The notes beneath the pieces are model-generated. The model did not search any database. It was given only the letters and a program-made list of their open reading frames with translations, and had not been told where the DNA came from. This document shows, piece by piece, positions 1 through 64,000 of a stretch of DNA of 64,000 nt. Both the position numbers and the translations under genes were made by a program. Within the stretch, counting starts at the first letter, position 1, and the number at the start of each line of letters is the position of its first letter. Source of the stretch: an uncultured Candidatus Saccharibacteria bacterium. Lineage in GTDB: Bacteria > Patescibacteriota > Minisyncoccia > Phycocordibacterales > PALSA-1337. The stretch covers positions 39,477-103,476 of the forward strand of contig CAZBVQ010000001.1 of the NCBI GenBank assembly GCA_964495685.1, given 5' to 3'.

Positions 1-959
1 GACGCTTCAGTATTCGACTTCCGATTGGCGACATCGAAGTCCGTGTGTCTATATTGCCAGGTGCATACAATGAGTCTATTGTGATGCGTCTCCTCAACCC
101 CAAATCAATCGACGTTCCCCTCGAATCTCTAGGCATCAACAAGAAGCTCCTCGACATCCTACTCAAAGAAATCGATCGTCCCGACGGCATGATCCTCACC
201 ACTGGTCCGACCGGTTCTGGTAAGACAACGACACTCTACTCGTTCTTGAAAAAAATCCACGACCCGAAAATCAAAATCATCACCATCGAAGATCCGATCG
301 AGTATCACCTTCCTGGCATCATGCAGACCCAAGTCAACGACAAAGGCTACACCTTCGCCGAGGGCTTACGTGCAACCGTCCGCCAAGACCCCGACATCAT
401 CATGGTCGGTGAAATCCGCGACAATGAGACGGCCGATATCGCCATCAACTCTGCTCTGACTGGTCACCTGGTCTTCTCTACCCTACACACCAACGATGCC
501 GCCGGCACCTTCCCGCGCCTCATAGATCTCGGGGTCAACTCCAAGGTGCTCACCTCCGCCATCCGCGTAGCCATGGCACAACGTCTCGTACGCAAGCTCT
601 GTGATTCATGCAAGAAAGAAGTTGCCATTTCAGGTGCCGACCAGAAAGAGATCGAGGACGCTCTCGCTACCATCGAAGACAAGAGTATCGTACCTGTCGA
701 GCGCACCAAGATGTTCACCGCTGTCGGATGCGAAAAATGTAACAACACCGGTTTCAAGGGTCGTGTTGGTATCTATGAAGCTATTCTGTCTGACAAGAAG
801 ATCGAGGATGCTGTCGAGATGAACCCGAGCGAGCGTGAAATATGGATTGCCGCACAAGGTCAAGGAATATTGACCATGAAACAGGATGGGGTGCTCAAGA
901 TATTGGCGGGCATCACTTCCCTCGAGGAGCTCAAGCGTGTGATTTCGATTACTGATTAA
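1..959 (+). CDS. Type IV pilus/type II secretion ATPase, GspE/PilB family (5'-truncated at window edge)
   Basis: The frame is open from base 3 and the upstream translation contains DIEVRVSILPG. Walker A GPTGSGKTTT is present, along with the GspE signature and a C-terminal CxxC...CxxC zinc motif. Confidence 0.85.
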   Translation, partial: RFSIRLPIGDIEVRVSILPGAYNESIVMRLLNPKSIDVPLESLGINKKLLDILLKEIDRPDGMILTTGPTGSGKTTTLYSFLKKIHDPKIKIITIEDPIEYHLPGIMQTQVNDKGYTFAEGLRATVRQDPDIIMVGEIRDNETADIAINSALTGHLVFSTLHTNDAAGTFPRLIDLGVNSKVLTSAIRVAMAQRLVRKLCDSCKKEVAISGADQKEIEDALATIEDKSIVPVERTKMFTAVGCEKCNNTGFKGRVGIYEAILSDKKIEDAVEMNPSEREIWIAAQGQGILTMKQDGVLKILAGITSLEELKRVISITD

Positions 960-973
960 TACTTATTACTTCC

Positions 974-1297
974 ATGATCGCTCCAATGAACATTTCTGAG
1001 ACCATAAAGCACCTCCAGCAAGAATTACAGAAAGAGACCACCGAGCTACACGATGCGCAAGAAAAACTTCACCTTGCACAAGAAGATGCTCGTGCCAAGG
1101 GCATGGAAATACCCCTTCTTCAGAAGAAAATAGAGGAGGATCGACATCAAATATACGTTGACAATACTGATGCCGACAAATTGAAGCGTCACATCAACGA
1201 GGTGCAGCGAGAAAAACTACGCCATCAGGGTGAATTTACTGATTTACAAAATAAATTGCGTGCCGCCACCAAAGAACACGGCAAACTTTTTCGTTAA
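974..1297 (+). CDS. hypothetical coiled-coil protein
   Basis: 107-aa ORF, charged heptad-like sequence, immediately downstream of the pilus ATPase. Confidence 0.4.
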   Translation: MIAPMNISETIKHLQQELQKETTELHDAQEKLHLAQEDARAKGMEIPLLQKKIEEDRHQIYVDNTDADKLKRHINEVQREKLRHQGEFTDLQNKLRAATKEHGKLFR

Positions 1298-1617
1298 AAC
1301 AGAAAATAATCCCCAGCGTCAATTGCTTTTTGTACGGGGATAGCGGTAGTATGCGATCAGGAGATATATGTTCAAGCACGTAAATCTCTAAGCAATATCT
1401 CGGTGCGTGATGCACCAAGCGAGGTAGAGTCCCGAGGATAATTCCAGTACGCGACGCCGAAGCGTGGCAACCAAAATGTCCTTAGCACTATACCCAAACC
1501 TGGGAAGGCCATTGCTTAGAGGTTTGCGAGCTCGAACAATGAAAAACGCGACTCGGGAAGAGTTCGCATTCGAGTTATTGTATTGATAGACTGTACCTAT
1601 GGGCTTCCATAGGTTCG

Positions 1618-2655
1618 TTGGTATCCTATCACAACCTTATTAAAATGTCAACACCCCCACAAAACTCCCCTACCGAAGACAAAGATGTTGGTTTTCTCGA
1701 CCAAACCCTCCGTCCTGGACGGTGGGCTGAGTATATTGGGCAAAAAAACATCAAGGACAACCTGCATATTTTGCTTACGGCTGCCAAAGAACGCCAACAC
1801 CCACCTGAGCACATCCTTTTTTATGGACCCCCAGGCCTCGGCAAGACCACCTTGGCACATCTCATCGCCAAGGAAACAGGGGCTCAAATGAAGGTTACGT
1901 CTGGGCCCGCTATTCTCAAGGTGGGCGACCTGGCTTCTATTGTTACCAACTTGTCGGCTGGCGACATTCTGTTCATTGACGAAATACACCGTCTGAACAA
2001 AGCTATCGAGGAAGTACTCTATCCTGCCATGGAGTCAGGGACGCTCGATATTATCATAGGCAAAGGGCCATCGGCAAGAACTATCCAGCTCGACCTTCCC
2101 CCATTCACGCTCATAGCCGCCACGACGCGTATAGCTATGATTTCTTCACCTTTGCGTTCTCGTTTCTCTGGTGGTGTATTCAAGCTCGAGTTCTATACCA
2201 ACAAAGAGATCGCCGAGATCATCAAGCGCTCCGCCACCATTCTTGGCATCGACATACACGATGACGCTGTCACTGAGATCGCCGTACGTTCACGATTCAC
2301 CCCTCGTACCGCCAACTATCACCTCAAGAGGTGTCGAGATTATGCACAGATAAATAAGACGGTGCTTACAAAAGATATCGTCGAGAAGGCGCTCACCATG
2401 CTCGGTGTCGACGTCCTAGGTCTGACTTCTGCTGACCGTGAGATATTGAAGGTGATTATCGATAAGTTCGGTGGTGGACCTGTGGGCTTGAATACGATCG
2501 CCGCAGCTCTATCTGAAGAACAGGCGACTATTGAAGAGGTGTATGAGCCGTATTTGATTCAGCTCGGCCTCTTGGAGCGCACTCCTCGCGGTCGTATTGC
2601 CACAGACAAGGCGTATGCGCATTTGGACATGAAAGGGGTCGGAAAGCTGTTGTAA
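1618..2655 (+). CDS. ruvB: Holliday junction branch migration DNA helicase RuvB
   Basis: GPPGLGKTTLAHLIA Walker A, the RuvB-specific sensor and C-terminal winged-helix motifs. Start uses TTG at 1618 or an internal ATG about 27 nt downstream. Confidence 0.95.
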   Translation: MVSYHNLIKMSTPPQNSPTEDKDVGFLDQTLRPGRWAEYIGQKNIKDNLHILLTAAKERQHPPEHILFYGPPGLGKTTLAHLIAKETGAQMKVTSGPAILKVGDLASIVTNLSAGDILFIDEIHRLNKAIEEVLYPAMESGTLDIIIGKGPSARTIQLDLPPFTLIAATTRIAMISSPLRSRFSGGVFKLEFYTNKEIAEIIKRSATILGIDIHDDAVTEIAVRSRFTPRTANYHLKRCRDYAQINKTVLTKDIVEKALTMLGVDVLGLTSADREILKVIIDKFGGGPVGLNTIAAALSEEQATIEEVYEPYLIQLGLLERTPRGRIATDKAYAHLDMKGVGKLL

Positions 2656-2714
2656 GTGATAAATTCAAATAGAAAGTGTATAGTTAGTTTATATTTATTA
2701 ATCAAACCAATCCC

Positions 2715-3245
2715 ATGTCCGGTCACAACAAATATTCGAAAATAAAGCACGTCAAAGCGAAGAACGACGCCCAGAAGAGCAAGTCTTTCGGCAAACTCGT
2801 GCGCCTCATCACTGTTGAGGCCAAGAAAGCAAAAGGTGTCCTCACTTCGCCCGGCCTCGTCGCCGCCATCGAGAAGGCTCGTGGTGAAAATATGCCAAAT
2901 GACACCATCGATCGTGCCGTCAAGAAGGCGACCACCGACAATTCCGCCGACATGGAATCAATCATCTATGAATCATACGGCCCCGGTGGCGTAGCGATAC
3001 TCATCGAAGCCCTCACCGACAACCGCAACAAAGCGGCACAAGAGATCAAACACATTCTTTCAAAGAACGGCTTTGAGCTCGCCTCCCCTGGTAGTGCATC
3101 ATGGGCTTTCAAGAAAGAAGGTCATGCATGGAACCCCACATCGACCATGCCCCTAGAAGATGCGGATATTGAGCTGCTCTCAAAGTTGGTCGAGGAACTA
3201 GAAGAAAATGACGAGGTGCAGTCTGTGTACACGAACGCTGAATAA
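2715..3245 (+). CDS. yebC: YebC/PmpR family DNA-binding regulator (short form)
   Basis: N-terminus MSGHNKYSKIKHVKAKNDAQKSK is typical of YebC/TACO1. Classic ruvC-yebC-ruvB neighbourhood. Confidence 0.8.
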   Translation: MSGHNKYSKIKHVKAKNDAQKSKSFGKLVRLITVEAKKAKGVLTSPGLVAAIEKARGENMPNDTIDRAVKKATTDNSADMESIIYESYGPGGVAILIEALTDNRNKAAQEIKHILSKNGFELASPGSASWAFKKEGHAWNPTSTMPLEDADIELLSKLVEELEENDEVQSVYTNAE

Positions 3246-3250
3246 TATCT

Positions 3251-3559
3251 TTACTCCTCCCACCTGTCCCCGAACGGATTGATCTCCTCTCCATCCAAGC
3301 TCACCTCATCGGAGAGCTCGTCTTCTTCTGCGGAACCCAACAGGGGGTCTACTTCTGTTTTATCTTCAACTCCTACATCAGCTTCCGGCTCATCGATCTC
3401 GATCGGCTTCTTCACTTTACTAGGAATGACGTCGGTTTCCTTCTCTTCATGCTCGACCTCTTCTTCGACATGTTGCTCTTCTGTAGCCGGAGCAACCTTC
3501 TTCTTGGATTTTACTGTTTTGGGTGCAGTTTTCTTGGTGGCCGTTACCATGTTCGTCAA
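3251..3559 (-). CDS. hypothetical protein, Lys-rich N-terminus and highly acidic C-terminus
   Basis: 102-aa ORF with no recognisable domain. Compositionally biased (K-rich then E/D-rich). Confidence 0.4.
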   Translation of the reverse strand: MTNMVTATKKTAPKTVKSKKKVAPATEEQHVEEEVEHEEKETDVIPSKVKKPIEIDEPEADVGVEDKTEVDPLLGSAEEDELSDEVSLDGEEINPFGDRWEE

Positions 3560-3792
3560 TAATTAATTTCTATGCAGACAGTTGTAACAAAGATGTTGCC
3601 ATTTGGCAACAAACTTCCCCTGTGGACAACCCGCGAGCATGCGAGCGGAGCCGTCCTCGTATGAGGGCAACCCACGAGCATGTCCCCCCACAACACAATC
3701 TCCCCCTGACAAGCCGAAAATGTAGCCAGCGATCAGAGCTTTGAGGCTTGGAAGGGGTGAATTATGTTGTGGGGGTGCCTATTGATAATCCC

Positions 3793-4272
3793 CTATCGCA
3801 TACATGCGCTGTGAGTAATGGCCGCCGCAATCGCATCATACTCATCGTCGACTGTTTTCTTGATTGGCAACGACACAAGCAGTTTGACCATTTTGATCAT
3901 CCGCTCTTTGTCGCTCGTACCATCGCTTGTTATGGCGACTTTTATTTGCATCGGTGTATATTCATAGATAGCGACATTCCGCCTGATCGCTTCAGCAAGA
4001 ATGACGCCGCGTGCTTCCGCTACCCGCATAGCTGTTTTTTGGTTCTTGGTTATGAAAAGTGTCTCTATCGATAACGCCTCGGGCTTGAATTCATCCAACA
4101 CTCGACCAACCTCATTCGAAATGAGTCCGAATCGTTTGTAGATGCTATCTTTGGGCGAAGTTTGGAAACAGTTTGAATAGAGGACACACTCCTTACCTGG
4201 AGCAGTGCGCTCGATAACCGCTATACCGAGACGATCATATCCTGGGTCGATGCCGATAATACAGGTAGCCAT
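3793..4272 (-). CDS. ruvC: crossover junction endodeoxyribonuclease RuvC
   Basis: An MATCIIGIDPGYDRLGIAVIE-type N-terminus (catalytic Asp). Start trimmed to the internal ATG at 4272 to avoid overlap with the PBP1A start. Confidence 0.85.
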   Translation of the reverse strand: MATCIIGIDPGYDRLGIAVIERTAPGKECVLYSNCFQTSPKDSIYKRFGLISNEVGRVLDEFKPEALSIETLFITKNQKTAMRVAEARGVILAEAIRRNVAIYEYTPMQIKVAITSDGTSDKERMIKMVKLLVSLPIKKTVDDEYDAIAAAITHSACMR

Positions 4273-4323
4273 ATGTGCATTATATATGATATCGTCAGCC
4301 GATAATACGCTATAATAGAAGCC

Positions 4324-6852
4324 ATGTCGCACCATCGCAAAAAGCACCGACACGTCAAACGCCTCGTTGCACTCCTCTTTTCGCTCGGATTCATCTGTCT
4401 GGGTATTATTGCTTTGTGGGTCGCCACCCTCAAAATGCCCGACTTGACCTCATTCCAAAATCGCAAAGTCGTCGAATCTACCAAAATTTATGATCGTACT
4501 GGGGAAATACTTCTTTATGATACAGGCAAAGATGCCAAGCGCACCGCGGTAGCACTCGATCAGATTTCACCCCTCATACAGACGGCAACCATTGCCATAG
4601 AAGACTCTGATTTCTATACCAACATCGGCATTGAACCAAAATCAATCGCTCGCGCCATTCTTGCCAACCTTACTACAGGAGGATATGGCCAAGGTGCATC
4701 TACAATTACCCAGCAGGTAGTCAAAAACTCTCTTCTCACCACAGACAAAACCATAACCCGCAAAATCAAAGAATGGGTCATCGCCATCAAACTCACTCGC
4801 GTTATGCCCAAGAAAGACATCCTCGAGACGTATCTCAACGACACTTCATACGGCGGGACGATCTTCGGTGTCGAAGAGGCCAGTCGCGCATTCTTCGGCA
4901 AACCCGCCAAGGACGTATCTCTCGCCGAGGCGGCTTATCTCGCCGCAATCCCCCAGGCACCCACGTACTATTCACCTTACGGGACGCATCGTGAGGCACT
5001 CGACAATCGCCACAAACTGGTACTACAGCGCATGAAAGACCTGAACAAAATAACTTCATCAGAGTATGACGCCGCAGTCAAAGAAAAAGTTCAGTTCCTT
5101 TCGAAAAATGACTCTTCCATTCGTGCCCCCCATTTCGTTATGTACGTCAAAGATGCGTTGACGCAAAAATACGGTGAGGACGCCGTTTTGAGTGGTGGAT
5201 TGCGGGTTATTACCACTCTCGATTTCGGTATGCAACAAAAAGCCGAAGAGGTGATCACCACATTTGCCCCTTCACTCGAGAATAATTTCAATGCAAGTAA
5301 TACCGCCATGGTCGCCATCGACCCCAAAACTGGCGACATTCTCACCATGGTTGGTTCTCGAGATTATTTCAGCAACAAAATAGAAGGAAACTTCAATATC
5401 ACTCTCGCACGACGTCAGCCCGGCTCGACATTCAAGCCCTTCGTATATGCGACAGCATTCAAAAAAGGCTACACCCCCGAAACTGTCCTGTTTGATGTTC
5501 CCACACAGTTCTCACAATACTGTAACCCTGATGGTAAGCCGAAAAAAGAAACTGATGACCCAGAGAAGGTCTGCTACTCACCTGACGAATACGACCACGA
5601 ATTTCCTGGCCCTATGAGCATACGTGAAGCCCTAGCGCACTCCCGCAACATTCCCGCCGTCAAAACCCTATACCTGGCCGGCCTTCGAGACTCTCTGCAA
5701 ACCGCCGAAGACATGGGTATCACTGGCCTAGATGACCCAAATAGATATGGTCTCACCCTGGTTCTTGGTGGAGGTGAGGTGTCTCTTCTTGAGCTCACCA
5801 GCGCATATGGCGTCTTCGCACATGATGGTCTGCGCAATCCGTACCGATCAATCCTCCGTGTTGAAGATGGTCGTGGTACCGTTCTGGAAAGTGCCCCCCT
5901 TCCTTCCCCTGCACAAGCACTGCAACCTGAGATCGCTCGACAAATCACCAGCATTCTCTCTGACACCTCTGTGCGCATGGACAGTCTCAAGCCCATTGGC
6001 GACAGTATTGGCCGTCCCGTAGCAATCAAAACTGGTACCACCAACGATTATCGTGATGTGTGGGCAGTAGGATATACACCCAACTTAGTTGTTGGTGCTT
6101 GGGCTGGCAAGAACGACAACACCCCTATGCAGCACAATGTTGCGGGTCTTATAATCGCCCCCGTTTGGGGCGCCTTCATGTCTCAGGTCGCCCAGAGCTT
6201 CCCTCTAGAAAGTTTCCAGTCTCCTCCACCCCCACTCTCAGACAACAAACCTGTGCTTCGTGGTGTGTGGCAAGGTGGTGAATCATATTGGAAAGACAGT
6301 GTTTCTGGTAAGTTGGCGACGGAATATACCCCCGCAGAAACAAGAAAAGAGGTGGTGTTCAATAATGTTCACTCAATTCTTCACTGGGTAAACAAAGACG
6401 ACCCACGCGGTCCTGCCCCAACAGATCCGAAACGAGATTCTCAGTATGATTATTGGGAGTATGGGGTACGTACATGGTTCGACACCTACCAAAAAAACCA
6501 TTCTGAGTTCAAAGAGACATCTTCCATATCGATACCCACCCAAAGTGATGATGTACACGTACCAGGCAAGTTGCCTACTATTTCTTTTGCCTCACCTTCC
6601 GCAGGAACCAGTATAGGAACCCACGACAACTTGAACATACACCTTCAATTATCTGGTGCATATCCAGTGCAAAAAACCGAGGTGTATCTCAACGGTAAGT
6701 ATGTCCTTACCTCTGAGCGAGACCCTCTCAATATTTCATTCTTCCCTTCTGATGTCGGAGTCGTTTCAGAAAACAACACTCTGTCTGTGCGGGTATATGA
6801 CAGTGTATTCAATAAAGTAACCGCTTCGACCACATTCTCAGTGCGACAATAG
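4324..6852 (+). CDS. class A penicillin-binding protein 1A (transglycosylase + transpeptidase) with about 200-aa C-terminal extension
   Basis: N-terminal TM anchor; GT51 motifs (EDSDFY, QGASTITQQ); transpeptidase motifs SxxK (STFKPF), SxN and KTGT (KTGTTND). Confidence 0.9.
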   Translation: MSHHRKKHRHVKRLVALLFSLGFICLGIIALWVATLKMPDLTSFQNRKVVESTKIYDRTGEILLYDTGKDAKRTAVALDQISPLIQTATIAIEDSDFYTNIGIEPKSIARAILANLTTGGYGQGASTITQQVVKNSLLTTDKTITRKIKEWVIAIKLTRVMPKKDILETYLNDTSYGGTIFGVEEASRAFFGKPAKDVSLAEAAYLAAIPQAPTYYSPYGTHREALDNRHKLVLQRMKDLNKITSSEYDAAVKEKVQFLSKNDSSIRAPHFVMYVKDALTQKYGEDAVLSGGLRVITTLDFGMQQKAEEVITTFAPSLENNFNASNTAMVAIDPKTGDILTMVGSRDYFSNKIEGNFNITLARRQPGSTFKPFVYATAFKKGYTPETVLFDVPTQFSQYCNPDGKPKKETDDPEKVCYSPDEYDHEFPGPMSIREALAHSRNIPAVKTLYLAGLRDSLQTAEDMGITGLDDPNRYGLTLVLGGGEVSLLELTSAYGVFAHDGLRNPYRSILRVEDGRGTVLESAPLPSPAQALQPEIARQITSILSDTSVRMDSLKPIGDSIGRPVAIKTGTTNDYRDVWAVGYTPNLVVGAWAGKNDNTPMQHNVAGLIIAPVWGAFMSQVAQSFPLESFQSPPPPLSDNKPVLRGVWQGGESYWKDSVSGKLATEYTPAETRKEVVFNNVHSILHWVNKDDPRGPAPTDPKRDSQYDYWEYGVRTWFDTYQKNHSEFKETSSISIPTQSDDVHVPGKLPTISFASPSAGTSIGTHDNLNIHLQLSGAYPVQKTEVYLNGKYVLTSERDPLNISFFPSDVGVVSENNTLSVRVYDSVFNKVTASTTFSVRQ

Positions 6853-6978
6853 TTGTATGGGTATGTCCCTTCACACTATAATTCCTCCCTTCCAAGCCTC
6901 AAAGCGCTGATCGCTGGCTACATTTTCGGCTTGTCAGAGAGGAATTATAGTGTGAAGGGATGTGTTCTTACCACCCCA

Positions 6979-7230
6979 TCACTTAATATGTGTTATCACC
7001 ACGTTCTGTTGTTGTGTGTTAATGTCCCTCAAAATTAACGTTCTTTTGATGAATAGTTGTGACTTGAGTGCCGCTGGAACATTTCGCGTCACTATCTCTC
7101 CCGCTTTACGTTCGAACATCACTGTGGCCCCTGTGTGTTTCTCGATAACCTGTTGAATCAGTGCGTGCAAAAAGGCCTCCTGGCCGTGCTTATTTTGTAT
7201 CCGCTTGAAAAATTGTCCTATGTTGAGCAT
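6979..7230 (-). CDS. small DUF721/DciA-like protein (putative replicative helicase loader)
   Basis: 83-aa ORF 6 nt downstream of dnaN on the same strand. The pattern EKHTGATVMFERKAGEIVTRNVPAALKSQLFIKRTLILRDIN resembles the DUF721 consensus. Confidence 0.4.
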   Translation of the reverse strand: MLNIGQFFKRIQNKHGQEAFLHALIQQVIEKHTGATVMFERKAGEIVTRNVPAALKSQLFIKRTLILRDINTQQQNVVITHIK

Positions 7231-7235
7231 GGTCC

Positions 7236-8342
7236 TTACCTGTTCATTGGCATAACAAGATAGAGAAACGTCTGGTCTCCCGATACAGGCTTGATTATCA
7301 CCGGCCTATTGAGTCCGTTGAGTTGCAAACTGACACTGTCTGCGTGTATGGACTGAAACCCATCGATAAGGTATTTGTAATTGAAATTGATCTCCATTTT
7401 CTCACCAGTAAGTGCCGCATCAATATTGGTTTCATTCTCACCAATATCACTGTTTTTTGTTTGTATCTCGAACACTTTCCCTTTTGGGTCTATAGTGAGA
7501 TGAACTTGATTGAATTTGTCCGAAAAGATGTTGGATATTTTGAGCGCGTTCAGAATATCTTGCTTGAGCGCCACAACCTCAGTTGTGGCTGATTTGGGGA
7601 TGATCTGTCTATAGTCAGGAAACACTCCATCAATAACTCGGGATACGATGTACGTGTCTTCATTCTCGAACGTGATGAGGTTCTTATTTGAATTAACCGT
7701 AGCTGTATTTTGGAAGCTACCAAGTACCCGAATAATGTCTTGGGTGTTTTTGTACGGTATCAAAACGTCATGTAGTTTGTTTGTGCTTGCTGTTTTGATC
7801 TTTTTTTCTGCAAGGCGGAATGAGTCTGTGGCCACAAACGTCAGATATTCCCCGTCTTTGTATATATACACACTAGAAAGCTCTGGTTTGACGCTTGAGA
7901 TAGCGGCACTATAGAAGACCGCGGTAAGTCCCTGTATCAGGTCTTCTGGTGACATGGTGTATTTCTGACCATCTTGGATTTTTGGGATGCTTGGGAAATC
8001 TTCTGGGGGTACTGTTTTTATGACCCCTTTTGATTTTGTTGTTTTTATATGAAGATTCCCCGAAACAAGCTCAAGAATAACTGTTTGACTCTGTTCTTGC
8101 ACTTGAGACAAGAATGATGCCAGAGTTTGCGCGGGCACAGCGACAACGCCTTGAGCATCTGTTTTTGCAGGAATAGTAACCTCTACACCCACATCAAGGT
8201 TGGTCGCTTTGAGTGTAATAGTGTTTTTCCCCACTTCTATGAGGATACAAGCGAGAACTGGTAGTGTTTGGTGCTTACTCGCAACACGATCCACTAGGCC
8301 GACGGCATCTTTGAGTTTTTTGAGGTTGAGTTCGATCTTCAT
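7236..8342 (-). CDS. dnaN: DNA polymerase III beta sliding clamp
   Basis: 368 aa with a typical DnaN N-terminus (MKIELNLKKL...VLACILIEV). Adjacent to dnaA. Confidence 0.95.
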   Translation of the reverse strand: MKIELNLKKLKDAVGLVDRVASKHQTLPVLACILIEVGKNTITLKATNLDVGVEVTIPAKTDAQGVVAVPAQTLASFLSQVQEQSQTVILELVSGNLHIKTTKSKGVIKTVPPEDFPSIPKIQDGQKYTMSPEDLIQGLTAVFYSAAISSVKPELSSVYIYKDGEYLTFVATDSFRLAEKKIKTASTNKLHDVLIPYKNTQDIIRVLGSFQNTATVNSNKNLITFENEDTYIVSRVIDGVFPDYRQIIPKSATTEVVALKQDILNALKISNIFSDKFNQVHLTIDPKGKVFEIQTKNSDIGENETNIDAALTGEKMEINFNYKYLIDGFQSIHADSVSLQLNGLNRPVIIKPVSGDQTFLYLVMPMNR

Positions 8343-8572
8343 ATAAGATGTGTTTTTATTTGAATAAGCAAACCTATCATCATTAAGACTGTGGATATGT
8401 TGAAAACTTAATATATATCAACAAATCCAAAAGGTTTTATGAGAACCAACACACAGATTATATGGTAACAAGCAGGGACAACATTCTTTACTTATAACCT
8501 ATGTGTATAAAACAACAAGTTACCCACACACATATCAACGAAACCCACACGCTACCCACAGGATTATCCCCA
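8343..8572. promoter_or_regulatory. candidate oriC (dnaA-dnaN spacer), AT-rich with DnaA-box-like 9-mers
   Basis: Near-consensus boxes relative to TGTGGATAA/TTATCCACA: TGTGGATAT (8390-8398), TGTGTATAA (8502-8510), TTACCCACA (8520-8528), CTACCCACA and TTATCCCCA (8551-8573). Also AT-rich runs. Confidence 0.5.
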
Positions 8573-9940
8573 TTACAACATGGTGCGCACCTGAGCGATC
8601 TCTTGGGACAAGAGTTGATCGGTCTTCACTTCCTCTCGGACCTTCTCATACGAGTGGATAACGGTCGTATGGTCTCTACCACCCAACTTCTCCCCTATTG
8701 AAGGGAAAGATATACCGAAATCCTCCCGCAAGATATACATCACTACCTGACGAGGACGCACAACCTCCTTGCGACGGGTCTTGTTGTAAATACTGTCCTC
8801 ATCAATGTTGTAGAAGTCTGAAACAACCTTGACTACATCCTTTACGGACATCATTTTCTTTGGTTTCAGGTTGTTTTTGAGGATGTTACGGATCTCATTG
8901 AGGTTGAGCTCTCTGTTTTTGAGTTGTGTTTGGCAAGCAATAACATTGATAATACCCTCAATTTCACGGATATTGTCTTCTATAGAAGAAGCAATGTAAT
9001 CAGTCACCTCGTCCGACAAGGTGATATTGTGTGCACCACACTTGCTCCGCACGATCATAATACGAGATTCTTGGTCCGGCTCAGGTATGTCCACAATCAT
9101 ACCCATAGAGAAGCGGCCCCGGAGACGATCTTCAAGACCAGGAATGGTGTTGGGGTGCTTGTCACCAGAAAATACCAACTGACGTGAGGTGTCGTGGAAT
9201 GTATTAAAGAAGTGGAAGAGCTCCTCCTGAAACTTCTCCTTACTAGCAAAGAACTGCACATCATCCATGATAATAACGTCATATTTGCGATATTTGTCCT
9301 TGAAGGCCTGGACCCTACCCTCTTGGATAGCCGCGAAGAACTCTGAGCCGAAACGTTCAGATGTCAGATAGAACACCTTTTTGTCTGGGTGAAGCTTCTT
9401 GATTTGATTACCGACAGCTTGAATGATGTGGGTTTTGCCGCGGCCAGTTTGGCCATAGATGAAAAGGGGGTTGTATGATTGTCCGGGAGCTTTGACGACC
9501 ATCTGAGAAGCGGCATGGGCAAGTTCGTTGAAAGGGCCCACAATAAGGGTCTCGAATGTGTAGCGAGGATTGAGGTTGTCGTCTTTGTTCACATAGAAAT
9601 CTTGGAGTGGCATAGCGATTGTGGGTGCTGACACCTGTTCCTTGCGGGAGTGGCCGCCACCTTTGCCGTCTTCGCGGACAACAACGTATTCTAGAGCACG
9701 AACACGCTCATTCATCTGCCTCAAAATGCGCAAAATCGAGTTGTGGAACTTCTTCTGGAGCCATTCATGGGTGAAAGAGTTGGGCACTCCCAGATAGATG
9801 ACACCCTCATCCTCGCGGAGAATCTTGATATCTTTGAACCATGTAGAAAAGTTGGCTTGCGATACGGCACTTTCGATCTCGAGTAAAGCAGTTTGCCACA
9901 TTTTTCCGTGATCATTCATAGATAGTGAATTTAGTACCAC
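8573..9940 (-). CDS. dnaA: chromosomal replication initiator DnaA
   Basis: GQTGRGKTHIIQAVGN Walker A, the DnaA AAA+ box VII and a C-terminal DNA-binding domain. GTG start at 9940; an internal ATG is possible. Confidence 0.95.
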   Translation of the reverse strand: MVLNSLSMNDHGKMWQTALLEIESAVSQANFSTWFKDIKILREDEGVIYLGVPNSFTHEWLQKKFHNSILRILRQMNERVRALEYVVVREDGKGGGHSRKEQVSAPTIAMPLQDFYVNKDDNLNPRYTFETLIVGPFNELAHAASQMVVKAPGQSYNPLFIYGQTGRGKTHIIQAVGNQIKKLHPDKKVFYLTSERFGSEFFAAIQEGRVQAFKDKYRKYDVIIMDDVQFFASKEKFQEELFHFFNTFHDTSRQLVFSGDKHPNTIPGLEDRLRGRFSMGMIVDIPEPDQESRIMIVRSKCGAHNITLSDEVTDYIASSIEDNIREIEGIINVIACQTQLKNRELNLNEIRNILKNNLKPKKMMSVKDVVKVVSDFYNIDEDSIYNKTRRKEVVRPRQVVMYILREDFGISFPSIGEKLGGRDHTTVIHSYEKVREEVKTDQLLSQEIAQVRTML

Positions 9941-10010
9941 TAAGTATATACCTGTTTATAATTTTGCAAACTTGTGGAGGGTAAAAAAATATGTTGATAA
10001 GGTGGGGATA

Positions 10011-10126
10011 GGCCACCACAACACACAGGCACCACAATTCACCAGCAACAGAATGGTGTACGGAACATTTGTACACCACATCCTAACCTTGCTGGTGAAT
10101 TGTGGTGCCTGTGTGTTGTGGTGGCC
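10011..10126. repeat. perfect 38-bp inverted repeat (arms 10011-10048 and 10089-10126) with 40-nt spacer in the dnaA-rpmH intergenic region
   Basis: Left arm GGCCACCACAACACACAGGCACCACAATTCACCAGCAA; the right arm is its exact reverse complement. The spacer carries a nested GGTGTAC...GTACACC palindrome. It causes the mirrored ORF pair 9956..10162 / 9972..10178. Confidence 0.9.
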
Positions 10127-10183
10127 CCTAGAAAGTCGTAGGAACTTGATGAAAATCAACAAATATGTAATAGTATGATAACT

Positions 10184-10318
10184 ATGTCATTCACATACGC
10201 CCCCAAGAAACGAAAGCGAGCACGAACACATGGATTTCGTGTACGCATGAAGACGACCTCTGGTCGCAAGGCTCTTGCTCGTCGTCGTACCAAAGGACGC
10301 CGTCGCGTGGCTGTATAA
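10184..10318 (+). CDS. rpmH: 50S ribosomal protein L34
   Basis: Translates to [44 protein letters not shown]. Below the ORF-track length cutoff. Immediately upstream of rnpA. Confidence 0.9.
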
Positions 10319-10319
10319 T

Positions 10320-10655
10320 ATGTTGCCCCGTTCACAGAGACTCTCTGCTGAAGAACTCAACACAGTTATGGAAAAAGGAAGAGTTACCCACTCTTCCCTT
10401 TTTCTCATACGCTCACTTCCTGTAACAACAGGCACAAAAATAGCCGCAGTCGCCCCCCAGAAAATATTCAAAACAGCTGTTGCTCGTAGCAACACTCGTC
10501 GCCGGATATACAACAATCTTCCGAAAGGCGGTTTCGTTGGACAGAGATCGCAGCACATCGTTCTCGTTGCAAAACCAGCGATTATTGATGCTGACAGCAA
10601 AGCAATCCAAGAAGATACCAAGGCACTTTTTGTGAAAATAGGCATTCTGCGCTAG
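10320..10655 (+). CDS. rnpA: ribonuclease P protein component
   Basis: Basic 111-aa protein following rpmH in the conserved rpmH-rnpA-yidC order. Start set at the ATG at 10320, overlapping the rpmH stop. Confidence 0.85.
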   Translation: MLPRSQRLSAEELNTVMEKGRVTHSSLFLIRSLPVTTGTKIAAVAPQKIFKTAVARSNTRRRIYNNLPKGGFVGQRSQHIVLVAKPAIIDADSKAIQEDTKALFVKIGILR

Positions 10656-10658
10656 TAT

Positions 10659-11396
10659 GTGATGGTTATGTACACTACTTTTATATTCAAACCCCTTTAT
10701 AACGGTCTCGTTGGCATTCTTGATATTATTCCCTGGATCGATGTTGGTATTGCTGTCATTTTGTTTACTGTTATCGTTAAACTCATCCTCTTTCCCCTTT
10801 CGAAATCATCCCTCCTTACCCAGGTGCGCATGAAGCAGATCGAGCCAGAAGCCAACAAAATCAAAGCCGAATATGCCAATGACCGTCAGACGCAGACGCT
10901 CAAGGTTATGCAGCTCTACAAAGAGAAAGGCATCAAACCGTTCGCAGGTATACTGCTCTTGTTGATCCAGCTCCCTATTCTCCTCGCACTCATTTCAGTG
11001 TTCTATAAGATTATCCCTGCAATTCACCCAGAACTTCTCTATAGCTTTGTGTCGGTTCCTGATATATCCAACAAAATTTATTTCTTGGGATTAATAGATC
11101 TCACCAACAAAAGCATCATCCTTGCCCTTATTACTGGTGTGGCACAGTTTGTTCAATTACACTTCTCAATATCAGCTCGCCAAACGCAGGTCCCAGGAGG
11201 CCCTGGTATGGATATGGCAGCATCGATGACGAAACAGATGAAATATATCCTGCCAATCCTGGCATTCGCCTCAACCTACTGGCTTATTCCGGCGCAATTC
11301 CCCCAGGCCGCCTCGATTATCGCCATTTACTGGACAGTCAGTGCCCTATTCACTCTTGGGCAGGAGCTTTATATCCGGAAAAAATACGTAGGATAG
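10659..11396 (+). CDS. yidC: membrane protein insertase YidC (short monoderm-type)
   Basis: 245 aa, multi-TM, YidC/Oxa1 motifs. Synteny with rnpA. Confidence 0.85.
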   Translation: MMVMYTTFIFKPLYNGLVGILDIIPWIDVGIAVILFTVIVKLILFPLSKSSLLTQVRMKQIEPEANKIKAEYANDRQTQTLKVMQLYKEKGIKPFAGILLLLIQLPILLALISVFYKIIPAIHPELLYSFVSVPDISNKIYFLGLIDLTNKSIILALITGVAQFVQLHFSISARQTQVPGGPGMDMAASMTKQMKYILPILAFASTYWLIPAQFPQAASIIAIYWTVSALFTLGQELYIRKKYVG

Positions 11397-11403
11397 CTAT
11401 ATG

Positions 11404-11429
11404 AAAAAGGGGGCCACAGCCCCTTTTTG
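11404..11429. terminator. bidirectional intrinsic terminator hairpin (AAAAAGGGGGCCACAGCCCCTTTTTG)
   Basis: GC stem flanked by an A-run and a T-run between convergent yidC and the 11443..12756 gene. Confidence 0.55.
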
Positions 11430-11442
11430 TTGTTAGTACTTG

Positions 11443-12756
11443 TTACTTCAGATCATACGACCATAATGACAGGTCGTTTTTGTTCATGAAGAAGATGAAG
11501 TCGTCTCGATCATCGAGGCCGAGGTTGTAGGCGTCTATAACACGATCTGAAGCGTCTACGATCGAAGAAATCAAGTGTACCTCGTTGGTTGACGCGTTGA
11601 CCTGCCATAGTTTGTCAACGAAAGAGGTGTCGCCACGATACCAATCATCGGGATATGTTCCTGGAATAGGTTGTGATGGGACGGCACAATAGACCACGTC
11701 CTTGTAGGTATTACCCCAAGCACATTTGTCTGCAAGGGTGCGAATGACGGCATCAGTCCCCTTTCGCTTGGTCACATCATAAATACTCGAGACAACATTG
11801 TCAGAACTTCCTGCTGCCGAAATGAACACCTTCTTGGCATCAGTGCTGACTTTGGTGCTCAGTCCAGGCAAAGGTCCAAGAATTTTCTTCCACACACCGG
11901 TTTTGGTGTCAACGAAATAAAGATACCCACGTTCACTGGCGGCACCCTTGGTGGTGATGGCGATGGTCTGGTCTTCGGGCCACTCAGCATTGACTTGGGT
12001 GAGTGGTGTGACGAACAGCTGGGTCGGGGATGAACCGTCGAACTTGAATATATAGCCGACCCCCACACCTTTCTCTGATAGAAGCATAAATACACGGTCT
12101 TTTTTGGGCGATACCGCATATGTCAGGATCGTGCTCGGTAGATTCTTGCCGCGCAGTTCGTAAGGGGTCAAGGAAGTGAGCGCTACCTGGGGTGTCGAGG
12201 TGCTTGCCTTGGGCATGATACGTGCACGGAGTTCGGCCCATATGCCAGAAATGGTATTGGCATCAGATATGCCGAAGGCCATGAATGAGGTGAGGTTCTT
12301 GTTCCACAAACTCTCGTACATTTTGGGCACAACGGTATTGGATATAGTTGTAATGTCGAGCGTATTGCCGCGGGCTTCATATACATTACCGCGACCGCGG
12401 TCGAGCCAACGGACGACAGTGGTGCTACTGGCGATCGGAGTCTTGACAGTGCCTGTAGTGCTTGCGCCATATCCAGAGACTGGAGTGTTACTGAGAAGAC
12501 GCAAAGCGGGAATCTTGAGTTGGGTACCGGTGGCGGTGGATGCACGCGTTGTGGTGGCGGGCTGAGTCGATGTTGAAGTGGCGCTTGATCGTGGGCCTCC
12601 CCTATCGAAGGGCGAGAAACCTCCCTGGTCAGGCGTCTCGGTGACCGGGGTATCTATACTTGTTGTATCACGCAAGAAAAACTGCCAGTATGCCAAAGCG
12701 ACGATGATGACGATGACGATGAATGCTATGAAATAGTGGAGGGTTTTGCGAGTCAT
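11443..12756 (-). CDS. hypothetical membrane-anchored protein with Ser/Thr-rich linker (last gene of the T4SS-like operon)
   Basis: N-terminal TM helix, low-complexity STSTQPATTTRASTATGT linker, beta-rich C-terminal region. Confidence 0.5.
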   Translation of the reverse strand: MTRKTLHYFIAFIVIVIIVALAYWQFFLRDTTSIDTPVTETPDQGGFSPFDRGGPRSSATSTSTQPATTTRASTATGTQLKIPALRLLSNTPVSGYGASTTGTVKTPIASSTTVVRWLDRGRGNVYEARGNTLDITTISNTVVPKMYESLWNKNLTSFMAFGISDANTISGIWAELRARIMPKASTSTPQVALTSLTPYELRGKNLPSTILTYAVSPKKDRVFMLLSEKGVGVGYIFKFDGSSPTQLFVTPLTQVNAEWPEDQTIAITTKGAASERGYLYFVDTKTGVWKKILGPLPGLSTKVSTDAKKVFISAAGSSDNVVSSIYDVTKRKGTDAVIRTLADKCAWGNTYKDVVYCAVPSQPIPGTYPDDWYRGDTSFVDKLWQVNASTNEVHLISSIVDASDRVIDAYNLGLDDRDDFIFFMNKNDLSLWSYDLK

Positions 12757-12761
12757 TATAT

Positions 12762-14087
12762 TTACTGTATTTTCAAACTTTTTAGCTTCTGCCTAGCCTC
12801 AGTTGCTTTTTGCACTAATTGTTGGCATAGGGCAGGGTCACTAACACTGCTCGAGCAACCATTAACTACGGTATTAATTTGATTCTGTGCATACCCAACG
12901 GCCTCATTTAAAGTTCTCGCATTGCTTGACTGGTACCACCAAGCAACTGGCCCCCATAGATCTTTGTCATTAATGACCACTTGTGTTGCGTAGGCAACCT
13001 GAGTGTTTATTTGCTCGAGCTTGTTTGAGTAGTTTGTATAATCTTCCAAGGACTTTAATTGATTCGGAGCTGCTCCGATCGCTATAAGGGCAGCACGTCT
13101 TGTCTGATATTCACTATTCAAATCAGTACTTAGTTGTTCAGGGGTTTTGTTTGCTATTGATCCAGTAGAAGGGTCACTGTCCAAAACTCTTTGATTTATA
13201 GCGGCTTTTGCAACAACCAAGAGAGCATTTGCTTGCTCGTCTCTTATTGCCGCATCCTGTGCCAGTATTTGAGTGGCAATACTCCGAGCGTCCGATCCCA
13301 ACCCAGACGACCGATTTGCAAGGGCTAGGCAGGGGTCTTTATATGGGGCGCCGGAATTTTGTTGTAATAGTAAAGGATCACTGACAGATATATTCGCCGT
13401 CAACTGATCACACAAAGATTTTTTTCGTTCTTCTAGTGTTGAAACGATTTGTTGGGATTTTGCCAAATCTTGTTTGGCTGATTCAACGCTTGTATGAAAT
13501 TCCGACATTGTCTTTGTAAGTTGTCCAAAAAAAGTAGACGCCGACGATGAGACACAACGACTATCCGTTACGGATAGTTCACGATTACTCGCACAGCGTA
13601 TATCTATCGGCGTTACCAATGTGGTCGGTATTTGCACTAGTCGCGGGTCAATCGTCCGCAGTATCAAATATGAACACAGTATAAGAACGAGTCCATAAAC
13701 TGCATTCTTAAGCTTTTCGAGCCCAGCGCTCTTTTGGTTGTAAGAATCTGAACTCATATATTCGAAGCCGCCCCAGACAATCATAAACACGGCCAATACG
13801 GCCGCCAATGCAATAACCAAATTGAATGCATACTGAACATAATTCTCGAAATTAATAGACGTCATCTGGGTGTTACCTCCACAGGTGATGGCCGGAGTTA
13901 CAACTTCTCCCCTCTCGTTCTGTACGGCCGCACTTTCGATACAAGGCAGGGGTTCCAAAAGTGTATACTCAACTTGCTTCTCTTGGGCGAACACAAACGG
14001 TGTCGACATTATGAGTACACCGACGAATAATGCCGTACAGATGACACTGAGTAGCCAGATATATTTTTTATTGAAAGTGTATGTCAT
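12762..14087 (-). CDS. VirB2/TrbC-like pilin domain protein with about 300-aa C-terminal extension
   Basis: Signal peptide, then two hydrophobic helices separated by a short charged loop (YAFNLVIALAAVLAVFMIVWGGFEYMSS ... NAVYGLVLILCSYLIL), as in TrbC/VirB2 pilins. Long coiled C-terminal region. Confidence 0.4.
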   Translation of the reverse strand: MTYTFNKKYIWLLSVICTALFVGVLIMSTPFVFAQEKQVEYTLLEPLPCIESAAVQNERGEVVTPAITCGGNTQMTSINFENYVQYAFNLVIALAAVLAVFMIVWGGFEYMSSDSYNQKSAGLEKLKNAVYGLVLILCSYLILRTIDPRLVQIPTTLVTPIDIRCASNRELSVTDSRCVSSSASTFFGQLTKTMSEFHTSVESAKQDLAKSQQIVSTLEERKKSLCDQLTANISVSDPLLLQQNSGAPYKDPCLALANRSSGLGSDARSIATQILAQDAAIRDEQANALLVVAKAAINQRVLDSDPSTGSIANKTPEQLSTDLNSEYQTRRAALIAIGAAPNQLKSLEDYTNYSNKLEQINTQVAYATQVVINDKDLWGPVAWWYQSSNARTLNEAVGYAQNQINTVVNGCSSSVSDPALCQQLVQKATEARQKLKSLKIQ

Positions 14088-14089
14088 AT

Positions 14090-15100
14090 CTAAAACGTAG
14101 TTGCATTAGTTTCTTTTTGGTTTGAAAAAATAACCGAAAACCCAGAAGTTGCCCCTTGCAGTATACGTTCTGTGCTTCCGATATTCAGACGAACCTGAGA
14201 GGTTCCAGAAGATCCTTCGGGTGCACGGAGGATAACAGATTTTTTTGATGATAGAGTGTCCCTCTTGAGATTGTTTATACCCCAATTCCATTCGGTTTCA
14301 GGAGTGTCCACAGCATTAAAACCAAACGGAACACCAAAGACGGTCACCTCTTTTTGTTGACCCACGTATACAGTATTGGTGATTGAACGATTGAATAATG
14401 GACCATACGTGGCATCATCAACGTAAAATCCAATAGAAGGTGTACCACTTTGAACCGATGCATACGCTACGGCGGAGGCGCTGTTGTCGCGGGGCCAAAC
14501 AGTGACCGATATGTCGTAAGGTCGTGGGACAACGTCTCCTGCTATCAGTACATATTGTTTGCCGTACCCAGACTGATCCTCAATAACACGACCATTCTTT
14601 TTCCATTGGTATACAAGAGACGATGGATCATATTCTATCCCTGCTGAATTTGCCACGTGCGCTATAGCGGCAATTTTAATAGTGTTTTGGTATACAGGAG
14701 AGAGTTTGCCTCGGAAGAAAGGGGGCGTGTATCCATCAGTCTCAAATACTAGATCGACAAAACCAGACCCTAAGGTGAAGGAATTTTTTATGACTGTGCC
14801 GTCCGTATTGACCGCGGTGACCTCTATTGACATTTTTTTGCCTAGAATCGGAGCGATAACCTCGAGCGATGTAGCACCTGTCGCACTGCGCACCACCTTA
14901 CCATCAACAACCCAAGTAACCTTTGCGGCATTGATATCAATAGTGTAACTACGTGCGGTAATGGTGACCGTCTGTCCTGGTACAGGATTGTCTGTCGACG
15001 GGGATAGCTCGAGGCCGCCTGTCACTGATATTTGGGCGTGGGCGGACGAAAATACAAAGAAATAAGACAGGAATACAACTAGAAATAGGCGCGATTTCAT
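14090..15100 (-). CDS. hypothetical secreted beta-rich protein
   Basis: Signal peptide MKSRLFLVVFLSYFFVFSSAHAQ when started at the internal ATG at 15100. Repetitive beta-strand (Ig-like) sequence. Confidence 0.5.
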   Translation of the reverse strand: MKSRLFLVVFLSYFFVFSSAHAQISVTGGLELSPSTDNPVPGQTVTITARSYTIDINAAKVTWVVDGKVVRSATGATSLEVIAPILGKKMSIEVTAVNTDGTVIKNSFTLGSGFVDLVFETDGYTPPFFRGKLSPVYQNTIKIAAIAHVANSAGIEYDPSSLVYQWKKNGRVIEDQSGYGKQYVLIAGDVVPRPYDISVTVWPRDNSASAVAYASVQSGTPSIGFYVDDATYGPLFNRSITNTVYVGQQKEVTVFGVPFGFNAVDTPETEWNWGINNLKRDTLSSKKSVILRAPEGSSGTSQVRLNIGSTERILQGATSGFSVIFSNQKETNATTF

Positions 15101-15158
15101 TGTCCATATTTTACCACGGAGCCAGAACGTAGTCCTCGTGGTATTCGGGGATAAATAA

Positions 15159-15626
15159 CTATCCTTGAGCTGGTAGGCCCCCGTTAGGAGCGCGCACTCC
15201 CGCCCCTTCCCCACCATTCAAGGGTTCTCTGGGTCGGGGTTCTCGGCGCCCATTGAAGTTGAGCATGGTTTTTGCTGAGCCAATCTGTTTTCCTTGTGAT
15301 AGTGGCTTGATCACAGAAACACCAGCTTTGTCCTCAATTCGAGTGATGAGTATTATGGCTATTATCCCGGCAGTTACTTCGATAGGTAATTCCTGCACGA
15401 CGGGTATAAGTGATGCAACCCAAGAAATAGCCATGGCGGCCAACTTTCTACCATTGAACAGGCCCAGGCCCTTCGTCCAACCATATAGGGCGAAGAATAT
15501 CCAAAACAATGAGGCCGTAATATCCTTTGCAAAAGGGATCAATCCTATCAGGTCAGCAATAAATGCAAGGGCGATCAGTATGACTACCATTGCCGTCCCT
15601 ATTCTATATTTCGGCTTGTTCACCAT
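15159..15626 (-). CDS. hypothetical small polytopic membrane protein
   Basis: 155 aa, about 3 TM helices, Gly/Pro-rich C-terminus. Lies between the VirB4-like ATPase and the secreted protein. Confidence 0.5.
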   Translation of the reverse strand: MVNKPKYRIGTAMVVILIALAFIADLIGLIPFAKDITASLFWIFFALYGWTKGLGLFNGRKLAAMAISWVASLIPVVQELPIEVTAGIIAIILITRIEDKAGVSVIKPLSQGKQIGSAKTMLNFNGRREPRPREPLNGGEGAGVRAPNGGLPAQG

Positions 15627-15641
15627 GCCGTTAGTATACCA

Positions 15642-17456
15642 CTATCCCGCCTGTTCCAGCTGTTTCTTTGCATCCTTGATGGCCAGTACCTGTGCAGGAT
15701 TGGTGGTGATGATCTGGTCTTCTGTATATGACCCGACGACCTTGATAGCCACGTGTTTGAGCCCTACGAAGAATATGCCCTCCCCTACATCAGATTCGAG
15801 CAAGAGATACTTCTCCTCGTCGGTTAGGTTGAATGTTTTCTGGATATGGTCGATGACTGTCGGAGATTGTTTGAGCAAGATCTGGATGGATGAGTTGGTC
15901 ACGATAGGCATACCATACGGAGAATTCAAGAAGTCATCCACGTCTTGTGTGATAGTCGAGAGGCCCAAGAAATATTTGCGACCACGCTTGGCTAGGCCGA
16001 ACAAGAATGAGGCGGTGTCCTCTGACTTCATCATCCACCACGCCTCATCGATGACCAAGAGGCGACGCTTCAAATTCTTGCGAATAGCGTTCCATATATA
16101 GTGAGTGACGATATACATGGCCACTGGCTTGAGCTCATCCTCCATGTCGCGGAGGGAGAAAACCACGAATTTCTTATTGATATCGACATTCGAGGGACGA
16201 TTGATGAAGCCGGCCCAAGTACCCTTGGTATATTTGGACAGACGTTGGACCAGAGAGTCGCCGCCTTCCATTCCTGCCAATACCAGCTCGAAGTCTGAGA
16301 GCAGTGGTGGCTCTACGGTGCGGAAATCGGCCTCAGGTGTAATATCCTTGAGAGCGTATGTCTCACTGATAGCACGATCGATGATGGCGTCCTCTTCTTG
16401 GGTCAGGCCACCAAGCATGATGCGGAAGAGACCGACGAGGTTGATGATGTTGGAGCGGAGGACGTCAGCTGCAGACTCATCTTCACGGGGAATCGGTAAG
16501 TCGAACGGGTTGATATGGTGTTCGGAGTTGAGCGAGATGTTGAAGTACTTCCCTCCTGTGGCCTCAGCCATGTACTCATATTCTTTTTCGGGGTCAATGA
16601 CGATGACGTCAGTATCGAACATGAGGGTGCGTAGAATCTCGAGCTTGGTCGTATATGATTTACCAGCACCAGCAGTAGCGAAGGTGACGGAGTTGTAGTT
16701 TTCGAGGGAGAAACGATCGAACAAGACAAGTGATGAATTGTGGCGGTTGATACCGTACAGGATACCCTTGTCTGATGTAAGGTCGAATGATACGAATGGA
16801 AATAGTGATGAGAGTGGCGAGGAATTGAGCTTGGAATGGACAGTGAGCTGGTCGTCGGCAATGGGAATAACTGATTTGAAGCCTTGTTCCTGCTGGAATA
16901 GAGCCGGTTTGACGTACACGAGCTTGGATTCAAGAATGGATTTGATTTCGGATTCAAGCTTATCGAGCTCACCTTCTGAGTCGGCAAACAAAGTGATGTA
17001 CACACCTACGTCGAAGAGGTGTTCTTGTGCCTGCATCAATTGGTCACGGAGCTGTTCGAGGTCTTGGTATGCAGTATCCAGCGCTGGATCACGGACGAGG
17101 CCCTTGTCTTCCCTGCGCGAGATCTGACTCTGGACTTCAGCCACCTTCTTCTGGAAATGGCGCAGAATCTTTGCCGTATCTACTGGGTGGATGAATATTG
17201 ATATGTTAAAAATTTTGTCGAGGTTGATGATGGGGGCAAACCAGCTCTCATCAAGGAAGCGCGGGTATGAAATAACGAATAGAGTGCGCCCCACCTTCTC
17301 GCCAAGATTGAGATCCTTGGGACTTATTTTGAGAGCTGATGGTGAAATGACGTCTTTGAGCTCCAAAACACCGGCCTGATATATTTCTTCCGGCAGAATA
17401 GAAACGATCGGGGATCGCTCATCTTTCTTGCCGAATAAAGTGCTTAAGAATGACAT
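15642..17456 (-). CDS. VirB4/TrbE/CagE-family T4SS ATPase, C-terminal ATPase part
   Basis: Walker A TFATAGAGKSYTTK, Walker B LLVIDEAWWMM and VirB4 signature blocks. Starts 1 nt after the stop of the upstream ORF (TAAcATG). Confidence 0.85.
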   Translation of the reverse strand: MSFLSTLFGKKDERSPIVSILPEEIYQAGVLELKDVISPSALKISPKDLNLGEKVGRTLFVISYPRFLDESWFAPIINLDKIFNISIFIHPVDTAKILRHFQKKVAEVQSQISRREDKGLVRDPALDTAYQDLEQLRDQLMQAQEHLFDVGVYITLFADSEGELDKLESEIKSILESKLVYVKPALFQQEQGFKSVIPIADDQLTVHSKLNSSPLSSLFPFVSFDLTSDKGILYGINRHNSSLVLFDRFSLENYNSVTFATAGAGKSYTTKLEILRTLMFDTDVIVIDPEKEYEYMAEATGGKYFNISLNSEHHINPFDLPIPREDESAADVLRSNIINLVGLFRIMLGGLTQEEDAIIDRAISETYALKDITPEADFRTVEPPLLSDFELVLAGMEGGDSLVQRLSKYTKGTWAGFINRPSNVDINKKFVVFSLRDMEDELKPVAMYIVTHYIWNAIRKNLKRRLLVIDEAWWMMKSEDTASFLFGLAKRGRKYFLGLSTITQDVDDFLNSPYGMPIVTNSSIQILLKQSPTVIDHIQKTFNLTDEEKYLLLESDVGEGIFFVGLKHVAIKVVGSYTEDQIITTNPAQVLAIKDAKKQLEQAG

Positions 17457-17457
17457 G

Positions 17458-18096
17458 TTAGGTTATTTGGATGGGCTTCTCTGTCTCTCCAGGGTTGAAC
17501 AGTTTGTAGAACAATTCTACCACTTCTTCGGTGCCGAGCTCAGCGGCTCTAATGCCACAACGCACGAGACCTTGTTCGACTACTGCTACGCGCTGCTCGA
17601 GCTGGCTTCGATATTCCTGGAATTGGGCATCTGCTGTAGTATTTCCCGTCTTGGCGCTCTTGCTCGGAAGGATACTTGAGATGGGGTTTTTGCTAGCAGT
17701 TATGAGTGGCGGATCATATGGCACGACGACGAAGAAGCTCTTAGACATGATGTTGGTACTCTCGACGAATGTCTTAATGAACTCGATATATTCGCGGACC
17801 TGTATTTTCATAAGCTCAGTCGCCTGCTCTTTGTAGCGATCCTCGAGAAGTGCAATATAGGGGCGGATGTCGAGTTTCTTGGACTGTACGAATATCTGGA
17901 TCGAGAAATCGAGCGAATTCACGAAATTTTGGAACTGCATCAAGATAGAACTCTGCTCATCTTGTGATTTGAGGGCGAAGTTGAGGGATGACACGAGCAC
18001 GATGGCGCGCATACCACCATTTTTAAGGATGATGATTCCATCACGGATTTCCTGGATGGGGATGAAATCTTGGGTTGTTTTTGATGGGGCGGCCAT
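17458..18096 (-). CDS. VirB4-family N-terminal domain encoded as a separate ORF
   Basis: TQDFIPIQEIRDGIIILKNGGMRAIVLVSSLNFALKS matches the N-terminal domain of PrgJ/TcpF-type VirB4. 212 aa + 604 aa together make the usual ~800-aa VirB4. Confidence 0.6.
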   Translation of the reverse strand: MAAPSKTTQDFIPIQEIRDGIIILKNGGMRAIVLVSSLNFALKSQDEQSSILMQFQNFVNSLDFSIQIFVQSKKLDIRPYIALLEDRYKEQATELMKIQVREYIEFIKTFVESTNIMSKSFFVVVPYDPPLITASKNPISSILPSKSAKTGNTTADAQFQEYRSQLEQRVAVVEQGLVRCGIRAAELGTEEVVELFYKLFNPGETEKPIQIT

Positions 18097-18533
18097 TAGC
18101 GTTGATTTTTATTGGAATACATACTTTCCTTAATATCGAGACTCCAGCTCAGGTCTTTGAGTTTGCTGTCAGATATTTTGGGCACCATGATCGAGGCGTA
18201 GTTCCTGGCGTCCTTGACGGCAGTATCAGTGTTGCGCGGTCTGGGCTTCTCGACCTTCCTCCATATATAGAGTTTGTTGCCGAGGTAATACTTGAAAGCG
18301 GCCTCGACGGTGTTGACGAACGGTTGGCGTGGATTGATTTTGTAGAAAGCAAACGCGGCTGAAATGGCCATAATGAGGATGATGGGCACGATCGCCAAGG
18401 TGACACTGTTCAAGAATACGTAGACAATGAAAGAGAGACCTCCCCCACCGGCGAGGTAAATGAATTGTTTGAGTGTCAGCGGGCCGAATATCTTGTCTTC
18501 AACCTCAATAAATTGGGGAACTTGGAATCGCAT
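18096..18533 (-). CDS. PrgI/VirB3-like small membrane protein
   Basis: MRFQVPQFIEVEDKIFGPLTLKQFIYLAGG followed by two TM helices. Same pattern and position (just upstream of VirB4) as PrgI-family proteins. Confidence 0.55.
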   Translation of the reverse strand: MRFQVPQFIEVEDKIFGPLTLKQFIYLAGGGGLSFIVYVFLNSVTLAIVPIILIMAISAAFAFYKINPRQPFVNTVEAAFKYYLGNKLYIWRKVEKPRPRNTDTAVKDARNYASIMVPKISDSKLKDLSWSLDIKESMYSNKNQR

Positions 18534-18597
18534 CGTACTCTATTATATCCTATAGCGTCGAGTCCGGATATGTGGAAGGTGTCAGTGGGCCGTACGT

Positions 18598-19323
18598 CTA
18601 GAAGCTCTCTCTATAAGGATCTGGTGTTCCTGCGGGACGGGGTTTGGGCTGTTGGGCCGGTGTCGGACGTGTAGGAGATACGGTTTTGCTTGCTTGGCCC
18701 ACAGGATTGCTCAGCAGATAGTCCACCAGAGGTTCGACGTGACTCTCCTCTTGTTTGGGTTGGGCTGGCAACGTACGTGGCACAGGATTCGAACTATTAG
18801 TCGAGCTCGTAGGTAGATTTGCAGGAACCTGATCCGTAGGTGTAGGTGCGCTTGTCGGTGGATTCTCGAGTCCAGCCAGGATAGAGTTGCGGTCAGCTGG
18901 AGTGACCGGCTTGCGTTCTGGCTCGGTGGCGGGCTTGTCGATGGAGAAGCCGCCGACGCGTTCGAGGGAGGAGATGGCAGAGCTTGATTCTTCCTGGGTA
19001 TTTCTTATAGTTTCAGATTTGAGTAAGTTGCGGATAGGATCAAATATTACCTTGTTGATATCCTGACTGAGAGCCAACGTTATTTTCGAGGAAATACCCA
19101 GTCTTTGAGATACGTTTGTAACAAAGTCTGCAGAAGAGTGCAGATTAAGTAGAACAAGACCTATCTCATCCACGAGTTCACCTATTTGATCAATATGGAG
19201 GTTGTATTTCTCACTGAGAACTTCAATAGAATCTTGTATTTCAGGAGAGCTAATAGTAGCTTTCAGTTGTTCTGGAAGTTTGTCGAAAGCATCCTGTATT
19301 TCTTGTGCGTTATAAGGTCTCAT
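18598..19323 (-). CDS. hypothetical protein with Pro/Thr-rich C-terminal tail
   Basis: 241 aa, globular N-terminus, disordered PT-rich C-terminus. Start overlaps the stop of the VirB6-like gene. Confidence 0.45.
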   Translation of the reverse strand: MRPYNAQEIQDAFDKLPEQLKATISSPEIQDSIEVLSEKYNLHIDQIGELVDEIGLVLLNLHSSADFVTNVSQRLGISSKITLALSQDINKVIFDPIRNLLKSETIRNTQEESSSAISSLERVGGFSIDKPATEPERKPVTPADRNSILAGLENPPTSAPTPTDQVPANLPTSSTNSSNPVPRTLPAQPKQEESHVEPLVDYLLSNPVGQASKTVSPTRPTPAQQPKPRPAGTPDPYRESF

Positions 19324-21413
19324 TATTTTTTATCTTCTTTCTTTTCACCTCCACCTCCTCCGCCCACACTGTCTTTAATACCACCTACAAGCTTTTCTCG
19401 GTCTTCTTCCTTCTCCTTTTCTTTGTTTTTCTTCCTTATTTGTTCCTCTGTAGTTCTCCTATTGTCTTCATTTTGCGCACGTCGTTTTCGGAGATCTGCC
19501 ACATGTTTTTCAAGTCGATCTATATCCGCATCTGCCTGAGCTGTTGCTAGAGGGACAGAAGAAATCGTAGTTTTGGTGGCAGTGAGTTGCTTAATTTGAT
19601 CCTCGATCTCTTGAGCATATCCTGGACCTGCGATGGCGGTGTAACGACCAGACTTCTCTCTGAGTTCTCTAATTTGTTCATCTATAGTGTTTACCTGATC
19701 GTCTTTTTGTTTTTGTAGCTGTTCTGCTGTTTTTTGTGATTGCTCTTTGATCAAGCGTATTGAATTGAGCGAGACGTTGATATCGGCATCCAATTGACGT
19801 TCTCGGAACTTGGAAACGTCGACTACGGCCTTGAGGTCTTCTAAATCTTTATCCTTCTGTGCTTTATCTTTATATTTCTTTGCTACCTCGAGATTGGCAC
19901 GATCCTTCATCATTAAGGTAAAGACAGAAGACTTACCGAGGTTTTGAACCATGTTGTTCTGGTAACGCTTCCCACGCTCCTTGTCCGAATCAGTACCTAC
20001 TTGCTTGTGTAGTGCCTCTATATCCTTCTTGCGTTGCTTCAGCGTGCCGTCATAACTGCCATTCTTTTCACCAAAGCCTGACCCGCTAACTTTCGAAAGA
20101 CGTTTCGATATTGCGAGCCCCAAGTTTGGATTATTTGCATAGATTCGACGCATGGTTGCGGAATCGTTAAGTTTATTTGCCCCCGCTCCGAGCGTATTTC
20201 TTCCTGTAAAGCTACCCACCTTCTTCCATAATATATCCGCCCCCATCTTCTTGCCATCTAATAACCCACCCGTAACTGCGCCGAGTTTGATGGCGGCCAA
20301 TAAGGGGATATTGAGCATCACAATAATAAGCGCAGCATTGATGGCAAAGGAGATAAATTCGGTTGGTACGAGAGCATTTGTTTGCGCTCCTTTCCAGAGA
20401 CTTCCATAGGCCCCTGTATTGAATAAGTTGCTATTTGAAATAATACGAAGAGCGACATACATGAAGAGCAGGTATGCAGGCATAAAGATGAGCTGGTTTT
20501 TGAACACCTTCCACCACTCATCAGCATACTCTTTGAGTTGAGGAATAATGGCAGCCGCAAACCATATCGGAGAGAACGCCAGCAATATGAGTAGTAATAC
20601 GAGACGTATTACGAATGCAAGGGATGCAAACAAAAAGCTTAGTCCGGCTGTTATCATGATGACGACACCAGTGGTACCAATAAGAATTATACGGAAAGGG
20701 GTTGAAATTCCAGCTGAAGGGTCACTCATCCCTAGATTTTTTGAGTTGAAAGTTGTTTGAAGCTGGAGTGACTGCATGAATACAGCCGAAAGACCACCAT
20801 CACTAAACAGCGTGTTGACTATTTGTGGCAGGGTTCCTACCGAGGCCGCATCCCTACTATTTATTAGCTTGCCGATATCTGGTTGTCCAGGAGTTATGGC
20901 GTTATATAGCTGTAGAGAGACTATGTTTGAGGCATCGATACACAGCCCAGTTATGAAGAAACTAAAATTGATGAGCACACCAGCGACGACGATGTTCTTT
21001 ATGGTTTGGCCGAGTTTGGCATCTTTGCCCAGAATCATACGTATGGATGCATACATAAGTCCAAATATAATGAACATTCCCGAAATATCGCGGATTGCTT
21101 TCCATACGTCATATATTGCAGGGGTACTGTTGACGAAGTCTCTGATGTGCATCGTCAAGTTGATTGACACGTTCAAGAGTGTTCCGGTGAGTGCTACGAA
21201 CCATGAACTTACTGAGAGCACCACGTTCATGAATGAAGCCAAGATTTTCATCAAGAAATCCCACGCATTCGCAATTCCGAAGAGACTTTGTGCATGGGCG
21301 GAATGTGTTGTCAGTGCCAATACAGCCATCACCAATACGCCTATCGTCAGTAATTTGCCGGCGGTGCCGAATCGGTGGAGGTCTCTTATTTTTTGTATCA
21401 GTCTAGATGACAT
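19323..21413 (-). CDS. VirB6/TrbL-like polytopic membrane protein with charged coiled-coil C-terminal tail
   Basis: Signal sequence, at least 6 TM helices in the first ~400 aa, then a K/E-rich coiled coil ending in a GGGGGG-EKKEDKK tail. Size and topology fit VirB6/TrbL. Confidence 0.5.
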   Translation of the reverse strand: MSSRLIQKIRDLHRFGTAGKLLTIGVLVMAVLALTTHSAHAQSLFGIANAWDFLMKILASFMNVVLSVSSWFVALTGTLLNVSINLTMHIRDFVNSTPAIYDVWKAIRDISGMFIIFGLMYASIRMILGKDAKLGQTIKNIVVAGVLINFSFFITGLCIDASNIVSLQLYNAITPGQPDIGKLINSRDAASVGTLPQIVNTLFSDGGLSAVFMQSLQLQTTFNSKNLGMSDPSAGISTPFRIILIGTTGVVIMITAGLSFLFASLAFVIRLVLLLILLAFSPIWFAAAIIPQLKEYADEWWKVFKNQLIFMPAYLLFMYVALRIISNSNLFNTGAYGSLWKGAQTNALVPTEFISFAINAALIIVMLNIPLLAAIKLGAVTGGLLDGKKMGADILWKKVGSFTGRNTLGAGANKLNDSATMRRIYANNPNLGLAISKRLSKVSGSGFGEKNGSYDGTLKQRKKDIEALHKQVGTDSDKERGKRYQNNMVQNLGKSSVFTLMMKDRANLEVAKKYKDKAQKDKDLEDLKAVVDVSKFRERQLDADINVSLNSIRLIKEQSQKTAEQLQKQKDDQVNTIDEQIRELREKSGRYTAIAGPGYAQEIEDQIKQLTATKTTISSVPLATAQADADIDRLEKHVADLRKRRAQNEDNRRTTEEQIRKKNKEKEKEEDREKLVGGIKDSVGGGGGGEKKEDKK

Positions 21414-21419
21414 GTAGTA

Positions 21420-23192
21420 TTAGTGAATTCCTGAAAGTAACGGGTTCTGGAATCGGTGATACGGTAGTGCTCCGTCGAAGCCGATCTGATATGGCATGGC
21501 ATTACATATACCTTGGAACATATCGGCATCTTTGTTGAGCATTACGACCAAGGTGTCAGCAGTCTTCTTCCCTGCTCGCGCATCCTCTGAGCTCTCGATA
21601 CCAGCTTGTGCGCCACGGAGAGTCGCATCGATGGTCGTATCGACACGATTGAATCCTTGACTGATGTCGTTATCGGTTACGCCGCGTATCTGAGTGATAC
21701 TGGTAGATGCGGTCGCACGATACCCACCGAGTGCAGTGGCGACCGCATCTTTCTTGTACGTTGTAGATGCGATCTGGGGATCGATATTCTGCGCGAGTAC
21801 TTGATCAATGCTATAGACCAATCGTTCTGCATATGTGCGCTGGAATGAAGATATGTTGTGGTTCGCTAATATCTTGGTGGTGAAGCATGCGCGAGCGGTG
21901 GTGTATTTGGTACGAGTCGTGTTGAGTGATGCGAGCGTTTCGTCATAGGTTGTGATGTTGCTTTGTCCGAGGTTGATGATGGAGTTTGAGCTACTTAATG
22001 TTCGATCACGAGTCGATCGTGCGTCGAAGCTGTTCTGGTTGTAAGATTCTTCACTGAGTTGAGTCAGGTATGATTTCGAATTGCCGCCTGTACCAGAGCC
22101 GCGACCACTAAGTGCGGCGAGACCTTGAGTAAACATCTGGTTGACGAGCGCGCCAGTGATGGCGTCGATGCTATCACTGATTGTTTTGACCAATACGAGT
22201 TTATCAGTAGGAACATTGAGCTGGCGCTGGAGCGACCCGGCTATCATGGAGCCGGGAGTTTGTGTCTCACAGCTCTTGTAAGCTACCACCCCATTCTTTT
22301 TAACTTTCTTGATACTGGTAGCTTTGTTCAAATCAGTTTGACCCGTAACTACAGTGTGTTCACCAAACTCGTGAAGCTGCTGTTCTTGGGCGACACTTAG
22401 ACCAAGCTCACCACCATCAAACTGGCCACTTGTATAACCAGTGGTTACGTCAGTACATTTCTGCCATGACAAGAATCCTTGTCCCCTGTTGAGATCAGCA
22501 TTTACCGAGGCTTTCTTTTCGGCAATTTTACTTTGCAGGTCTAAGTCGGCCATAAGATATGCTCCAATAGGATTGTTTTGTGGTTCCGTCGAATAAGCAA
22601 CGAAGCCCCACCATCCTCCTTGTGAAAAATCACCATCTATGAAATTACCTAGAGCGACTCCGTCACGCGACCCACTCAATGTGATGCCACTATTTTGCCC
22701 CGCAGTATTTACAGCGTTACGGGTATTGTTGATGACCTTACCCAAAGTACAAGTATATCGTTTGTTATACGACGACATATCTACTTGATTTATTGCCAAG
22801 TTGAGTCGTATATCGAAACTGAACGGCGAACACAGCTGCGACAGTGCCCCAGTCTTGTCTATGAGCTCACCAGTAATTTGGTCGCCCACATCAAGGAAGA
22901 ACCCTTCGGGATTGGTTAGGAATGCTGGGCTACCCTCGAATCCTGTATTGATCCAATTGACCACACTTGCAGTCATGCGCTGGATCAACTGGTTGGCGAC
23001 CATGACGGCCAGTCTGTTGCCGACGAATTCTTTCCAGTTGTCCATGATGCAGTACACGTCGAAGAGTCCGCACGTAGTCGGAACGGCTAGTGCCTGAGCG
23101 CGCTTGGCCGGCAGGAACGAGAACGAAGATACGATCATCGTAGTGATGAGGAGGATGATCAGTGCGCCGCGTGAAAAAGTGTTCGATGTCAT
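21420..23192 (-). CDS. hypothetical large secreted protein
   Basis: Signal-anchor when started at the internal ATG at 23192 (MTSNTFSRGALIILLITTMIVSSFSF). About 590 aa, no recognisable catalytic motif. Confidence 0.5.
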   Translation of the reverse strand: MTSNTFSRGALIILLITTMIVSSFSFLPAKRAQALAVPTTCGLFDVYCIMDNWKEFVGNRLAVMVANQLIQRMTASVVNWINTGFEGSPAFLTNPEGFFLDVGDQITGELIDKTGALSQLCSPFSFDIRLNLAINQVDMSSYNKRYTCTLGKVINNTRNAVNTAGQNSGITLSGSRDGVALGNFIDGDFSQGGWWGFVAYSTEPQNNPIGAYLMADLDLQSKIAEKKASVNADLNRGQGFLSWQKCTDVTTGYTSGQFDGGELGLSVAQEQQLHEFGEHTVVTGQTDLNKATSIKKVKKNGVVAYKSCETQTPGSMIAGSLQRQLNVPTDKLVLVKTISDSIDAITGALVNQMFTQGLAALSGRGSGTGGNSKSYLTQLSEESYNQNSFDARSTRDRTLSSSNSIINLGQSNITTYDETLASLNTTRTKYTTARACFTTKILANHNISSFQRTYAERLVYSIDQVLAQNIDPQIASTTYKKDAVATALGGYRATASTSITQIRGVTDNDISQGFNRVDTTIDATLRGAQAGIESSEDARAGKKTADTLVVMLNKDADMFQGICNAMPYQIGFDGALPYHRFQNPLLSGIH

Positions 23193-23193
23193 A

Positions 23194-24072
23194 TTATTTG
23201 ACCATGCTAAAAATAATGGCAGGCTCGGTGGAACTGAACTCGAGCCCTTCTTGTGAAAATGCAAATTTCAGATCCAGCAACGCGTCTCTCATCTGGCCGA
23301 GGGATTTTTCGTAAACAGCCAATGCTGCAATGCTCTGGAGGGGGTCGCTAAAAACTTTGGTCATGCCACGTGACGCGAATGACATGGCGCTCATGCTGTT
23401 GACGAGATTGGTATGGAAGCCGGCAAGGGATTTGGGTACCTCTGTCGCAAGAGTGCTACTCAACATGCGGTCGTATGCAGCCGCGATCATCTCAACCTCT
23501 TTTATCTTGGACTGGTCCTCTTCGTCGAGCGCTTGCAATGCTACGGTAGCAGCATCGTGGGCGGGCATATTGGCAGAAAAAATAGTACCCACTGCGTTGG
23601 CGTATACCCTATCGCTCGATGCGCCACTGTTTTGGGAGATACGAATCTCGCGGACATCATATACTCGTGCTTGAGGGGCGGCATCGACAATGTTGGTTGT
23701 CGTCTGATCGACGAGAGCCTTGATTGCTTGAGGGTCTTCGTTCAAATTATTTTGTTTGAGGTACATATATTGTTCGAAGAATTTCTTGCCGAACTGGCCA
23801 GTCAGTGTCTCTGGTTCGGAGATGATGGTTTTTGCGGAAGAAGCACTGACTGCAATGGAGCTCGAACCAGTAGTGAGGAATTGTTTGCGCCAGTCACCTG
23901 ATTCAGGGACAACGGATCCACCAGAGATGACGGGAGATACGGTGCTGGTCTTTTTGGGGGTCATTCTCGAGAACAAAGAATTGCCGTACGCGGCATATCC
24001 AGCGACAGCAACTCCGACTATGCATACAATGAGGACGATGAGCGTCTGTTTGTGCCCACGGGATAGCGACAT
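23194..24072 (-). CDS. hypothetical membrane-anchored protein (first gene of operon)
   Basis: N-terminal TM helix. Stop abuts the next gene. Confidence 0.5.
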   Translation of the reverse strand: MSLSRGHKQTLIVLIVCIVGVAVAGYAAYGNSLFSRMTPKKTSTVSPVISGGSVVPESGDWRKQFLTTGSSSIAVSASSAKTIISEPETLTGQFGKKFFEQYMYLKQNNLNEDPQAIKALVDQTTTNIVDAAPQARVYDVREIRISQNSGASSDRVYANAVGTIFSANMPAHDAATVALQALDEEDQSKIKEVEMIAAAYDRMLSSTLATEVPKSLAGFHTNLVNSMSAMSFASRGMTKVFSDPLQSIAALAVYEKSLGQMRDALLDLKFAFSQEGLEFSSTEPAIIFSMVK

Positions 24073-24167
24073 ACGACATAATTATATAGTAATAACGCCG
24101 TAATTGCTGGATTTTCTGTGGACAATACGATATCGACTTGGTGCAAATCGTGATACCATAGAAGCAC

Positions 24168-24515
24168 ATGACAGAACTTCATCATATGCGTAAATATATA
24201 TTTATACTTTTTCTGTTGACATTCATATCGGCGCCCGTGGTTACTGCTCGTGCGGCGGTGCCTATCCCATTCGGAGGATTGGTGACTACGATGCAGCCAT
24301 GCGACGAAGGTTTGTTGGTCTATGTGCTCACGCCAGTAACAGGAGTCATCCCCTTCATGTGGCTCTGGGGAGAACTGCCCTTCCTCATGTACATCCCCCC
24401 GCATACAGGTCAAGAGTTGCTCGGGTATGCTGCTACGGTCCCAGTGGTCTGTACAATTGGGGGCTTCCCTTATGGAGCGGGCTTACCGATCATCATGCAC
24501 GGATCAAGTCTCTAG
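24168..24515 (+). CDS. small secreted hydrophobic protein, possible VirB2-like pilin
   Basis: Signal peptide (cleavage after ARA), then two hydrophobic segments; about 90 aa mature. Divergent from the T4SS-like operon. Confidence 0.3.
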   Translation: MTELHHMRKYIFILFLLTFISAPVVTARAAVPIPFGGLVTTMQPCDEGLLVYVLTPVTGVIPFMWLWGELPFLMYIPPHTGQELLGYAATVPVVCTIGGFPYGAGLPIIMHGSSL

Positions 24516-25309
24516 CATTCTGCGCCTATACTGAGCCATTTTTCTACAGGAATGTCCTCGGCCCGAATCTTGGAGTCGAGGGCATTTTGTGTCCAAATAT
24601 GGCTAATTTGCTGGGCGGGAAGCACTGACTCCAAGTTTCTAGCTGCAAATTTGCGTTTGTGTGCGAAGCCGGCCTTCAAAATAGTGAAAAACCTTGCAAT
24701 ATCGGCGTTTTTTGATGCGAAATGTTGACTTGATATGTTTTCTATTGCCAAAATCGCAGAATCAACAGAAGGTGGCGGGGTGAAAGCACCCGGAGGCACC
24801 GTCGATACCATTTTCGGGGTCCCGAACACCTTCACTGATACTGAAAGGACGCTTTCTTTGCCATCACGGGCCACAATACGATCAGCGACCTCTTTTTGGA
24901 CGAGGAGTACCATACGTTGTGGTCGAGGTCCGTGCTCGAGAAATTGTTCGAGAATGGCACCAGTAATGTAATACGGGATATTGGCGACGAGAAGGTAAGG
25001 ATCAAGCACCAAGAGGTTGGATGTTATGACATTCTGGTCCAATACATCTCCGGCGACAAGTTTTAGTTGTCCATTTTTGATTTCGTTGAAGAACGTCTGG
25101 TTCAACATATCGATTGCGCGAGCATCTTTTTCGATAGCGGTCACCCGTGCTCCTGTATCCAACAGTGTGCGTGTCAGAAATCCAGTGCCAGGACCAATTT
25201 CAAGCACCCGGTCCCCTTCTTGTATGTGGGCGGCCTCAATAATTTTCGCCAAGACGGTTGGTGAATTCAAGAAATGCTGGCCAAGAGATTTTTTTGCGAA
25301 TAATTTCAT
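24512..25309 (-). CDS. rsmA: 16S rRNA (adenine1518/1519-N6)-dimethyltransferase
   Basis: The LGQHFL motif and the SAM-binding motif LEIGPGTGFLT. Confidence 0.9.
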   Translation of the reverse strand: MKLFAKKSLGQHFLNSPTVLAKIIEAAHIQEGDRVLEIGPGTGFLTRTLLDTGARVTAIEKDARAIDMLNQTFFNEIKNGQLKLVAGDVLDQNVITSNLLVLDPYLLVANIPYYITGAILEQFLEHGPRPQRMVLLVQKEVADRIVARDGKESVLSVSVKVFGTPKMVSTVPPGAFTPPPSVDSAILAIENISSQHFASKNADIARFFTILKAGFAHKRKFAARNLESVLPAQQISHIWTQNALDSKIRAEDIPVEKWLSIGAEC

Positions 25310-25329
25310 GGGATAGGTATACCACGGAT

Positions 25330-27420
25330 TCAGAAATCTATGAACAGAGCTTTTGCACCCGACGGTTTTTCCGGTGGCGCTTGATCGTGTATGAGATCGG
25401 GACTGATGTCGCTCAGGAATTCCGAAGGTACATTGACTCGTTGCGCTCCGTAGACAGTGCGTATGATGGTGTGACTCAGGTGTACGTGTGTGCGTGCGCG
25501 GGTGAGTGCCACATAAAACAGGCGTCGCTCTTCTTCAGCTTCAGCAGGATCGATCCCGGCATCATCAATGTGTTTGAACGGAAACAAGTCTTGCTCCATT
25601 CCAGCGATGAACACGTGATCGAACTCGAGGCCTTTCGAGGCGTGCACGGTCATGAGCTTCACCGCGTCTTCATTTTTTTCCAAGTCATCCTGATCGCTGG
25701 CGAGCGCAGCGTTCTCGAGGAATTTTTCGATACCAGCGGTGGAGGAATCCGTCCCTTCACCCACGGTCGACTTGGCTCGTATCACGGAATCACGAGCCAA
25801 GTCGCCTTTTCTCGGCGTTGCCTCTGTTGGAAATCTGGAGTTGATGCCCCGCAACGCCTCCGAAGAGGGTTCAGAGACGGATTCCTCCACCGCTGGCACA
25901 TATTCATCATATTGTGCCGCTACAGATACGAGTTCACGCACGTTCATAAGACGCTCCTCATCTTCTGCGTCACCACTCATGAGCATGCGTTCGATACCTG
26001 TCTCTTGAATAACGAATTTGACCGCTTCAGAAGGTTTTTTTTCTGTCACTTCGGCACGAATATCGTCGAGTAATTTCCAGAAGCTATTCACTTTGGCCTG
26101 CATGGCCGCAGGCAGCAAATCTGGCCTTGCTGACATGATTTTTGCCACGGTGGCCTTGCCGATCCCACGTGCTGGAACGTTGATGATGCGCCCAATGTCA
26201 CCCCAGGAATCTTTGTTGAGAGCAGCACGAATGTAGGAGAGGATATCCTTGATTTCTTTGCGCTCGAAGAAGCGTACGCCGACAAGTTGGTACGGAATAT
26301 TTTTCTTGATGAATGCTTCTTCGATGGCTCGTGATTGGAAATTGGCACGATAGAGTACTGCGATGTTGCGAGCCGAAGTCCCCTGTTCGATCAGTGATCG
26401 TGCGGTATCGGCAATAGCGCGTGCTTCATCGAGCTCCGTATATGCCATGTTCATGTGGATTTTTTCACCATCGTGGTTGTCGGTATACAATGTCTTGTCT
26501 TTGCGCAACGTGTTCTTCTTGATGACATCATTCGCTGCAGCGAGAATAGTTTTTGTTGAACGGTAGTTTTGTTCGAGCGCGACGACAGTTGCGTCGGGAT
26601 AGTCTTTTTCGAAGTTCAAGATATTTTCGATAGTAGCACCGCGCCAGCTATAGATATTCTGGTCGGCATCACCAACAACACACAGGTTGCGATGCTTTTC
26701 GACAAGAAGTTTGGTCATTTCGTACTGGATACGATTGGTGTCCTGATACTCATCGACGTGCACGTGGCTCCATATGGTTTGGTATCGGCCGCGTACGGAT
26801 GCGTTCTGTTTGAGGAGTTGAACGGCTCTGAACAAGAGATCATCGAAGTCCAATCCTTTCTCTTGTGACAGGATTGTTTCGTATTTTTCCCACACAGCGG
26901 CGACCGTTTCTTGCATGTACTCTTGTGCTGCATCGAAATATTCCAGCCTACCGAATCCGTCACCTTTGGCGCGAGATATCATATTAAGGATAGTGCCAGG
27001 ATCGAATCGTTTGGGGTCGACCGAACATGACTCCATGGCCTGTTTGATCGCTCTCCTAGAATCAGATCGGTCAAATATAGTGAAATGTCGACTGAGTCCG
27101 AGTAACGAGGCATTTTCTCGGATAATATGGACACCAAGTGCATGAAAGGTGCTGACGAACGGTCGTTCATGCATCGAAATGGGTCGATTGATCGCTGCAT
27201 CCCCCGACAGAAGTGTCTCGACTCGTTCACGCATCTCTTTTGCCGCCTTGTTGGTGAATGTTATAGCTAGAATACGGTGAGGAGCTACACCTTTGTGGAT
27301 AAGGTTGAGGATGCGGTGTGTTATGACGCGGGTTTTGCCTGCGCCAGCGCCAGCGATGATGAGCAAAGGTCCTTCGGTGGTGTCGACAGCACGTTGTTGG
27401 GCGGGATTGAGTCCGGACAT
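25330..27420 (-). CDS. pcrA: ATP-dependent DNA helicase PcrA/UvrD
   Basis: LNPAQQRAV...IIAGAGAGKTRVITHRI Walker A and UvrD motifs throughout. 696 aa. Confidence 0.9.
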   Translation of the reverse strand: MSGLNPAQQRAVDTTEGPLLIIAGAGAGKTRVITHRILNLIHKGVAPHRILAITFTNKAAKEMRERVETLLSGDAAINRPISMHERPFVSTFHALGVHIIRENASLLGLSRHFTIFDRSDSRRAIKQAMESCSVDPKRFDPGTILNMISRAKGDGFGRLEYFDAAQEYMQETVAAVWEKYETILSQEKGLDFDDLLFRAVQLLKQNASVRGRYQTIWSHVHVDEYQDTNRIQYEMTKLLVEKHRNLCVVGDADQNIYSWRGATIENILNFEKDYPDATVVALEQNYRSTKTILAAANDVIKKNTLRKDKTLYTDNHDGEKIHMNMAYTELDEARAIADTARSLIEQGTSARNIAVLYRANFQSRAIEEAFIKKNIPYQLVGVRFFERKEIKDILSYIRAALNKDSWGDIGRIINVPARGIGKATVAKIMSARPDLLPAAMQAKVNSFWKLLDDIRAEVTEKKPSEAVKFVIQETGIERMLMSGDAEDEERLMNVRELVSVAAQYDEYVPAVEESVSEPSSEALRGINSRFPTEATPRKGDLARDSVIRAKSTVGEGTDSSTAGIEKFLENAALASDQDDLEKNEDAVKLMTVHASKGLEFDHVFIAGMEQDLFPFKHIDDAGIDPAEAEEERRLFYVALTRARTHVHLSHTIIRTVYGAQRVNVPSEFLSDISPDLIHDQAPPEKPSGAKALFIDF

Positions 27421-27665
27421 GAGAGGTAGTGTACCAGATTCCGGGCTTTGAAGATAATATTTTGCAACAAAAGTTGACAGACAGTCTATGTTTGTAGTTA
27501 TTCACATTATCGATTGACAATAGATTTTGAGCTGATACCCTTGGTAGGTACTCTGATTTAGGGGTACCTAGATGTGGCTTTGTTAAGCCATTTATTTATT
27601 GATAGACTCGACACAGAGCGATGGCGGGGATACTACGGATGAATTGCCAGATAGTAAAAAATGTT

Positions 27666-28751
27666 ATGCAGTTTTTCACGTCACACAGTCATACACCAAT
27701 GTCTTCGACCAAGCGCCTCATGACTTGGGCGGTTGCTTTCATTGTATTCATCGGACTCATATTTGCATACTCTGGGACCGCTCACGCCGGTCTTATTTCG
27801 TATATATTCGGCAGTAATGTCTCGGCTCAGACAAGTGCTGAGACGAATCGTGAAGCGCGTCGTGCCAATTCCCAGAATCTCGCATTACTCCAGGCGGCAA
27901 GCAATTTCGATCCCAATCCTGAGAAGGCCTCAGGGGTTTCCCCTATTGTCGGCAATGTTCTAGTTGCGGATATGGTTCTTTCTGAAGGTGCTGCGGATAC
28001 GACTAGTACGCAGATCAGTACATACGTTGTACGTGAGGGTGATACCATATCAGGCATTGCCAAAATGTTCAAAGTCTCGGTCAATACTATCCTGTGGGCG
28101 AATGATATCGGCAGGGCTTCGGCTTTGCGTCCAGGACAGACGCTGGTCATTTTGCCAGTGACGGGTATTAGTTACACAGTCAAGAAAGGCGATACGATCA
28201 AGAGTATTGCTCTCAAGTACAAAGCGGATGTTGATGAGATATTCCAATACAATGACTTGGATGCTAATGCGACTCTTGTGACAGGTCAGACAGTCATTAT
28301 TCCAGACGCTGAATTACGTGTGTCTGTACCTACCAAAGTGGTATTCAAAAATAATCCTGCACATGACACCAATGGCCCAGATTACAGTGGCTATTATGCT
28401 CAACCAGTCAGTACATACTTCTGCAGCCAGAATCTTCATGGCTACAATGGTGTCGATATGGCAGGTCCCCGCGGTACTCCTATCTATGCTGCGGCCGCAG
28501 GAACCGTGCTCGTGAGCGCAAGCAGTGGCTGGAATGGCGGATACGGAAACCTGATTATCATTTCTCATGACAATGGCACACAGACCGTATACGGCCATCT
28601 CTCCAAGAATACGGTGTCTGTCGGTCAACGTGTCGGACAAGGTCAGTCTATTGGTCTCATGGGCGCTACTGGCAAGGCTACAGGGTCGCATCTTCATTTC
28701 GAAATTCGTGGTGCACGCAATCCGTTCGTCACAGGATGCCCACGTTCATAG
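27666..28751 (+). CDS. LysM-domain M23 family metallopeptidase
   Basis: Two LysM-like repeats (DTISGIAK..., DTIKSIALKY...) and an M23 catalytic core (GVDMAG, SHDNGTQTVYGHL, GATGKATGSHLHFEIR). Start codon uncertain (27621-27699). Confidence 0.85.
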   Translation: MQFFTSHSHTPMSSTKRLMTWAVAFIVFIGLIFAYSGTAHAGLISYIFGSNVSAQTSAETNREARRANSQNLALLQAASNFDPNPEKASGVSPIVGNVLVADMVLSEGAADTTSTQISTYVVREGDTISGIAKMFKVSVNTILWANDIGRASALRPGQTLVILPVTGISYTVKKGDTIKSIALKYKADVDEIFQYNDLDANATLVTGQTVIIPDAELRVSVPTKVVFKNNPAHDTNGPDYSGYYAQPVSTYFCSQNLHGYNGVDMAGPRGTPIYAAAAGTVLVSASSGWNGGYGNLIIISHDNGTQTVYGHLSKNTVSVGQRVGQGQSIGLMGATGKATGSHLHFEIRGARNPFVTGCPRS

Positions 28752-30275
28752 GTCATAGAGGGATGAACGGTATTGGATAGCTTCTAGGATATCATCACTA
28801 TCAATGTGTTCTCTGCCGCACAGGTCAGTGATTGTTTGTGCCACTTTGATGATTCGATGGAAGGCCCGGCCTGATAGGCCGAGACGTTCTGCGGATGATC
28901 TCAATGTCGAGCGTGCACGGTCTGACATGTTAATACAGACATCTAGGTCACGTGCCCCCAGTTCACTATTGCAGGATCTTGATATGCCATGGGCCGCACA
29001 TCGTTGCGCTTGGCGCCGTCGAGCTTCGTGTACCCGTTCGCGTATTGCAGCTGACGTCTCGCTCACGTGGGTGATACTAGACAGTCGTGCATAATCTATC
29101 TTGGTTACGGGTATCCATATATCGATACGATCCATGATGGGCTGTGATAGGCGACGGCGATAATTCCTGATGATGTGTTCTGGGCAGGTACAGCCCGCGT
29201 CGCGCCCTAGGCCGCAGGGACAAGGATTCATCGAGCCGATGAGAATACACTGTGCAGGGAAGGTGACACTGCTATGCGCTCGTGAAATAGTGATCTCTCG
29301 ATCTTCGAGAGGTTGGCGCATGGCCTCGATGACATGGTGATCGAACTCGGGGAATTCATCCATGAACAAGACGCCTCGATGAGCGAGTGTTATTTCTCCT
29401 GGCCGTGGTGTATTGCCTCCACCTACAATCGAGGCATACGATGCAGTATGGTGTGGTGAACGGAGAGGTGGACGGCGAGCCAGTCCGTGTATGGGCATGT
29501 GTGCCGCTGAATGGATACTAGTCACCTCGATTGAGTGCTCATATGACAGATCAGGAAGTAGCGAGTGGAAACTTCGGGCAAGCATGGTTTTGCCAGTGCC
29601 TGGTGGTCCATACAAAATGCTGTTGTGGCCTCCGGCGGCGGCGATTTCCAAGCCACGTTTGGCGGTTTCGTTGCCACGTATGTGCGCGATGTCATGTTCT
29701 GTGGTCGGAGGAGGTGGCGTTTCATGTATATCGAGTCGGGCAGGTGTCAGGTGTGTCTGTCGCTGGAGATGGCTGATTATTTCACGGAGTGATGATATGC
29801 CGTACACAGTGATATCTCGCGCAAGGACGGCCTCGGCAATATTTTCTTGAGGTACGAATAATGCGGTGAACCCTTGTCGGGCGGCTTGGCATGCGATAGG
29901 TACCACGCCATTGATCTTGCGTATATGTCCGTCTAGGGAAAGTTCTCCGAGAAAGAGAGACCTCTCTGATTCGAAATCAATATCGCCACTTGCCTGTAGA
30001 TAGGCCAATGCCATGGCGACATCGAACGCGCTCCCCTCTTTGCGTACGTGGGCGGGCGCCAGTGAAATAACAACTTTCTGATTCTTCTGTTTCGGAGACG
30101 TATAGCCACTATTTTTTATTGCTGCTGATATACGATCTTTGGCTTCATCGACCGATCTGTCCCCGAGACCTACGATAGAAAATGCATGTAGTCCATGAGA
30201 TATGTCGACCTCGATGATGACTGGTTGCGAATGCAATCCAACAAGCTGGGCACTATATGTTTTTGCGATATTCAT
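28746..30275 (-). CDS. comM: YifB/ComM family Mg-chelatase-like AAA+ ATPase
   Basis: N-terminal Lon-like domain, Walker A GPPGTGKTMLA and a Mg-chelatase C-terminal domain. Start trimmed to the ATG at 30275. Confidence 0.85.
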   Translation of the reverse strand: MNIAKTYSAQLVGLHSQPVIIEVDISHGLHAFSIVGLGDRSVDEAKDRISAAIKNSGYTSPKQKNQKVVISLAPAHVRKEGSAFDVAMALAYLQASGDIDFESERSLFLGELSLDGHIRKINGVVPIACQAARQGFTALFVPQENIAEAVLARDITVYGISSLREIISHLQRQTHLTPARLDIHETPPPPTTEHDIAHIRGNETAKRGLEIAAAGGHNSILYGPPGTGKTMLARSFHSLLPDLSYEHSIEVTSIHSAAHMPIHGLARRPPLRSPHHTASYASIVGGGNTPRPGEITLAHRGVLFMDEFPEFDHHVIEAMRQPLEDREITISRAHSSVTFPAQCILIGSMNPCPCGLGRDAGCTCPEHIIRNYRRRLSQPIMDRIDIWIPVTKIDYARLSSITHVSETSAAIRERVHEARRRQAQRCAAHGISRSCNSELGARDLDVCINMSDRARSTLRSSAERLGLSGRAFHRIIKVAQTITDLCGREHIDSDDILEAIQYRSSLYDL

Positions 30276-30414
30276 GGAGGGCACTGTATCAGGGTCGTAT
30301 GAAGAAATAATGAAGAATCGATGAACATTCGCTGAAGATGTGTTCGCGTGGTCTAGTAATACACACAACCGCCTCGAGTGAGGCGGTTGTGTGTGCGGAT
30401 GAAATACGGTCGGG

Positions 30415-30777
30415 TTAGTGGGTATGTTTGATGGATGTGCGTGCCGAAGGGTTGGCCATCAGACGGTCTTCTTCGATGGGTGTGCCACATTTCTCGCAGA
30501 TGCCATATGTTCCTTTGGCTATACGATCAAGTGCAGCATTGACTTCGGATAACTGGGTGTCGAGCTGACTCACAATGCCAGTATTGTCCTCGAGTTCCTC
30601 GAGTTTGTCGGCTACCTCATTCTCGTCAGCCGAATCGATGTCCATGTCGCCACTGGTCGCTTCCCATGAACCTGGTGCCTCAGGATTGGGTCGGCCGATG
30701 CCAGCGAGCTGATGTTCGAGGTCAGTCTTTTCTGCCAGTAATTTGTTCTTGAATTGTTCGATGGTCTTCTTGTTCAT
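30415..30777 (-). CDS. DksA/TraR-family zinc-finger protein (single CxxC)
   Basis: Coiled-coil N-terminus plus a C-terminal CEKCGTPIEEDRL finger. Confidence 0.7.
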   Translation of the reverse strand: MNKKTIEQFKNKLLAEKTDLEHQLAGIGRPNPEAPGSWEATSGDMDIDSADENEVADKLEELEDNTGIVSQLDTQLSEVNAALDRIAKGTYGICEKCGTPIEEDRLMANPSARTSIKHTH

Positions 30778-30786
30778 GCCTCTATC

Positions 30787-32244
30787 TTATCGCACGAAGA
30801 CACGCTTTTCAAGTCTTGTTATGAGTTCTGAGAGAGTTGATTCGGTGCCAGTGATGACGAGGTGGGTGCTATCGACGAATGAATACACGAAAGCGACAGA
30901 TCCATCTTGAGTACGGAAGACGCGCACGTCCTTGTTCTTGATGATTCTGTCCTCGAATGAGCCACGGCGAGTGTTGTTCGAGGGCATAGCATATTCGGTC
31001 GATGTGGCGATGGTGGTCTGGGTACGCGTGCTTGTGGCGACGATTGTCGAGGTTGCCACAGTGGTCGATCCCGTAGGTGGTAGTACGTTGTTAATGTTGG
31101 CCAGCGGGTCGATCGATGTTGCTGATGCTGGCTCATTAGATACACCGGCCACAGGAGTGGTATAGAGGTAATACTTGAGATCATCGGCCATGACCCGCTC
31201 CCATTGCAGCATGCCTGCGAAGGTGTTCTGGAAGAAATCTGTCGTCAGCACCACGAACACATCTTTATTACCAGAAGCATCAGTATATATACCGAGCATC
31301 CATGGTAGCGCCAATGAACGCGTCAGTATATTGGGCACATTCAGGTCCAGACTTGTCAGTGCTTGAGGGCCACCGATCCGAGTTGCACTAGTATCAGTGG
31401 TGCGCATCATGAGTACAATATCGCGTATGGTGTTTGGCTCCTGGGGCCGATTGAGTTCGGCAGATACTATCGTATGCAAAGTGGCCGGATTCGGTTGTGC
31501 TAGTACGATCGTTCGCTGATCATCTGATGGGACGATGCTCGGTAGGGACGCCTGCTGGGGTGGGGGCGGGGTTACTGGTGCTAGAGCGCTCTGGCTGTAC
31601 AAATAATATGCACCGTATGCTCCTCCACCGAGCAGGAGCAACGAAACGAGAAGCAGGAGTATTTTTTTGAGTGCCGAATGATCGGTGACAGGGGTATTGC
31701 TGATAGTTGGACCAGAATTTTGGGGCGATTGTTTGGCCTGCTCTGCTAGGGCCATTGATGTTGAGGACACATGTCGATGGCTCATGGCTTCGGCGACATC
31801 CCCCTCGTATGTCCTGATGGGCTTGATTAGACTATTCGGCGTCGGGGATGGTTGAGCGGGTGTCGTAATCGTTGGATTAACTACGGGTGCTGGTGGAGTG
31901 GAGACTCGCGCGGCCTGAAGAGGCGATGAATACTGGATTCGATCGAGTGTCCCTCCTACTGCGCGTCCGATTTCTTCTTGCAATGAGAGCTTCGCCGGTC
32001 GTTCAGTGACTGATGGTGACGGAGGGGTCGGGGGTGCGATAACTGGCGTCGCTTCTGATGACGGTGCCATTTTTTGCACGGGGGTATCTACTGGCCGAGT
32101 GGGGGGTGCGACCGGAGGTCGAGTGGACGTGAATGGAGACGACTCGAATGAGCCGATGTTCTTGTCGAGGAGTTCATCAGGTATCGGTGGACGAGATGCT
32201 GCTGGGGTCGGAGGTTGAGGTGTTGTGAGATCTTCAGAATCCAT
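30787..32244 (-). CDS. hypothetical bitopic membrane protein with Pro-rich N-terminal region
   Basis: PPTP-rich N-terminal 200 aa, a single TM (ILLLLVSLLLLGGGAYGAYYLY), structured C-terminal domain. Confidence 0.5.
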   Translation of the reverse strand: MDSEDLTTPQPPTPAASRPPIPDELLDKNIGSFESSPFTSTRPPVAPPTRPVDTPVQKMAPSSEATPVIAPPTPPSPSVTERPAKLSLQEEIGRAVGGTLDRIQYSSPLQAARVSTPPAPVVNPTITTPAQPSPTPNSLIKPIRTYEGDVAEAMSHRHVSSTSMALAEQAKQSPQNSGPTISNTPVTDHSALKKILLLLVSLLLLGGGAYGAYYLYSQSALAPVTPPPPQQASLPSIVPSDDQRTIVLAQPNPATLHTIVSAELNRPQEPNTIRDIVLMMRTTDTSATRIGGPQALTSLDLNVPNILTRSLALPWMLGIYTDASGNKDVFVVLTTDFFQNTFAGMLQWERVMADDLKYYLYTTPVAGVSNEPASATSIDPLANINNVLPPTGSTTVATSTIVATSTRTQTTIATSTEYAMPSNNTRRGSFEDRIIKNKDVRVFRTQDGSVAFVYSFVDSTHLVITGTESTLSELITRLEKRVFVR

Positions 32245-32413
32245 TGCTCACATTATATCCTACTGTGCCCATTCGACAAAAAGGGTGCCGTAAAACACCC
32301 GTACCTACACATGCGCACGCGCTTCGATGAACAGATCTTGGCACTCACTTGGCGTACCACAACGTCACCTTCATTGAGGCACGTGCGCAGGTGTGGGTAC
32401 GGGTGTTTCCCTT

Positions 32414-34570
32414 CTAGTACCTCTTCTTGAATTCTTTGCGGTGGCCTGTGTGACCAGCCGGCTTGGGCATCTCCTCCTTCTTGGTGAAGAAGTCAGGGTT
32501 TGCTTGCTTGATCGAGAGGTTGATGCGGCCTTTGTCATCGATTTCTTTTACAACGACAGGCACCTTGTCGCCTTCTTTGATGTAGGTTTCGACTCGTTCG
32601 ACACGGAATGGTGCAATTTCTGAGACATGCACAAGACCTTCTGCATTTGGACCTATCTTCACAAAGGCGCCAAAGTCCATCATGCGCACCACTTCCCCAT
32701 CAAACTTTTCGCCGGGCATATATTCGCGGGTCATATTGAAGATGATTTCTTTTGCCTTGAGTGCCGTTTCATTTTTTCCTGTGATGAATATCGATCCATC
32801 ATCCTCGATAGTAATATCATCGACATGTGTTACATCGCGGATTTCGTTGATTGTTTTGCCGCCAGTACCGATGACGAGACCGATCTGGTCAGGTTTGATT
32901 TTCATGACAATAATCTCAGGGGCGTTCGGTGAAATCTTTGGTCGAGGTGCAGCAATCTCTTTTTGGATTACGTCGAGAATCTTGAAGCGTGCTGCTTTTG
33001 CTTTTTCAAATGCTTCAGCAAGTATCTTGAGTGGAATACCTCCGACTTTAACGTCCATTTGGACTGCAGTAATACCATCGCGCGTACCAGCTACCTTGAA
33101 GTCCATGTCACCATGGTGATCTTCTGGTCCTTGAATGTCGGTGAGCACCTTGTATTCCTTCTCATTTTTCATCATGAGACCTGAGGCGATGCCGGCGACA
33201 GGGGCCTTGATTGGAACTCCACCATCCATGAGCGCAAGTGTAGAGCCACACACTGATCCCATCGATGTTGAACCATTTGATGCCATAGCTTCTGAGACGA
33301 GACGGATAGTATAAGGAAATGCGTCCTTTGCAGGAATCACTGGAAGCAATGCTTTTTCTGCGAGTGCGCCGTGACCGATCATGCGGCGGTTGGTATTGCC
33401 CACACGTCCTGTCTCACCTGTCGAGAATGGAGGAAAGTTGTAGTGGTGCATGAAGCGTTTATTTTCTTGGACAATGAGTCCATCGACGACCTGTGCATCA
33501 CCGGGGCTTCCCAGCGTAAGGGCTGAGAGAATATGCGTACCTCCGCGATAGAAGATACCGGTACCATGAATGATTGGAGACACTCCGCCAGCTTTGGCGA
33601 AGAGAGGACGGACTTCGTCCATGCCGCGACCGTCTGCACGCTTGCCATTTTTGATAGCTTCTTCGTGAAGGAGTTCGTTGGTGGCCTCCTCGAATGCTTC
33701 CTGAGCCATTGCGGCGTTTCCTTCAGGGAATTTCTCAGCGAACAAGGTGGTCCAGATGCCATTGATCTCACTTATTCCCTCGTGGCCAGGCTTGCCGCTC
33801 ATGACATACTGAGCGAGCTTTGGAGCAATCTCAGCGTCGAAGAGCTCTTGTGTTCCTGGTGTCGCCTGAGGCAATGTGACCTCAGCCTTTTTCTTGCCGA
33901 TTTCTTTGATGATTTTCTCTTGCCAAGCTTGTACCTTTTCAATTTCAGCAGAAGCACGTGTGAGTGCTTCGTTGACGATGTCCTCGCCGACCTCCTTGCT
34001 GCCGACTTCGATCATGTTGATCATGCCATCCTTACCACAAGCGACCATTTCGAGCACGACGCCAGCTTCTTCGCGAGCAGCGAAATCAGGATTGATGAGC
34101 CAATTGCCATCTTTGCCAATACGTACCGCTGACACAGGTCCATTCCAAGGTATGTCTGATACTCCGAGTGCCAATGATGCAGCAATGACTGAAACTACAT
34201 CAGGATCATCTTGGTCGATTGAGAGCGTGGTGATAATAACTTGCACTTCGTTGCGAATCTTCTGGTTGAAGAGCGGTCTGATAGTGCGGTCGACGATGCG
34301 CCCTGAGAGGATAGCCTCTGTGGACGGACGTCCTTCCCTGCGCACGAATCGTGAGCCGAGGATCTTGCCTGTGGCATAGAAGCGCTCCTCGTAATCGACG
34401 GTGAGCGGGAAGAAATCCCCGTCCTTGAGTCCGCCCATAACAGCAGTGGCGAGTACTGTTGTATTTCCGTAACGCAACATGACTGAGCCATTTGCGTTCT
34501 CTGCGAGATCGTTGAATTCGGCGGTCAATGTTTTACCACCAAGCTCGATCGAGTATTCTTTTTTGTTCAT
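32414..34570 (-). CDS. pnp: polyribonucleotide nucleotidyltransferase (PNPase)
   Basis: Two RNase PH domains, then KH and S1 domains. 718 aa. Confidence 0.95.
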   Translation of the reverse strand: MNKKEYSIELGGKTLTAEFNDLAENANGSVMLRYGNTTVLATAVMGGLKDGDFFPLTVDYEERFYATGKILGSRFVRREGRPSTEAILSGRIVDRTIRPLFNQKIRNEVQVIITTLSIDQDDPDVVSVIAASLALGVSDIPWNGPVSAVRIGKDGNWLINPDFAAREEAGVVLEMVACGKDGMINMIEVGSKEVGEDIVNEALTRASAEIEKVQAWQEKIIKEIGKKKAEVTLPQATPGTQELFDAEIAPKLAQYVMSGKPGHEGISEINGIWTTLFAEKFPEGNAAMAQEAFEEATNELLHEEAIKNGKRADGRGMDEVRPLFAKAGGVSPIIHGTGIFYRGGTHILSALTLGSPGDAQVVDGLIVQENKRFMHHYNFPPFSTGETGRVGNTNRRMIGHGALAEKALLPVIPAKDAFPYTIRLVSEAMASNGSTSMGSVCGSTLALMDGGVPIKAPVAGIASGLMMKNEKEYKVLTDIQGPEDHHGDMDFKVAGTRDGITAVQMDVKVGGIPLKILAEAFEKAKAARFKILDVIQKEIAAPRPKISPNAPEIIVMKIKPDQIGLVIGTGGKTINEIRDVTHVDDITIEDDGSIFITGKNETALKAKEIIFNMTREYMPGEKFDGEVVRMMDFGAFVKIGPNAEGLVHVSEIAPFRVERVETYIKEGDKVPVVVKEIDDKGRINLSIKQANPDFFTKKEEMPKPAGHTGHRKEFKKRY

Positions 34571-34751
34571 AGTTCGTATTCGTCCCCAGATTTCAGCCTT
34601 GAATGAATCTTGTGATTCAAGCCTGCCTATCTAGGGACGTAATTAATGGGTAATAAGGAACTGATATGCAATGTAACACGAAGGATATTGATTTGACAAA
34701 TACATTAATACAGTGTACTATTAACTCGAACCCCGAACCCTGAAAGGACAT

Positions 34752-35261
34752 ATGTTAAACAAAGTCGAAATGGAACAATTGTTCCAGCGTCTGAGAAAAG
34801 AGGACCATGACCTGAGGACTGAAATAGATCCTGGGCGTGATATTGCTGAGGATGATGAGATAGAGCGCCAGGCACAGATCCAGCTTGGTAGGAAAATTGC
34901 CAGCGACTACGCCAGCCGTGATCAGCTCGACATTATTGCGGCCAGATATGATTTGGATCCGGATTTGTTCGCTCGTGCTGATATCATGGACTTTTTTCTG
35001 CTTGAGCAAGGGTGGATGCTGACTGCGAGTATGCGTGACTTGGAGGAGTATGAAGCGGCACAGAATCGGTCGTTCGATGAGATGGTCAGAGATGAGGAGT
35101 ACAAATTACAGAATGAGCGTCATCAGCAGCGTTTTGCCGAACTCATGGCCATCCACAAAAATGTGAGAAAAGTACTTGAGATTCTTGGGGAAGAAAGGGA
35201 AAGTCGTCGGCAACAGATGGCAAAGCCGGCACAAACAATACAACTGACCCAACCAAGGTAA
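34752..35261 (+). CDS. hypothetical acidic coiled-coil protein
   Basis: 169-aa ORF followed by a terminator hairpin; no recognisable domain. Confidence 0.45.
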   Translation: MLNKVEMEQLFQRLRKEDHDLRTEIDPGRDIAEDDEIERQAQIQLGRKIASDYASRDQLDIIAARYDLDPDLFARADIMDFFLLEQGWMLTASMRDLEEYEAAQNRSFDEMVRDEEYKLQNERHQQRFAELMAIHKNVRKVLEILGEERESRRQQMAKPAQTIQLTQPR

Positions 35262-35278
35262 GTTGATGATCATCACTG

Positions 35279-35310
35279 ACGGCCGAGGAGTCACCTTGGC
35301 CGTTTTTTTA
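35279..35310 (+). terminator. intrinsic terminator (GGCCGAGGAGTCACCTTGGCC + T7)
   Basis: GC-rich hairpin followed by a T-run, right after the 34752..35261 stop. Confidence 0.5.
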
Positions 35311-35311
35311 T

Positions 35312-35833
35312 TTACCTCTTCCCTGCACCTCGTAGAAGGTACTTGTTTGGAGCTGTATCAAGATCTGTAAAATGATCCGCAGCTTCAATAAGCTTCGCTG
35401 ATGTGGATTTGCCGAATGAAACAACCTCAACTTGGCAGCCTTGGTTCATCTGGAGATATTCGACGAGTGGACAGAAGTCCCCATCCCCTGTTACGAGGAC
35501 GACAGTGTCGAGTTTTGGTGCCATTTTGACAGCATCGATTGCCATACCCACGTCCCAGTCAGCCTTCTTTGCTCCCGAACTGAATACTTGGAGGTCTTTG
35601 ACCTTGGTTTCAATACCGACCTTAGTAAGTGCGTCGAAAAACCCTGTTTCTTCACCAGATTCGGTGGCGATAACATAGGCTACGGCGCGTACGAGCTTGC
35701 GGTCCTCGAGTGCTTCTTTGACGATTGCGCCAAAATTGACCTTCGAATGGTACAGGTTGCGGCCGCTATGATAGAGATTTTGCGCATCGATGAAAATACC
35801 GACGCGTTGTTCTTTGTGTTTTATGATAGACAT
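35312..35833 (-). CDS. NYN-domain (LabA-like) protein
   Basis: The VGIFIDAQNLY motif near the N-terminus and a TGDGDF motif typical of the NYN/LabA fold. Confidence 0.7.
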   Translation of the reverse strand: MSIIKHKEQRVGIFIDAQNLYHSGRNLYHSKVNFGAIVKEALEDRKLVRAVAYVIATESGEETGFFDALTKVGIETKVKDLQVFSSGAKKADWDVGMAIDAVKMAPKLDTVVLVTGDGDFCPLVEYLQMNQGCQVEVVSFGKSTSAKLIEAADHFTDLDTAPNKYLLRGAGKR

Positions 35834-35839
35834 ATGTAA

Positions 35840-36139
35840 TTAAAAGTACTTAACGATTCCGAGTTGAATAATGTATGAAAGTAGCTCTATAACAATCAGA
35901 AACAGAAAGGAACCTAATATTGAGTATTTCTGTATTTTTATAAGAGTTATAAATGCGATGATGATACCCGCAACGTATCCCGGTATCCCATAGAATGGTG
36001 TAAATGATACCAATCCAAGAAGTATTGAAACAAGTATTGTTCGACCAAACCAACCCTCTTCATTTTGATGAAGAAGTGCGAAAATTATAAACGTAGTTGC
36101 ACAAACGATGAGTGCCGGTTCAATTACATCCAAAGTCAT
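35840..36139 (-). CDS. small hypothetical membrane protein
   Basis: 99 aa, 3 predicted TM helices, AT-rich codon usage. Confidence 0.4.
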   Translation of the reverse strand: MTLDVIEPALIVCATTFIIFALLHQNEEGWFGRTILVSILLGLVSFTPFYGIPGYVAGIIIAFITLIKIQKYSILGSFLFLIVIELLSYIIQLGIVKYF

Positions 36140-36158
36140 GGATGTCTATAAGTATACC

Positions 36159-36434
36159 TTATTTCTTGAGATCCAACTTCTTGATGATAGTTGAATAACG
36201 GCGAGGATGGTTCTTCTTGAGGTACGAGAGATGGTTCTGACGATCTGCGACCATACCGAGGAGACCACGACGTGAGTGGTTGTCTTTCTTGTGTTTCTTG
36301 AGGTGGTCGGTCAATTCGGTAATCCTCTTGGAGAGCAATGCAACCTGAACCTCGGCAGAACCGGTGTCCTTGTCGTGGACTGCTGTTTCCTTGATGATTT
36401 TGGTCTTTTGTCGTGTGGTTAACATGATTGGCAT
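36159..36434 (-). CDS. rpsO: 30S ribosomal protein S15
   Basis: TGSAEVQVALLSKRITELTDHLKKHKKDNHSRRGLL is the S15 signature. Confidence 0.9.
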   Translation of the reverse strand: MPIMLTTRQKTKIIKETAVHDKDTGSAEVQVALLSKRITELTDHLKKHKKDNHSRRGLLGMVADRQNHLSYLKKNHPRRYSTIIKKLDLKK

Positions 36435-36501
36435 ATCATAGCATGAATAAGGACGGGGCGCAAGACTCTCAAAAACACCTCAAAGACGTTATACTTTACG
36501 C

Positions 36502-37458
36502 ATGTCGCACAATATTCGTGACCTCAAACAGCAATTTCTAGAATACGTCGAGATCGAGAAGGGTCGTTCGGTCAAGACGGTACGCAACTACGACTTTTTT
36601 ATCAGCAAATTCCTCACGTATGGCAAAATAAAGACCGCCGAAGACATTACAGCGGGTGTCGTCCGAGAATTTCGTCTCTGGCTCAATCGTCAGCCAGGAT
36701 GGAAAAGCAAGAATGAGGCTCGTACACTCAAGAAAAACACCCAAAATTACCACCTGATTGCCCTACGCTCATTCCTCAAGTTCCTTGCCAAACGCGGCAT
36801 CAAGTCTCTCTCCCCTGACATGATCGAGCTCGCCAAAGTCGGCCATAGACAGATTGATGTTATCACCCACGACGAGCTTCGACGCCTCATGAATGCCCCT
36901 GATGACGGTTCGCTCACTGCCTTGCGAGACAAAGCCATTCTTGAGCTACTCTTCTCCACTGGTCTACGTGTTGCCGAGCTCTGTTCCCTTTCGCGAGACA
37001 TTGACCTCACTGCCGAAGAATTCACGGTCCGTGGCAAGGGCGACAAAGTGCGTCTGGTATTCCTGTCCCCCGAGGCGCGAACGGCTGTGAAGAGATATCT
37101 TGATGCCAGGAAAGACATGGGAGATGCCCTATTCGTGGAAATAAGTGAGCGTGCCCTCAAGGCCAGCTCTTCTGGCAAGAAAAAAGACGGCAAAGACGCA
37201 GGCGATACTCCCCTGACGACCAGGTCTGTACAGCGGATCATCAAGAAATACGCAATCAAAGCCGGTATTCCCAAGCGTGTCACTCCTCATATGATCAGAC
37301 ACTGCTTCGCTACCGATCTTCTCAGTAATGGTGCAGATATACGCTCGGTGCAGATGTTGCTTGGTCATGCAGATATTAGTACTACTCAGATATATACTCA
37401 CGTGACCGATTCCCAGCTCAAGCAGGTGTACAAACAATTTCACGGGAAGAAGAGATAG
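36502..37458 (+). CDS. tyrosine site-specific recombinase, XerC/XerD family
   Basis: N-terminal SAM-like core-binding domain. C-terminal catalytic motifs (R...HxxR...Y: HMIRHCFATDLL, LLGHADISTTQIYTHV). Confidence 0.85.
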   Translation: MSHNIRDLKQQFLEYVEIEKGRSVKTVRNYDFFISKFLTYGKIKTAEDITAGVVREFRLWLNRQPGWKSKNEARTLKKNTQNYHLIALRSFLKFLAKRGIKSLSPDMIELAKVGHRQIDVITHDELRRLMNAPDDGSLTALRDKAILELLFSTGLRVAELCSLSRDIDLTAEEFTVRGKGDKVRLVFLSPEARTAVKRYLDARKDMGDALFVEISERALKASSSGKKKDGKDAGDTPLTTRSVQRIIKKYAIKAGIPKRVTPHMIRHCFATDLLSNGADIRSVQMLLGHADISTTQIYTHVTDSQLKQVYKQFHGKKR

Positions 37459-37473
37459 TGCTACACTTTCCGC

Positions 37474-38265
37474 ATGCGGATTATTTCTTGGAATGTAAAT
37501 GGCATTCGTGCGGTCCTCAAGAAGGACAATTTTCTGCCTTTCATTGAGAAATACGATCCAGACATTCTCTGTCTCCAAGAAACAAAGGCTCAGCAAGGCC
37601 AGGCGGAGGTTGATTTGCCTGAATATGAAGAATATTGGAACTCGGCCGTCAAAAAAGGGTATTCTGGTACTGCTATTTTCACCAAAGTGAAGCCGATTTC
37701 GGTCATAAACGGTATTCCTGATTCGATTTGTGAAAAATTTGGCCTTGTCGCTGATGAATATGGCGATCCTCGTACAGAGGGGCGCGTTATTGCGGCGGAA
37801 TTCGATACTTTTTATGTGGTAACCGTTTATACACCCAATGCCAAGGAAGATTTGAGCCGTATTCCCCTTCGACACAAGCAGTGGGACCCAGCGTTCCTCG
37901 CTTATTGCAAAGAGCTCGAGAAGAACAAGCCAGTCATATTCTGTGGCGACTTGAATGTCGCGCACACTCCTGACGATCTGGCTCGTCCCAAGGAAAATGA
38001 GGGCCTCAAAGGGTTCACCAAGGAAGAACGTGAAGGTTTTGATAATATGCTTGCCGGCGGCTTCCTTGATTCATTCAGACTTTTCCATAAGGGCAACGGT
38101 TTTTATACCTGGTGGTCACACTGGGCCAATGCACGTGAACGCAATGTTGGCTGGAGAATTGACTACGTTCTTGTCTCGAAAATATTGAAAAGTAAGGTCA
38201 AAAAGGCCGCAATTCTCGATGAGGTCATGGGATCAGACCACTGTCCGGTGATGATTGAGATATAG
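37474..38265 (+). CDS. xth: exodeoxyribonuclease III
   Basis: MRIISWNVNGIRA N-terminus, then CLQETK and a C-terminal SDHCPV motif (EEP fold). Confidence 0.9.
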   Translation: MRIISWNVNGIRAVLKKDNFLPFIEKYDPDILCLQETKAQQGQAEVDLPEYEEYWNSAVKKGYSGTAIFTKVKPISVINGIPDSICEKFGLVADEYGDPRTEGRVIAAEFDTFYVVTVYTPNAKEDLSRIPLRHKQWDPAFLAYCKELEKNKPVIFCGDLNVAHTPDDLARPKENEGLKGFTKEEREGFDNMLAGGFLDSFRLFHKGNGFYTWWSHWANARERNVGWRIDYVLVSKILKSKVKKAAILDEVMGSDHCPVMIEI

Positions 38266-38289
38266 TCTAGGCCCGGCCTAGACTCGACA

Positions 38290-38316
38290 TTACCCAAAAT
38301 TGTTGGGTAATTTTAC
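38290..38316 (+). terminator. intrinsic terminator (TTACCCAAAATTGTTGGGTAA + TTTT)
   Basis: Perfect 8-bp stem followed by a T-run just after xth. It is preceded by a second GC-rich palindrome, GTCTAGGCCCGGCCTAGAC. Confidence 0.45.
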
Positions 38317-38399
38317 TATGGTGTTGAGCTCTATAAATACAAAAAAGTTGAATTTGGGCAAAACCCACCTTCGCTCCCTCCTCTGCTGAAGCTACGGCG

Positions 38400-38890
38400 G
38401 GCAAGAAAGATTCGGCAGGCAAAAGAAAAGCCGCATCGTTGCGACCTCTAGAAAGGTGAAATCGCATTGATGCGGCACGAACTAGAGGAGCGACGAAGAG
38501 AAAGAGCTTGTGGGTCTAACTGACCCGTTCAGACCTTATCGGTCTGGTGCGTCCAAATGGTTCCTAAGTTAACGGTGTGCACTGTGATCTAAAAGATGAG
38601 TGCTTTCCCGAAGGAAGCGTAGTTGTGTTTGAGAACAAGTACACCGCCATATGACTTAGCAGCTAAAGGTCGCAGAAAAGTTCTTCGTACTCCTATGAGT
38701 GTGAAGCCTACCCTGCTTTTTGAAAGAACCAACTGTTTGTTTGGATCGCAGAAAAATAGTACCGAACCGCGAGCACTATCTCATATATCAAGATTGTGCA
38801 ATTATTTTTTTCCGTACTATTTTTCTGCGATCACCTCGGACAACAAACTGAATCTGGAGTTATTATATGTCCTTTAAAAATGTCTGTAAA
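38400..38890. other. long structured noncoding region, candidate unassigned ncRNA
   Basis: No credible ORF. Many local hairpins (CCTCTAG...CTAGAGG enclosing CGCAT..ATGCG; GGGTC..GACCC; CAGACC..GGTCTG; GCTTTCC-CGAA-GGAAGC). Adjacent to cca and tRNAs. Confidence 0.25.
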
Positions 38891-38904
38891 GGACATCGCT
38901 GTGG

Positions 38905-38983
38905 ATAACCCGCGAACGAAGTGAGCGGAGCAATACCCTCCAATGGGTATAACCCGCGAACGAAGTGAGCGGAGCAATACCCT
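38905..38983. repeat. tandem direct repeat, 2 x 35 nt (ATAACCCGCGAACGAAGTGAGCGGAGCAATACCCT), period 44 nt
   Basis: Exact copies at 38905-38939 and 38949-38983. The first is preceded by a perfect DnaA-box TGTGGATAA (38900-38908). Related copy at 3621-3651. Confidence 0.9.
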
Positions 38984-39026
38984 GTATAGGTATAGCTAAA
39001 AGACATTTCAAAATCTCCTCGAGAAA

Positions 39027-40520
39027 TTACGAAACGTGATGTCTTTTTCGTATCTCGGTGAGATTTTTTTCTTCGGCCTCGTGTTTTTTCTCTTTGCCTT
39101 TTTCTGCGAGCGCTTTCAGTTCTTTTTCTGGTAGAGAAATTAATTCGAGAGTACGTTTCTCCAGATATTCAGAAGTGTTGAGCTTCGGATCCTCAAGGAC
39201 TTCTTCCATAAGCGCGTTCAATACAAGCCCGACCTTGGGTCCAGCGGGTACACTCGCGATATCCATGATCTTCTTACCATCAATATTGAGCATGGTCACG
39301 GAAACAGGATCACGAAGCGCTTCCTCAACCATTGATTTGTATTTACGAAGACGATAAGGGTCTGCCTTCGGCCTCCCTGTACCTATACGGTCACAGATGC
39401 GGACATTCATGAGGTCCCAAATGTTATCTTTGCCTACATTAACAATCATCCTCCTTACGGCTGACAGGGTTATCGTGCCTGTATCTGAGAAAAACATGTG
39501 CCAACGTACCAATTTGGTTACTTTGTCGATTGTTGCACGTGAAAACTTCAATCTCTCCAGTATCTTACGTGTTTCACGTGAACCAATTACCTCGTGACCA
39601 TAGAATGTCGGCTGCCCTGTTTCACGTGAAAGACGCTTAGTTTGGGGCTTGGAAATATCATGAAACAGTGCAGACAGCCTTATTTCTAGGCCCCATTTCT
39701 GGTCTGCGGCATGTTGCAGACTCCTCAGGAGGTGTTCCCAGACCGTGAAAGCGTGAGCCTGATTCTGGGCGACGTCTATTCCCTGCTCAAGTTCTGGTAT
39801 GAAATGTTGCAGTAGAGCCGTTTCATGGAGAAGTTCGATACCTTTCATAGGATCAGGTGACATTAGTATCTTCGAGAATTCGTCACGAATTCTTTCATGT
39901 GAAACATCCTTTATCGCCGAATTAAGAGTTTTGATAGCTCCCAGAGTCCCCTGCTCTATGGTGAAACCAAGTTCTACGGCAAAACGAACAGCGCGGATCA
40001 TACGTAGAGCATCTTCATTGAAGCGATCCTGAGGATTTCCAACTGTCCGTATAGTTTTGTCCTTTATATCGACAAAACCGCCGTAAAGGTCGATTATGTC
40101 CTTTATGGCCCCTTTCGAAAGGGACACGGCAATAGCGTTCACGGTGAAATCGCGACGCTTGAGATCGTCCTCTATCTTGCTGCTGAATTGAACTTTGTCC
40201 GGGTGGCGGCGATCGGAGTACCCTGTTTCGAGTCGGTACGGAGTCACCTCAACATTCCTGAGAGAAATGTCCTCGGTAGTCTCATCTATCACAACCACAG
40301 TGCCATATACATTTTCGTATACCGTCTTGGAAAATAGTTCCTGAATGTCTTCAGGGTGCGCATTGGTGGTCACGTCCCAATCCTTCGGAATGCGTCCGAG
40401 GAATAGATCCCTGACACAACCGCCTACCAAATACGCCTCAAAACCGCCCTTTTCTAGGGTTTCGACGATGCGGATTATTTCCGCCGGAATAGGACTACTT
40501 TTTACGGCTTTCGTGGTCAT
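39027..40520 (-). CDS. cca: CCA-adding tRNA nucleotidyltransferase / poly(A) polymerase family with HD domain
   Basis: GGCVRDLFLGRIPKDWD head-domain motif and an HD phosphohydrolase region. 497 aa. Confidence 0.85.
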   Translation of the reverse strand: MTTKAVKSSPIPAEIIRIVETLEKGGFEAYLVGGCVRDLFLGRIPKDWDVTTNAHPEDIQELFSKTVYENVYGTVVVIDETTEDISLRNVEVTPYRLETGYSDRRHPDKVQFSSKIEDDLKRRDFTVNAIAVSLSKGAIKDIIDLYGGFVDIKDKTIRTVGNPQDRFNEDALRMIRAVRFAVELGFTIEQGTLGAIKTLNSAIKDVSHERIRDEFSKILMSPDPMKGIELLHETALLQHFIPELEQGIDVAQNQAHAFTVWEHLLRSLQHAADQKWGLEIRLSALFHDISKPQTKRLSRETGQPTFYGHEVIGSRETRKILERLKFSRATIDKVTKLVRWHMFFSDTGTITLSAVRRMIVNVGKDNIWDLMNVRICDRIGTGRPKADPYRLRKYKSMVEEALRDPVSVTMLNIDGKKIMDIASVPAGPKVGLVLNALMEEVLEDPKLNTSEYLEKRTLELISLPEKELKALAEKGKEKKHEAEEKNLTEIRKRHHVS

Positions 40521-40581
40521 TATGTGGCTTATTCTAGTACAATTTGGGCTTTTTTACTATCTGCGTTAGTATGTAACCAAT

Positions 40582-40655
40582 GCGCCCGTGGTGAAATGGA
40601 TATCATACCGGTCTTCGGAACCGTTGTTGGGGGTTCGAATCCCTCCGGGCGCACC
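40582..40655 (+). tRNA. tRNA-Arg (anticodon UCG; anticodon assignment tentative), CCA encoded
   Basis: 7-bp acceptor stem GCGCCCG/CGGGCGC, T-arm GGGGG-TTCGAAT-CCCTC, anticodon loop CTTCGGA, 3' CCA present. Confidence 0.75.
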
Positions 40656-40829
40656 ACTTCGCGATTCTTCGAATCGCTTCGTAGTGCGGAGCACCAAACT
40701 TTTGCATTTTATTAAATTTGCGCTATACTTCTTTCACGTAATTGCGCCGAATTGGTGGGCTTGCCCGCCAAAACTCGGGGCGAAGCGTAGAGCGAAGGTC
40801 CTCCTTCGCCAGAGGTTACAGAGGGCAAC

Positions 40830-40900
40830 GCGGGTATAGTTTAGTGGTAGAATGCGTCCTTGCCAAGGACGAGATGGGAGTTCGATTCTCCCTACCCGCA
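40830..40900 (+). tRNA. tRNA-Gly (anticodon GCC), CCA not encoded
   Basis: Acceptor GCGGGTA/TACCCGC, anticodon stem-loop CGTCC-TTGCCAA-GGACG, T-arm GGGAG-TTCGATT-CTCCC. Confidence 0.85.
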
Positions 40901-41221
40901 CAGAAATTCCCCTTCATAAAAATAAATAGTCGCCGAATAGGCGTATTTGTGCTACGTGCACCTGAAATAACTGTCTTATTAACACTTTTCCCCTGTCTTT
41001 TTATCCAAAAACATAAAATATGGCTTAAAACCGTAGAGCTAACAGACAAACTGTGGATAAGTCTGTGAGTAACGGGCATAAAAGACACAAAAAATGGCTT
41101 ATTTTCGTAGAAATGGCCTAAAATCATGTTCTTTTGGGGTTACCGATCCGATAAAGCTATATTTGTAGCCATATATTAACGCACTGGTTTTAAAAGTCAG
41201 GACAAATATGTTGTCATAATT

Positions 41222-41243
41222 AAATGTTTCACAAGAAACATTT
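41222..41243. promoter_or_regulatory. palindromic operator-like site AAATGTTTC-ACAA-GAAACATTT upstream of the yraN-like gene
   Basis: Perfect 9-bp inverted repeat 23 nt upstream of the start at 41266, followed by a CACGTG palindrome. Confidence 0.35.
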
Positions 41244-41265
41244 CACGTGAAGCATTCTATAAACC

Positions 41266-41643
41266 ATGAATACTAAGTACTTAGGTAATGTGGGAGAAGA
41301 TATCGCCTGCAAGTTTCTTGAGAGGCGCGGTTTTGTCGTAGTTGCCCGTAATTATCAACGTAAATGGGGTGAAATAGATATTATTGCTCGGGAAGGGCAG
41401 GTCTTTCACTTCTGTGAGGTCAAATCAATGAAGGCGTCGCACGCCTCTCGTGATAGGGGACATCGTCCGGAAGATAATGTTCACAGGCATAAGACACAGA
41501 GAATACGACGAATGATCGAAACGTATTTGTCTGATATCGGACAGGGGATAGACGCACCATTTGAGTTTCATGTGCTCTCAGTCTACATAAATATGCAGAC
41601 ACGCTGCTCGCAAGTGTACTGGCTTAGAAACATCATTATCTGA
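41266..41643 (+). CDS. YraN/UPF0102 family endonuclease-like protein
   Basis: GEDIACKFLERRGFVVVARNYQRKWGEIDIIAREGQVFHFCEVKS matches the YraN N-terminal pattern. Confidence 0.7.
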   Translation: MNTKYLGNVGEDIACKFLERRGFVVVARNYQRKWGEIDIIAREGQVFHFCEVKSMKASHASRDRGHRPEDNVHRHKTQRIRRMIETYLSDIGQGIDAPFEFHVLSVYINMQTRCSQVYWLRNIII

Positions 41644-41692
41644 TAGGTGAGGTAGACCTTTCTGGTATACACGTGCTAGTATGAGCCAATCG

Positions 41693-41765
41693 CGGAGCGT
41701 GGTGTAACGGCTAACATGCCTGTTTTGGGAACAGGTGACTCCGGGTTCGAATCCCGGCGCTCCGA
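41693..41765 (+). tRNA. tRNA-Pro (anticodon UGG)
   Basis: C1:G72 first pair characteristic of bacterial tRNA-Pro; anticodon stem-loop CCTGT-TTTGGGA-ACAGG; T-arm CCGGG-TTCGAAT-CCCGG. Confidence 0.8.
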
Positions 41766-41854
41766 CTGACATTATATAACCACTAGCAATGTGCTCGCAG
41801 GTAGCGAGTTTTGAGTCGCGGGCGAATCCCGACGGCATGCTATAATTTACCGCA

Positions 41855-42298
41855 ATGATAAAAAGAATTTTTGTATTTTTCGATAAACTTGAAGATCGTA
41901 TCCGAGGTCATTTGAGTCGTTTTCCTATTCTCTACACGATCATCGGCGGTATTGCCATTGTATTGTTTTGGCGTGGCGTGTGGCACACGGCAGACATATT
42001 GCAGGCGAAGGGAGGTTGGCTGGGATTTATTTTTTATGAGCCAGTGAATCTGCTTTTGGTTTTGGCTGTCTTGCTCGCTACTGGTCTGTTCGTTTCATAT
42101 TTTATTGGCGATACGATTCTTATTAGTGGTTTGCGTAAAGAGAAAAAAATACACGAAAAGACTGAACGTGAGATCAGGGATGAAGAGGCAACGCTCAACG
42201 ATATAAAGAAGGTCGTGAAGGAGCTCAAAAATGAAGTTGATGAAATCCGTGATACGGTCAAAGAAGATCACAAGATTCATCACGGAGAGGGGAAGTAA
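41855..42298 (+). CDS. hypothetical membrane protein with charged coiled-coil C-terminus
   Basis: Two or three TM helices, then a K/E-rich helix. Confidence 0.45.
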   Translation: MIKRIFVFFDKLEDRIRGHLSRFPILYTIIGGIAIVLFWRGVWHTADILQAKGGWLGFIFYEPVNLLLVLAVLLATGLFVSYFIGDTILISGLRKEKKIHEKTEREIRDEEATLNDIKKVVKELKNEVDEIRDTVKEDHKIHHGEGK

Positions 42299-42317
42299 GT
42301 TTCTGGACATACTATAG

Positions 42318-43016
42318 TTGAACAGATATACTTTGTTCGATATGTATTCTAGGAATTATAAAAATAAAGCCATATCGCTTCGCGAACAGGGGTACTCTCT
42401 TGGATATATTGCCGAGAAGCTTGATGTTGCAAAAAGTACGCTAAGTGTATGGCTAAAGAGCGTTACATTTTTTCCGAATGAAATAACAAGGAACTCCGTA
42501 GCTCATGGTCAAAAACAGGCAGTTGCGACAAAACGTTCTGACAAAGCCATTTCTCTTGCCCGCGCGTATAAATACGCACAAGAATCAGTTGGCGTCTTGT
42601 CAAAAAGAGATAGGTTTCTCGTTGGAATTGGGATTTATATCGGGGAAGGTGGTAGGGCCTTTAATAGTACTAGAATAGCAAATTCTGATCCGCGTACCAT
42701 TGGGTTTTGCCTGTCGTGGCTCAAAGAATGTTTTGGTTTGATGAATAAAAATATTCGTATTAGAGTTCATATATACCCTGACAATAATGAGAAAAGAGTC
42801 TTAACATATTGGATGAAAGAACTTGGTTTGGGGAAGAAATCATTTTATCCCTGTTTTATTGATAGGAGAGTCGGTAAGAGATCGAAAAAAGTGAATGTAT
42901 TACCGTACGGGACTGCCCATATGAGTGTGGTCAGCAATGGTAACAAAGATTTTGGTGTCTTGTTACATCGTAAAATCCTTGCTACGATTGACCGTATTCT
43001 CACTATGCGGGGTTAG
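42318..43016 (+). CDS. HTH-domain protein with possible LAGLIDADG-like endonuclease fold
   Basis: N-terminal HTH (GYSLGYIAEKLDVAKSTLSVWLK). Central FLVGIGIYIGEGG weakly resembles a LAGLIDADG motif. The last 10 nt overlap the 5' end of tRNA-Gly(UCC). Confidence 0.4.
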   Translation: MNRYTLFDMYSRNYKNKAISLREQGYSLGYIAEKLDVAKSTLSVWLKSVTFFPNEITRNSVAHGQKQAVATKRSDKAISLARAYKYAQESVGVLSKRDRFLVGIGIYIGEGGRAFNSTRIANSDPRTIGFCLSWLKECFGLMNKNIRIRVHIYPDNNEKRVLTYWMKELGLGKKSFYPCFIDRRVGKRSKKVNVLPYGTAHMSVVSNGNKDFGVLLHRKILATIDRILTMRG

Positions 43017-43077
43017 TTTAACGGTAAAATTTCTGTTTTCCAAACAGAAGTCGCGGGTTCGACTCCCGCACCCCGCA
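43007..43077 (+). tRNA. tRNA-Gly (anticodon UCC), CCA not encoded
   Basis: Acceptor GCGGGGT/ACCCCGC, anticodon stem-loop TCTGT-TTTCCAA-ACAGA, T-arm GCGGG-TTCGACT-CCCGC. Confidence 0.8.
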
Positions 43078-43145
43078 CAACCAAGGCCGATGCGGATGGC
43101 TCAACAAGCGCGCTATTTCAGTCCGACACTCGGATCCGTCAAAAA

Positions 43146-43670
43146 ATGAAAAAAGAAGTATATAAAGATAGAAAATACGAGATCGTTTCATACGACCCTG
43201 AGTGGCCGAGACGATTTGAATTGTACGCTGACAAAGTCAGGAAAATCTTTGGTCCTGAAGTTCAAATAGAACACATTGGCAGCACTTCTGTGCCCGGCAT
43301 GTCTGGAAAACCATGTATTGATGTTCTCGTTGTGGTTGATATGAAAATCGTTGAGTCTCACACTCAAGAACTCTTAGCTGCTGGATTCGTTGATGCTGGT
43401 GAGTTTGTAATGAAAGGATCACACCTCTTTCGAGTTATGAATGGTCATGAGCCTATTGTTAACATTCATTTCTTTCCTCCTGGTCACTCGCATGTAGTTC
43501 AAATGATTGCAGTTAGGGACTTTCTTCGCTCGCATCCAGAGGAAGTCACTACGTACTCAAAAATTAAGGATGAATTATTCGTGAAATTTGCAGATGATTA
43601 TTCGGCTTATAGAGAAAATAAGGATAAGTATATGCATGAGCTTATTAAAAGGGCACTAGCTAAATCCTGA
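43146..43670 (+). CDS. GrpB/UPF0157 family nucleotidyltransferase-fold protein
   Basis: IEHIGSTSVPGMSGKPCIDVLVVV matches the GrpB signature. Confidence 0.7.
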   Translation: MKKEVYKDRKYEIVSYDPEWPRRFELYADKVRKIFGPEVQIEHIGSTSVPGMSGKPCIDVLVVVDMKIVESHTQELLAAGFVDAGEFVMKGSHLFRVMNGHEPIVNIHFFPPGHSHVVQMIAVRDFLRSHPEEVTTYSKIKDELFVKFADDYSAYRENKDKYMHELIKRALAKS

Positions 43671-43680
43671 TATAAAAAGA

Positions 43681-43900
43681 AACACCCCGAAGCCGAAGCT
43701 AAGGGGTGGAGCACTTTAATAACGTCATTGCTCGGGACCTGTCTACTGACGCAATGGAACCATGTGGTTCCGCCAACCGGTGAACAATGCATCGGGTGGT
43801 ACCTATCCCGATGGGACTGGAGTCATCATTCCCTTTGGCCAATCCGTCCTTGGGGAACTATCGCTGTCAAACAGTTAGGGTGCCGCGAACCGCAATCCCC
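43681..43900. other. GC-rich structured noncoding segment (candidate ncRNA or recombinase attachment region)
   Basis: GC content well above neighbours. No ORF. Terminal GGGG...CCCC complementarity. Internal hairpins GGAACC-ATGT-GGTTCC and CATCGGG-N10-CCCGATG. Sits between grpB and the 3' end of the serine recombinase. Confidence 0.25.
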
Positions 43901-44030
43901 AACCAAATCAATGTACTTTATTACTATACAAGTATAGCATGCCCATAAAATTTGTCAAGCAAAATTTCATTTTGTCCAGTATTATATAAATAATATGGCT
44001 CTGTTAGGCCATAAATGATAAGAATTAATA

Positions 44031-45386
44031 TTAATTGGTAATCGTGGATTTTTCTGAACATACATTTTCTAGTAGATTCAGTTTTTTATCCTTTAGAATT
44101 AGCCTACTCTTGATACACGACAACACCTCTCGTTTCTCTGTGAGCGTCCCATGCTGAAGTATGTACTTCGCAAAGGTCTTTATGTTGATGTCGTGTTGGT
44201 TCTTGATCTGGGGCAACTTTTTTTTGAGCACTCCAGTTTGGAATAGGGCATAGCGTGCCACTTCTTTCTCGAGTTTTTGCCTCAGTTCACTTTTGTCGAG
44301 GCTCATGCTGTCTATTATCTTCAGTGTCTCATCGATCAGTATCTGTTCGCTCACTTGATCATTATTACAATCGAGGTTTCGCAATTTTGTACATCGATAG
44401 AATACGTACGCTTTTACGCTTCCGTCTTTCAGTTCTTTAACCTTTTCTTCAGCTGTCACACCGGATTTGCAATAACCGCATTCAAGCATCCGAGTAAAGG
44501 CGAATTCTCGACCGTAAGCCTTTTTCTTTTCACCTAGAATTTTATCTTGCACGATATCGAATAGATCCTTCGTAATAATTGGTTCATGCTTACCTTGATA
44601 CCATTCTCCGCTTCCTCTTGGGTATTCAAATACGCCGTAATAGAAAGGCATTCTCAAAAGCCGGTAGATATTTCCGAGAGCTAAAGCCTTTCCGGTTCTC
44701 GTTGTGAAGCCGGAATCTTTGAGCCATCTGTAAATTTGTCTGCCAGACTGATTTTCATTCGCCACTTTCTCAAACATCTTCTTAATAATTGGTGCTCGAA
44801 TCGGATCTACGATGACTTGGCACTTTTCGTCCTTGTTTTTACTGTTCAGATAGCCAGTTAAGGCTAAGGAAGGTTTCAATCCCATCGCAGCCCTGGCTCT
44901 CAAGCCACGTCTTACGTTGATTACCTTGTTGTCGTTCTCGAGTTTTGCCTGACTTCCTAGGATCATCAGCAAGAACTTCTCATTTGGATTGTTCGTGAAT
45001 TTTTGACCGCCATAGGTTCTGATTTCTTTGAGCAACCCTTGATCCATGAGATCAACTATTTTGCCTAAGTCACCAGCATTTCGACTTATTCGATCCGGTG
45101 CCCATGTCAGAATGCCATCGAATCTACTTTTCTTTATATCCTCGATTATTTCGTTGAAGACCGGACGTTGCCCAGCTTCTTTGGCTGAATGAGACTCGCG
45201 TTTTGTAATAACGATCTCAAGATTTTCGGTAACCGCCATTTTTTGCATTTCAACTATCTGGGAATCGATAGAGAGCACCTGCCGATCCTCCTGCTCGGTG
45301 CTTTTACGAGCATACAAGCAGTATCTAACCTTTACTGGGCTTGATGGTTTGGCCGGAAGCCCGACTGGCCTTTGGGTAGTTTCCAT
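44031..45386 (-). CDS. large serine recombinase (resolvase/integrase family)
   Basis: N-terminal resolvase catalytic domain (YCLYARKSTEQEDRQVLSIDSQ with the nucleophile Ser), recombinase domain, Cys-containing zinc-ribbon region (CGYC...C..C) and coiled-coil C-terminus. 451 aa. Confidence 0.85.
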   Translation of the reverse strand: METTQRPVGLPAKPSSPVKVRYCLYARKSTEQEDRQVLSIDSQIVEMQKMAVTENLEIVITKRESHSAKEAGQRPVFNEIIEDIKKSRFDGILTWAPDRISRNAGDLGKIVDLMDQGLLKEIRTYGGQKFTNNPNEKFLLMILGSQAKLENDNKVINVRRGLRARAAMGLKPSLALTGYLNSKNKDEKCQVIVDPIRAPIIKKMFEKVANENQSGRQIYRWLKDSGFTTRTGKALALGNIYRLLRMPFYYGVFEYPRGSGEWYQGKHEPIITKDLFDIVQDKILGEKKKAYGREFAFTRMLECGYCKSGVTAEEKVKELKDGSVKAYVFYRCTKLRNLDCNNDQVSEQILIDETLKIIDSMSLDKSELRQKLEKEVARYALFQTGVLKKKLPQIKNQHDINIKTFAKYILQHGTLTEKREVLSCIKSRLILKDKKLNLLENVCSEKSTITN

Positions 45387-45535
45387 ACCTCAAGGAATGA
45401 CAGAACCCATCCGATGAGTCTAGGATCCGTCGGAGTTGATAAATTGTAGGTAACTCTCCTCGAGAATTATGCAGAAATGATGAAATATGCTTATACTTAT
45501 AGTATTAATCGTCAAAAATTAATCTTTTTAATAAC

Positions 45536-46648
45536 ATGAAGAAAACAATCTGGTGGATAGTCGGCATCGTTGTTGCAATCCTTATAATTATTGCCATTTC
45601 TCGTGGGTCATCGACTACAAGTTCAGGTCCCATTAAGATAGGTTTTATTGGACCTTTGACTGGCGATACTTCTTCGCTCGGCCAAGCTAGCAAGTCGGCT
45701 GTTGAGATTGCGATTGATGAGCTAAATCAATCAGGTGGGGTTAATGGTCGCCAGCTTCAGGTTATTTATGAAGACGGCAAATGTTTGGCAGCTTCTGGTT
45801 TAAGTGCAGGACAAAAACTCATCAGTTATGACAAGGTAACTGCTATTATTGGCGGGCTTTGCACTTCGGAGACAGCCTCTTTTGTAAAAATTGCTAGTGA
45901 TGCAAAAGTCCCTGTGATCTCATATTGTTCGTCTGCACCGTCTTTGAGCCAATCAGGTCCATATTTCTTTAGGACTTATCCTTCAGATTCATACCAAGGC
46001 AAATTTGCAGCAGAGTACGCATACAACACTCTTGGCGCGAGAAATGTTGCCGTTCTTTACCATATATCTGACTGGGGAACTGGCATCAAAGATGTGTTCA
46101 CAAAAAGATTCACCGAACTCGGTGGGAAAATTGTTGATGTGGAGGGAACCCTTCAGGAATCGCGTGACTATAAAACTCAGCTAACGAAAGTAAAGGCTGC
46201 CAATCCTGATTATATCTACATGCCAATGTATATTGAGGGTTCATTGATTGCAGTACAACAGGCGCAGGATCTTGGAATAAAGACAAAACTTCTCGGTACG
46301 GATACATGGAGTGATCCTAAGTTTGTTAGCGCAGTGAATAAAAATGCGGATATCTTATATGCTGGTTCCACGGGAAATTCTGATGAAGCGTTCCAAAATA
46401 AGTATATAGCCAAGACCGGTGAGAAACAGGTTCCTATATGTGCTCCTCAGGCTTATGATGCTGTGACGGCGTTAGCTTCTGCAATGAAAGAGGTTGGTAC
46501 CGATGCTACTAAGCTTCCTGATGCGATTCGCAGCCAGAATTTCCAAGGTGTAACAGGTCAAGTATCTTTTGATGCTAATGGAGACATCACTCATGTTGGT
46601 TATGTAGTGAAAAGAGTTAAGGATGGGCAAGTAATTCAGATACAGTAG
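45536..46648 (+). CDS. ABC transporter substrate-binding protein, LivJ/Peripla_BP_6 family, paralog 1 (N-terminal TM anchor)
   Basis: TM helix, then IKIGFIGPLTGDTSSLGQ and a type I periplasmic-binding fold. Confidence 0.8.
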   Translation: MKKTIWWIVGIVVAILIIIAISRGSSTTSSGPIKIGFIGPLTGDTSSLGQASKSAVEIAIDELNQSGGVNGRQLQVIYEDGKCLAASGLSAGQKLISYDKVTAIIGGLCTSETASFVKIASDAKVPVISYCSSAPSLSQSGPYFFRTYPSDSYQGKFAAEYAYNTLGARNVAVLYHISDWGTGIKDVFTKRFTELGGKIVDVEGTLQESRDYKTQLTKVKAANPDYIYMPMYIEGSLIAVQQAQDLGIKTKLLGTDTWSDPKFVSAVNKNADILYAGSTGNSDEAFQNKYIAKTGEKQVPICAPQAYDAVTALASAMKEVGTDATKLPDAIRSQNFQGVTGQVSFDANGDITHVGYVVKRVKDGQVIQIQ

Positions 46649-46651
46649 CAA

Positions 46652-47443
46652 TTACACCTTCGCCTGCTTCCAGGCAATCTCAAAAATCATCCTCATCATT
46701 CCGTGAATAGTGTCGTCCTCGATGATGATACCGATGACATTGTCTTTGGTTAGTTTTGTTATGGAGACTTTGTTTTGTCCGTAAATGGTCAGTTCTGCTT
46801 CATAAGGGAAGTCTTCTTTGGGCACAAAGCGCATAATTGGCCATAGATCTTTGCGGATCCCCGAAAAAACATCCTTGTCGTATACTCTATCTTCTGCCGT
46901 ATCAGGAAGAATCCCGCGGGTCGTGATACCCAGCCGTTCTTTACCTTTGATAAAATCGCGAAGATCGCGCTTTGGCATATAATCCTTGAATAATTTTGCA
47001 TTAGAAAATGCAAGCATCTCATATTTCTTTGGCTCGGATATCATATCGACACAAATTTTCTTGACAGCATCTGGACCTTCGAAAAATCGTATCTTTGGCG
47101 CTTTGTCGAAAGCAGAAAATATTTTGCGCAATTCAGGCACGATCTTTTCTATGTTTTCGAGTTGGTCTTCGGCCATACGTATTCTAGTCTTGCCGTAGTG
47201 AACGAGTTTCTCAGGGCTCTCGGGTTGGTAGAAGACTTTATTTCTCTTCTTAATCTCATTAGCCAGTCCTTTAACTGAAAGCTCAAGAAGTATCCTATAG
47301 GTCGTGCTTCTTTTGATTCTTGCATGATCAGCTATTTTGGATGGAAAGCCTCCACCAAGTTCCAAGAGGGCACTGTATACGGCGGCCTCCTTGTCGGTTA
47401 ATCCGCTCCTACCCAATACCGTACTTAAAGTTGTGTTGTTCAT
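46652..47443 (-). CDS. TrmB-family transcriptional regulator, paralog 1
   Basis: N-terminal wHTH (LGRSGLTDKEAAVYSALLELGGGFPSKIADHARIKRSTTYRILLELSVKGL). About 264 aa from the internal ATG at 47443. Confidence 0.7.
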   Translation of the reverse strand: MNNTTLSTVLGRSGLTDKEAAVYSALLELGGGFPSKIADHARIKRSTTYRILLELSVKGLANEIKKRNKVFYQPESPEKLVHYGKTRIRMAEDQLENIEKIVPELRKIFSAFDKAPKIRFFEGPDAVKKICVDMISEPKKYEMLAFSNAKLFKDYMPKRDLRDFIKGKERLGITTRGILPDTAEDRVYDKDVFSGIRKDLWPIMRFVPKEDFPYEAELTIYGQNKVSITKLTKDNVIGIIIEDDTIHGMMRMIFEIAWKQAKV

Positions 47444-47611
47444 GCGTTTAGCATACAGGAAACAGTGAAATTTGTCCATCCGAACGGACAGAATTGAATG
47501 AGTGATAAATACGTGCCTATATTTAGCCATTTTCCAAGATACCACATTTACAACGCGACACAAGCATTGCGTAATATACTATAATTTTGGCATTAGTAAT
47601 TAATAAAAATT

Positions 47612-48709
47612 ATGAACAAAAAATTAATTTGGATCATTGTCGGGGTCATAGTGTTAGTTGCAGTAGTCTTGGGCGTCACATTATCTGGTGGCTCCAAGCA
47701 ACCGGCAGAGAGGCAGACTGTTAAGATCGGCCTTGCATTGCCTCTAACAGGAGGTGCTGCGTTCCTTGGGGAATCGGCTAGAAACGCTGCGCAAATGGCG
47801 CTAGCTGACGCTGGTCAGACTAAGTACGATTATTCATTGGACATCGAAGACGATGCTTTCAATCCAGCAAAGACTGCGACTGTTGTAAGCAAATTCGTGA
47901 ACATAGATAAAGTGTCCGCAATTGTCACGTTTGGATCAGCGACAAGTAATGCCGCCGCTCCTATAAACGAAAATGCCGAAGTACCTAGATTTGGACTTGC
48001 TTCAGATCCCACGTCCGCTGTTGGTGATTACAACTTTATTCACTGGACGCCTCCTTTCAAAGAGGGACAGTTATCAGTTGAAGAGATGGTAAAGAGAGGA
48101 TACAAAACGATTTCTATCGTTGATACCAATCACTCTGGGACGCTCGCAGTCACAAAACCGGTTAGGGAAGCATTGGCAAATACAAATATAAAGATATTAT
48201 CGGATGATCTTACCAATGTTGGTGATAAGGATTTCAGAACGATAGTCACGAAAATCAAAGCCTTAAAGCCCGATATCGTTCTCGTGGAAATGTTTTCGCC
48301 TGAGATCGAGATCTTCGCAAAACAAATGAAAGAGCTTGGTGTGAAAACGCCGATGACTAGCGTCGAGACATTCGAATGGAGTAACGATCCGTCGTTATTC
48401 GAAGGAATGTGGTTTATTTCCGACGTTAGGGTTGATCAGAGTTTCTCTGACAAATATAAGGCAAGATTTGGTGATACTCCGAAGCCTGGAGCAACTTATG
48501 TCTACGATCTTGTATCTCTATTCATTCGAACTCAGGAACAATCAAATAGTAAACTGACTCCCACAGAGATGAGGGATGCGATCATAAAGACCGGGTATGA
48601 TGATTCACCAATCTTCGGAAAAATCGCGATTGATAAAGATGGATTCTTCATTACTGAGGCCTCTGTAAAGATGATAAAGGACGGCAAGGCGGTGCTGATT
48701 CCAAACTAA
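47612..48709 (+). CDS. ABC transporter substrate-binding protein, LivJ/Peripla_BP_6 family, paralog 2
   Basis: TM anchor plus VKIGLALPLTGGAAFLGE. 365 aa. Confidence 0.8.
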   Translation: MNKKLIWIIVGVIVLVAVVLGVTLSGGSKQPAERQTVKIGLALPLTGGAAFLGESARNAAQMALADAGQTKYDYSLDIEDDAFNPAKTATVVSKFVNIDKVSAIVTFGSATSNAAAPINENAEVPRFGLASDPTSAVGDYNFIHWTPPFKEGQLSVEEMVKRGYKTISIVDTNHSGTLAVTKPVREALANTNIKILSDDLTNVGDKDFRTIVTKIKALKPDIVLVEMFSPEIEIFAKQMKELGVKTPMTSVETFEWSNDPSLFEGMWFISDVRVDQSFSDKYKARFGDTPKPGATYVYDLVSLFIRTQEQSNSKLTPTEMRDAIIKTGYDDSPIFGKIAIDKDGFFITEASVKMIKDGKAVLIPN

Positions 48710-48726
48710 ATCGTTACTTACTTCAA

Positions 48727-48758
48727 ACAAAAATCGCTCTACAGAGAGCGATTTTTGT
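48727..48758 (+). terminator. intrinsic terminator (AAAAATCGCTCT-ACAG-AGAGCGATTTTTGTTG)
   Basis: Perfect stem with a flanking T-run after SBP paralog 2. Confidence 0.55.
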
Positions 48759-48773
48759 TGTAAACTGATACTC

Positions 48774-49640
48774 GTGGATATACTTCCTCAACTCATTCTG
48801 AATAGCATTATTGCCGGAGCGATCTACGCCATGATCGCTCTTGGTTTTAATCTCATTTATGGCACAGCGAAATTCTTTGACCTTGGCTACGGTGCTCTCA
48901 CAGCTGTTGGGGGATACTCAGTGTTCTACTTCTACAAGACGCTCGGCTTGAATATTTACGTATCGATCATTCTCGGCATGCTCATTGCTGGCATTGTCGG
49001 CTTTCTAGTCTATCGTCTGGTGTACTCGCCGCTTCGAGCCAAGAAATCTTCTGGCATGGTCCTCTTGGTCGCAGCTCTCGGAGTTCTAACTGCCATTCAA
49101 GCTATCATCGCTATTCTTTTCACGAGCCAATTTCAGACCCTTTCACAAAGCGCAGGTTCGGAGAGCGTATTCAATGTATTCGGGGGAGTGATTACGCAAA
49201 CTCAACTGATTACTCTGATTCTCGGTCTCCTCATTATGGTGGGCATAGGTCTTGTTTTCCGTTTCACATTATTCGGTAAGGCCATCAAAGCAATCGGCGA
49301 TGACGAAGAGGTTTCACAGATCGTTGGTATCAATACAAACAAGATAATTGGCTGGGTTTTCTTCATTGGTTCAGCCATTGGAGGACTGGCCGGCATTCTG
49401 ATTGGCTTTGATACGGGCATCGAGCCGACGATGGGGCTATCACTGCTTCTCAAAGGAGTCATCGCTTCGATCATCGGTGGGATCGGTAATGTTTATGGAG
49501 GAGTAATAGGGGCGTTCTTACTCGCATTCATCGAAAACTTCGGGATCTGGCAGATTTCAGGGGAATGGAAGGATGCTATCGCCTTCGCTGTGCTGATTTT
49601 ATTCTTGTTGTTCAGACCACAAGGTATTTTAAGAAGATAA
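48774..49640 (+). CDS. livH: branched-chain amino acid ABC transporter permease, LivH type
   Basis: 288 aa, 8-9 TM helices, BPD_transp_2 family pattern. Confidence 0.8.
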   Translation: MDILPQLILNSIIAGAIYAMIALGFNLIYGTAKFFDLGYGALTAVGGYSVFYFYKTLGLNIYVSIILGMLIAGIVGFLVYRLVYSPLRAKKSSGMVLLVAALGVLTAIQAIIAILFTSQFQTLSQSAGSESVFNVFGGVITQTQLITLILGLLIMVGIGLVFRFTLFGKAIKAIGDDEEVSQIVGINTNKIIGWVFFIGSAIGGLAGILIGFDTGIEPTMGLSLLLKGVIASIIGGIGNVYGGVIGAFLLAFIENFGIWQISGEWKDAIAFAVLILFLLFRPQGILRR

Positions 49641-49641
49641 T

Positions 49642-50508
49642 ATGGAATATTTAATTCACTTAGCAATTCTAATTTCAATCTATGCCATCCTAGGTCTCTC
49701 TTTGAACTTGGTTGTGGGTTTCACTGGATTACTTTCAGTAACACAAGCTGCGTTTTACGGCATTGGCGCATATGTCACAGCGATATTGCTAACAAGCTTG
49801 GGAATGAATTTCTTCCTAGCTTTAATAATTGGAATGGCAATAACTGGTGTTTGCAGTCTTTTGATCGGCTTTGTTCTTTCTAAATTTAAAGATGACTACT
49901 ACGCACTTGGCTCATTCGGCTTTAACGTAATTATTTATAGTATTTTCCTAAATTGGCAATCACTTACACGTGGTCCGCTCGGTATTCCCGGCATTTCAAG
50001 ACCTTCACTATTTGGATTCACTTTCTCTGATAACTTATCTTTTCTAATTTTATCAGTAGTCTTCTTGCTGTTGGTTTTCGGAGTCTGCCATTTCATTGCC
50101 AAGTCTTCATTCGGCCGAGTTTTGAAAGCGATTAGAGAGGATGAAGAAGCGATTTCTGTATTTGGATACCACACACTATGGTACAAGCTTGCGATTTTTG
50201 TGATTGGGGCGATGTTGGCCTCGATTGCAGGATCACTATTTGCTTCATATATAACTTTCATTGACCCATCCAGCTTCAGTCTCACGGAATCAATCTTTAT
50301 TTTGGCCATAATAATTCTCGGTGGTCTTGCTAGTAACAAGGGTTCAGTCTGGGGAGCAGTGTTTCTAATCCTCCTGCCGGAAATTTTACGCTTCGTTGGT
50401 TTTCCAGATGATATTGCAGCGCAAATGAGGCAGGTGGTTTATGGAGTGATACTAATTCTACTTATGCTTTACCGCCCTCAAGGCCTCGTCGGGGAGTACA
50501 GATTGTAA
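49642..50508 (+). CDS. livM: branched-chain amino acid ABC transporter permease, LivM type
   Basis: 288 aa polytopic; immediately follows livH. Confidence 0.8.
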   Translation: MEYLIHLAILISIYAILGLSLNLVVGFTGLLSVTQAAFYGIGAYVTAILLTSLGMNFFLALIIGMAITGVCSLLIGFVLSKFKDDYYALGSFGFNVIIYSIFLNWQSLTRGPLGIPGISRPSLFGFTFSDNLSFLILSVVFLLLVFGVCHFIAKSSFGRVLKAIREDEEAISVFGYHTLWYKLAIFVIGAMLASIAGSLFASYITFIDPSSFSLTESIFILAIIILGGLASNKGSVWGAVFLILLPEILRFVGFPDDIAAQMRQVVYGVILILLMLYRPQGLVGEYRL

Positions 50509-50518
50509 AGTCTGCGGA

Positions 50519-51607
50519 TTAGATTTTGAAGTCTCCGTTTTCATACGTAGCCATCTTCCACTCAGGAACACGGAGACCCATTCCAAGCTCGTCAAAAGCT
50601 ATTGGTCCAGTTGCGCCATCTCCCTTGAACTTCTCGATATTATTTAACCAACGACTCTTGTCTGGGTTATATGTTTCAGCCATGACCAAATATGCATCGT
50701 AACCATAACCTGCAAGCTCGCTTGGGTCAGAATTGAAGCGCTTTTTATATTTGTTTGTAAAATCAGCTGATACTTCAGAGGCTGAATACATGGCAGTACT
50801 GCCGTTCAGTATGCGGTTCATAGAAGAGCCAAGGGTGGTTTGGTAATCTGTGAAGGAAAACTGAAGGTTTAAGTCGAAGTACAAATGAGGCGCATGGTAT
50901 CCGAGCTGGTCCATTCGCGTGAGAATCTGTCCTCCAACTTTTCCATCTACAAACATAACAAGTCCCTGCGAGTTTAGCTCTTTGATTTTCAGGGCTACCG
51001 GATTGAAATCTCGCTCTGTCATCGGCACGCGCACGATGGATACCGTCCCGTTAAATTTCTTTTCAAAATCTGAAAGGAACTTCTCGTAGGCTTTTATCTG
51101 TTGCATCACGACCGTCACAGTCTTAACGCCCTGCGTATTAGCAGAATCACCAAGCATGCCTACTGCGGTCTGATCGGGGAAGATCTGCACAATATTGTCC
51201 TTATCTATTTCACTTTCAGCCCCGAGTTGTAGAACTGGAATATCTTTTTTCTGAACATCCGACTTGATAACGTCGATTGTTGGAGACGAAAGATTTATCA
51301 AAGCGTCAATTTTATCGATAGACACTTCCTTTTGATATGCCGATAATCCTTTCTTAGAATCATAACCGTCATCTTCCGCTATCAGATCCATTTTTGGAGC
51401 AGAAGGATTTTTTGATTCGAATTCTTCTTTTGCAAGGATGGCACCATTCAAGAACCCCTGACCAAGGTTATCATTTCCGACTGTTAATCCAGTTAACGGT
51501 GAAATCAAACCAATACGTACGTTCTGGTGTGAAATCCTATTTTCATAAACGATAAAGATAATAACAAGCGCAATGATTGCTAAAACAGCGTACAATATTT
51601 TTTGCAT
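50519..51607 (-). CDS. ABC transporter substrate-binding protein, LivJ/Peripla_BP_6 family, paralog 3
   Basis: When started at the ATG at 51607: TM anchor MQKILYAVLAIIALVIIFIVY, then VRIGLISPLTGL. The longer upstream reading frame is probably not translated. Confidence 0.7.
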   Translation of the reverse strand: MQKILYAVLAIIALVIIFIVYENRISHQNVRIGLISPLTGLTVGNDNLGQGFLNGAILAKEEFESKNPSAPKMDLIAEDDGYDSKKGLSAYQKEVSIDKIDALINLSSPTIDVIKSDVQKKDIPVLQLGAESEIDKDNIVQIFPDQTAVGMLGDSANTQGVKTVTVVMQQIKAYEKFLSDFEKKFNGTVSIVRVPMTERDFNPVALKIKELNSQGLVMFVDGKVGGQILTRMDQLGYHAPHLYFDLNLQFSFTDYQTTLGSSMNRILNGSTAMYSASEVSADFTNKYKKRFNSDPSELAGYGYDAYLVMAETYNPDKSRWLNNIEKFKGDGATGPIAFDELGMGLRVPEWKMATYENGDFKI

Positions 51608-51757
51608 AATATGATCATAATACTGCGCGGTCACAAATGTGTCAAATAAATGAACAATCCTTGCAATAATATAACCCGACGCTAAGCCAGATTTAAGGTA
51701 ATTTGTACAATTTGTCAGAATTATTGACAAAAGCCCTATCTCTGATATGTTTGTGAC

Positions 51758-52498
51758 ATGGATCAAATCAGTAGCTCTCTGAATAATATTGGGCTTTCGG
51801 ACAAGGAGTCCAAGATATATGTCACACTTCTCAAGCTGGGGGAAGCTACTGTGGCAGAAATTTCCACGGAAGCTGGTATAAAGAGGCCAACAGCTTACAT
51901 AATTCTTGATGAATTGAGGAAAAAGGGGATAGCGCTGAAAATACCTCATCCTAAAAAGATTGTATATCAGGCAAAACCGCCTAACGAGCTTTTTGAACGC
52001 GCTAAGGAAAACTTAAACGAATTTCAGCGATTATTGCCGAAAATTAATGCCATTTCTGTCCAAAAAAAATCTATTAAGACCCTATATTTTGAAGGCTTTC
52101 AGGGTGTAAAAGATGCATTATTTTACAGAATGAACGAATTGAAAGGTGAAACTGTCTCGGGTTTTTGGGCAAAAAACAGTGGCATTGAGAAGGATGTATT
52201 TGGTCTTCTTGATAAATGGGGAAAGCAATATTTGAAAAATAATATAACTATCGCGGGTATAACTCCTGATCACGAATCAATTCGTGATCTACGATTAAAG
52301 TATCCGGAGGAATATAAGAAAATTGTGCCCGTCTCAGAAGCAGAATATTCCTCAGATATTTCCATTGATGTGGTTAAGGATTTTGTGAGGATAATTGATC
52401 CACATAGTTTGAAAGCTATAATCATAGAAAACGATCGTGTTGCGCGTGCATTAAAACAGATATTTACAATTGTTGAGAAGAAATACGGTATCTCATGA
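51758..52498 (+). CDS. TrmB-family transcriptional regulator, paralog 2
   Basis: wHTH: IGLSDKESKIYVTLLKLGEATVAEISTEAGIKRPTAYIILDELRKKGIA. Confidence 0.7.
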   Translation: MDQISSSLNNIGLSDKESKIYVTLLKLGEATVAEISTEAGIKRPTAYIILDELRKKGIALKIPHPKKIVYQAKPPNELFERAKENLNEFQRLLPKINAISVQKKSIKTLYFEGFQGVKDALFYRMNELKGETVSGFWAKNSGIEKDVFGLLDKWGKQYLKNNITIAGITPDHESIRDLRLKYPEEYKKIVPVSEAEYSSDISIDVVKDFVRIIDPHSLKAIIIENDRVARALKQIFTIVEKKYGIS

Positions 52499-52562
52499 GT
52501 ATTTTCAGTACCATTTACTTATAGTTTACTTTGATGCTAGGCTATTTTCGGCTGAAAGGATT

Positions 52563-52796
52563 ATGAATATGAGTGAAACTGATTATAAAGCTCTATATGA
52601 GCAGGAGAAACATCTCCGAGAGGAGGCTGAACGTAAGTTCAACGAATTAAAGGAGCGCGTTAGGCCTTTAATCGAGTCGATCGATAAGATGTCAGAACCG
52701 GCTCGCCGGATCGAGGAAGTGATGCAAGAATTCGCTAAGCTTCAAAAAGCCGAATCCCAGTATCATTCCGGTCCGGAGGATCCGGCCGGTGACTAG
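52563..52796 (+). CDS. small hypothetical coiled-coil protein
   Basis: 77-aa charged helical ORF from the internal ATG. Ends at the shared terminator element. Confidence 0.25.
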   Translation: MNMSETDYKALYEQEKHLREEAERKFNELKERVRPLIESIDKMSEPARRIEEVMQEFAKLQKAESQYHSGPEDPAGD

Positions 52797-52815
52797 GCTC
52801 TGATAAGTAGAATTC

Positions 52816-52850
52816 AAAAGGCTCGGTTCAATCCCGGGCCTTTGTCATTT
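52816..52850. terminator. 35-nt bidirectional terminator element, copy 1 (AAAAGGCTCGGTTCAATCCCGGGCCTTTGTCATTT)
   Basis: 10-bp GC-rich stem with an A-run and a T-run. Overlaps the 3' end of TrmB paralog 3. Identical copy at 55299-55333. Confidence 0.6.
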
Positions 52851-53619
52851 TTGAAATACTAGATAACTGGTGTGCCAAGTCTTTGTTCTTCCACATAAAG
52901 TTAAATATTTCTCGAATGGTCTTTGCCAGATCGGCGTTCTCGATAATCACCATCTGATTGTTTCGGTTAAGAACAAGACGGACAATATTTGAGAAAGTGT
53001 CGATTGAAACAGCTGACGAATATATCGAATATGGAAGAATGTGAGTTATTCGCTTCTGAGACGTATCCGTTTTTCTGAAACTCACAAGAGATGGATGGTC
53101 GGGCACAAAAGCTCTAAGTGTTATGTTGTTATTTGCGGTAAATTCATTATATTCCTCACAAATTTGAAGCAGTTTCGCTGACATATCTTTCGCTTCTGCA
53201 TAAAAACCGACTATTTCCTTTCCAAATGCTTCCTCGATTCGATAATGCAAGGCCTCTTTGAATGCTTTTAAGCCTTCGAAATGCATCACATTCATTTTCT
53301 CAGGCGTTTTTATACTCCCGATGGATTTGAGTGACGGCAGAAGCTTCTTCGCTTCATCCATGCGATGCTCGGCATCCTGAAAAAGTATCTCTGGGGCAAC
53401 TGGTTTGTATATCCGTTTTGAAGCACGAGGAATTCTGTGCGCTGCACCTTTCTCGATGAGCTCGTCCAAGATCACATATGTCGTCGGTTTCTTCAGTCCA
53501 GATTGCTCAGATATGGCATAAGCTGAACCCTTTCCTAGTTTTAGGAGCGCTAAATACACTTGTGCCTGCTTGTCAGTGAATCCTATGTTGGTTAGCCCAG
53601 AAACTAATGTTGTATCCAT
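52828..53619 (-). CDS. TrmB-family transcriptional regulator, paralog 3
   Basis: wHTH: IGFTDKQAQVYLALLKLGKGSAYAISEQSGLKKPTTYVILDELIEKGA. Confidence 0.7.
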   Translation of the reverse strand: MDTTLVSGLTNIGFTDKQAQVYLALLKLGKGSAYAISEQSGLKKPTTYVILDELIEKGAAHRIPRASKRIYKPVAPEILFQDAEHRMDEAKKLLPSLKSIGSIKTPEKMNVMHFEGLKAFKEALHYRIEEAFGKEIVGFYAEAKDMSAKLLQICEEYNEFTANNNITLRAFVPDHPSLVSFRKTDTSQKRITHILPYSIYSSAVSIDTFSNIVRLVLNRNNQMVIIENADLAKTIREIFNFMWKNKDLAHQLSSISKMTKARD

Positions 53620-53820
53620 GCTTGCATACTACGCGGCAGTCCAAATATAGTCAATAATTTTGATGACATTAAATGGACAAAATCATTTGTACATTGAAAA
53701 ACATAGGTATATTAACGAATTTTAATGTTCAAAATTTATAATACAGATTTGCCGTTCGTAAAAAATCAAGTTATGCTTATTACCATTACTTTTTATAGAG
53801 TCCCAAAAGGGATCATTATT

Positions 53821-54909
53821 ATGAATAAAAAATATACATGGGCAATAATCATCGTGGTCATTATTGCAATAATCGGTGTCTACTTGCTTGGCACCAAGAA
53901 TCACACACAGACTAAAGGTTTCAATGTGGGGCTTATTAGCATTCTTTCGGGCGAATATGCCGCTGTCGGCGAAAACTTTAGAAATGGCGCGGTACTCGCG
54001 GAAGAACAATACAACGCCGCCCATCCGGACGCGCCTATCAAAATGACTATTGAAGATGATGGTTTTTCTGGTGGAAAAGCAGTGAGCGCGTACCAGAAAT
54101 TAGTTAACGTCGATAAGATCGATGCTCTCATTAATGTTTCAACCGCTTCAATCGATGCTATATATGATTCTGTGACGAAACTCGGGATTCCTGTCGCTCA
54201 AGGCGGTGAACAAGGCCGTGTGCCCACTGATGATAATGTCTTTGGAATATATCCTGACAGTATCGCTTCAGAAAGAGACTACGGAGTCTATATGCGTAAC
54301 AAAGGAATAACTCAAATGACTTTGGTCTATACGAAAATAGATGCCATGATCCGTTTTGTGGATGCATTTAAGGAAGGATTTCAGGGCAAGACGACTGATA
54401 TCGTCATAGATTCTGCCGAAACTGATTTTCGAACCCATGCTCTTAAGGCCACATCAGGCAATCCGAACGCTATTGGCATATTTATGTTTCCACAACAAGG
54501 TGCTCAGTTCATGAAAGAGTATCTTAGGCTCGCTAAAAACAAGCCGACGATCTTCTTCGATACGAATTTTGTCTCCGGTTATACAGACTATCAGCGAATC
54601 ATGGGAGATCTTACGGTTCTTGATGGCAGTATTGTTGGCGGAATGAAGCTTGAAGATACACAGGCTTTCAAGGATGCTTACAAGGCACGGTATGGCACGG
54701 ATGCCCCATTCTTGTCAGATATTGGTTACGATTCGTTCAATCTTCTCGTGAAGACATATTCACCAGATAAGGCGACGTGGGTTGCTAACATGAAGAATGC
54801 TGATTTTCAGGGGGTTAGTGGTGAAATAAAGTTTGGCCCTACGGGAAATCGATTGCCCGAAACTAAGATGATGATCATTCAGGGAGGGAGGATGGTGGAT
54901 TTGAAGTAA
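53821..54909 (+). CDS. ABC transporter substrate-binding protein, LivJ/Peripla_BP_6 family, paralog 4
   Basis: From the ATG at 53821: TM anchor MNKKYTWAIIIVVIIAIIGVYLL, then FNVGLISILSGEYAAVGE. Confidence 0.75.
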   Translation: MNKKYTWAIIIVVIIAIIGVYLLGTKNHTQTKGFNVGLISILSGEYAAVGENFRNGAVLAEEQYNAAHPDAPIKMTIEDDGFSGGKAVSAYQKLVNVDKIDALINVSTASIDAIYDSVTKLGIPVAQGGEQGRVPTDDNVFGIYPDSIASERDYGVYMRNKGITQMTLVYTKIDAMIRFVDAFKEGFQGKTTDIVIDSAETDFRTHALKATSGNPNAIGIFMFPQQGAQFMKEYLRLAKNKPTIFFDTNFVSGYTDYQRIMGDLTVLDGSIVGGMKLEDTQAFKDAYKARYGTDAPFLSDIGYDSFNLLVKTYSPDKATWVANMKNADFQGVSGEIKFGPTGNRLPETKMMIIQGGRMVDLK

Positions 54910-54972
54910 TCAAATTACGACACAACTACTTGACTTTAGCAAGTAGAGCTGCTATACTACTGGCAGCTCTTT

Positions 54973-55296
54973 ATGAATACAACCATGCTCCTTTGGCTCA
55001 TTGTAGCCGTTCTTATCATGTGGGGTGGCCGCTGGGTCTGGATCGCTTTCAGACTTTGGTGGATTACGTCCAAAGGCGGAGAAATGCAGTATAGGTTCAA
55101 GCTGACGCGGATTCACTATGTGATCGCGTTTCAGTCTTGGCTCTATATCAGGCGTCTCCGATTTGGTTCCTTCTGCCACAAGATTCGACTGTGGTGGTGG
55201 GAGTACTGGATCACTCGTGGATTCAAGGTGAAATACCCCTCGTACAATCCGCCAGCCAGTCCGCACGCCAAGCACCTCGAGAAGGATATTCGCTAA
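54973..55296 (+). CDS. possible small Trp-rich membrane protein (GC-rich ORF)
   Basis: One clear TM helix. Conflicts with the antisense ORF 54952..55314; local GC content is higher than the flanks. Confidence 0.2.
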   Translation: MNTTMLLWLIVAVLIMWGGRWVWIAFRLWWITSKGGEMQYRFKLTRIHYVIAFQSWLYIRRLRFGSFCHKIRLWWWEYWITRGFKVKYPSYNPPASPHAKHLEKDIR

Positions 55297-55298
55297 CA

Positions 55299-55333
55299 AA
55301 AAGGCTCGGTTCAATCCCGGGCCTTTGTCATTT
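55299..55333. terminator. 35-nt bidirectional terminator element, copy 2
   Basis: Identical to 52816-52850. Overlaps the 3' end of TrmB paralog 4 in a different reading frame. Confidence 0.6.
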
Positions 55334-56164
55334 CTTGAGATTTACTTTTTCAATCAGATTTCTCATCATAAGGTTGTGGTCGATCTTTTTGCTTCCTTGC
55401 TTTACGTATTCAAACATCTCGCGTAAGAGATCAGTCGTTCGTTTGTTTGTAATCTCTATTGCAATCTTCTCGTACCAGTTAATGATCATGCTTGTTTTCT
55501 TGAAGATCCAAATTTCCGCACTCATGTCGAAGCGATTATCAGGAAAAACAGAATAGTCTGACATTCTACCCTCGAGACTTTTGACCTGTTCGAGGTGATT
55601 CTTCGGATCCGTGATTATTTCCTTGTAGTAGGAATCATAGGCTCCTTCGTTCAATATTCCATCAATGATTATCTTGTTTTTGATCACCGCCTGGTTAAAT
55701 TCAATGAGTTGTTTCTTGGTGGTCACGCGGAGCAGTTCATTAAATGATTCGTGGTGTTGGATTGCTTTTACACGATCTCCCCTTACCTCTGTTGCAATGC
55801 GACTGAAAGCGGGGATGATTTCTTTTGGCCCCACATGGATGATGAACTCATCCTCTTTGGATGTTTTTACGCGAACACCTTTTCTTTCAAGATTTTCGAG
55901 TTGTAGGCGGTCGATTATTCTTTGCAGATTCTTTGAGAGTTCCGTTGTGGATATAGCTCTGTATATAAAGCGCTTTCCAACTCGTTCTTGTTGCACAAGT
56001 CCACGTTTAACAAGATTCTTAAGATTATAGGAAACACTTGTCCTTAAAATCTTTGAATCAGCCGCTATATTCTGAAGACTCTTAGGTGATTCAAGCGTAA
56101 AAAGGATCGTTTTTTCAATGGGGCTTAACCCTAAGAGGCTGGCCGAATTAAGGCTCAAATTCAT
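55328..56164 (-). CDS. TrmB-family transcriptional regulator, paralog 4
   Basis: wHTH: LGLSPIEKTILFTLESPKSLQNIAADSKILRTSVSYNLKNLVKRGLV. Confidence 0.65.
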   Translation of the reverse strand: MNLSLNSASLLGLSPIEKTILFTLESPKSLQNIAADSKILRTSVSYNLKNLVKRGLVQQERVGKRFIYRAISTTELSKNLQRIIDRLQLENLERKGVRVKTSKEDEFIIHVGPKEIIPAFSRIATEVRGDRVKAIQHHESFNELLRVTTKKQLIEFNQAVIKNKIIIDGILNEGAYDSYYKEIITDPKNHLEQVKSLEGRMSDYSVFPDNRFDMSAEIWIFKKTSMIINWYEKIAIEITNKRTTDLLREMFEYVKQGSKKIDHNLMMRNLIEKVNLKK

Positions 56165-56316
56165 GCATCAAGTATAAATTGGACAAAAAATTTGTCAATT
56201 AGTTTTGTATTTTACGTTGTGAATCAAAGGCAAATAGGGAACACACTATTTTTCTATGCACTCTGTTGACATATTGATATAATGCATGGGTAATTATTAT
56301 TAATTTTATATTTACC

Positions 56317-57423
56317 ATGAATAAGAAAACAATATGGCTCATAGGAAGCGCAATTGTCATTATCGTCGCGATCGTGCTAGTACGCGGTTTTAGCGGAAAT
56401 GATTCAAGTTCCATTAAATTGGGACTCATGCTGCCTTTAACTGGCGACTACGCTGCAGCTGGCCAAAATATGCAAAAAGGCATGACTGTAGCTCTTGAAC
56501 AGTATGAAAAGGATCATCCGAATGTGCATGTCACCACAGTCGTCGAGGATGATGCATATGATGCTACAAAGGGTGTAACTGCTTATAAAAAGTTAGTCGA
56601 TCTGGACAAAGTCGATGCAATTCTTATGTTATCGACACCGGTCATTGATGCAATCCATGAAGACGTCGTGAAAAGGGGCATTCCGGTCATTCAGCTCGGC
56701 GTTCAAACAGTCGGTGTTGGGGATGATAATATCATCCAGTTCAGTCCGGCGGCTGACGCGCCAATTGGATTTCTAGCGAAGTATTTGGCGAACTCATCAG
56801 GATTTTATTCCAAGAAAGTGGCAGTGATCTACGATAATTCCGCAGCGCAATTGAGCTTCTACAAGATCTTCGAGCAGAATTATACACACGAATTCACGCC
56901 TCTAATTGTGAACGGAAAGGATGTGTTTCGAAGTTATGCCACCAAGATTGCTAACGAAGGCTACGGTGCCGTCGTGGTTATCGAATCGCCACAGAACGGT
57001 GCGCTGTTCACAAAAGAATTACTAACGGTGGACAAGACCTTGCCGACGATTGCCTACGATGCACAGCTTCAAACTGGATTTGCAGACTATGGCCGCATAC
57101 TTGGTGATACTAACAAGATAAACGGAGCAATATCTATGTGGTTCAAGTCAGGAAAGATGGACGAGCTCACCAAATTGTATCAAGCCAAATACGGAGAAAC
57201 TCCCGGCTTTTTGGTAGACTTCTCGTACGACATGATTAATACAGCATTGGCTACCTATGACAAAGACCAGGCAAAGTGGGTAAGTAACCTCAAGAAGTAT
57301 CAAGATCCAAATGGCGCTTCCGGATCAATATCATTTGATAGCAATGGCGTGCGATTACAGCCCATGGTGATCACGCAAGTGCAGAGTGGAAAGCTTGTAC
57401 CAGTAGATGATGTGAAACTGTAA
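56317..57423 (+). CDS. ABC transporter substrate-binding protein, LivJ/Peripla_BP_6 family, paralog 5
   Basis: TM anchor plus IKLGLMLPLTGDYAAAGQ. Confidence 0.8.
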   Translation: MNKKTIWLIGSAIVIIVAIVLVRGFSGNDSSSIKLGLMLPLTGDYAAAGQNMQKGMTVALEQYEKDHPNVHVTTVVEDDAYDATKGVTAYKKLVDLDKVDAILMLSTPVIDAIHEDVVKRGIPVIQLGVQTVGVGDDNIIQFSPAADAPIGFLAKYLANSSGFYSKKVAVIYDNSAAQLSFYKIFEQNYTHEFTPLIVNGKDVFRSYATKIANEGYGAVVVIESPQNGALFTKELLTVDKTLPTIAYDAQLQTGFADYGRILGDTNKINGAISMWFKSGKMDELTKLYQAKYGETPGFLVDFSYDMINTALATYDKDQAKWVSNLKKYQDPNGASGSISFDSNGVRLQPMVITQVQSGKLVPVDDVKL

Positions 57424-57540
57424 TTCGGATTTGATTCTCAAGAAAATACCGTGCCTTGTGGGTACGGTATTTTCATTGTAAGATGAATATCATAATGGTG
57501 TAACACTGGGTTAAATTAACAATTTCTTAAATATAACTTC

Positions 57541-58614
57541 ATGAATTCATCTACAAAATGGTATTGGATAGTAGGAATATTAGTAGTAATTATTGCCATA
57601 CTCGCAATTGTTATCCCGAAAAATAAAACAACAAGCGAGTCTTCAAATTATGTTGTTGGAGCTATTTTGCCCATGACTGGTCCAGCCGCTCTATGGGGAG
57701 AGACTTTTAAAAATGGTATGGAATTAGCATTAAGAAATCATCCTGAATTGCAGGTTATTTTTCAGGATAGTAAATCGACGGCACAAGATGGCATCTCCGC
57801 ATTTAATGTCTTAAAAGATAGAGATGTTAATCTGATGGTATCTGAATTGTCTCTTGTCTCGGTCCCACTAGCCAAGGTAGCTCTGGATCAAAAGGTTCCA
57901 CTATTTGTTTCTCTTGTGGCTACGAATCATCAGAATATTGTGAATGATTTTACAACAAGATACTACACCGATCCGACCAATTATGCTCTACCTGCATTTA
58001 CAGATCCAATTTCTCCTCTAATAAGCGCAAAGAAAATAGCTTTGCTGTACAGGAATGATGAATTAGGAGTATCAGTCAAAGACAAGATCAATGAACTCAG
58101 TAAGAATAATGATAAACAAATCGTTGCTCAGGAATCGTTTATGCCTAATGAAAAGGACTACAGAACTGTTTTGACGAAAATAAAGAATTCAGATTTACAG
58201 GTGTTCATCTTTGTGGTTGCGAATCCGATTGAAGCTACTGGTATTGTCAAAACAGCGAGCGAATTGGGTTTGAAAATACCCATGATAGAATCGTCTGCAG
58301 TTTTTGCTGACCTCGATACCCGCAAGCAGGTTCAAGGAATACCGTTTTATTCTTCCTCATACGACTTTTCCTTGCCTGATAAGGCGATTGAGTTCAAAAA
58401 GCAATATTCTGAGAAATTTGGTAAGGAGCCAAACTTTAGTTCAGCCTTTGGTTACGATATCGTGAATCTTATTGGAGCATGTGTAAAAAAGAACGTAGAC
58501 ATAAAAGCATGTTTATCAACAGTTAACGAATTTGATGGTGTAGCGGGAGTTGCTACACAAACTGCACCAAGTGATTTTGTCGTAAAACTGCATCTGGAAA
58601 AAGTAAATTTTTGA
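57541..58614 (+). CDS. ABC transporter substrate-binding protein, LivJ/Peripla_BP_6 family, paralog 6 (most divergent)
   Basis: TM anchor plus YVVGAILPMTGPAALWGE. Lower-GC, AT-rich codon usage. Confidence 0.7.
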   Translation: MNSSTKWYWIVGILVVIIAILAIVIPKNKTTSESSNYVVGAILPMTGPAALWGETFKNGMELALRNHPELQVIFQDSKSTAQDGISAFNVLKDRDVNLMVSELSLVSVPLAKVALDQKVPLFVSLVATNHQNIVNDFTTRYYTDPTNYALPAFTDPISPLISAKKIALLYRNDELGVSVKDKINELSKNNDKQIVAQESFMPNEKDYRTVLTKIKNSDLQVFIFVVANPIEATGIVKTASELGLKIPMIESSAVFADLDTRKQVQGIPFYSSSYDFSLPDKAIEFKKQYSEKFGKEPNFSSAFGYDIVNLIGACVKKNVDIKACLSTVNEFDGVAGVATQTAPSDFVVKLHLEKVNF

Positions 58615-58681
58615 ATTCAGTATAAACTCATTACAAAAGCAGCCGCCAGATTTATCTGACGGCTGTTTGCGTAAGATTGCC

Positions 58682-59449
58682 CTAGCTCGAAGTCGTATTG
58701 GGTACGACCCCGATTAGATGAAGTGCTGCCGCTAACTTTACTGATCGGTCGCTATCGCTGCGGCAGCCCATGAGACTAAAGAACTTTTCGGGGTCGATGC
58801 CTTTCTGTGCCAACCCCTTTTCGAGGGGGCGTGTTTTTCTTTCGAAATACGCTTGGTGCATCGCATTCTCTCCCGAGAAACTGATCAGCTTTTCGACGAT
58901 ACGAATGTCCTGATCATTGCCCAGCTGCTTATACAGCTTCTGAAGATGTGACTTCAGCGAAGGGAGTCGTGTCTGTACCATCTTGAGTACATAGTAATTT
59001 GTGATGGCTTCATTCAAGATCTCGCGATCTACGAATCTGCCAACGACATTACCGTTCTCGAGTCTGGCAGCCGCTGTTGCGATGCCAGTCTCGATAATCA
59101 AGATGCCGTTTTTGCCATCGTCAGGTTCCTTGATGACCTTCGTATGAGAGATGGCATGTGTGACTTCGTGAGCGAGTGTCCAGAGTGTTGCCATAAAAGA
59201 GTCACCTGGTTTATGGAACTGTTCCGCGATCAGGGAGATGACGCCTGCGAAACGGGGAGTGAGGAGGATGCAGCGATTCAATGGGTCGTAAGCTGCCTCG
59301 AGCTCGCCTTCCTGTTCTGAGGCAGTCAGTGCATACTCTACCGTCTTTGCACCAATGGAATGAATCCTATGGGCATAGTCGGAGAACGCTTCCTTCACAT
59401 GCAGAATTACTTCCCGCATGAAAGTGCTGATTTTTTCTTGGTCTGTCAT
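58682..59449 (-). CDS. hypothetical HExxH-motif protein (putative zinc metallopeptidase)
   Basis: HEVTH motif inside a predicted helical region. GC content clearly higher than neighbours. Confidence 0.45.
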   Translation of the reverse strand: MTDQEKISTFMREVILHVKEAFSDYAHRIHSIGAKTVEYALTASEQEGELEAAYDPLNRCILLTPRFAGVISLIAEQFHKPGDSFMATLWTLAHEVTHAISHTKVIKEPDDGKNGILIIETGIATAAARLENGNVVGRFVDREILNEAITNYYVLKMVQTRLPSLKSHLQKLYKQLGNDQDIRIVEKLISFSGENAMHQAYFERKTRPLEKGLAQKGIDPEKFFSLMGCRSDSDRSVKLAAALHLIGVVPNTTSS

Positions 59450-59556
59450 AAGTCGGTATTTGGTTGATCGAATTTCAAAGTACTACCTATATTATATCAC
59501 AAATCCTTGACAAATACAAGGGTAGATGCTAAAATATGGCTAAAGCACATTGATTT

Positions 59557-60357
59557 ATGAACATTAACGTTTACGCTCACAAATCGGGGCCATTGAGCAG
59601 GGCCTTTTTACAGGTTGTCGGCCTTACCGACCACAAGCTGGTTGAAGTTGCCGATCAAAAGGCGGCTGACGTCATCTTGCTCACGGGGTCGGAAGATCTC
59701 CGCGCCCTCTACAACGACAAACAACTGTTCTGTGTTCTTCAGACGGAGCGGCGTCCGCTCACGGCGAAGCAACCCGAGAACGTTTGCCTGTTGGACACAC
59801 TGAAGCTCATGGAGGGTGACAGTGGTATCCCGAAGCTTCTTGAGATGATCGACAAGCGCATCGCAGATCAGGCCAAGAAGCCGGCGACTGAAGAGGCACT
59901 TCCGACATTTTCGGATCTTGTCAAATTCAAGAGCCACTACTCGGTTTTGGTCATCGACGATACGGAGAGAAATCTCCGAATCGCCGAGGCTGTCCTCAAG
60001 GGACACTCGGTTACGATCGCAAGTGGTCTGCAGGAGGCGATGAAAGCTGTGGGTCAGAAGCATTTCGACGTGGTCCTTACGGACATGGAGATGCGACCGG
60101 ACAAACAGTACTCAGCGCTGAACCTCGATCACTACGGTGTCACTGAAACCGTGCCACTCGGGTTCGCAGTCGTCCTCGAGATGACTGAACGTGGCATGCC
60201 GGTAGCCGTCGTTACAGATGGCAACCATCACGCCGGGTGGGTGTCGGCAATGTTCGATCACATCCAACGAGCCAATGTTAACGGGCAGAAAGTTCTGTTC
60301 TTTAATAACATCGGCAAGCGGTGGGATACGGCGCTCAAGAGCCTGATGGAGCCTTAG
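59557..60357 (+). CDS. receiver (REC) domain protein with unknown N-terminal domain
   Basis: The C-terminal half has a CheY-like pattern: VLVIDD...DVVLTDMEMRP (phospho-acceptor Asp) ...K. GC-rich relative to flanks. Confidence 0.55.
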   Translation: MNINVYAHKSGPLSRAFLQVVGLTDHKLVEVADQKAADVILLTGSEDLRALYNDKQLFCVLQTERRPLTAKQPENVCLLDTLKLMEGDSGIPKLLEMIDKRIADQAKKPATEEALPTFSDLVKFKSHYSVLVIDDTERNLRIAEAVLKGHSVTIASGLQEAMKAVGQKHFDVVLTDMEMRPDKQYSALNLDHYGVTETVPLGFAVVLEMTERGMPVAVVTDGNHHAGWVSAMFDHIQRANVNGQKVLFFNNIGKRWDTALKSLMEP

Positions 60358-60415
60358 CTCCTCAATTTCTTGAGACACGCACGCAGTTTGCTTCGGCTAG
60401 CTGCGTGTTTTTGCT

Positions 60416-61537
60416 TTATATTTGTGAAGCCTTTCCGCTCTGAATGACGAACAATGAGTATCGGGCATTTGTTCGATCATTTTTCTGATCGAAGCTGATG
60501 TTGCCACTTACACCATCGTAGTTGGCTTGAGCGAGGTAGTTTTTTACTCCCGAAGCTGTTTGATTTGTCTTAAGAGCATTAGCTAACAACTGGATGGCAT
60601 CGTATTCGGCTGCACAGATGTTTATCTGAGGGCAATCTGTTCCATATTTCGATTTGTATTCAGCGAGTATCTTATTGAACTCTGGAGTTGCTTGGAATAC
60701 GTAGTCGCCTCCCACAGCACCTTCAAGTAAGGCCGAGTGCTTTGTGAGTAGCGCTGAAGCCTTGAGAATATTGTCATTTATGAACATATGCTTCGGTTTG
60801 AACCCGAGTTGTTCCATTTGGGTAAGAACTGTTTCACCACTCGGCACAGTTTGAACGCTTACAAAAACGACATCGGGATTTGTGGCTTGCAGTTTGGTGA
60901 GTTGAGTTCTGACATCTGTAGCTCCGGAAGCGAATGATTCGCTTGTGACGGTTATATCTGTATTAGCGAGATCTTTTGTGAGAGAGATTTGAAGTCCTTT
61001 TGCATAATCCGTTTCTTCATAGATCACTGCAATCTTTTTGTATCCTTGTGCAATTGCGCGATCAGCCAAAAGTTTCGCCTCTTGTCCGTCTGATGCCCAG
61101 TTTCTGAAGAAGTTGGGTGAAATTGCTGTGAGTTTGTCAGCGCTTGTCACTGTTCCGAGCAAGACTGCATCGTTCTGAGCTAAGTTAGGTGCCATAGCGG
61201 CGACTGTTCCGCTGCATGCAACAGTTGTAAGTACATGGATTCCATCAGTACTGACCAATTTTTGGAAAGCTGATGCGGCTGTCTTTGGATCACATTTATG
61301 ATCTTCAGATACCAGCTCGAGTTTCTTGCCGTTAATTCCGCCTGCAGCATTTATATCGTCGACGGCGATAATAGCAGTATTATGAGCAGGCTCGCCATAG
61401 GAAGCGAGGCCTCCAGTAAGAGGGTACATGCCACCGATCTTGATCGTGTCGCTCTGCTTCGAGAATTGAGCAGCTACTATTACAAGAACTATTACTACGA
61501 TTACTAAAATGGCCCCGAGGGTGTATTTATTTTTCAT
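60416..61537 (-). CDS. ABC transporter substrate-binding protein, LivJ/Peripla_BP_6 family, paralog 7
   Basis: TM anchor plus IKIGGMYPLTGGLASYGE. Confidence 0.8.
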   Translation of the reverse strand: MKNKYTLGAILVIVVIVLVIVAAQFSKQSDTIKIGGMYPLTGGLASYGEPAHNTAIIAVDDINAAGGINGKKLELVSEDHKCDPKTAASAFQKLVSTDGIHVLTTVACSGTVAAMAPNLAQNDAVLLGTVTSADKLTAISPNFFRNWASDGQEAKLLADRAIAQGYKKIAVIYEETDYAKGLQISLTKDLANTDITVTSESFASGATDVRTQLTKLQATNPDVVFVSVQTVPSGETVLTQMEQLGFKPKHMFINDNILKASALLTKHSALLEGAVGGDYVFQATPEFNKILAEYKSKYGTDCPQINICAAEYDAIQLLANALKTNQTASGVKNYLAQANYDGVSGNISFDQKNDRTNARYSLFVIQSGKASQI

Positions 61538-61676
61538 GTTATTAATGAATTAATTCTATACCATATATTTTACGCTCATTCAATAGTTTGTCAAATGTGT
61601 TGACGAATGTTAAGAAAAGAACTATAATAGCTATATAAATTGGCATAATATTGTTGTCGAGAAATAGGACAAAATC

Positions 61677-62420
61677 ATGAAAACAGTCGAATTTGCAGAA
61701 ATATTGAAGGATTTCGGGCTCGATATTAACGAGTCGAAAGTCTATATTGCCATGCTTTCTCTTGGTCCGTCCAAGGTTTTACGTATTGCCAAAGAAGCAG
61801 AAATCAAAAGAACTAGTGTTTATGCCGTGATCGAAGGTCTTCGACAGAAAGGTCTTGTAGAAATTCAGGTGAAAGGACTGAAAAAACTATATGCAGCAGC
61901 TAGTCCCGAGCAACTTGAAAGCATGATAGAACTCAAAAGACAGAAGTTCCGTGATATTTTACCGGAACTAAAAGCATTGGATACATTTAAAGGAAAAGAG
62001 AGCTTTATTAAATATTATGAGGGGCTCAATGGTGTTAAATCTGTTTACGATAGAATTCTGGACGATTTGAAACCAGGCGATGATTACATGATTGTTTCCA
62101 ATATGGAGCAATTCCTTGATATGGATCGAGAATATTTTGCGGATTTCATAAAACGCCGTGCCGCATACAACTTGAAGGTGAGGACTCTCATTCTTGATTC
62201 ACCTAGTGCGCGTCACTATAAGGAGCATGAGAAGAGTACAAATCAATCGATTAAATTTTTACCAAGTGACACGAAATTGAGCGCCAATTTAGTGATAACA
62301 ACGCACCGTGTGGTCATTACTCAGACTGTTAAGCCGATCATGTCCATTGTGATAGAGAATAAAAATATAGTTGAGATCCAAAAGGAGCAATTTGATATAG
62401 TGTGGGACTCGATAAAGTAA
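61677..62420 (+). CDS. TrmB-family transcriptional regulator, paralog 5
   Basis: wHTH: FGLDINESKVYIAMLSLGPSKVLRIAKEAEIKRTSVYAVIEGLRQKGLVE. Confidence 0.7.
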   Translation: MKTVEFAEILKDFGLDINESKVYIAMLSLGPSKVLRIAKEAEIKRTSVYAVIEGLRQKGLVEIQVKGLKKLYAAASPEQLESMIELKRQKFRDILPELKALDTFKGKESFIKYYEGLNGVKSVYDRILDDLKPGDDYMIVSNMEQFLDMDREYFADFIKRRAAYNLKVRTLILDSPSARHYKEHEKSTNQSIKFLPSDTKLSANLVITTHRVVITQTVKPIMSIVIENKNIVEIQKEQFDIVWDSIK

Positions 62421-62439
62421 GCTTTCTTAAACGGCGAAA

Positions 62440-63207
62440 TTGAGGCATAATTTACTTATGCTTCAGCTTTCGACTAAATCCATTGTTAAACACTTCGATG
62501 GTGTTTATGCTGTCAATAAGCTCTCGCTCAATTTTGAGTCTGGAAAAATAACTGGAATCATCGGTCCAAACGGATCAGGCAAATCCACGCTCGTAAATTT
62601 GCTCACCGGCCTCATTCCGTTCGACAAAGGTGAGGTTTTAGTAAGTGGCGAGACTTTAACCAAAGTTCATCCTCACCAAGTACCGTTTTATGGCGTTACG
62701 CGCACGTTTCAGGATGTGAGATTATTCGAGCAGATGCCCGTTATCGATAATATTCTTGTCGTTCTAACACAACGAAGCATTTGGTCATCTTTGTTTGAAA
62801 GACACAATAAGTTTCACATAGAAAAAGCGGAAGCAGTGCTCAAAAAAGTGGGTCTATGGGAAAAACGTAACGAACTTGCCAAGAACTTGTCTTACGGTCA
62901 ACGCAAACTATTAGAAATCGCTCGCGTCTGTGCCATGAGTCATAGTGGAACAGCTGATTTGGAAGTTATTTTATTCGATGAACCTTTCGCTGGTCTATTT
63001 CCAGAAATGATCAAGATAGTTTCATCCGTAATGCAGGAATTACGATCGCAAGGTAAGGCAGTTATCCTCATAGAACATAATATGGAGCTGATCCGAGGCC
63101 TTTCTGATTATCTCTATGTTCTGGATTCGGGGGAACTTTTGGCTGAAGGGAAGCCTGACGAGGTATTAGCTAGAAAAGATGTAATTGAAGCGTATTTGGG
63201 AGAATAA
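62440..63207 (+). CDS. livG: branched-chain amino acid ABC transporter ATP-binding protein, LivG type
   Basis: Walker A GPNGSGKST, ABC signature LSYGQRKLLEIAR, Walker B ILFDEP. Confidence 0.85.
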   Translation: MRHNLLMLQLSTKSIVKHFDGVYAVNKLSLNFESGKITGIIGPNGSGKSTLVNLLTGLIPFDKGEVLVSGETLTKVHPHQVPFYGVTRTFQDVRLFEQMPVIDNILVVLTQRSIWSSLFERHNKFHIEKAEAVLKKVGLWEKRNELAKNLSYGQRKLLEIARVCAMSHSGTADLEVILFDEPFAGLFPEMIKIVSSVMQELRSQGKAVILIEHNMELIRGLSDYLYVLDSGELLAEGKPDEVLARKDVIEAYLGE

Positions 63208-63208
63208 T

Positions 63209-63928
63209 ATGAAGGAAATTTTATTAAAACTTGAGGACATTCATGTTCACTACGGAGGAGTGAAAGCTCTTGATGGTGCTTCTGTGGCCGTAGATGAAGG
63301 AGAGATTGTCGCTCTCATGGGTCCTAACGGTGCTGGTAAATCGACGATTCTCAAAACGATATTTGGCCTAGCGGCCTTCGAATCTGGCAAGGTCTATTGG
63401 GAAGGACAGGCGTTTACTCCTGTTTCCCACGAAGTAGTGAAGCGAGGTATTTCATTTGTGCCACAAGGACGCAGGGTTTTTAGGCATCTAACCGTCTTGG
63501 AAAATCTTGAGATTGGAGGATTCGGTCTGTCACGAAATGAACGAGAGGAAAGGATAAACAACGTACTCGAGCTATTTCCTGCGTTAAAAGGCAAATTAAA
63601 GGCAAAATCAGGCACGTTATCGGGTGGTCAGCAGCAGATGTTAGCTATTGCCAGAGGCCTCATGACTGATCCGAAGGTTCTACTTTTGGATGAACCGTCA
63701 CTAGGCTTGGCTCCTAAGATCGTTAAGGAAGTTTTTGCCAAGATTAAAGAAATAAATGAGCGACGCAGGACGGCAGTTATAGTTGTTGAGCATAATATAA
63801 AATCACTGGTTGAGATCTCGAATCGAGTGTACGTACTTGATAAGGGGAAGATAGTTGCGCATGGCGATCCTAAGACCTTGATTTCCTCTGAAATCATGGA
63901 AAAAGTATTTCTAGGTAAGCTCTCTTAG
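63209..63928 (+). CDS. livF: branched-chain amino acid ABC transporter ATP-binding protein, LivF type
   Basis: Walker A GPNGAGKST, signature LSGGQQQMLAIAR, Walker B LLLDEP. Start set at the ATG at 63209 right after the livG stop. Confidence 0.85.
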   Translation: MKEILLKLEDIHVHYGGVKALDGASVAVDEGEIVALMGPNGAGKSTILKTIFGLAAFESGKVYWEGQAFTPVSHEVVKRGISFVPQGRRVFRHLTVLENLEIGGFGLSRNEREERINNVLELFPALKGKLKAKSGTLSGGQQQMLAIARGLMTDPKVLLLDEPSLGLAPKIVKEVFAKIKEINERRRTAVIVVEHNIKSLVEISNRVYVLDKGKIVAHGDPKTLISSEIMEKVFLGKLS

Positions 63929-64000
63929 CTGTTGGTAACTCTACTTTGCAATATCTCCGATTCAAGCTAAGGTACCGACCAGAGCTCATTTTTGTGTTAA

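What the first reader, a model, noticed from the sequence alone, without database searches (positions are those of the whole stretch)
45536..63928. Array of seven paralogous LivJ-type binding proteins and five TrmB-family regulators sharing a single permease/ATPase set
Within 18 kb there are 7 Peripla_BP_6 substrate-binding proteins, each with an N-terminal TM anchor, but only one LivHM permease pair and one LivGF ATPase pair. Five of the binding proteins lie divergently next to a TrmB-family winged-helix regulator.

TrmB regulators are best known for sugar transporters in archaea and Thermotogae, not for Liv-type amino-acid or amide systems. The repeated regulator/binding-protein modular layout looks like a diversified ligand-sensing or scavenging battery rather than a standard liv operon.

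The paralogs are strongly diverged in sequence, so they are old duplications or separate acquisitions. The region sits next to a serine recombinase and a tRNA, so it may be a mobile accessory island.
Basis: partly seen in the sequence, partly recalled or inferred. Interest (0 to 1): 0.75.

Follow-up and report, generated by a model that had tools for sequence, protein, structure and literature searches.

The report
Regulator–binding-protein cassettes around one importer
A tiny-genome bacterium (Patescibacteria) surrounds one amino-acid-type ABC importer with seven very different binding proteins, five paired with their own TrmB-like regulator and operator; the layout is common in this lineage, and I found no paper describing it.

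Summary
Window 45536-63928 holds 7 Peripla_BP_6 binding proteins (17-34% identical, each with an N-terminal hydrophobic anchor), 5 TrmB-family regulators, one LivHM pair and one LivGF pair. Five regulator/binding-protein pairs are divergent.

The host is a Patescibacteria (Paceibacteria, near Ca. Taylorbacteria) bacterium. The locus is not a curiosity of this genome. LivM relatives (68-92% identical) occur in at least 80 species. 18 of those loci have 7 or more binding proteins. 77 of 86 TrmB-like genes there sit divergently beside a binding-protein gene.

Regulator and binding protein are co-inherited (Mantel r=0.72). Each regulator class has its own conserved palindrome over its promoter. 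The regulators have TrmBL2 architecture and lack TrmB's sugar-binding subdomain.

The island idea fails. A relative has the cluster at the same CCA/tRNA site without the recombinase.

Best reading: one conserved translocator serves a swappable battery of locally regulated binding proteins that widen nutrient uptake. Regulation, ligands and sharing of the translocator are inferred, not shown. The components are known kinds. I found no paper on the cassette organisation in this lineage.

The parts
45536..46648 (+). SBP1: membrane-anchored LivJ-type binding protein, and the only paralog that keeps the canonical amino-acid-binding residues. It has no regulator of its own in this genome.
   Evidence: Peripla_BP_6 192 bits. 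Best solved relatives are 4GNR, 3TD9 and LivJ 1Z15. It keeps the equivalents of LivJ S79, T102, Y150, Y202 and E226, plus the C53-C78 disulfide.
46652..47443 (-). T1: TrmB-family regulator, divergent from SBP2-livHM.
   Evidence: PF01978 43.8 bits. Likely start is MNNTTL; the ORF extends to 47563. Promoter TGGACA-17-TATGCT at 47478-47450 ends 6 nt before the ATG.
47471..47492 (.). Candidate T1 operator TTTGTCCATCCGAACGGACAGA, overlapping the T1 -35 box.
   Evidence: The element TTTGTCAC-N-ACGAACAAAA is conserved in 16 of 17 T1-type/SBP2-type intergenic regions of other species, while the flanking sequence is not.
47612..48709 (+). SBP2: binding protein, first gene of the SBP2-livH-livM unit.
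   Evidence: Peripla_BP_6 140.7 bits. The type is present in 25 loci.
48729..48756 (+). Hairpin plus T-run between SBP2 and livH, a candidate attenuating terminator.
   Evidence: Perfect 8-bp-plus inverted repeat AAAAATCGCTCT-ACAG-AGAGCGATTTTT.
48774..49640 (+). livH-type permease.
   Evidence: BPD_transp_2 147.5 bits.
49642..50508 (+). livM-type permease.
   Evidence: BPD_transp_2 171.6 bits. It is 68-92% identical in 80 species.
50519..51607 (-). SBP3: binding protein of the SBP3/4/5 clade, a rare type.
   Evidence: Peripla_BP_6 100 bits. It forms a singleton cluster at 40% identity. Promoter TTGACA-17-TATTAT at 51645-51617.
51711..51731 (.). Candidate T2 operator TTTGTCA-N7-TGACAAA, overlapping the T2 -35 box.
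   Evidence: Perfect 7-bp arms. The same TTGTCA-N7-TGACAA is found at the same distance upstream of T2 orthologs in L004, L005, L007, L008 and L009.
51758..52498 (+). T2: TrmB-family regulator, divergent from SBP3.
   Evidence: PF01978 60 bits. AlphaFold model pLDDT 91. The best fold match over the full length is TrmBL2 5BPI, E 9e-12. Its orthologs elsewhere are not next to binding proteins.
52828..53619 (-). T3: TrmB-family regulator, divergent from SBP4.
   Evidence: PF01978 58.4 bits. Promoter TTGACT-17-TAGTAT at 53654-53626 ends 6 nt before the ATG.
53649..53667 (.). Candidate T3 operator AGTCAATAATTTTGATGAC, overlapping the T3 -35 box.
   Evidence: Conserved in orthologous intergenic regions of L012, L022, L030, L046 and L080.
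53821..54909 (+). SBP4: binding protein of a subfamily whose named members are all from Patescibacteria.
   Evidence: Peripla_BP_6 115 bits. No NCBIfam hit. Homologs that carry a name are all from Patescibacteria. AlphaFold pLDDT 93, a type-I binding-protein fold.
55328..56164 (-). T4: divergent TrmB-family regulator, divergent from SBP5-SBP6.
   Evidence: PF01978 29.7 bits. hhalign against the T-family profile gives probability 97% over 238 columns. Promoter TTGACA-16-TATACT at 56198-56171.
56182..56196 (.). Candidate T4 operator GACAAA-AAA-TTTGTC, inside the T4 promoter.
   Evidence: Perfect palindrome. T4-type cassettes elsewhere carry palindromes of the same architecture, such as TGACTAA-N3-TTAGTCA.
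56317..57423 (+). SBP5: binding protein.
   Evidence: Peripla_BP_6 98.4 bits.
57445..57473 (+). Terminator-like hairpin between SBP5 and SBP6.
   Evidence: 8-bp arms followed by TTTT.
57541..58614 (+). SBP6: binding protein with most LivJ ligand-contact residues replaced.
   Evidence: Peripla_BP_6 98.3 bits. Residue table.
60416..61537 (-). SBP7: binding protein, divergent from T5.
   Evidence: Peripla_BP_6 189.7 bits. Promoter TTGACA-16-TAAAAT at 61594-61567.
61587..61607 (.). Palindrome TTTGTCAA-ATGTG-TTGACGAA: the back-to-back -35 boxes of the SBP7 and T5 promoters, and the candidate T5 operator.
   Evidence: Two promoter matches of 11/12 on opposite strands share it. The related TTGTCAA-N5-TTGACAA occurs in L049 and L053.
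61677..62420 (+). T5: TrmB-family regulator, apparently co-transcribed with livG-livF.
   Evidence: PF01978 63.3 bits. It lies 19-37 nt upstream of livG on the same strand.
62440..63207 (+). livG-type ATPase (the called start is probably 62458).
   Evidence: ABC_tran plus BCA_ABC_TP_C. Called as 249 aa.
63185..63928 (+). livF-type ATPase (the called start is 63209).
   Evidence: ABC_tran 122 bits. The exact product is found only with the 63209 start.

Best explanation
This is the chromosomal, lineage-typical nutrient-import locus of a Paceibacteria (Patescibacteria/CPR) bacterium.

A single, strongly conserved HAAT-family translocator (LivHM permeases and LivGF ATPases) is served by seven membrane-anchored, deeply diverged LivJ-type binding proteins that present different ligands to it.

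Five binding-protein genes are built as divergent cassettes with a TrmBL2-like regulator. The regulator has a winged-helix DNA-binding domain, a coiled coil and one PLD-like C-terminal domain. Each regulator binds a cassette-specific palindrome that overlaps its own, mostly leaderless, promoter. It thereby autoregulates and sets expression of the neighbouring binding-protein gene. T1 would also control livHM, and T5 would also control livGF.

Over evolutionary time cassettes are gained, lost and reshuffled between and around livHM and livGF. This gives each species its own substrate repertoire.

Shown here: the family and fold assignments, the layout, its recurrence in at least 80 species, co-inheritance of regulator and binding protein, and class-specific conserved palindromes at the regulator promoters.

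Inferred: that all seven binding proteins dock to the one LivHM, that the regulators control the binding-protein genes, that they respond to a small molecule, and what the ligands are. By conserved residues, amino acids are likely for SBP1 only.
For: Families:
- No extra copies exist in the window.
- T2 matches TrmB 3QPH over residues 3-137 and keeps the DNA-recognition Tyr (Y47, equivalent to Y50) (PMC4158304).
- The T2 model (pLDDT 91) matches full-length TrmBL2 at E 9e-12.
- The SBP4 model (pLDDT 93) matches LivJ-type binding proteins.

Recurrence:
- LivM is 68-92% identical in 80 loci, out of 122 relatives found.
- These loci hold a mean of 3.8 and a maximum of 13 binding proteins within +-10 kb. 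18 loci have 7 or more.
- 38 loci contain at least one T gene.
- 77 of 86 T genes are divergent and less than 600 bp from a binding-protein gene.
- livM and livG are split by inserted cassettes in 45 of 64 loci.
- 293 binding proteins fall into 67 clusters at 40% identity.

Modules:
- Mantel correlation of T identity against partner binding-protein identity is r=0.72, reached by 0 of 999 permutations.

Operators:
- Class-specific palindromes are conserved across species while the flanks are not.
- Palindromes of score 7 or more occur in 45% of T-proximal segments against 18% of shuffles. Their centres lie a median 38 nt from the T start codon.
- In the window they overlap promoter matches of 9-11 out of 12.

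Diversified pockets: the residue table is.

Vertical, chromosomal locus.
Against: - The regulators lack the TrmB effector (sugar-binding) subdomain: no PF11495 hit, and lengths of 246-278 aa. Their best structural match, TrmBL2, is described as a non-specific chromatin protein and global repressor with no known ligand. Ligand sensing is therefore unsupported.
- Close homologs of T2 and T5 sit at non-Liv loci. The family is a general local regulator family, not a Liv-specific one.
- In the longer intergenic regions the palindrome is 70-120 bp from the binding-protein start, and no second operator copy was found at the binding-protein promoters.
- Several palindromes contain TTGACA-like -35 hexamers. 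They could partly be a by-product of divergent promoters.
- Many related loci carry large binding-protein arrays with no T gene at all, for example L016 and L044.
- Some orthologous binding proteins are paired with unrelated T types (L015).
- Neither ligands nor docking were tested.
- A second Liv permease elsewhere in this genome cannot be excluded, because only the window and 10 kb beyond it were seen.
Confidence: 0.6

Rival explanations
1. The TrmB-like proteins are ligand-independent autoregulators or nucleoid-type repressors, like TrmBL2. They happen to be the common local regulator of this phylum, and they do not tune each binding protein to its substrate.
For: - The best fold match is TrmBL2, and there is no effector subdomain.
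- Homologs at 43-63% identity occur next to unrelated genes.
- There are 1,313 cluster representatives of full-length relatives at E<=1e-30, so this is a large general family.
- The operators lie over the T promoters rather than over the binding-protein promoters.
- Arrays without any T gene exist.
Against: - 77 of 86 T genes in Liv loci are divergently paired with a binding-protein gene, and the two are co-inherited.
- The palindromes are sequence-specific and class-specific. TrmBL2, by contrast, is described as binding both coding and intergenic regions (PMC4158304).
- In compact cassettes one palindrome covers both -35 boxes.
- The C-terminal domain is well conserved within orthogroups.
Confidence: 0.22
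2. Most of the seven proteins are not transport receptors. They would be surface sensors or adhesins of an episymbiont, diversifying under host or phage pressure, and only one or two would feed LivHMGF.
For: - They are anchored at the cell surface.
- Diversity is extreme: 67 clusters at 40% identity among 293 proteins.
- Canonical amino-acid contacts are kept only in SBP1.
- Copy number varies from 0 to 13 per locus.
Against: - They are always clustered with, and often inserted between, the permease and ATPase genes.
- No extra domains are present, and the intact two-lobe fold is predicted with high confidence.
- Individual types are conserved at 70-89% identity between species, which is not the pattern of arms-race hypervariability.
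Confidence: 0.1
3. The cluster is a mobile accessory island brought in by the adjacent serine recombinase at a tRNA site.
For: - The recombinase (44031-45386) lies next to four tRNAs.
- GC content is lower in the cluster (39-46%) than upstream (45-51%).
- Restriction-modification, methyltransferase and ImmA-like genes follow livF.
Against: - L021 has the same CCA enzyme, the same four tRNAs and then a Liv cluster, with no recombinase. L067 is similar.
- The recombinase is present in only 3 of 80 loci.
- LivHM identity scales with that of the CCA enzyme.
- No long direct or inverted repeats bound the cluster.
- Cassette debris on both sides of the recombinase suggests that it inserted into a pre-existing array.
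Confidence: 0.05

Closest known systems
E. coli LivJ/LivK-LivHMGF (HAAT family, high-affinity branched-chain amino-acid transport)
   Same: It has the same five component families. Two binding proteins share one translocator. SBP1 aligns with LivJ 1Z15 (E 1e-26) and keeps its ligand-contact residues and its disulfide.
   Different: - There are seven binding proteins here rather than two, at 17-34% identity.
- They are membrane-anchored rather than periplasmic.
- livHM and livGF are separated by 11.9 kb of cassettes.
- Local TrmB-like regulators take the place of Lrp control (the Lrp point is from my own knowledge).
- Most paralogs lack the amino-acid contact set.
TrmB and the trehalose/maltose ABC transporter operon of Thermococcus litoralis and Pyrococcus furiosus
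   Same: A PF01978 regulator is encoded with, and locally controls, the genes of a binding-protein-dependent ABC importer. The recognition Tyr is conserved, and T2 matches 3QPH.
   Different: - The host is a bacterium with sigma-70-type promoters.
- The effector domain lacks the sugar-binding subdomain (no PF11495 hit).
- The binding protein is LivJ-type, not MalE-type.
- There are five paralogous regulator/binding-protein cassettes instead of one regulator.
- The operators are unrelated to the TACT-type TrmB sites (the TACT point is from my own knowledge).
TrmBL2 (TK0471/PF0496), archaeal chromatin protein and global repressor
   Same: It is the best structural match over the full length (5BPI, E 9e-12). 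It has the same ~250-265 aa architecture without the C-terminal 70-residue sugar-binding part.
   Different: Sequence identity is 17-19%. The proteins here sit in gene-specific divergent cassettes with class-specific palindromes, whereas TrmBL2 is described as binding both coding and intergenic regions.
Multiple binding proteins sharing one permease in reduced-genome or scavenging bacteria (Borrelia OppA1-5 with one OppBCDF; Rhodopseudomonas palustris LivJ-type aromatic-acid binders). Borrelia is from my own knowledge; the R. palustris structures appear.
   Same: The logic is the same: substrate range is widened by multiplying the receptor rather than the translocator. SBP4's top fold hits include the R. 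palustris 4-hydroxybenzoate binder 4EVQ.
   Different: The transporter family differs from Opp. Each receptor is packaged with a dedicated regulator. Cassette content varies between species of one lineage.

Membership tests
TrmB family of transcription regulators | N-terminal winged-helix DNA-binding domain matching PF01978 above the gathering score | tested here: met
   T1 43.8, T2 60.0, T3 58.4, T4 29.7 and T5 63.3 bits against a cut-off of 25.6. T4 is confirmed by a profile comparison over 238 columns.
TrmB family of transcription regulators | Conserved DNA-recognition tyrosine (Y50 of TrmB) | tested here: met
   T2 Y47 aligns with Y50 of 3QPH and is invariant in the 18-sequence family alignment. 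The following Asp (D51) is replaced by Ile or Val.
TrmB family of transcription regulators | C-terminal effector-binding domain (PF11495) with the sugar-binding subdomain, as in TrmB and TrmBL1 | tested here: not met
   No PF11495 hit at E<=0.01. Lengths are 246-278 aa. The fold matches the 264-aa TrmBL2, which lacks the 70-residue sugar-binding part.
TrmB family of transcription regulators | Sugar-responsive DNA binding | not testable with these tools
   This needs gel-shift assays with effectors.
HAAT-family (LivHMGF-type) ABC importer | Two BPD_transp_2 permeases plus two ABC ATPases, one of them carrying the BCA_ABC_TP_C tail | tested here: met
HAAT-family (LivHMGF-type) ABC importer | Binding protein of type I (Peripla_BP_6, LivJ fold) | tested here: met
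   All seven score 98-192 bits. The SBP4 model has TM 0.74-0.78 to 4GNR, 3TD9 and 4EVQ.
HAAT-family (LivHMGF-type) ABC importer | Residues that bind the amino-acid alpha-amino and alpha-carboxylate groups (LivJ S79, T102, Y202, E226) | tested here: inconclusive
   All are kept in SBP1. SBP7 has Q202 and N226. SBP2 and SBP3/4/5 have a deletion at positions 100-103. SBP6 has lost most of them. The alignment is at 17-31% identity.
Several binding proteins sharing one translocator | Physical and functional docking of each binding protein to the same permease | not testable with these tools
   Only co-location is shown, plus the absence of another permease in the window and the 10 kb beyond it.
Integrase-borne genomic island | Presence linked to the recombinase, and absence from the same site in relatives | tested here: not met
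   L021 has the same site occupied without a recombinase. The recombinase occurs in 3 of 80 loci.
Integrase-borne genomic island | Flanking direct repeats or attachment sites | tested here: not met
   No repeat pair bounds 45.5-64 kb. The only perfect repeat (35 nt, 52816 and 55299) is a terminator hairpin with unrelated flanks.

The most novel reading that the evidence does not exclude
The regulator/binding-protein pairs are true plug-in specificity cassettes. Each TrmBL2-like regulator would sense, through its PLD-like C-terminal domain, the cytoplasmic form of the very ligand that its partner binding protein delivers. That would be a new effector-sensing mode for the TrmB family. Paceibacteria would exchange these cassettes around an almost invariant translocator, so the cassette set of a genome would read out which host or environmental metabolites that uncultivated organism lives on.
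Probability: 0.3. Interest if true: 0.7.

Novelty: new variant of a known kind. Interest (0 to 1): 0.48.

Why it matters
Patescibacteria/CPR bacteria lack most biosynthetic pathways and are largely uncultivated. What they take up, and how they regulate anything with so few regulators, is largely unknown.

This locus occupies about 2.6% of a roughly 0.7-Mb genome. It appears to be a main import system of the Paceibacteria: a highly conserved translocator with a very diverse receptor repertoire (67 types at 40% identity among 81 genomes).

The soluble ectodomains and the small regulators can be made recombinantly. Ligand screens and operator-binding assays could therefore read the nutritional niche and regulatory logic of these organisms without culturing them.

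The locus also extends the TrmB family into bacteria as a widely used local regulator with a defined set of operator classes.

Tried and rejected
I used LivM instead.
- Looking up livF with its TTG start found nothing. The ATG start at 63209 worked.
- I tested whether X1 (58682-59449) is a sixth, degenerate TrmB. It is not: hhalign probability is 0.6%, and there is no Pfam, NCBIfam or PDB relative.
- I looked for a recombinase-driven inversion or shuffling system. No convincing inverted repeats flank the cassettes; the best are 16-38 nt at 70-94%.
- I considered the perfect 35-nt repeat as an attachment site because its loop resembles a tRNA T-arm. I rejected this: it is a 10-bp hairpin plus T-run behind T3 and T4, with unrelated flanks.
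- I tried to infer the ligand class of the SBP3/4/5 clade from structure. Fold hits mix amino-acid and aromatic-acid binders at 15-23% identity and do not discriminate.
- A shared GCC[AG]TA[TA]/hairpin element in the intergenic regions is only 3-fold enriched and occurs in 9-17 of 77 regions. It is left unexplained.
- The candidate ncRNA at 43.7-43.9 kb has no Rfam match and no copy in other loci.
- Literature searches combining TrmB with Patescibacteria or CPR, and CPR with branched-chain transporter binding proteins, found nothing specific.

Full report
**1. What is in the sequence**

- Seven Peripla_BP_6 (LivJ-type) binding proteins, here called SBP1-7.
- Five proteins with the PF01978 TrmB winged-helix domain, here called T1-T5.
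- One pair of BPD_transp_2 permeases (livH, livM).
- One pair of ABC ATPases (livG with the BCA_ABC_TP_C tail, and livF).

A local phmmer scan of every ORF in the window finds no further copy of any of these.

Three ORFs are over-extended at the 5' end. The likely starts are 51607 for SBP3, 53821 for SBP4 and 47443 for T1.

All seven binding proteins start with a Lys-rich tip followed by 18-24 uncharged residues, with no lipobox cysteine. The 'N-terminal anchor' is therefore real. Whether it is cleaved cannot be told.

Pairwise identity is 17-34% among binding proteins and 14-34% among regulators.

The gene order is:
rec(-) SBP1(+) T1(-) SBP2(+) livH(+) livM(+) SBP3(-) T2(+) orf75(+) T3(-) SBP4(+) orf107(+) T4(-) SBP5(+) SBP6(+) X1(-) X2(+) SBP7(-) T5(+) livG(+) livF(+).

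This gives five divergent regulator/binding-protein pairs. Two of them continue into the core transporter genes: T1<>SBP2-livHM and SBP7<>T5-livGF.

**2. Whose genome it is**

The window carries dnaA, a class A penicillin-binding protein, PNPase, UvrD and a CCA-adding enzyme, so the host is a bacterium.

The exact proteins occur on 0.5-0.7 Mb contigs. Homologs that carry a name are from Patescibacteria, Paceibacterota or Ca. Taylorbacteria. The host is therefore a reduced-genome CPR bacterium of the Paceibacteria (Parcubacteria) group.

**3. The arrangement is lineage-typical, not unique**

A scan of one genome per GTDB species with LivM found 122 relatives. The best 80 loci have LivM at 68-92% identity and are labelled Taylorbacteria, Paceibacterota, Wolfebacteria, Nomurabacteria, Parcubacteria and similar.

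I annotated the +-10 kb flanks with phmmer, using the window's proteins as queries.
- Loci hold on average 3.8 binding proteins, and up to 13. 18 loci have 7 or more.
- 38 loci have at least one T gene, 13 have three or more, and 3 have five.
- 77 of the 86 T genes lie divergently within 600 bp of a binding-protein gene.
- The simplest loci are a contiguous SBP-livH-livM-livG-livF operon.
- In 45 of 64 loci livM and livG are separated by inserted cassettes, with a median gap of 3.8 kb. In the window the gap is 11.9 kb.

The 293 binding proteins of these genomes fall into 67 single-linkage clusters at 40% identity. SBP1, SBP2 and SBP4/5 belong to common types (39, 25 and 24 loci). SBP3, SBP6 and SBP7 belong to rare ones.

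**4. Regulator and binding protein travel together**

Across 82 pairs, identity between regulators correlates with identity between their partner binding proteins (Mantel r=0.72; 0 of 999 permutations reach it).
- The T3/SBP4 cassette recurs at 71-83% and 83-89% identity in L012, L022 and L030.
- The T1/SBP2 cassette recurs at 75% and 82% identity in L025.

The paralogs are therefore old and predate these species.

Some of this correlation reflects shared species phylogeny, and there are exceptions. In L015 a 70%-identical SBP4-type protein is paired with a regulator only 34% identical to T3, and that cassette has a different palindrome.

**5. Candidate operators and promoters**

Each regulator class has its own palindrome 20-45 nt upstream of the regulator start codon. 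The palindrome is conserved between species while the surrounding intergenic sequence is not.

| Class | Conserved element | Window copy |
|---|---|---|
| T1 | TTTGTCAC-N-ACGAACAAAA | 47471-47492 |
| T2 | TTGTCA-N7-TGACAA | 51711-51731 |
| T3 | AGTCAATAwTTTTGATGAC | 53649-53667 |
| T4 | TGACTAA-N3-TTAGTCA or GACAAA-N3-TTTGTC | 56182-56196 |
| T5 | CTCTCC-N6-GGAGAG, ATTCG-N8-CGAAT, or TTGTCAA-N5-TTGACAA | 61587-61607 |

The T2 element is also present upstream of T2 orthologs that lie outside Liv loci.

Palindromes of score 7 or more occur in 45% of the T-proximal 80-nt segments, against 18% of shuffles.

In the window they overlap strong sigma-70-type matches. The T1-T4 promoters have a -10 hexamer ending 6 nt before the ATG, so these mRNAs are probably leaderless. 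Across all cassettes, 44 of 82 show this against 15 of 82 at a control offset.

In the SBP7<>T5 region the palindrome is exactly the two back-to-back -35 boxes of two 11/12 promoter matches. One bound dimer would shut both promoters.

Two caveats apply.
- Several palindromes contain TTGACA-like hexamers, and TGTCAA/TTGACA is the most enriched 6-mer in these regions. Part of the symmetry could come from the promoters themselves.
- In the longer regions the binding-protein promoter lies 70-120 bp from the palindrome, with no obvious second site. Control of the binding-protein genes is therefore inferred from adjacency and co-inheritance, not shown.

**6. What kind of TrmB**

T2 aligns with P. 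furiosus TrmB (3QPH) over residues 3-137 and keeps the DNA-recognition tyrosine (PMC4158304).

Its AlphaFold model (pLDDT 91) matches full-length TrmBL2 best (5BPI, E 9e-12), then TrmB (6e-8). The C-terminal 170 residues also resemble a phospholipase-D-fold protein. No T protein hits the TrmB effector-domain model PF11495.

These are therefore TrmBL2-architecture proteins without the sugar-binding subdomain. The 'sugar-specific' label attached to the Pfam family should not be transferred to them.

The family is large: 1,313 cluster representatives at E<=1e-30. It is used at many other loci in Patescibacteria. T2 orthologs sit near the CCA enzyme beside a 97-aa unknown protein. T5 relatives sit near the CCA enzyme or near a YcaO gene. 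The family is a general local regulator of the phylum, and members from several subfamilies have been recruited to binding-protein genes.

**7. What the binding proteins may bind**

SBP1 is closest to S. pneumoniae LivJ (4GNR), T. maritima TM1135 (3TD9) and E. coli LivJ. It keeps the equivalents of LivJ S79, T102, Y150, Y202 and E226, and the disulfide. An amino acid is its likely ligand.

SBP7 has Q and N at positions 202 and 226. SBP2 and the SBP3/4/5 clade have a deletion at positions 100-103. SBP6 has lost most contacts (the alignment is at low identity).

The SBP4 clade has no NCBIfam model, and its named members are all from Patescibacteria. Its model (pLDDT 93) matches aromatic-acid and amino-acid binders equally well. 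The pockets are diversified, but the ligands are unknown.

**8. Not a recombinase-borne island**

Locus L021 (Ca. Taylorbacteria) has the same CCA enzyme and the same tRNA-Arg/Gly/Pro/Gly cluster. A few kilobases later comes T1<>SBP2-livHM-SBP4-T5<>SBP1-livGF, with no recombinase. L067 also links the cluster to the CCA enzyme and tRNAs.

The recombinase occurs in 3 of 80 loci.

LivH and LivM identity to these relatives exceeds and tracks that of the CCA enzyme (84% vs 68%, 75% vs 60%). This fits vertical descent under strong constraint.

Next to the recombinase there is cassette debris.
- 43929-44001 resembles the T4<>SBP5 intergenic region.
- 45450-45466 resembles half of the CTCTCC-N6-GGAGAG operator that accompanies SBP1-type genes elsewhere.

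The recombinase more likely inserted into an existing array, possibly removing SBP1's regulator.

The surroundings are nevertheless a variable region. A type ISP restriction enzyme, methyltransferases and an ImmA/HTH pair follow livF.

**9. Comparison with known systems and novelty**

The parts are known kinds.
- A HAAT importer with more than one binding protein, as in LivJ/LivK.
- A TrmB-family regulator encoded with an ABC importer, as in the archaeal trehalose/maltose system.
- Multiplied receptors on one permease in scavenging or reduced-genome bacteria.

Three things are new relative to those.
- The pairing of LivJ-type receptors with TrmBL2-architecture regulators in a bacterium.
- The repeated cassette format with class-specific operators.
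- The variable cassette content around a nearly invariant translocator across a whole CPR lineage.

Full-text searches found no paper linking TrmB to Patescibacteria or CPR, and none describing these arrays. The library does not cover all journals.

I rate it a new variant of a known kind, of moderate interest. It is not surprising in mechanism, but it is a practical handle on what uncultivated CPR bacteria import and how they regulate it.

Noticed in passing
window 43675-43960, minus strand: Candidate ~210-nt non-coding RNA. It has a strong promoter (TTGACA-N16/17-TATACT, 43960-43931), a GC-rich body and an intrinsic terminator (hairpin 43683-43708 plus T-run). There is no Rfam match at E<=1, the fold z-score is -2.1, and there is no copy in the 92 fetched loci.
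   Followed up: partly
window 52816-52850 and 55299-55333: Perfect 35-nt direct repeat forming a 10-bp hairpin with a T-arm-like loop. It acts as a bidirectional terminator behind T3 and T4. The flanks are unrelated, and one more copy occurs in L042. Perfect identity next to genes that are 14% identical implies recent conversion or a small repeated element.
   Followed up: partly
window 52569-52796 (+) and 54973-55296 (+): Two small ORFs lie between cassettes, and each ends at a copy of the 35-nt hairpin. One is 75 aa and coiled-coil-like. The other is 107 aa, Trp-rich with an N-terminal hydrophobic segment, and has its own 10/12 promoter with a TG extension at 54930-54958. Neither has a family match.
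   Followed up: partly
window 58682-59449 (-) and 59557-60357 (+): A divergent pair sits inside the array. X1 (255 aa) has no family or structure relative but carries an HEVTH (HExxH) motif. X2 (266 aa) has a partial receiver-domain match (28 bits, below the cut-off) and an 11/12 promoter. X2 homologs also lie inside the Liv loci L037 and L038.
   Followed up: partly
window 43929-44001 and 45450-45466: Cassette debris flanks the serine recombinase. On one side is a 71-72% copy of parts of the T4<>SBP5 intergenic region. On the other side, upstream of SBP1, is half of the CTCTCC-N6-GGAGAG operator found with SBP1-type cassettes in six other genomes. SBP1 may have lost its regulator to the recombinase insertion.
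   Followed up: partly
window 47450-47443, 51751-51758, 53626-53619, 56171-56164: T1-T4 have a -10-like hexamer ending 6 nt before the ATG, so their mRNAs are probably leaderless. The same holds for 44 of 82 cassette regulators in related genomes, against 15 of 82 at a control offset.
   Followed up: yes
L003-L009, d2VCZ4pJ (no DNA), L092: The closest homologs of T2 and T5 in other Patescibacteria are not beside binding proteins. They sit in a conserved neighbourhood (CCA enzyme, UPF0102, RNHCP, HU, RNase Y, ClpP), divergent from small unknown ORFs, or next to a YcaO gene. L004 has four TrmB-like genes in 20 kb.
   Followed up: partly
intergenic regions of L012-L091 and window 47510-47535, 51673-51693: A short GC hairpin followed by TAT, or GCC[AG]TA[TA], lies ~77-99 nt upstream of binding-protein starts. 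It is about 3-fold enriched and is also seen upstream of T2 orthologs outside Liv loci. Its role is unknown.
   Followed up: partly
L010 10835-19480 (10 kb beyond the window end): Directly after livF come a 1077-aa type ISP/IIG restriction-modification enzyme, two N6/N4 DNA methyltransferases (one fused to ParB_N), and an M78 peptidase plus HTH_3 pair. This is a defence and mobile-element-like neighbourhood.
   Followed up: no
window 8573-9940 and ~10-12 kb: dnaA is on the minus strand and the cumulative GC skew has its minimum at about 10-12 kb. The window probably spans the replication origin, with the Liv locus about 35-50 kb from it.
   Followed up: no
window 15642-17456 (-): A TraG/VirB4-like P-loop ATPase (604 aa) lies among large unannotated ORFs (19323-23264). 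This is a possible type IV secretion or conjugation-like apparatus.
   Followed up: no

What the first reader, a model, noticed from the sequence alone, without database searches (positions are those of the whole stretch)
47444..61676. Recurrent TTTGTCAA/TTGACAAA inverted-repeat motif in every TrmB-binding-protein divergent intergenic region (candidate operator)
The five divergent intergenic regions contain related inverted repeats:
- 47473-47491: TTTGTCCATCCGAACGGACAGAA
- 51711-51731: TTTGTCAGAATTATTGACAAA (perfect 7-bp arms)
- 53674-53693: TGGACAAAATCATTTGTACA
- 56178-56197: TTGGACAAAAAATTTGTCAA
- 61587-61607: TTTGTCAAATGTGTTGACGAA

The 11-mer GGACAAAATCA occurs identically at 53675 and 61667. 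This is consistent with a shared operator family for the paralogous TrmB regulators, with variable spacing that could give paralog specificity.
Basis: seen in the sequence. Interest (0 to 1): 0.5.

Follow-up and report, generated by a model that had tools for sequence, protein, structure and literature searches.

The report
Promoter boxes embedded in TrmB operators
The recurring TTGACA-like inverted repeats between five regulator/binding-protein gene pairs of this candidate-phyla-radiation bacterium are mainly the -35 boxes of ordinary promoters, but in four or five cases the box sits in a short palindrome conserved in related genomes, so it is probably also where each TrmB-type regulator represses its own gene.

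Summary
The five strings and the repeated 11-mer are in the sequence; two strings sit 1-2 nt from the stated coordinates. The proposed TTTGTCAA/TTGACAAA motif is largely the sigma-70 -35 hexamer TTGACA. The best promoter matches in the region fall on it. For TrmB1-4 the -10 box ends exactly 6 nt before the ATG, which implies leaderless mRNAs. The same 8-mer marks unrelated promoters at 34693, 43951 and 59507.

There is more than a promoter, however. In ortholog alignments the best-conserved 17-nt block of IG1, IG3, IG4 and IG5 is an inverted repeat with GTC/GAC cores overlapping the trmB -35:
- TGTC-N9-GACA in IG5 (two copies, 66 bp apart) and IG2.
- TGTC-N10-GACA in IG1.
- GTCA-N10-TGAC in IG3.
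- GACAAA-N3-TTTGTC in IG4.

The shared 11-mer is chance-level (P=0.32), although its IG5 copy belongs to the second operator.

The regulators are TrmBL2-like: a winged helix, a coiled coil and a PLD-like domain, with no sugar-binding domain. Verdict: autoregulatory operators fused to -35 boxes. This is a plausible, untested new member of a known kind, of modest interest.

The parts
47473..47490 (-). IG1 candidate operator, TGTCCATCCGAACGGACA (TGTC-N10-GACA). The arm at 47473-47478 is the -35 (TGGACA on the minus strand) of the trmB1 promoter.
   Evidence: It is the best-conserved 17-nt block in the 4-sequence ortholog alignment (identity 0.91 against a mean of 0.71): TTTGTCCGTTCnnAT[GT]GACA.
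47450..47455 (-). The -10 box TATGCT of trmB1, followed by 6 nt and then the ATG at 47443 (leaderless).
   Evidence: The geometry is kept in L009 and L010.
51712..51730 (+). IG2 candidate operator O1, TTGTCAGAATTATTGACAA (perfect TTGTC-N9-GACAA). The right arm is the -35 (TTGACA, 51724-51729) of trmB2. The -10 box TATGTT is at 51746-51751, followed by 6 nt and the ATG at 51758.
   Evidence: A PWM built only from TrmB5-ortholog sites scores it 15.5, third best in the window. No orthologs could be obtained.
51639..51657 (+). IG2 possible second site, GTGTCAAATAAATGAACAA (TGTC-N9-AACA). It overlaps the -35 (TTGACA on the minus strand, 51640-51645) of the binding-protein gene 50519-51607.
   Evidence: PWM score 15.0. 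Promoter TTGACA-17-TATTAT, 11 of 12 matches. Not tested by orthologs.
53648..53667 (-). IG3 conserved block, TAGTCAATAATTTTGATGAC (GTCA-N10-TGAC). The arm at 53649-53654 is the -35 (TTGACT on the minus strand) of trmB3. The -10 box TAGTAT is at 53626-53631, followed by 6 nt and the ATG at 53619.
Evidence: All 20 nt are identical in the 81% ortholog L012, while the promoter spacer is fully diverged.
53674..53693 (.). Probably not functional.
   Evidence: Both arms are destroyed in L012. Inverted repeats of this quality are expected by chance.
56179..56198 (-). IG4 candidate operator, TTGGACAAAAAATTTGTCAA (GACAAA-N3-TTTGTC, an everted GAC-N9-GTC). 56193-56198 is the -35 (TTGACA on the minus strand) of trmB4, and the rest fills the promoter spacer. 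The -10 box TATACT is at 56171-56176, followed by 6 nt and the ATG at 56164.
   Evidence: The -35, the whole spacer and the -10 are conserved in L013/L014 (92%) and L015 (81%) with one substitution at the centre.
61588..61606 (+). IG5 operator O1, TTGTCAAATGTGTTGACGA (TGTC-N9-GACG). The left arm is the -35 of the binding-protein gene 60416-61537 (minus strand TTGACA-16-TAAAAT). The right arm is the -35 of trmB5 (TTGACG-17-TATAAT, 61600-61628).
   Evidence: It is nearly invariant in 7 orthologous regions down to 60% protein identity (identity 0.93 against a mean of 0.68). Both promoters are kept in all 7.
61654..61672 (+). IG5 operator O2, TTGTCGAGAAATAGGACAA (perfect TTGTC-N9-GACAA), in the trmB5 5' leader about 4 nt before the ATG.
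   Evidence: It is conserved in 6 of 7 orthologs at 65-66 bp from O1; L007 has N12 spacing. It is not an RNA hairpin.
46652..47443 (-). trmB1
   Evidence: PF01978, 1.8e-11.
51758..52498 (+). trmB2
   Evidence: PF01978, 2.1e-16.
52828..53619 (-). trmB3
   Evidence: PF01978, 6.6e-16.
55328..56164 (-). trmB4, the most divergent paralog.
   Evidence: PF01978, 5.9e-07.
61677..62420 (+). trmB5, followed by livG/livF-like ATPase genes at 62440-63928.
   Evidence: PF01978, 1.9e-17. Structure model with pLDDT 92; top structural matches are TrmBL2 and TrmB.

Best explanation

For trmB1-4 the -10 box ends 6 nt before the ATG. Transcription should therefore start at the start codon, giving leaderless mRNAs. 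trmB5 has a leader of about 42 nt.

Around the -35 of every trmB promoter lies a short inverted repeat with GTC/GAC cores:
- TGTC-N9-GACA for TrmB5 and TrmB2.
- TGTC-N10-GACA for TrmB1.
- GTCA-N10-TGAC for TrmB3.
- GACAAA-N3-TTTGTC for TrmB4.

The most likely mechanism is that a dimer of the adjacent TrmBL2-like regulator binds this palindrome, blocks sigma-factor contact with the -35 box and so represses its own gene. In IG5, and probably IG2, the same or a second site also covers the -35 of the divergent binding-protein promoter, so regulator and binding protein would be co-repressed. In IG5 a second operator 66 bp downstream, at the translation start, would add a roadblock or allow cooperative binding. 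An unknown ligand, by analogy the transported substrate, would release the repressor.

Shown here: the promoter matches and their fixed geometry; conservation of the palindromes in orthologs; the identity of the protein family. Inferred: that the adjacent TrmB is the binding protein, that binding represses, the ligand, and the transcription start sites.
For: Promoters:
- The top promoter matches (11 of 12) in 45-64 kb coincide with the motif.
- In trmB1-4 the -10 box ends exactly 6 nt before the ATG. The same holds in orthologs and in a second TrmB-like subfamily.
- Both back-to-back promoters of IG5 are kept in all 7 orthologous regions.

Evidence for something beyond a promoter:
- In each ortholog alignment the best-conserved 17-nt window is the palindrome on the trmB -35 (alignments).
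- In IG1 the conserved left arm and GC-rich interior lie upstream of the -35 and serve no promoter.
- In IG4 the whole promoter spacer is conserved, whereas the spacers in IG3 and IG5 are scrambled.
- The TrmB5 family has a second copy, O2, at a non-promoter position. O1-O2 spacing is 65-66 bp, and the pair persists in L006 and L008, which have no binding-protein neighbour. The site therefore travels with the regulator gene.
- A PWM from ortholog sites alone ranks IG5 O1, IG2 O1, IG2 site 2 and IG5 O2 among the top 7 loci of the window. In about 170 kb of fetched loci it hits only upstream of TrmB5 orthologs, plus one other site.
- TTGTC-N9-GACAA occurs 3 times against 0.15 expected.
- GTC-N9-12-GAC occurs 5 times in 810 nt against 2 in 6,993 nt.
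- An unrelated TrmB paralog, L006:4213, has TGTC-N10-GACA on its own -35.

Protein:
- PF01978 is found in all five regulators.
- The profile matches TrmBL2 over its full length, and TrmB. The AlphaFold model has pLDDT 92 and Foldseek's top hits are TrmBL2 and TrmB.
- The DNA-contacting Tyr (Y50 in P. furiosus TrmB, per PMC4158304) is invariant as Y49.
Against: - No binding or expression data exist.
- Every palindrome shares an arm with a -35 box, so part of the conservation is owed to the promoter.
- In IG5 both arms of O1 are -35 boxes of two conserved promoters.
- IG3 rests on a single ortholog, and its AT-rich interior could be an UP element.
- IG2 has no ortholog test.
- IG4's half-site order is everted relative to the others, so a single shared binding mode is not established.
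- A control promoter of an unrelated gene (59507) also shows conserved flanks around TTGACAAA.
- The GTC-N9-12-GAC pattern was defined post hoc.
- Only IG5, and perhaps IG2, places a site on the binding-protein promoter, so control of the binding-protein genes in IG1, IG3 and IG4 is not supported.
Confidence: 0.6

Rival explanations
1. Promoters only. The motif is just the sigma-70 -35 box, with UP-element-like flanks, of densely packed divergent promoters. Palindromy arises because two -35 boxes lie back to back. No regulator binds specifically.
For: - All reader sites except IG3 include a predicted -35.
- Both arms of IG5 O1 are -35 boxes of promoters conserved in 7 orthologs.
- TTGACAAA occurs at unrelated promoters at 34693, 43951-58 and 59507.
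- Generic inverted repeats are not enriched.
- The interior of the IG3 block is AT-rich, like an UP element.
Against: - O2 of the TrmB5 family has the same TGTC-N9-GACA design but abuts the ATG, where no promoter fits.
- The IG1 distal arm and GC-rich interior are conserved without any promoter role.
- The 5 bp between the two -35 boxes of O1 are nearly invariant.
- The IG4 spacer is conserved.
- The PWM is highly specific for these sites.
Confidence: 0.22
2. The palindromes are operators, but for a different, shared regulator such as a global factor, not for the adjacent TrmB paralogs.
For: - The half-site core GTC/GAC is common to all five regions.
- TGTC-N9-GACA-like sites also occur at 40057 (inside the CCA-enzyme gene) and at 23186.
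Against: - Spacing and orientation differ by paralog and are conserved within each ortholog group.
- The TrmB5-type site pair follows the TrmB5 gene into genomic contexts that lack binding-protein genes.
- The hits outside the TrmB regions are within the score range of shuffled sequence.
Confidence: 0.1
3. The site before the trmB5 ATG (O2) acts as an RNA hairpin in the 5' leader that masks the start region, rather than as a DNA operator.
For: UUGUC and GACAA could pair across a 9-nt loop right before the AUG.
Against: - The consensus fold energy is -0.32 kcal/mol, with 4 pairs and no compensatory change.
- The same arms and spacing occur at O1, upstream of the predicted start of the trmB5 transcript.
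Confidence: 0.04
4. Chance similarity in AT-rich DNA. This applies to the reader's IG3 site and to the identical 11-mer.
For: - A shared 11-mer has P=0.32 in shuffles.
- 8-nt inverted repeats with one mismatch occur 1-3 times per shuffled region.
- The IG3 site is not conserved in L012.
Against: This does not hold for the other sites, which are conserved in orthologs and enriched. The 61667 copy of the 11-mer lies inside the conserved O2.
Confidence: 0.04

Closest known systems
Archaeal TrmB/TrmBL1/Tgr operators, for example TrmB at the malE promoter of the trehalose/maltose ABC-transporter operon (TACTN3AGTA), the TGM motif TATCAC-N5-GTGATA, and Halobacterium TACT-N7-8-GAGTA (review PMC4158304).
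   Same: A TrmB-family winged-helix regulator is encoded next to a binding-protein-dependent ABC transporter. A short palindrome overlaps core promoter elements, so binding blocks polymerase recruitment. Autoregulation is reported or proposed for several members. The DNA-contacting Tyr is conserved.
   Different: - This is a bacterial sigma-70 -35/-10 promoter, not a BRE/TATA promoter.
- The half-sites differ (GTC/GAC cores), and none of the archaeal motifs is present.
- The regulators lack the sugar-binding domain.
- There are five paralogs, each paired with a Peripla_BP_6 (Liv-type) binding protein rather than a sugar-binding protein.
- Nothing has been tested experimentally.
TrmBL2 (P. furiosus / T. 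kodakarensis TK0471; PDB 5BOX, 5BPD, 5BPI, 5BQT).
   Same: It is the best sequence-profile and fold match over the full length, and has the same size (about 250-280 aa against 264 aa). The architecture matches: winged helix, long coiled-coil helix and C-terminal domain, without the sugar-binding subdomain.
   Different: TrmBL2 is an abundant chromatin protein that binds coding and intergenic DNA with little specificity (PMC4158304). Here the sites are discrete, paralog-specific palindromes at the regulators' own promoters. Identity is only 16-17%.
Classical bacterial divergent regulator/transporter pairs with palindromic operators over back-to-back promoters, such as TetR-tetA or MarR-type loci (from general knowledge, not tested here).
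   Same: The regulator and its target are transcribed divergently from a short intergenic region. Palindromic operators overlap the promoter boxes, sometimes in two copies, so one repressor controls both genes and itself.
   Different: The protein family differs (TrmB rather than TetR or MarR). The transcripts are leaderless. The host is a candidate-phyla-radiation bacterium with five such modules in tandem.

Membership tests
Sigma-70-type bacterial promoter | A -35 and a -10 hexamer close to TTGACA / TATAAT, separated by 16-18 bp. | tested here: met
   Matches of 9-11 out of 12 at all five trmB genes, and at the binding-protein genes of IG2 and IG5.
Sigma-70-type bacterial promoter | Sensible and reproducible position relative to the gene start. 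| tested here: met
   The -10 box ends exactly 6 nt before the ATG in trmB1-4. The same geometry is seen in orthologs and in another TrmB-like subfamily.
Sigma-70-type bacterial promoter | Hexamers and spacing conserved in orthologous regions. | tested here: met
   IG5: both promoters are kept in 7 of 7 regions. IG1, IG3 and IG4 show the same.
Sigma-70-type bacterial promoter | An experimentally mapped transcription start. | not testable with these tools
   No transcriptome data are available.
TrmB family of transcription regulators (PF01978) | N-terminal TrmB winged-helix domain scoring above the Pfam gathering threshold. | tested here: met
   All five score 29.7-63.3 bits against a cut-off of 25.6.
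TrmB family of transcription regulators (PF01978) | Full-length architecture like solved TrmB or TrmBL2. | tested here: met
   The profile matches 5bpd over residues 1-247 (E 1.8e-9) and 3qph (E 5e-11). Foldseek's top 9 hits are TrmBL2 or TrmB (E 1e-12 to 1e-10), although TM-scores are only 0.39-0.49 because of domain orientation.
TrmB family of transcription regulators (PF01978) | A conserved DNA-contacting tyrosine in the recognition helix (Y50 in P. furiosus TrmB, per PMC4158304). | tested here: met
   Y49 is invariant in the 40-sequence alignment. That it is equivalent to Y50 is inferred from position only.
Sugar-sensing TrmB in the strict sense (TrmB, TrmBL1, Tgr) | A C-terminal sugar-binding subdomain (proteins of about 340 aa). 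| tested here: not met
   The proteins are 246-278 aa. Only PF01978 is detected. The best match is TrmBL2, which lacks that domain (PMC4158304).
Known TrmB operator motifs | TACTN3AGTA, TATCAC-N5-GTGATA or TACT-N7-8-GAGTA in the regulated promoter. | tested here: not met
   None is present in the five intergenic regions.
Autoregulatory palindromic operator overlapping a promoter | An inverted repeat with defined half-sites overlapping -35, -10 or the transcription start of the regulator's own gene. | tested here: met
   One GTC-N9-12-GAC (everted in IG4) lies on each trmB -35.
Autoregulatory palindromic operator overlapping a promoter | Conservation above the flanking sequence in orthologs, including positions the promoter does not need. 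| tested here: met
   Met for IG1, IG3 (one ortholog only), IG4 and IG5. IG2 could not be tested, because no orthologs were found.
Autoregulatory palindromic operator overlapping a promoter | Specific binding by the regulator, and an effect on transcription. | not testable with these tools
   Requires EMSA, DAP-seq or reporter assays.

The most novel reading that the evidence does not exclude
Candidate-phyla-radiation (Paceibacterota) bacteria carry an expanded family of TrmBL2-like regulators that behave as self-contained, shufflable modules. Each module would be a leaderless, autoregulated trmB gene plus a substrate-binding-protein gene. Orthogonality between paralogs would be set by a 'spacing code' on a common GTC/GAC half-site (N9, N10, N12, everted). 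In the TrmB5 type, two operators held 66 bp apart would allow looping or tetramer binding. This would be the first cis-regulatory code worked out for this phylum.
Probability: 0.3. Interest if true: 0.55.

Novelty: new member of a known kind. Interest (0 to 1): 0.35.

Why it matters
Gene regulation in candidate-phyla-radiation bacteria is almost unstudied; no paper in the searchable library links TrmB to this group. These organisms have tiny genomes and depend on scavenging, so the control of their many substrate-binding proteins matters for their lifestyle.

The work yields concrete, testable predictions:
- Sigma-70-type promoters with leaderless regulator mRNAs.
- Exact 17-20-bp candidate operators for five paralogous TrmBL2-like regulators.
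- A conserved two-operator arrangement in the TrmB5 type.

The logic itself, a repressor site laid over a -35 box in a divergent regulator/transporter pair, is textbook. The value is therefore as annotation and as a starting point for DAP-seq or EMSA, not as a new principle.

Tried and rejected
- The search for related loci with the alignment of the five paralogs failed because there was no conserved stretch.
- Genome-contig scans with TrmB5 and TrmB2 found no relatives. A viral-contig scan with TrmB2 found none. IG2 therefore could not be footprinted.
- The metagenome scan gave only one TrmB3 ortholog.
- The contig carrying P0012 had no DNA available.
- Rfam found only four tRNAs in the window and nothing in 44-64 kb.
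- The RNA-hairpin reading of O2 was rejected.
- The known archaeal TrmB motifs are absent.
- The identical 11-mer as evidence of a shared operator was rejected as chance-level.
- Generic inverted-repeat enrichment was rejected.
- The TGTC-N9-GACA-like hits at 23186, 9576 and 40057 were treated as probable chance. Their scores fall within the shuffle range and they lie in or at coding regions.
- The other TrmB-like genes already present in fetched loci were checked as possible orthologs of TrmB1-4. They are only 18-30% identical.

Full report
**Layout of the region.** Positions 45-64 kb of the window hold seven Peripla_BP_6 (Liv-type) substrate-binding-protein genes. There is one pair of permease genes (48774-50508) and one pair of ATPase genes (62440-63928). 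Five genes have the TrmB winged-helix domain PF01978:
- trmB1, 46652-47443 (-)
- trmB2, 51758-52498 (+)
- trmB3, 52828-53619 (-)
- trmB4, 55328-56164 (-)
- trmB5, 61677-62420 (+)

Each trmB gene is divergent from a binding-protein gene across a 139-201-bp, roughly 30% GC intergenic region (IG1-IG5). Homologs carry names from Candidatus Paceibacterota, Parcubacteria and Moranbacteria, so the organism is a candidate-phyla-radiation bacterium.

**Checking the observation.** All five strings and the duplicated 11-mer are present; two strings are offset by 1-2 nt. The exact 8-mer TTTGTCAA/TTGACAAA occurs seven times in the window. Three are in IG2, IG4 and IG5. Three are in other intergenic DNA (34693, 43951, 59507). 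One is in coding sequence.

The five 'inverted repeats' are not one motif. Half-site order and spacing differ among them. Inverted repeats of that quality are no more frequent than in shuffled sequence. A shared 11-mer among five AT-rich regions has P=0.32.

Some signals do exceed chance:
- GACAAA/TTTGTC occurs at 9.9 per kb here against 1.4 per kb in other intergenic DNA.
- Perfect TTGTC-N9-GACAA occurs 3 times against 0.15 expected.

**The motif is first of all a promoter box.**
- (-) TTGACA-16-TAAAAT and (+) TTGACG-17-TATAAT, back to back in IG5.
- (-) TTGACA-16-TATACT in IG4.
- (+) TTGACA-16-TATGTT in IG2.
- (-) TGGACA-17-TATGCT in IG1.

In trmB1, 2, 3 and 4 the -10 hexamer ends exactly 6 nt before the ATG. 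These regulators are therefore predicted to be made from leaderless mRNAs. The geometry recurs in orthologs and in another TrmB-like subfamily, which makes the promoter assignment robust.

TTGACA(AA) also marks predicted promoters of unrelated genes: 34693, in the PNPase/unknown intergenic region; 43958; and 59507, upstream of a receiver-domain gene, where it is conserved in orthologs.

**There is more than a promoter.** I fetched orthologous loci for four paralogs.

*TrmB5* (L001-L008, 95-60% protein identity). The upstream alignment has two footprints in an otherwise scrambled AT-rich region.
- O1, TTGTCAAATATGTCGACA (window 61588-61606), has identity 0.93 against a mean of 0.68.
- O2, TTGTCnAAnnnnnCGACA (window 61654-61672), lies directly before the ATG.
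- Both are TGTC-N9-GACA, 65-66 bp apart.
- Both arms of O1 are -35 boxes of two promoters kept in all seven regions. O2 cannot be a promoter box.
- O2 is not an RNA hairpin: -0.32 kcal/mol and no covariation.
- The O1/O2 pair persists in L006 and L008, where no binding-protein gene is nearby. The sites therefore follow the regulator gene.

*TrmB1* (L009-L011, 90-73%). The only strongly conserved block is TTTGTCCGTTCnnAT[GT]GACA, that is TGTC-N10-GACA. Its proximal arm is the -35 box. Its distal arm and GC-rich interior have no promoter role.

*TrmB4* (L013-L015, 92-81%). The -35, the whole 16-nt spacer and the -10 are conserved, giving GACAAA-N3-TTTGTC.

*TrmB3* (L012, 81%). A 20-nt block, GTCATCAAAATTATTGACTA (GTCA-N10-TGAC, window 53648-53667), is identical while the adjacent promoter spacer is fully diverged.

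*TrmB2.* No orthologs could be retrieved. A weight matrix built only from TrmB5-ortholog sites scores IG2 at 15.5 (51712-51730, on the trmB2 -35) and at 15.0 (51639-51657, on the binding-protein -35). These rank among the top loci of the window. The same kind of matrix gives no hits in about 100 kb of loci without TrmB5 orthologs.

Summarised as GTC-N9-12-GAC, the footprints number 5 in 810 nt, against 2 in 6,993 nt of other intergenic DNA and 0.18 in shuffles (the pattern was defined post hoc). An unrelated paralog in L006 shows TGTC-N10-GACA on its own -35.

**The proteins.** A 40-sequence profile matches TrmBL2 (5BPD) over the full length and TrmB (3QPH) in the N-terminal part. The AlphaFold model (pLDDT 92) shows a winged helix, a 28-residue coiled-coil helix and an alpha/beta C-terminal domain. 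Foldseek's top nine hits are TrmBL2 or TrmB. The tyrosine reported as DNA-contacting in archaeal TrmB proteins (PMC4158304) is invariant.

The proteins lack the sugar-binding subdomain. None of the archaeal operator motifs (TACTN3AGTA, TGM, TACT-N7-8-GAGTA; PMC4158304) is present.

**Mechanism proposed.** Each TrmB dimer binds the palindrome laid over its own -35 box and excludes RNA polymerase, giving negative autoregulation.

In IG5, O1 also covers the -35 of the divergent binding-protein promoter, and O2 sits at the translation start of trmB5. The trmB5 gene is followed after 19 nt by the ATPase genes. TrmB5 may therefore co-control a binding protein, itself and the transporter ATPases. IG2 may work similarly through two sites.

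For IG1, IG3 and IG4 the conserved site lies about 90-110 bp from the binding-protein promoter. Control of those binding-protein genes is not supported by what I found.

The ligand is unknown. By analogy with archaeal TrmB it would be the transported substrate (inference).

I put 0.6 on this composite reading. I put about 0.2 on 'promoters only' and smaller weights on a different regulator, an RNA element or chance.

**Comparison with known systems and novelty.** The arrangement works like archaeal TrmB at the malE promoter, and like classical bacterial divergent repressor/transporter pairs. By sequence and fold the proteins are members of the TrmB family, closest to TrmBL2. They are not sugar-sensing TrmB in the strict sense. 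No paper in the searchable library connects TrmB with the candidate phyla radiation.

I classify this as a new member of a known kind. It gives useful, testable cis-regulatory predictions for a poorly understood phylum, but the regulatory logic is ordinary.

Noticed in passing
window 52816-52850 and 55299-55333: A perfect 35-nt direct repeat, AAAAGGCTCGGTTCAATCCCGGGCCTTTGTCATTT, forms a 10-bp GC-rich hairpin with a tRNA T-arm-like loop (GGTTCAATCC). Each copy lies between convergent genes and overlaps the last codons and stop codon of trmB3 or trmB4 (in different frames). It could be a shared bidirectional terminator or a small mobile or repeat element.
   Followed up: partly
window 40500-45400: A cluster of four tRNA genes (40582-43078) and a large serine recombinase gene (44031-45386, Resolvase plus Recombinase domains) sit where GC content drops from about 0.47-0.51 to about 0.39-0.45. 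The whole TrmB/binding-protein array may lie on an integrated island. The order of these modules differs in related genomes (L001, L007, L013).
   Followed up: no
window 40057-40075: A perfect TTGTC-N9-GACAA (TTGTCCTTTATATCGACAA) lies inside the CCA-adding enzyme/PolyA_pol gene (39027-40520, minus strand). In L006 and on the P0012 contig, the TrmB5 ortholog lies near a PolyA_pol gene and a UPF0102 gene, both of which are also in this window. It may be chance or a remnant.
   Followed up: partly
window 59505-59521; L013 and L002 orthologous regions: The palindrome CCTTGACAAATACAAGG lies over the -35 box of the promoter of a receiver-domain gene (59557-60357) and is conserved in orthologs at 85% and 67% protein identity. 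A block GCACATTGATTT just before the ATG is also conserved. This is possibly another regulator's site.
   Followed up: partly
window 45536-63928: Seven Peripla_BP_6 binding-protein genes accompany only one permease pair (48774-50508) and one ATPase pair (62440-63928). This suggests many binding proteins share one transporter.
   Followed up: no
window 56243-56260 and 56213-56225 (IG4): IG4 has two further blocks conserved in L013 and L015: TATTTTTCTAT[GA]C over the -35 region of the binding-protein promoter, which has an extended -10 (TGATATAAT, 56275-56283), and GTATTTTACGTTG upstream of the trmB4 -35.
   Followed up: no
L001 2846-2916, L004 3815-3886, L013 2578-2643: A second, distant TrmB-like subfamily (about 260 aa, weak PF01978) is also divergent from binding-protein genes. 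It has its own conserved leaderless promoter (TTGC[GA]T-17-TGnTATnnT-6 nt-ATG) without a GTC/GAC palindrome.
   Followed up: partly
window 55328-56164: TrmB4 has no identical sequence in the protein database (best hit 92%). TrmB1 and TrmB5 each have 100% hits from a 700-kb contig. The source assembly may differ here, or the gene may not have been called.
   Followed up: no
L011 8000-17252: Phage-like genes (tail tube, collar, amidase) lie directly next to the TrmB1 ortholog in a related genome.
   Followed up: no

What the first reader, a model, noticed from the sequence alone, without database searches (positions are those of the whole stretch)
58682..60357. GC-rich two-gene insertion inside the array: HExxH protein plus an orphan receiver-domain protein
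Both genes have visibly higher GC and a different codon style from the surrounding AT-rich binding-protein genes.

The 266-aa protein has a canonical CheY-like receiver signature (VLVIDD...DVVLTDMEMRP) at its C-terminus but no output domain, and no histidine kinase is nearby. The 255-aa neighbour has a single HEVTH motif.

An orphan receiver protein embedded among ligand-binding proteins and TrmB regulators hints at a signalling link, or at recent horizontal acquisition.
Basis: partly seen in the sequence, partly recalled or inferred. Interest (0 to 1): 0.5.

Follow-up and report, generated by a model that had tools for sequence, protein, structure and literature searches.

The report
Orphan receiver gene plus separate metallopeptidase gene
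Two unrelated single genes, an orphan signalling "receiver" protein and a small zinc peptidase, sit back to back in a transporter gene array of a tiny Patescibacteria genome; they are not one imported block, but both have unusually GC-rich coding sequences predicted to fold tightly as RNA, which is unexplained.

Summary
Both ORFs, the HEVTH motif and the VLVIDD…DVVLTDMEMRP motifs are at the stated coordinates. Both genes are GC-rich against the surrounding array (GC 0.497 and 0.542 versus 0.418±0.023; z = 3.4 and 5.3).

The reading as one recently imported two-gene insertion is not supported.
- A close relative (L008) has the receiver gene at the same site without the HExxH gene. The difference is an ~816-bp single-gene indel.
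- Both genes use synonymous codons like the window's own core genes. The AT-rich array is the outlier.
- The receiver gene is a GC spike in almost every host of its Patescibacteria-wide family, despite saturated synonymous divergence.

The 266-aa protein has a family-specific N-terminal α/β domain and a divergent but complete receiver domain, with all five phosphorylation residues conserved. It has its own promoter and terminator. No histidine kinase was detected in the window or near 11 other family members.

The 255-aa protein belongs to a rare, undescribed family with a gluzincin zinc-peptidase fold (HExxH plus Glu147).

Unexpectedly, these two genes have the strongest predicted excess of mRNA folding among 50 window ORFs. 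All 11 receiver-family genes tested show the same excess. The cause is unknown.

The parts
58640..58665 (.). G+C-rich hairpin between the convergent binding-protein gene (57541-58614, +) and gene A (-). It probably acts as a terminator in both directions.
   Evidence: The terminator scan lists it on the - strand. It is conserved in L008, which lacks gene A. A similar hairpin follows the gene A homologue in L004.
58670..59485 (.). ~816-bp segment present in the window and absent in relative L008, where 12 unrelated bases take its place. It holds gene A plus about 36 bp upstream and about 12 bp downstream.
   Evidence: Pairwise alignment of the window with L008, with the boundaries refined by eye. 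No terminal direct or inverted repeats were found.
58682..59449 (-). Gene A: a 255-aa soluble protein with a gluzincin zinc-metallopeptidase fold. HEVTH is encoded at 59156-59170 and the proposed third zinc ligand Glu147 at 59009-59011.
   Evidence: - No Pfam, NCBIfam, PHROG or PADLOC family matches.
- The family is rare: 17 representative clusters among 1.84 billion.
- The AlphaFold model has pLDDT 93.2 and pTM 0.91.
- HExxH and the NE motif are kept together in 12 of 15 members and lost together in the other 3.
59491..59499 (-). Candidate extended -10 promoter element (TGATATAAT on the - strand) for gene A.
   Evidence: Read by eye; the promoter scan did not list it. Equivalent TGnTATAAT elements are present in L008 and L091. 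It could instead be an A+T-rich upstream element of the receiver-gene promoter.
59507..59535 (+). Promoter of the receiver gene: TTGACA, 17 nt, TAAAAT, with TG before the second hexamer.
   Evidence: Promoter scan, 11 of 12 matches. It is conserved in L008 and L091.
59557..59871 (+). Receiver-family protein, N-terminal domain (aa 1-105). It is a small α/β domain specific to this family, with conserved A37, D38, P73 and N75.
   Evidence: - Secondary structure and confidence come from the AlphaFold model.
- Conservation is shown.
- A family profile finds no solved structure and no Pfam family.
- No similarity to the protein's own receiver domain was detected.
59938..60354 (+). Receiver-family protein, C-terminal receiver domain (aa 128-266).
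- Residues and codons: D134/D135 (59956-59961), phospho-acceptor D176 (60082-60084), T220 (60214-60216), K254 (60316-60318).
- It has an insert of about 20 aa after β3.
- It has a family-specific motif TDGNHH…SAxFD in the β4-α4 segment.
60379..60414 (+). Terminator hairpin of the receiver gene (CACGCAGTTTGC-TTCG-GCTAGCTGCGTG followed by TTTTTG), shared with the convergent binding-protein gene 60416-61537 (-).
   Evidence: Sequence; inverted repeat I5. It is conserved in L008 and L091, and homology with L091 ends just after it.

Best explanation
The region holds two independent, monocistronic genes that lie back to back in a spacer of a binding-protein / TrmB / Liv-type ABC transporter array. 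The genome is a Patescibacteria (Parcubacteria-like) genome.

**Gene B** belongs to a Patescibacteria-wide family of 255-285-aa proteins.
- Its N-terminal ~105-aa α/β domain is specific to the family.
- Its C-terminal domain is a divergent but complete receiver domain.
- My inference is that Asp176 is phosphorylated by an unlinked kinase or by a small-molecule donor such as acetyl phosphate. The signal would then pass on through protein-protein contacts that involve the N-terminal domain and the unusual β4-α4 surface (TDGNHH…SAxFD). It would not act through DNA binding.
- It is transcribed from its own strong promoter and ends at its own terminator.

**Gene A** is a soluble zinc metallopeptidase of a rare, undescribed gluzincin-fold family.
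- The proposed zinc ligands are His94, His98 and Glu147, with Glu95 as the catalytic base.
- A plausible role is cleaving cytoplasmic peptides.
- It is present or absent as a single-gene indel between close relatives.

**Composition.** The GC contrast is real but is not the mark of a recent two-gene import.
- The array is AT-rich relative to the rest of the genome.
- High GC3 is a long-maintained property of the receiver family.
- High predicted mRNA folding is also a long-maintained property of that family, and to a lesser degree of gene A.

**Shown:** the folds, the conserved residues, the synteny, the indel, the composition, and the absence of a detectable nearby kinase.
**Inferred:** phosphorylation, the partner proteins, the peptidase substrate, and the reason for the composition.
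For: Independence of the two genes:
- L008/L009 carry the order PBP368-PBP357-receiver-PBP381 with no gene A.
- The alignment shows homology through the PBP357 terminator, an ~816-bp gap, then homology again from the receiver promoter.
- No other receiver-family context contains a gene A relative.
- Gene A homologues occur without the receiver gene (L004-L007 and L015).

Native rather than foreign composition:
- The per-codon synonymous-codon log-likelihood ratio (core versus array usage) is 0.087 for gene A and 0.085 for gene B.
- Core genes average 0.085 and array genes -0.092±0.049.

Family-wide GC of the receiver gene:
- In 14 distinct members with flanking sequence, the gene's GC is 0.46-0.58 while the locus GC is 0.35-0.55.
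- It has the highest GC3 of the locus in 11 of the 14.
- In L018 its GC is 0.54 among housekeeping genes of GC 0.28-0.42.
- Synonymous sites have turned over. Window versus L008 gives dS 0.97, against 0.61-0.77 for three neighbouring genes and saturation for two others. More distant pairs are saturated.

Receiver domain:
- D134, D135, D176, T220 and K254 are invariant or at least 90% conserved in 108 sequences.
- The model has pLDDT 93.4.

Self-contained unit: the promoter and terminator were found. Homology among the window, L008 and L091 covers only promoter, ORF and terminator.

No kinase detected:
- None appeared in the Pfam scans of 19 window ORFs, including the unidentified ones, or in a motif scan of all ORFs; the remaining ORFs were judged by eye.
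- None of the 12 annotated family contexts (±6-10 kb) has HisKA or HATPase_c.

Gene A.
Against: - The closest non-identical receiver homologue (L091, 87% identity) lies in an unrelated context next to a DDE transposase. The unit therefore does move, and horizontal exchange among Patescibacteria is not excluded.
- The gene A homologue in L004 sits beside an IS30-like transposase.
- The receiver protein diverges faster than most of its neighbours between the window and L008 (dN 0.086 versus 0.026-0.043 for four of them). This would also fit replacement by recombination.
- The Pfam match of the single sequence is below threshold and covers half of the domain.
- Phosphorylation, zinc binding and proteolysis are untested.
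- The whole genome was not searched for kinases.
- The direction of the gene A indel (gain in the window lineage or loss in L008) is unresolved.
Confidence: 0.72

Rival explanations
1. One reading: the two genes form one GC-rich island recently acquired by horizontal transfer into the array.
For: - Both genes stand out locally in GC and GC3 (z = 3.2-5.3).
- Both stand out in predicted mRNA folding: they are the two most negative of 50 ORFs.
- Relatives of each gene are found next to transposases in other genomes.
- Gene A has a patchy distribution.
Against: - L008 has the receiver gene alone at the same site.
- The spacer between the two genes is AT-rich (GC 0.32), and each gene has its own transcription signals.
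- No repeats, integrase or tRNA flank the pair.
- Codon use equals that of the window's core genes.
- Receiver GC3 of 0.64-0.70 is kept in four syntenic genomes at dS about 1-1.5.
- Neither family occurs on IMG/VR viral contigs.
Confidence: 0.07
2. The receiver protein is functionally wired to the array. It would relay a signal that controls the TrmB regulators, the binding proteins or the Liv-type ABC transporter around it.
For: - The gene is embedded in binding-protein/TrmB/Liv arrays in the window, L008, L010 and L012.
- The 45%-identical member L017 is embedded in such an array too.
- That makes 5 of 11 contexts.
- Such arrays are unusual for Patescibacteria, which a survey reports to have few ABC transporter proteins (PMC7137472).
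Against: - Six of 11 contexts have no such array.
- Four of the five positive cases are close relatives, so there are about two independent observations.
- The gene is monocistronic.
- The order of genes around it is fluid.
Confidence: 0.25
3. The C-terminal domain is a pseudo-receiver, or an enzyme built on the receiver fold, and is not phosphorylated by a kinase. The conserved Asp, His-His and Asp residues would bind a metal or a ligand.
For: - No kinase is found near any member.
- Patescibacteria are reported to have few two-component genes (PMC7137472).
- The second half of the domain is invisible to Pfam and to the PDB profile search.
- D221, H224, H225, S230, A231, F233 and D234 are invariant or nearly so, next to the active site.
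- There is an insert of about 20 aa after β3.
Against: - All five residues needed for phosphoryl chemistry are conserved across members only about 30% identical.
- From my own knowledge, this is not usual for pseudo-receivers.
Confidence: 0.2
4. The high GC3 results from GC-biased gene conversion in a gene that recombines often between Patescibacteria, not from selection.
For: - The unit moves: L091 has it in a different context at 87% identity.
- It has a higher dN than most of its neighbours.
- A link between recombination and GC3 in bacteria has been reported (PMC4450053; I saw only its title and abstract).
Against: - This does not explain the excess of predicted RNA folding over shuffles that keep codon or dinucleotide content.
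Confidence: 0.2

Closest known systems
Stand-alone CheY-like receiver proteins (CheY, DivK, CpdR)
   Same: The (βα)5 receiver fold, the acidic pair, the phospho-acceptor Asp, and the Thr and Lys residues. There is no DNA-binding or enzymatic output domain, so any output would go through protein contacts.
   Different: - An extra conserved N-terminal ~105-aa α/β domain.
- An insert of about 20 aa after β3.
- An invariant TDGNHH…SAxFD segment.
- Only the first half of the domain is recognisable by sequence.
- No chemotaxis or kinase genes nearby.
Receiver domains of hybrid histidine kinases (RcsC, RpfC, fungal and plant hybrid kinases)
   Same: These are the best sequence matches of the family profile (E = 1e-9 to 1e-7) and the best NCBIfam partial matches (TorS, ArcB, RcsC, BarA).
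   Different: There is no kinase, HPt or sensor part, and only β1-β3 align.
Proteins with a non-receiver N-terminal domain followed by a C-terminal receiver (PhyR, CheV); comparison from my own knowledge
   Same: The domain order, and the idea that phosphorylation changes how the receiver holds or releases the N-terminal domain.
   Different: The N-terminal domain here matches no known domain. It is neither sigma-like nor CheW-like.
Gluzincin metallopeptidases: M1 aminopeptidase catalytic domain, thermolysin (M4), minigluzincins
   Different: - No sequence-level match to any family.
- No GxMEN motif.
- 48 residues lie between the second His and the Glu, forming a four-strand β insert. From my own knowledge this spacing is 18 in M1 and 19 in thermolysin.
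- The protein is a stand-alone 255-aa chain.
Horizontally acquired genomic islands
   Same: Local compositional contrast; presence/absence of gene A between relatives; transposases next to homologues elsewhere.
   Different: - No integrase, tRNA or repeat boundaries at the pair.
- The two genes are inherited separately.
- The composition matches the host core.
- The GC signature persists over saturated synonymous divergence.

Membership tests
Response regulator receiver domain (Pfam PF00072, CheY-like) | (βα)5 flavodoxin-like fold | tested here: met
Response regulator receiver domain (Pfam PF00072, CheY-like) | Acidic pair after β1 and phospho-acceptor Asp after β3 | tested here: met
   D134 and D135 are at least 90% conserved and D176 is invariant in 108 sequences. 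They align to the DD and D of solved receivers.
Response regulator receiver domain (Pfam PF00072, CheY-like) | Thr/Ser after β4 and Lys in the β5-α5 loop | tested here: met
   T220 is at least 90% conserved and K254 is invariant. Their positions were assigned from the model's secondary structure, not from a residue-level superposition.
Response regulator receiver domain (Pfam PF00072, CheY-like) | Score above Pfam's gathering threshold | tested here: not met
   28.2 bits against a cut-off of 30.2, covering profile positions 1-52 of 111 only. About 40% of the listed homologues carry a precomputed PF00072 hit.
Response regulator receiver domain (Pfam PF00072, CheY-like) | Phosphorylation of the conserved Asp | not testable with these tools
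   Requires biochemistry.
Classical two-component system (linked histidine kinase and response regulator) | Cognate histidine kinase encoded next to the regulator | tested here: not met
   - No HisKA or HATPase_c appeared in the Pfam scans of 19 window ORFs or in the motif scan of all ORFs; the remaining ORFs were judged by eye.
- None lies within ±6-10 kb of the 12 annotated family contexts.
- The rest of the genome was not searched.
Gluzincin metallopeptidases (clan MA(E)) | HExxH on the active-site helix, in a thermolysin-like fold | tested here: met
Gluzincin metallopeptidases (clan MA(E)) | Glu on the following helix as third zinc ligand | tested here: inconclusive
   E147 lies in LNEAITN at the start of helix 143-161. 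It is kept in the 12 members that keep HExxH and lost in the 3 that lost it.
Peptidase family M1 | GxMEN exopeptidase motif and HExxH-X18-E spacing (features from my own knowledge) | tested here: not met
   There is no GxMEN in the sequence, the spacing is 48 residues, and no Pfam or NCBIfam hit was found.
Horizontally acquired genomic island (the two genes as one unit) | Joint presence/absence, mobility genes or repeat/tRNA boundaries, and composition foreign to the host | tested here: not met
   - L008 has the receiver gene without gene A.
- No flanking repeats.
- The nearest tRNA is 15 kb away.
- Codon use equals that of the host core.

The most novel reading that the evidence does not exclude
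The receiver family, gene A and some other uncharacterised Patescibacteria genes may form a class whose coding sequences are kept GC-rich and unusually self-complementary whatever the host's base composition.

- This would come from selection on the nucleic acid itself, for example for long-lived or slowly translated mRNAs, or for a property that helps single-gene units spread between these naturally competent cells.
- The amino-acid sequence alone would not explain it.
- Individual minimum-energy folds share few pairs between orthologues (7-24% among the seven closest, lower still for the two most distant). This would mean selection for 'structuredness' rather than for one conserved fold.
Probability: 0.3. 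Interest if true: 0.65.

Novelty: new variant of a known kind. Interest (0 to 1): 0.42.

Why it matters
Patescibacteria have tiny genomes and, by published counts, very few signalling genes. A receiver protein conserved across the group, with an unknown partner domain and no linked kinase, is therefore a candidate for one of their few regulatory switches. It is also a clean target for phosphorylation and partner-finding experiments.

The small peptidase adds an undescribed branch to the gluzincin fold.

The finding is also a caution for genome scanning. A sharp, gene-sized GC spike here is not a sign of recent import. It is a trait the gene family keeps in hosts from 35% to 55% GC.

If the accompanying excess of predicted mRNA folding is real, it points to selection acting on the nucleic acid of particular genes in these reduced genomes.

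Tried and rejected
- **N-terminal domain as a degenerate copy of the receiver.** hhalign of the N-terminal against the C-terminal profile gave nothing (E = 0.097 over 8 columns).
- **N-terminal domain against known families.** A profile search found no solved structure at E ≤ 10. Pfam gave no recurrent hit.
- **Gene A against sequence libraries.** Nothing in Pfam, NCBIfam, PHROGs, PADLOC or PDB sequences.
- **Phage origin.** Neither family is on IMG/VR viral contigs. Gene A has no significant structural match in BFVD.
- **A conserved antisense gene inside the receiver gene.** The antisense ORF is long in some homologues (167-236 aa) but short in L008, L014 and L017. It is a by-product of avoiding A-ending codons.
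- **Conserved synonymous sites.** Not seen: dS is as high as, or higher than, that of unsaturated neighbours.
- **One long inverted repeat as the source of the folding excess.** Not found; there are many moderate helices instead.
- **Known RNA family.** Rfam finds only four tRNAs in the window and nothing credible in 58500-60500.
- **Transposon-like ends around gene A.** None.
- **Neighbouring ORFs elsewhere.** The 312-aa ORF next to the receiver gene in L010 is not a gene A relative. The GC-rich 279-aa ORF near the gene A homologue in L015 is not a receiver-family member.
- **Searches that failed technically.** The genome-contig scan with the 15-sequence alignment failed because it had no conserved stretch. 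The afdb50 fold library was unavailable.
- **Conserved RNA fold.** RNAalifold on nine receiver genes gives 26 of 138 pairs with changes on both sides, against 12.4±2.5 in shuffles and 8-12 in slid controls. The structure was derived from the same sequences and the alignment is coding, so I treat this as inconclusive.
Full report
**1. What is at the coordinates**

- The ORF at 58682-59449 (-) encodes 255 aa; I call it gene A. The ORF at 59557-60357 (+) encodes 266 aa; I call it gene B.
- They are divergently oriented and separated by a 107-bp spacer.
- On the left is a Peripla_BP_6 binding-protein gene (57541-58614, +), which converges on gene A. On the right is another (60416-61537, -), which converges on gene B.
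- TrmB-family regulators and more binding-protein genes lie further out.
- Gene A has one HExxH motif (HEVTH, aa 94-98). Gene B has VLVIDD at aa 130-135 and DVVLTDMEMRP at aa 171-181.

**2. Composition, measured**

| Gene set | GC | GC3 |
|---|---|---|
| Gene A | 0.497 | 0.570 |
| Gene B | 0.542 | 0.674 (highest in the window) |
| 20 array genes, 41-64 kb | 0.418±0.023 | 0.415±0.048 |
| 30 genes, first 41 kb | 0.482±0.025 | 0.515±0.060 |

- The window is not uniform: its first 41 kb is clearly GC-richer than the array.
- Against the array, the two genes are strong outliers (GC3 z = 3.2 and 5.3). Against the first 41 kb, gene A is ordinary and gene B only moderately high (z = 2.6).
- I computed a per-codon log-likelihood ratio of synonymous codon use, core versus array. 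It puts both genes at the core mean: 0.087 and 0.085, against 0.085 for core genes and -0.092±0.049 for array genes.
It is the array that departs from the rest of the sequence.
- The spacer between the two genes has GC 0.32, so these are two gene-sized blocks.

**3. The two genes are not one unit**

- The gene B protein has at least 168 relatives, all 225-306 aa apart from one 152-aa fragment. Where they are named, they come from Patescibacteria or Candidatus Taylorbacteria.
- Gene A has only two relatives in the word-indexed search of 5.8 billion proteins. An exhaustive profile search of 1.84 billion representatives finds 17 clusters.
- Relative L008/L009 has a receiver protein 85% identical and flanking binding proteins 92% and 79% identical by global alignment. 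Its gene order is PBP368, PBP357, receiver, PBP381, TrmB, with no gene A.
- The DNA alignment is clean:
  - Homology runs through the PBP357 stop codon and its terminator hairpin.
  - Then about 816 bp of the window (58670-59485) stand against 12 unrelated bases in L008.
  - Homology resumes about 20 bases before the receiver gene's -35 hexamer.
- The segment holds gene A with about 36 bp upstream and about 12 bp downstream. It has no terminal repeats.
- No other receiver-family locus holds a gene A relative. Gene A relatives in L004-L007 and in L015 (a Candidatus Parcubacteria genome) have no receiver gene beside them.

**4. Gain or loss of gene A?** This is unresolved; I lean slightly towards loss in L008.

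- In L004/L005, the 51%-identical gene A homologue converges on the orthologue of the window's PBP373 (55-57% identical). So the gene may have been in this neighbourhood for a long time.
- L008 keeps the hairpin that would terminate gene A. It also keeps a TGnTATAAT element on the minus strand where gene A's promoter would be.
- Both elements have other possible uses, as the PBP357 terminator and as an upstream element of the receiver promoter.
- L010 and L012 also lack gene A next to the receiver gene.

**5. The receiver-family protein**

- An alignment of 108 family members shows that D134, D135, D176, T220 and K254 are invariant or at least 90% conserved. These are the five residues of receiver phosphoryl chemistry.
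- The same alignment shows family-specific invariant or near-invariant residues D221, H224, H225, S230, A231, F233, D234 and W256.
- The AlphaFold model is confident (pLDDT 93.4, pTM 0.87). It shows a small α/β domain (aa 1-105), a linker, and a (βα)5 domain at aa 129-264. That domain has an insert of about 20 residues after β3 and a short α4.
- By sequence, only β1-β3 are recognisable. Pfam gives 28.2 bits, below the 30.2 cut-off. The family profile matches solved receivers, best those of hybrid kinases, over positions 119-188 only.
- The N-terminal domain has its own conserved positions (A37, D38, P73, N75). It matches nothing in PDB sequences or Pfam, and it is not detectably related to the receiver half.
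- 'Receiver' is therefore right. 'No output domain' needs the qualifier that a conserved domain of unknown function precedes it.

**6. Transcription unit and mobility**

- The gene has a near-consensus promoter (TTGACA, 17 nt, TAAAAT, 59507-59535). It has a hairpin terminator at 60379-60414.
- The closest non-identical homologue (L091, 87%) lies in an unrelated context. Its neighbours are a 538-aa unknown protein, a DDE transposase, and His_Phos_1 and HAD genes.
- The three-way alignment shows homology only from just upstream of the -35 hexamer to the terminator.
- So promoter, ORF and terminator behave as a unit of about 0.9 kb that can change place.

**7. Kinase and context**

- No HisKA, HATPase_c or HPt protein was detected in the window. 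Pfam scans covered 19 window ORFs, including the ten I could not identify by eye. A motif scan covered every ORF of at least 120 aa. The remaining ORFs were judged by eye.
- None is found in the 8 kb beyond the window's end. None lies within 6-10 kb of any of the 12 annotated family contexts.
- Five of eleven distinct contexts are binding-protein/TrmB/Liv arrays, including a member only 45% identical (L017). The other six are unrelated (same calls).
- A survey reports about five two-component genes and few ABC transporter proteins per Patescibacteria genome (PMC7137472).

**8. Gene A**

- The model is confident (pLDDT 93.2, pTM 0.91).
- HEVTH lies on helix 83-100. A four-strand β insert follows, and helix 143-161 starts with LNEAITN.
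- In the 15-member alignment, 12 members keep both HExxH and the Glu of the NE motif. Three have lost both. This supports Glu147 as the third zinc ligand.
- By eye, there is no signal peptide or membrane segment.
- There is no GxMEN motif, and the spacing from the second His to the Glu is 48 residues. The protein is therefore not a member of M1 or M4.

**9. The GC signature belongs to the family**

- I examined 14 distinct family members with flanking sequence. The receiver gene's GC is 0.46-0.58 and its GC3 0.49-0.73, while the locus GC runs from 0.35 to 0.55.
- It is the top-GC3 ORF of its locus in 11 of the 14.
- The most extreme case is L018, from the 30%-identity subfamily. There the gene has GC 0.52-0.56 inside a run of housekeeping genes (dnaG, rpoD, pyrG, recR, dnaB) at 0.28-0.42.
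- Between the window and L008, synonymous divergence of the receiver gene (dS 0.97) is at least as high as that of three neighbours (0.61-0.77); two other neighbours are saturated. More distant pairs are saturated too.
- The synonymous sites have therefore turned over, yet the composition has stayed the same.
- This argues against a recent import into this genome. It argues for a maintained equilibrium, whether by selection, by biased gene conversion, or by repeated exchange.

**10. An unexpected second signature**

- I compared each gene's minimum folding energy with shuffles that keep the amino-acid sequence and the codon counts.
  - All 11 receiver-family genes fold more stably than expected (z from -2.1 to -8.7).
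  - Dinucleotide-preserving shuffles agree: z = -8.7 for L018 and -4.0 for the window.
- Among 50 window ORFs, gene B (z = -4.2) and gene A (z = -3.9) are the two most negative. The other 48 average -0.13±1.21, with a minimum of -2.6. The two genes also have the lowest energy per base.
- Within their own loci, the L018, L023 and L017 members are the most negative ORFs (-11.3, -5.8 and -2.3).
- GC3-rich housekeeping genes score near zero. Several other uncharacterised GC-rich ORFs in these loci are also strongly negative.
- Minimum-energy structures of orthologues share few pairs: 21-24% for the closest, at most 15% for the rest.
- A consensus fold shows more double-sided changes than the controls. 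However, it was derived from the same coding alignment, so this is inconclusive.
- No Rfam family matches.
- I have no tested explanation.

**11. Verdict**

- The interpretation as a two-gene horizontal insertion is not supported.
- The receiver identification is supported, with corrections.
- The link to the array remains a weak possibility.
- The proteins are new variants of known kinds: a receiver domain with an unknown partner domain, and an unassigned gluzincin.
- The maintained GC-rich, highly foldable coding sequence is the part that deserves follow-up.

Noticed in passing
window 41000-64000 (continues beyond the window; L001 1-7000): - The whole right-hand part of the window is about 6 GC points lower than the first 41 kb.
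- It starts in a cluster of four tRNA genes (40582-43078).
- It carries a large serine recombinase (44031-45386) and a resolvase-type HTH protein (42318-43016).
- It is followed by an MmeI-like restriction-modification gene.
- The array itself, rather than the two genes, may be the island-like element.
   Followed up: partly
window 45536-63928: - This stretch holds seven paralogous Peripla_BP_6 binding-protein genes.
- It also holds four TrmB-type regulators by the ORFs I used (the database gene calls list five), one LivH/LivM-like permease pair and one LivG/LivF-like ATPase pair.
- That is a large investment for a Patescibacteria genome, reported to have about 3±3 ABC transporter proteins (PMC7137472).
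- The order of the binding-protein genes differs among relatives L008, L010, L012 and L017.
   Followed up: partly
L091 3356-4291; L004 67-1047: - A DDE_Tnp_1 transposase lies directly downstream of the 87%-identical receiver gene in L091.
- An IS30-like transposase (PHROG 4646, E = 6e-52) lies directly upstream of the gene A homologue in L004.
- In L004 the adjacent binding-protein gene is split into two ORFs (189 and 204 aa), although it is intact in L005.
   Followed up: partly
L014 2152-3027 and 3175-4149; L013 4731-5930 and 9145-10674; L091 653-2269; L015 7564-8403; L023 2826-3356: Other Patescibacteria ORFs, all but one uncharacterised (L014 2152-3027 has an EamA hit), are GC-rich. They fold far more stably than synonymous shuffles (z from -2.8 to -5.2), like the receiver family and gene A. 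Housekeeping genes do not.
   Followed up: partly
window 11443-23264: - This is a cluster of large secreted or membrane proteins with no Pfam family.
- It also holds a T4SS_pilin protein (12762-14087) and, by eye, a VirB4-like ATPase (15642-17456).
- It looks like a type IV secretion or conjugation-like apparatus.
   Followed up: no
window 54910-55327: A 418-bp gap lies between a binding-protein gene and a TrmB gene. It has GC about 0.50 and overlapping ORFs on both strands (120 and 107 aa), but the database gene calls place no gene there. It may be a gene remnant or an RNA.
   Followed up: no
L015 9359-10435: A reverse-transcriptase gene (RVT_1, E = 1e-25) lies 2.6 kb from the gene A homologue in the Candidatus Parcubacteria genome. 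A GrpB gene lies between them; a GrpB-like ORF (identified by eye) is also present in the window at 43146-43670.
   Followed up: no
window 59449 versus 59419: The database gene call for gene A (P0121, 245 aa) starts at Met11. The 51%-identical homologue aligns from Met1 with conserved residues in the first ten positions, which supports the longer 255-aa reading.
   Followed up: yes
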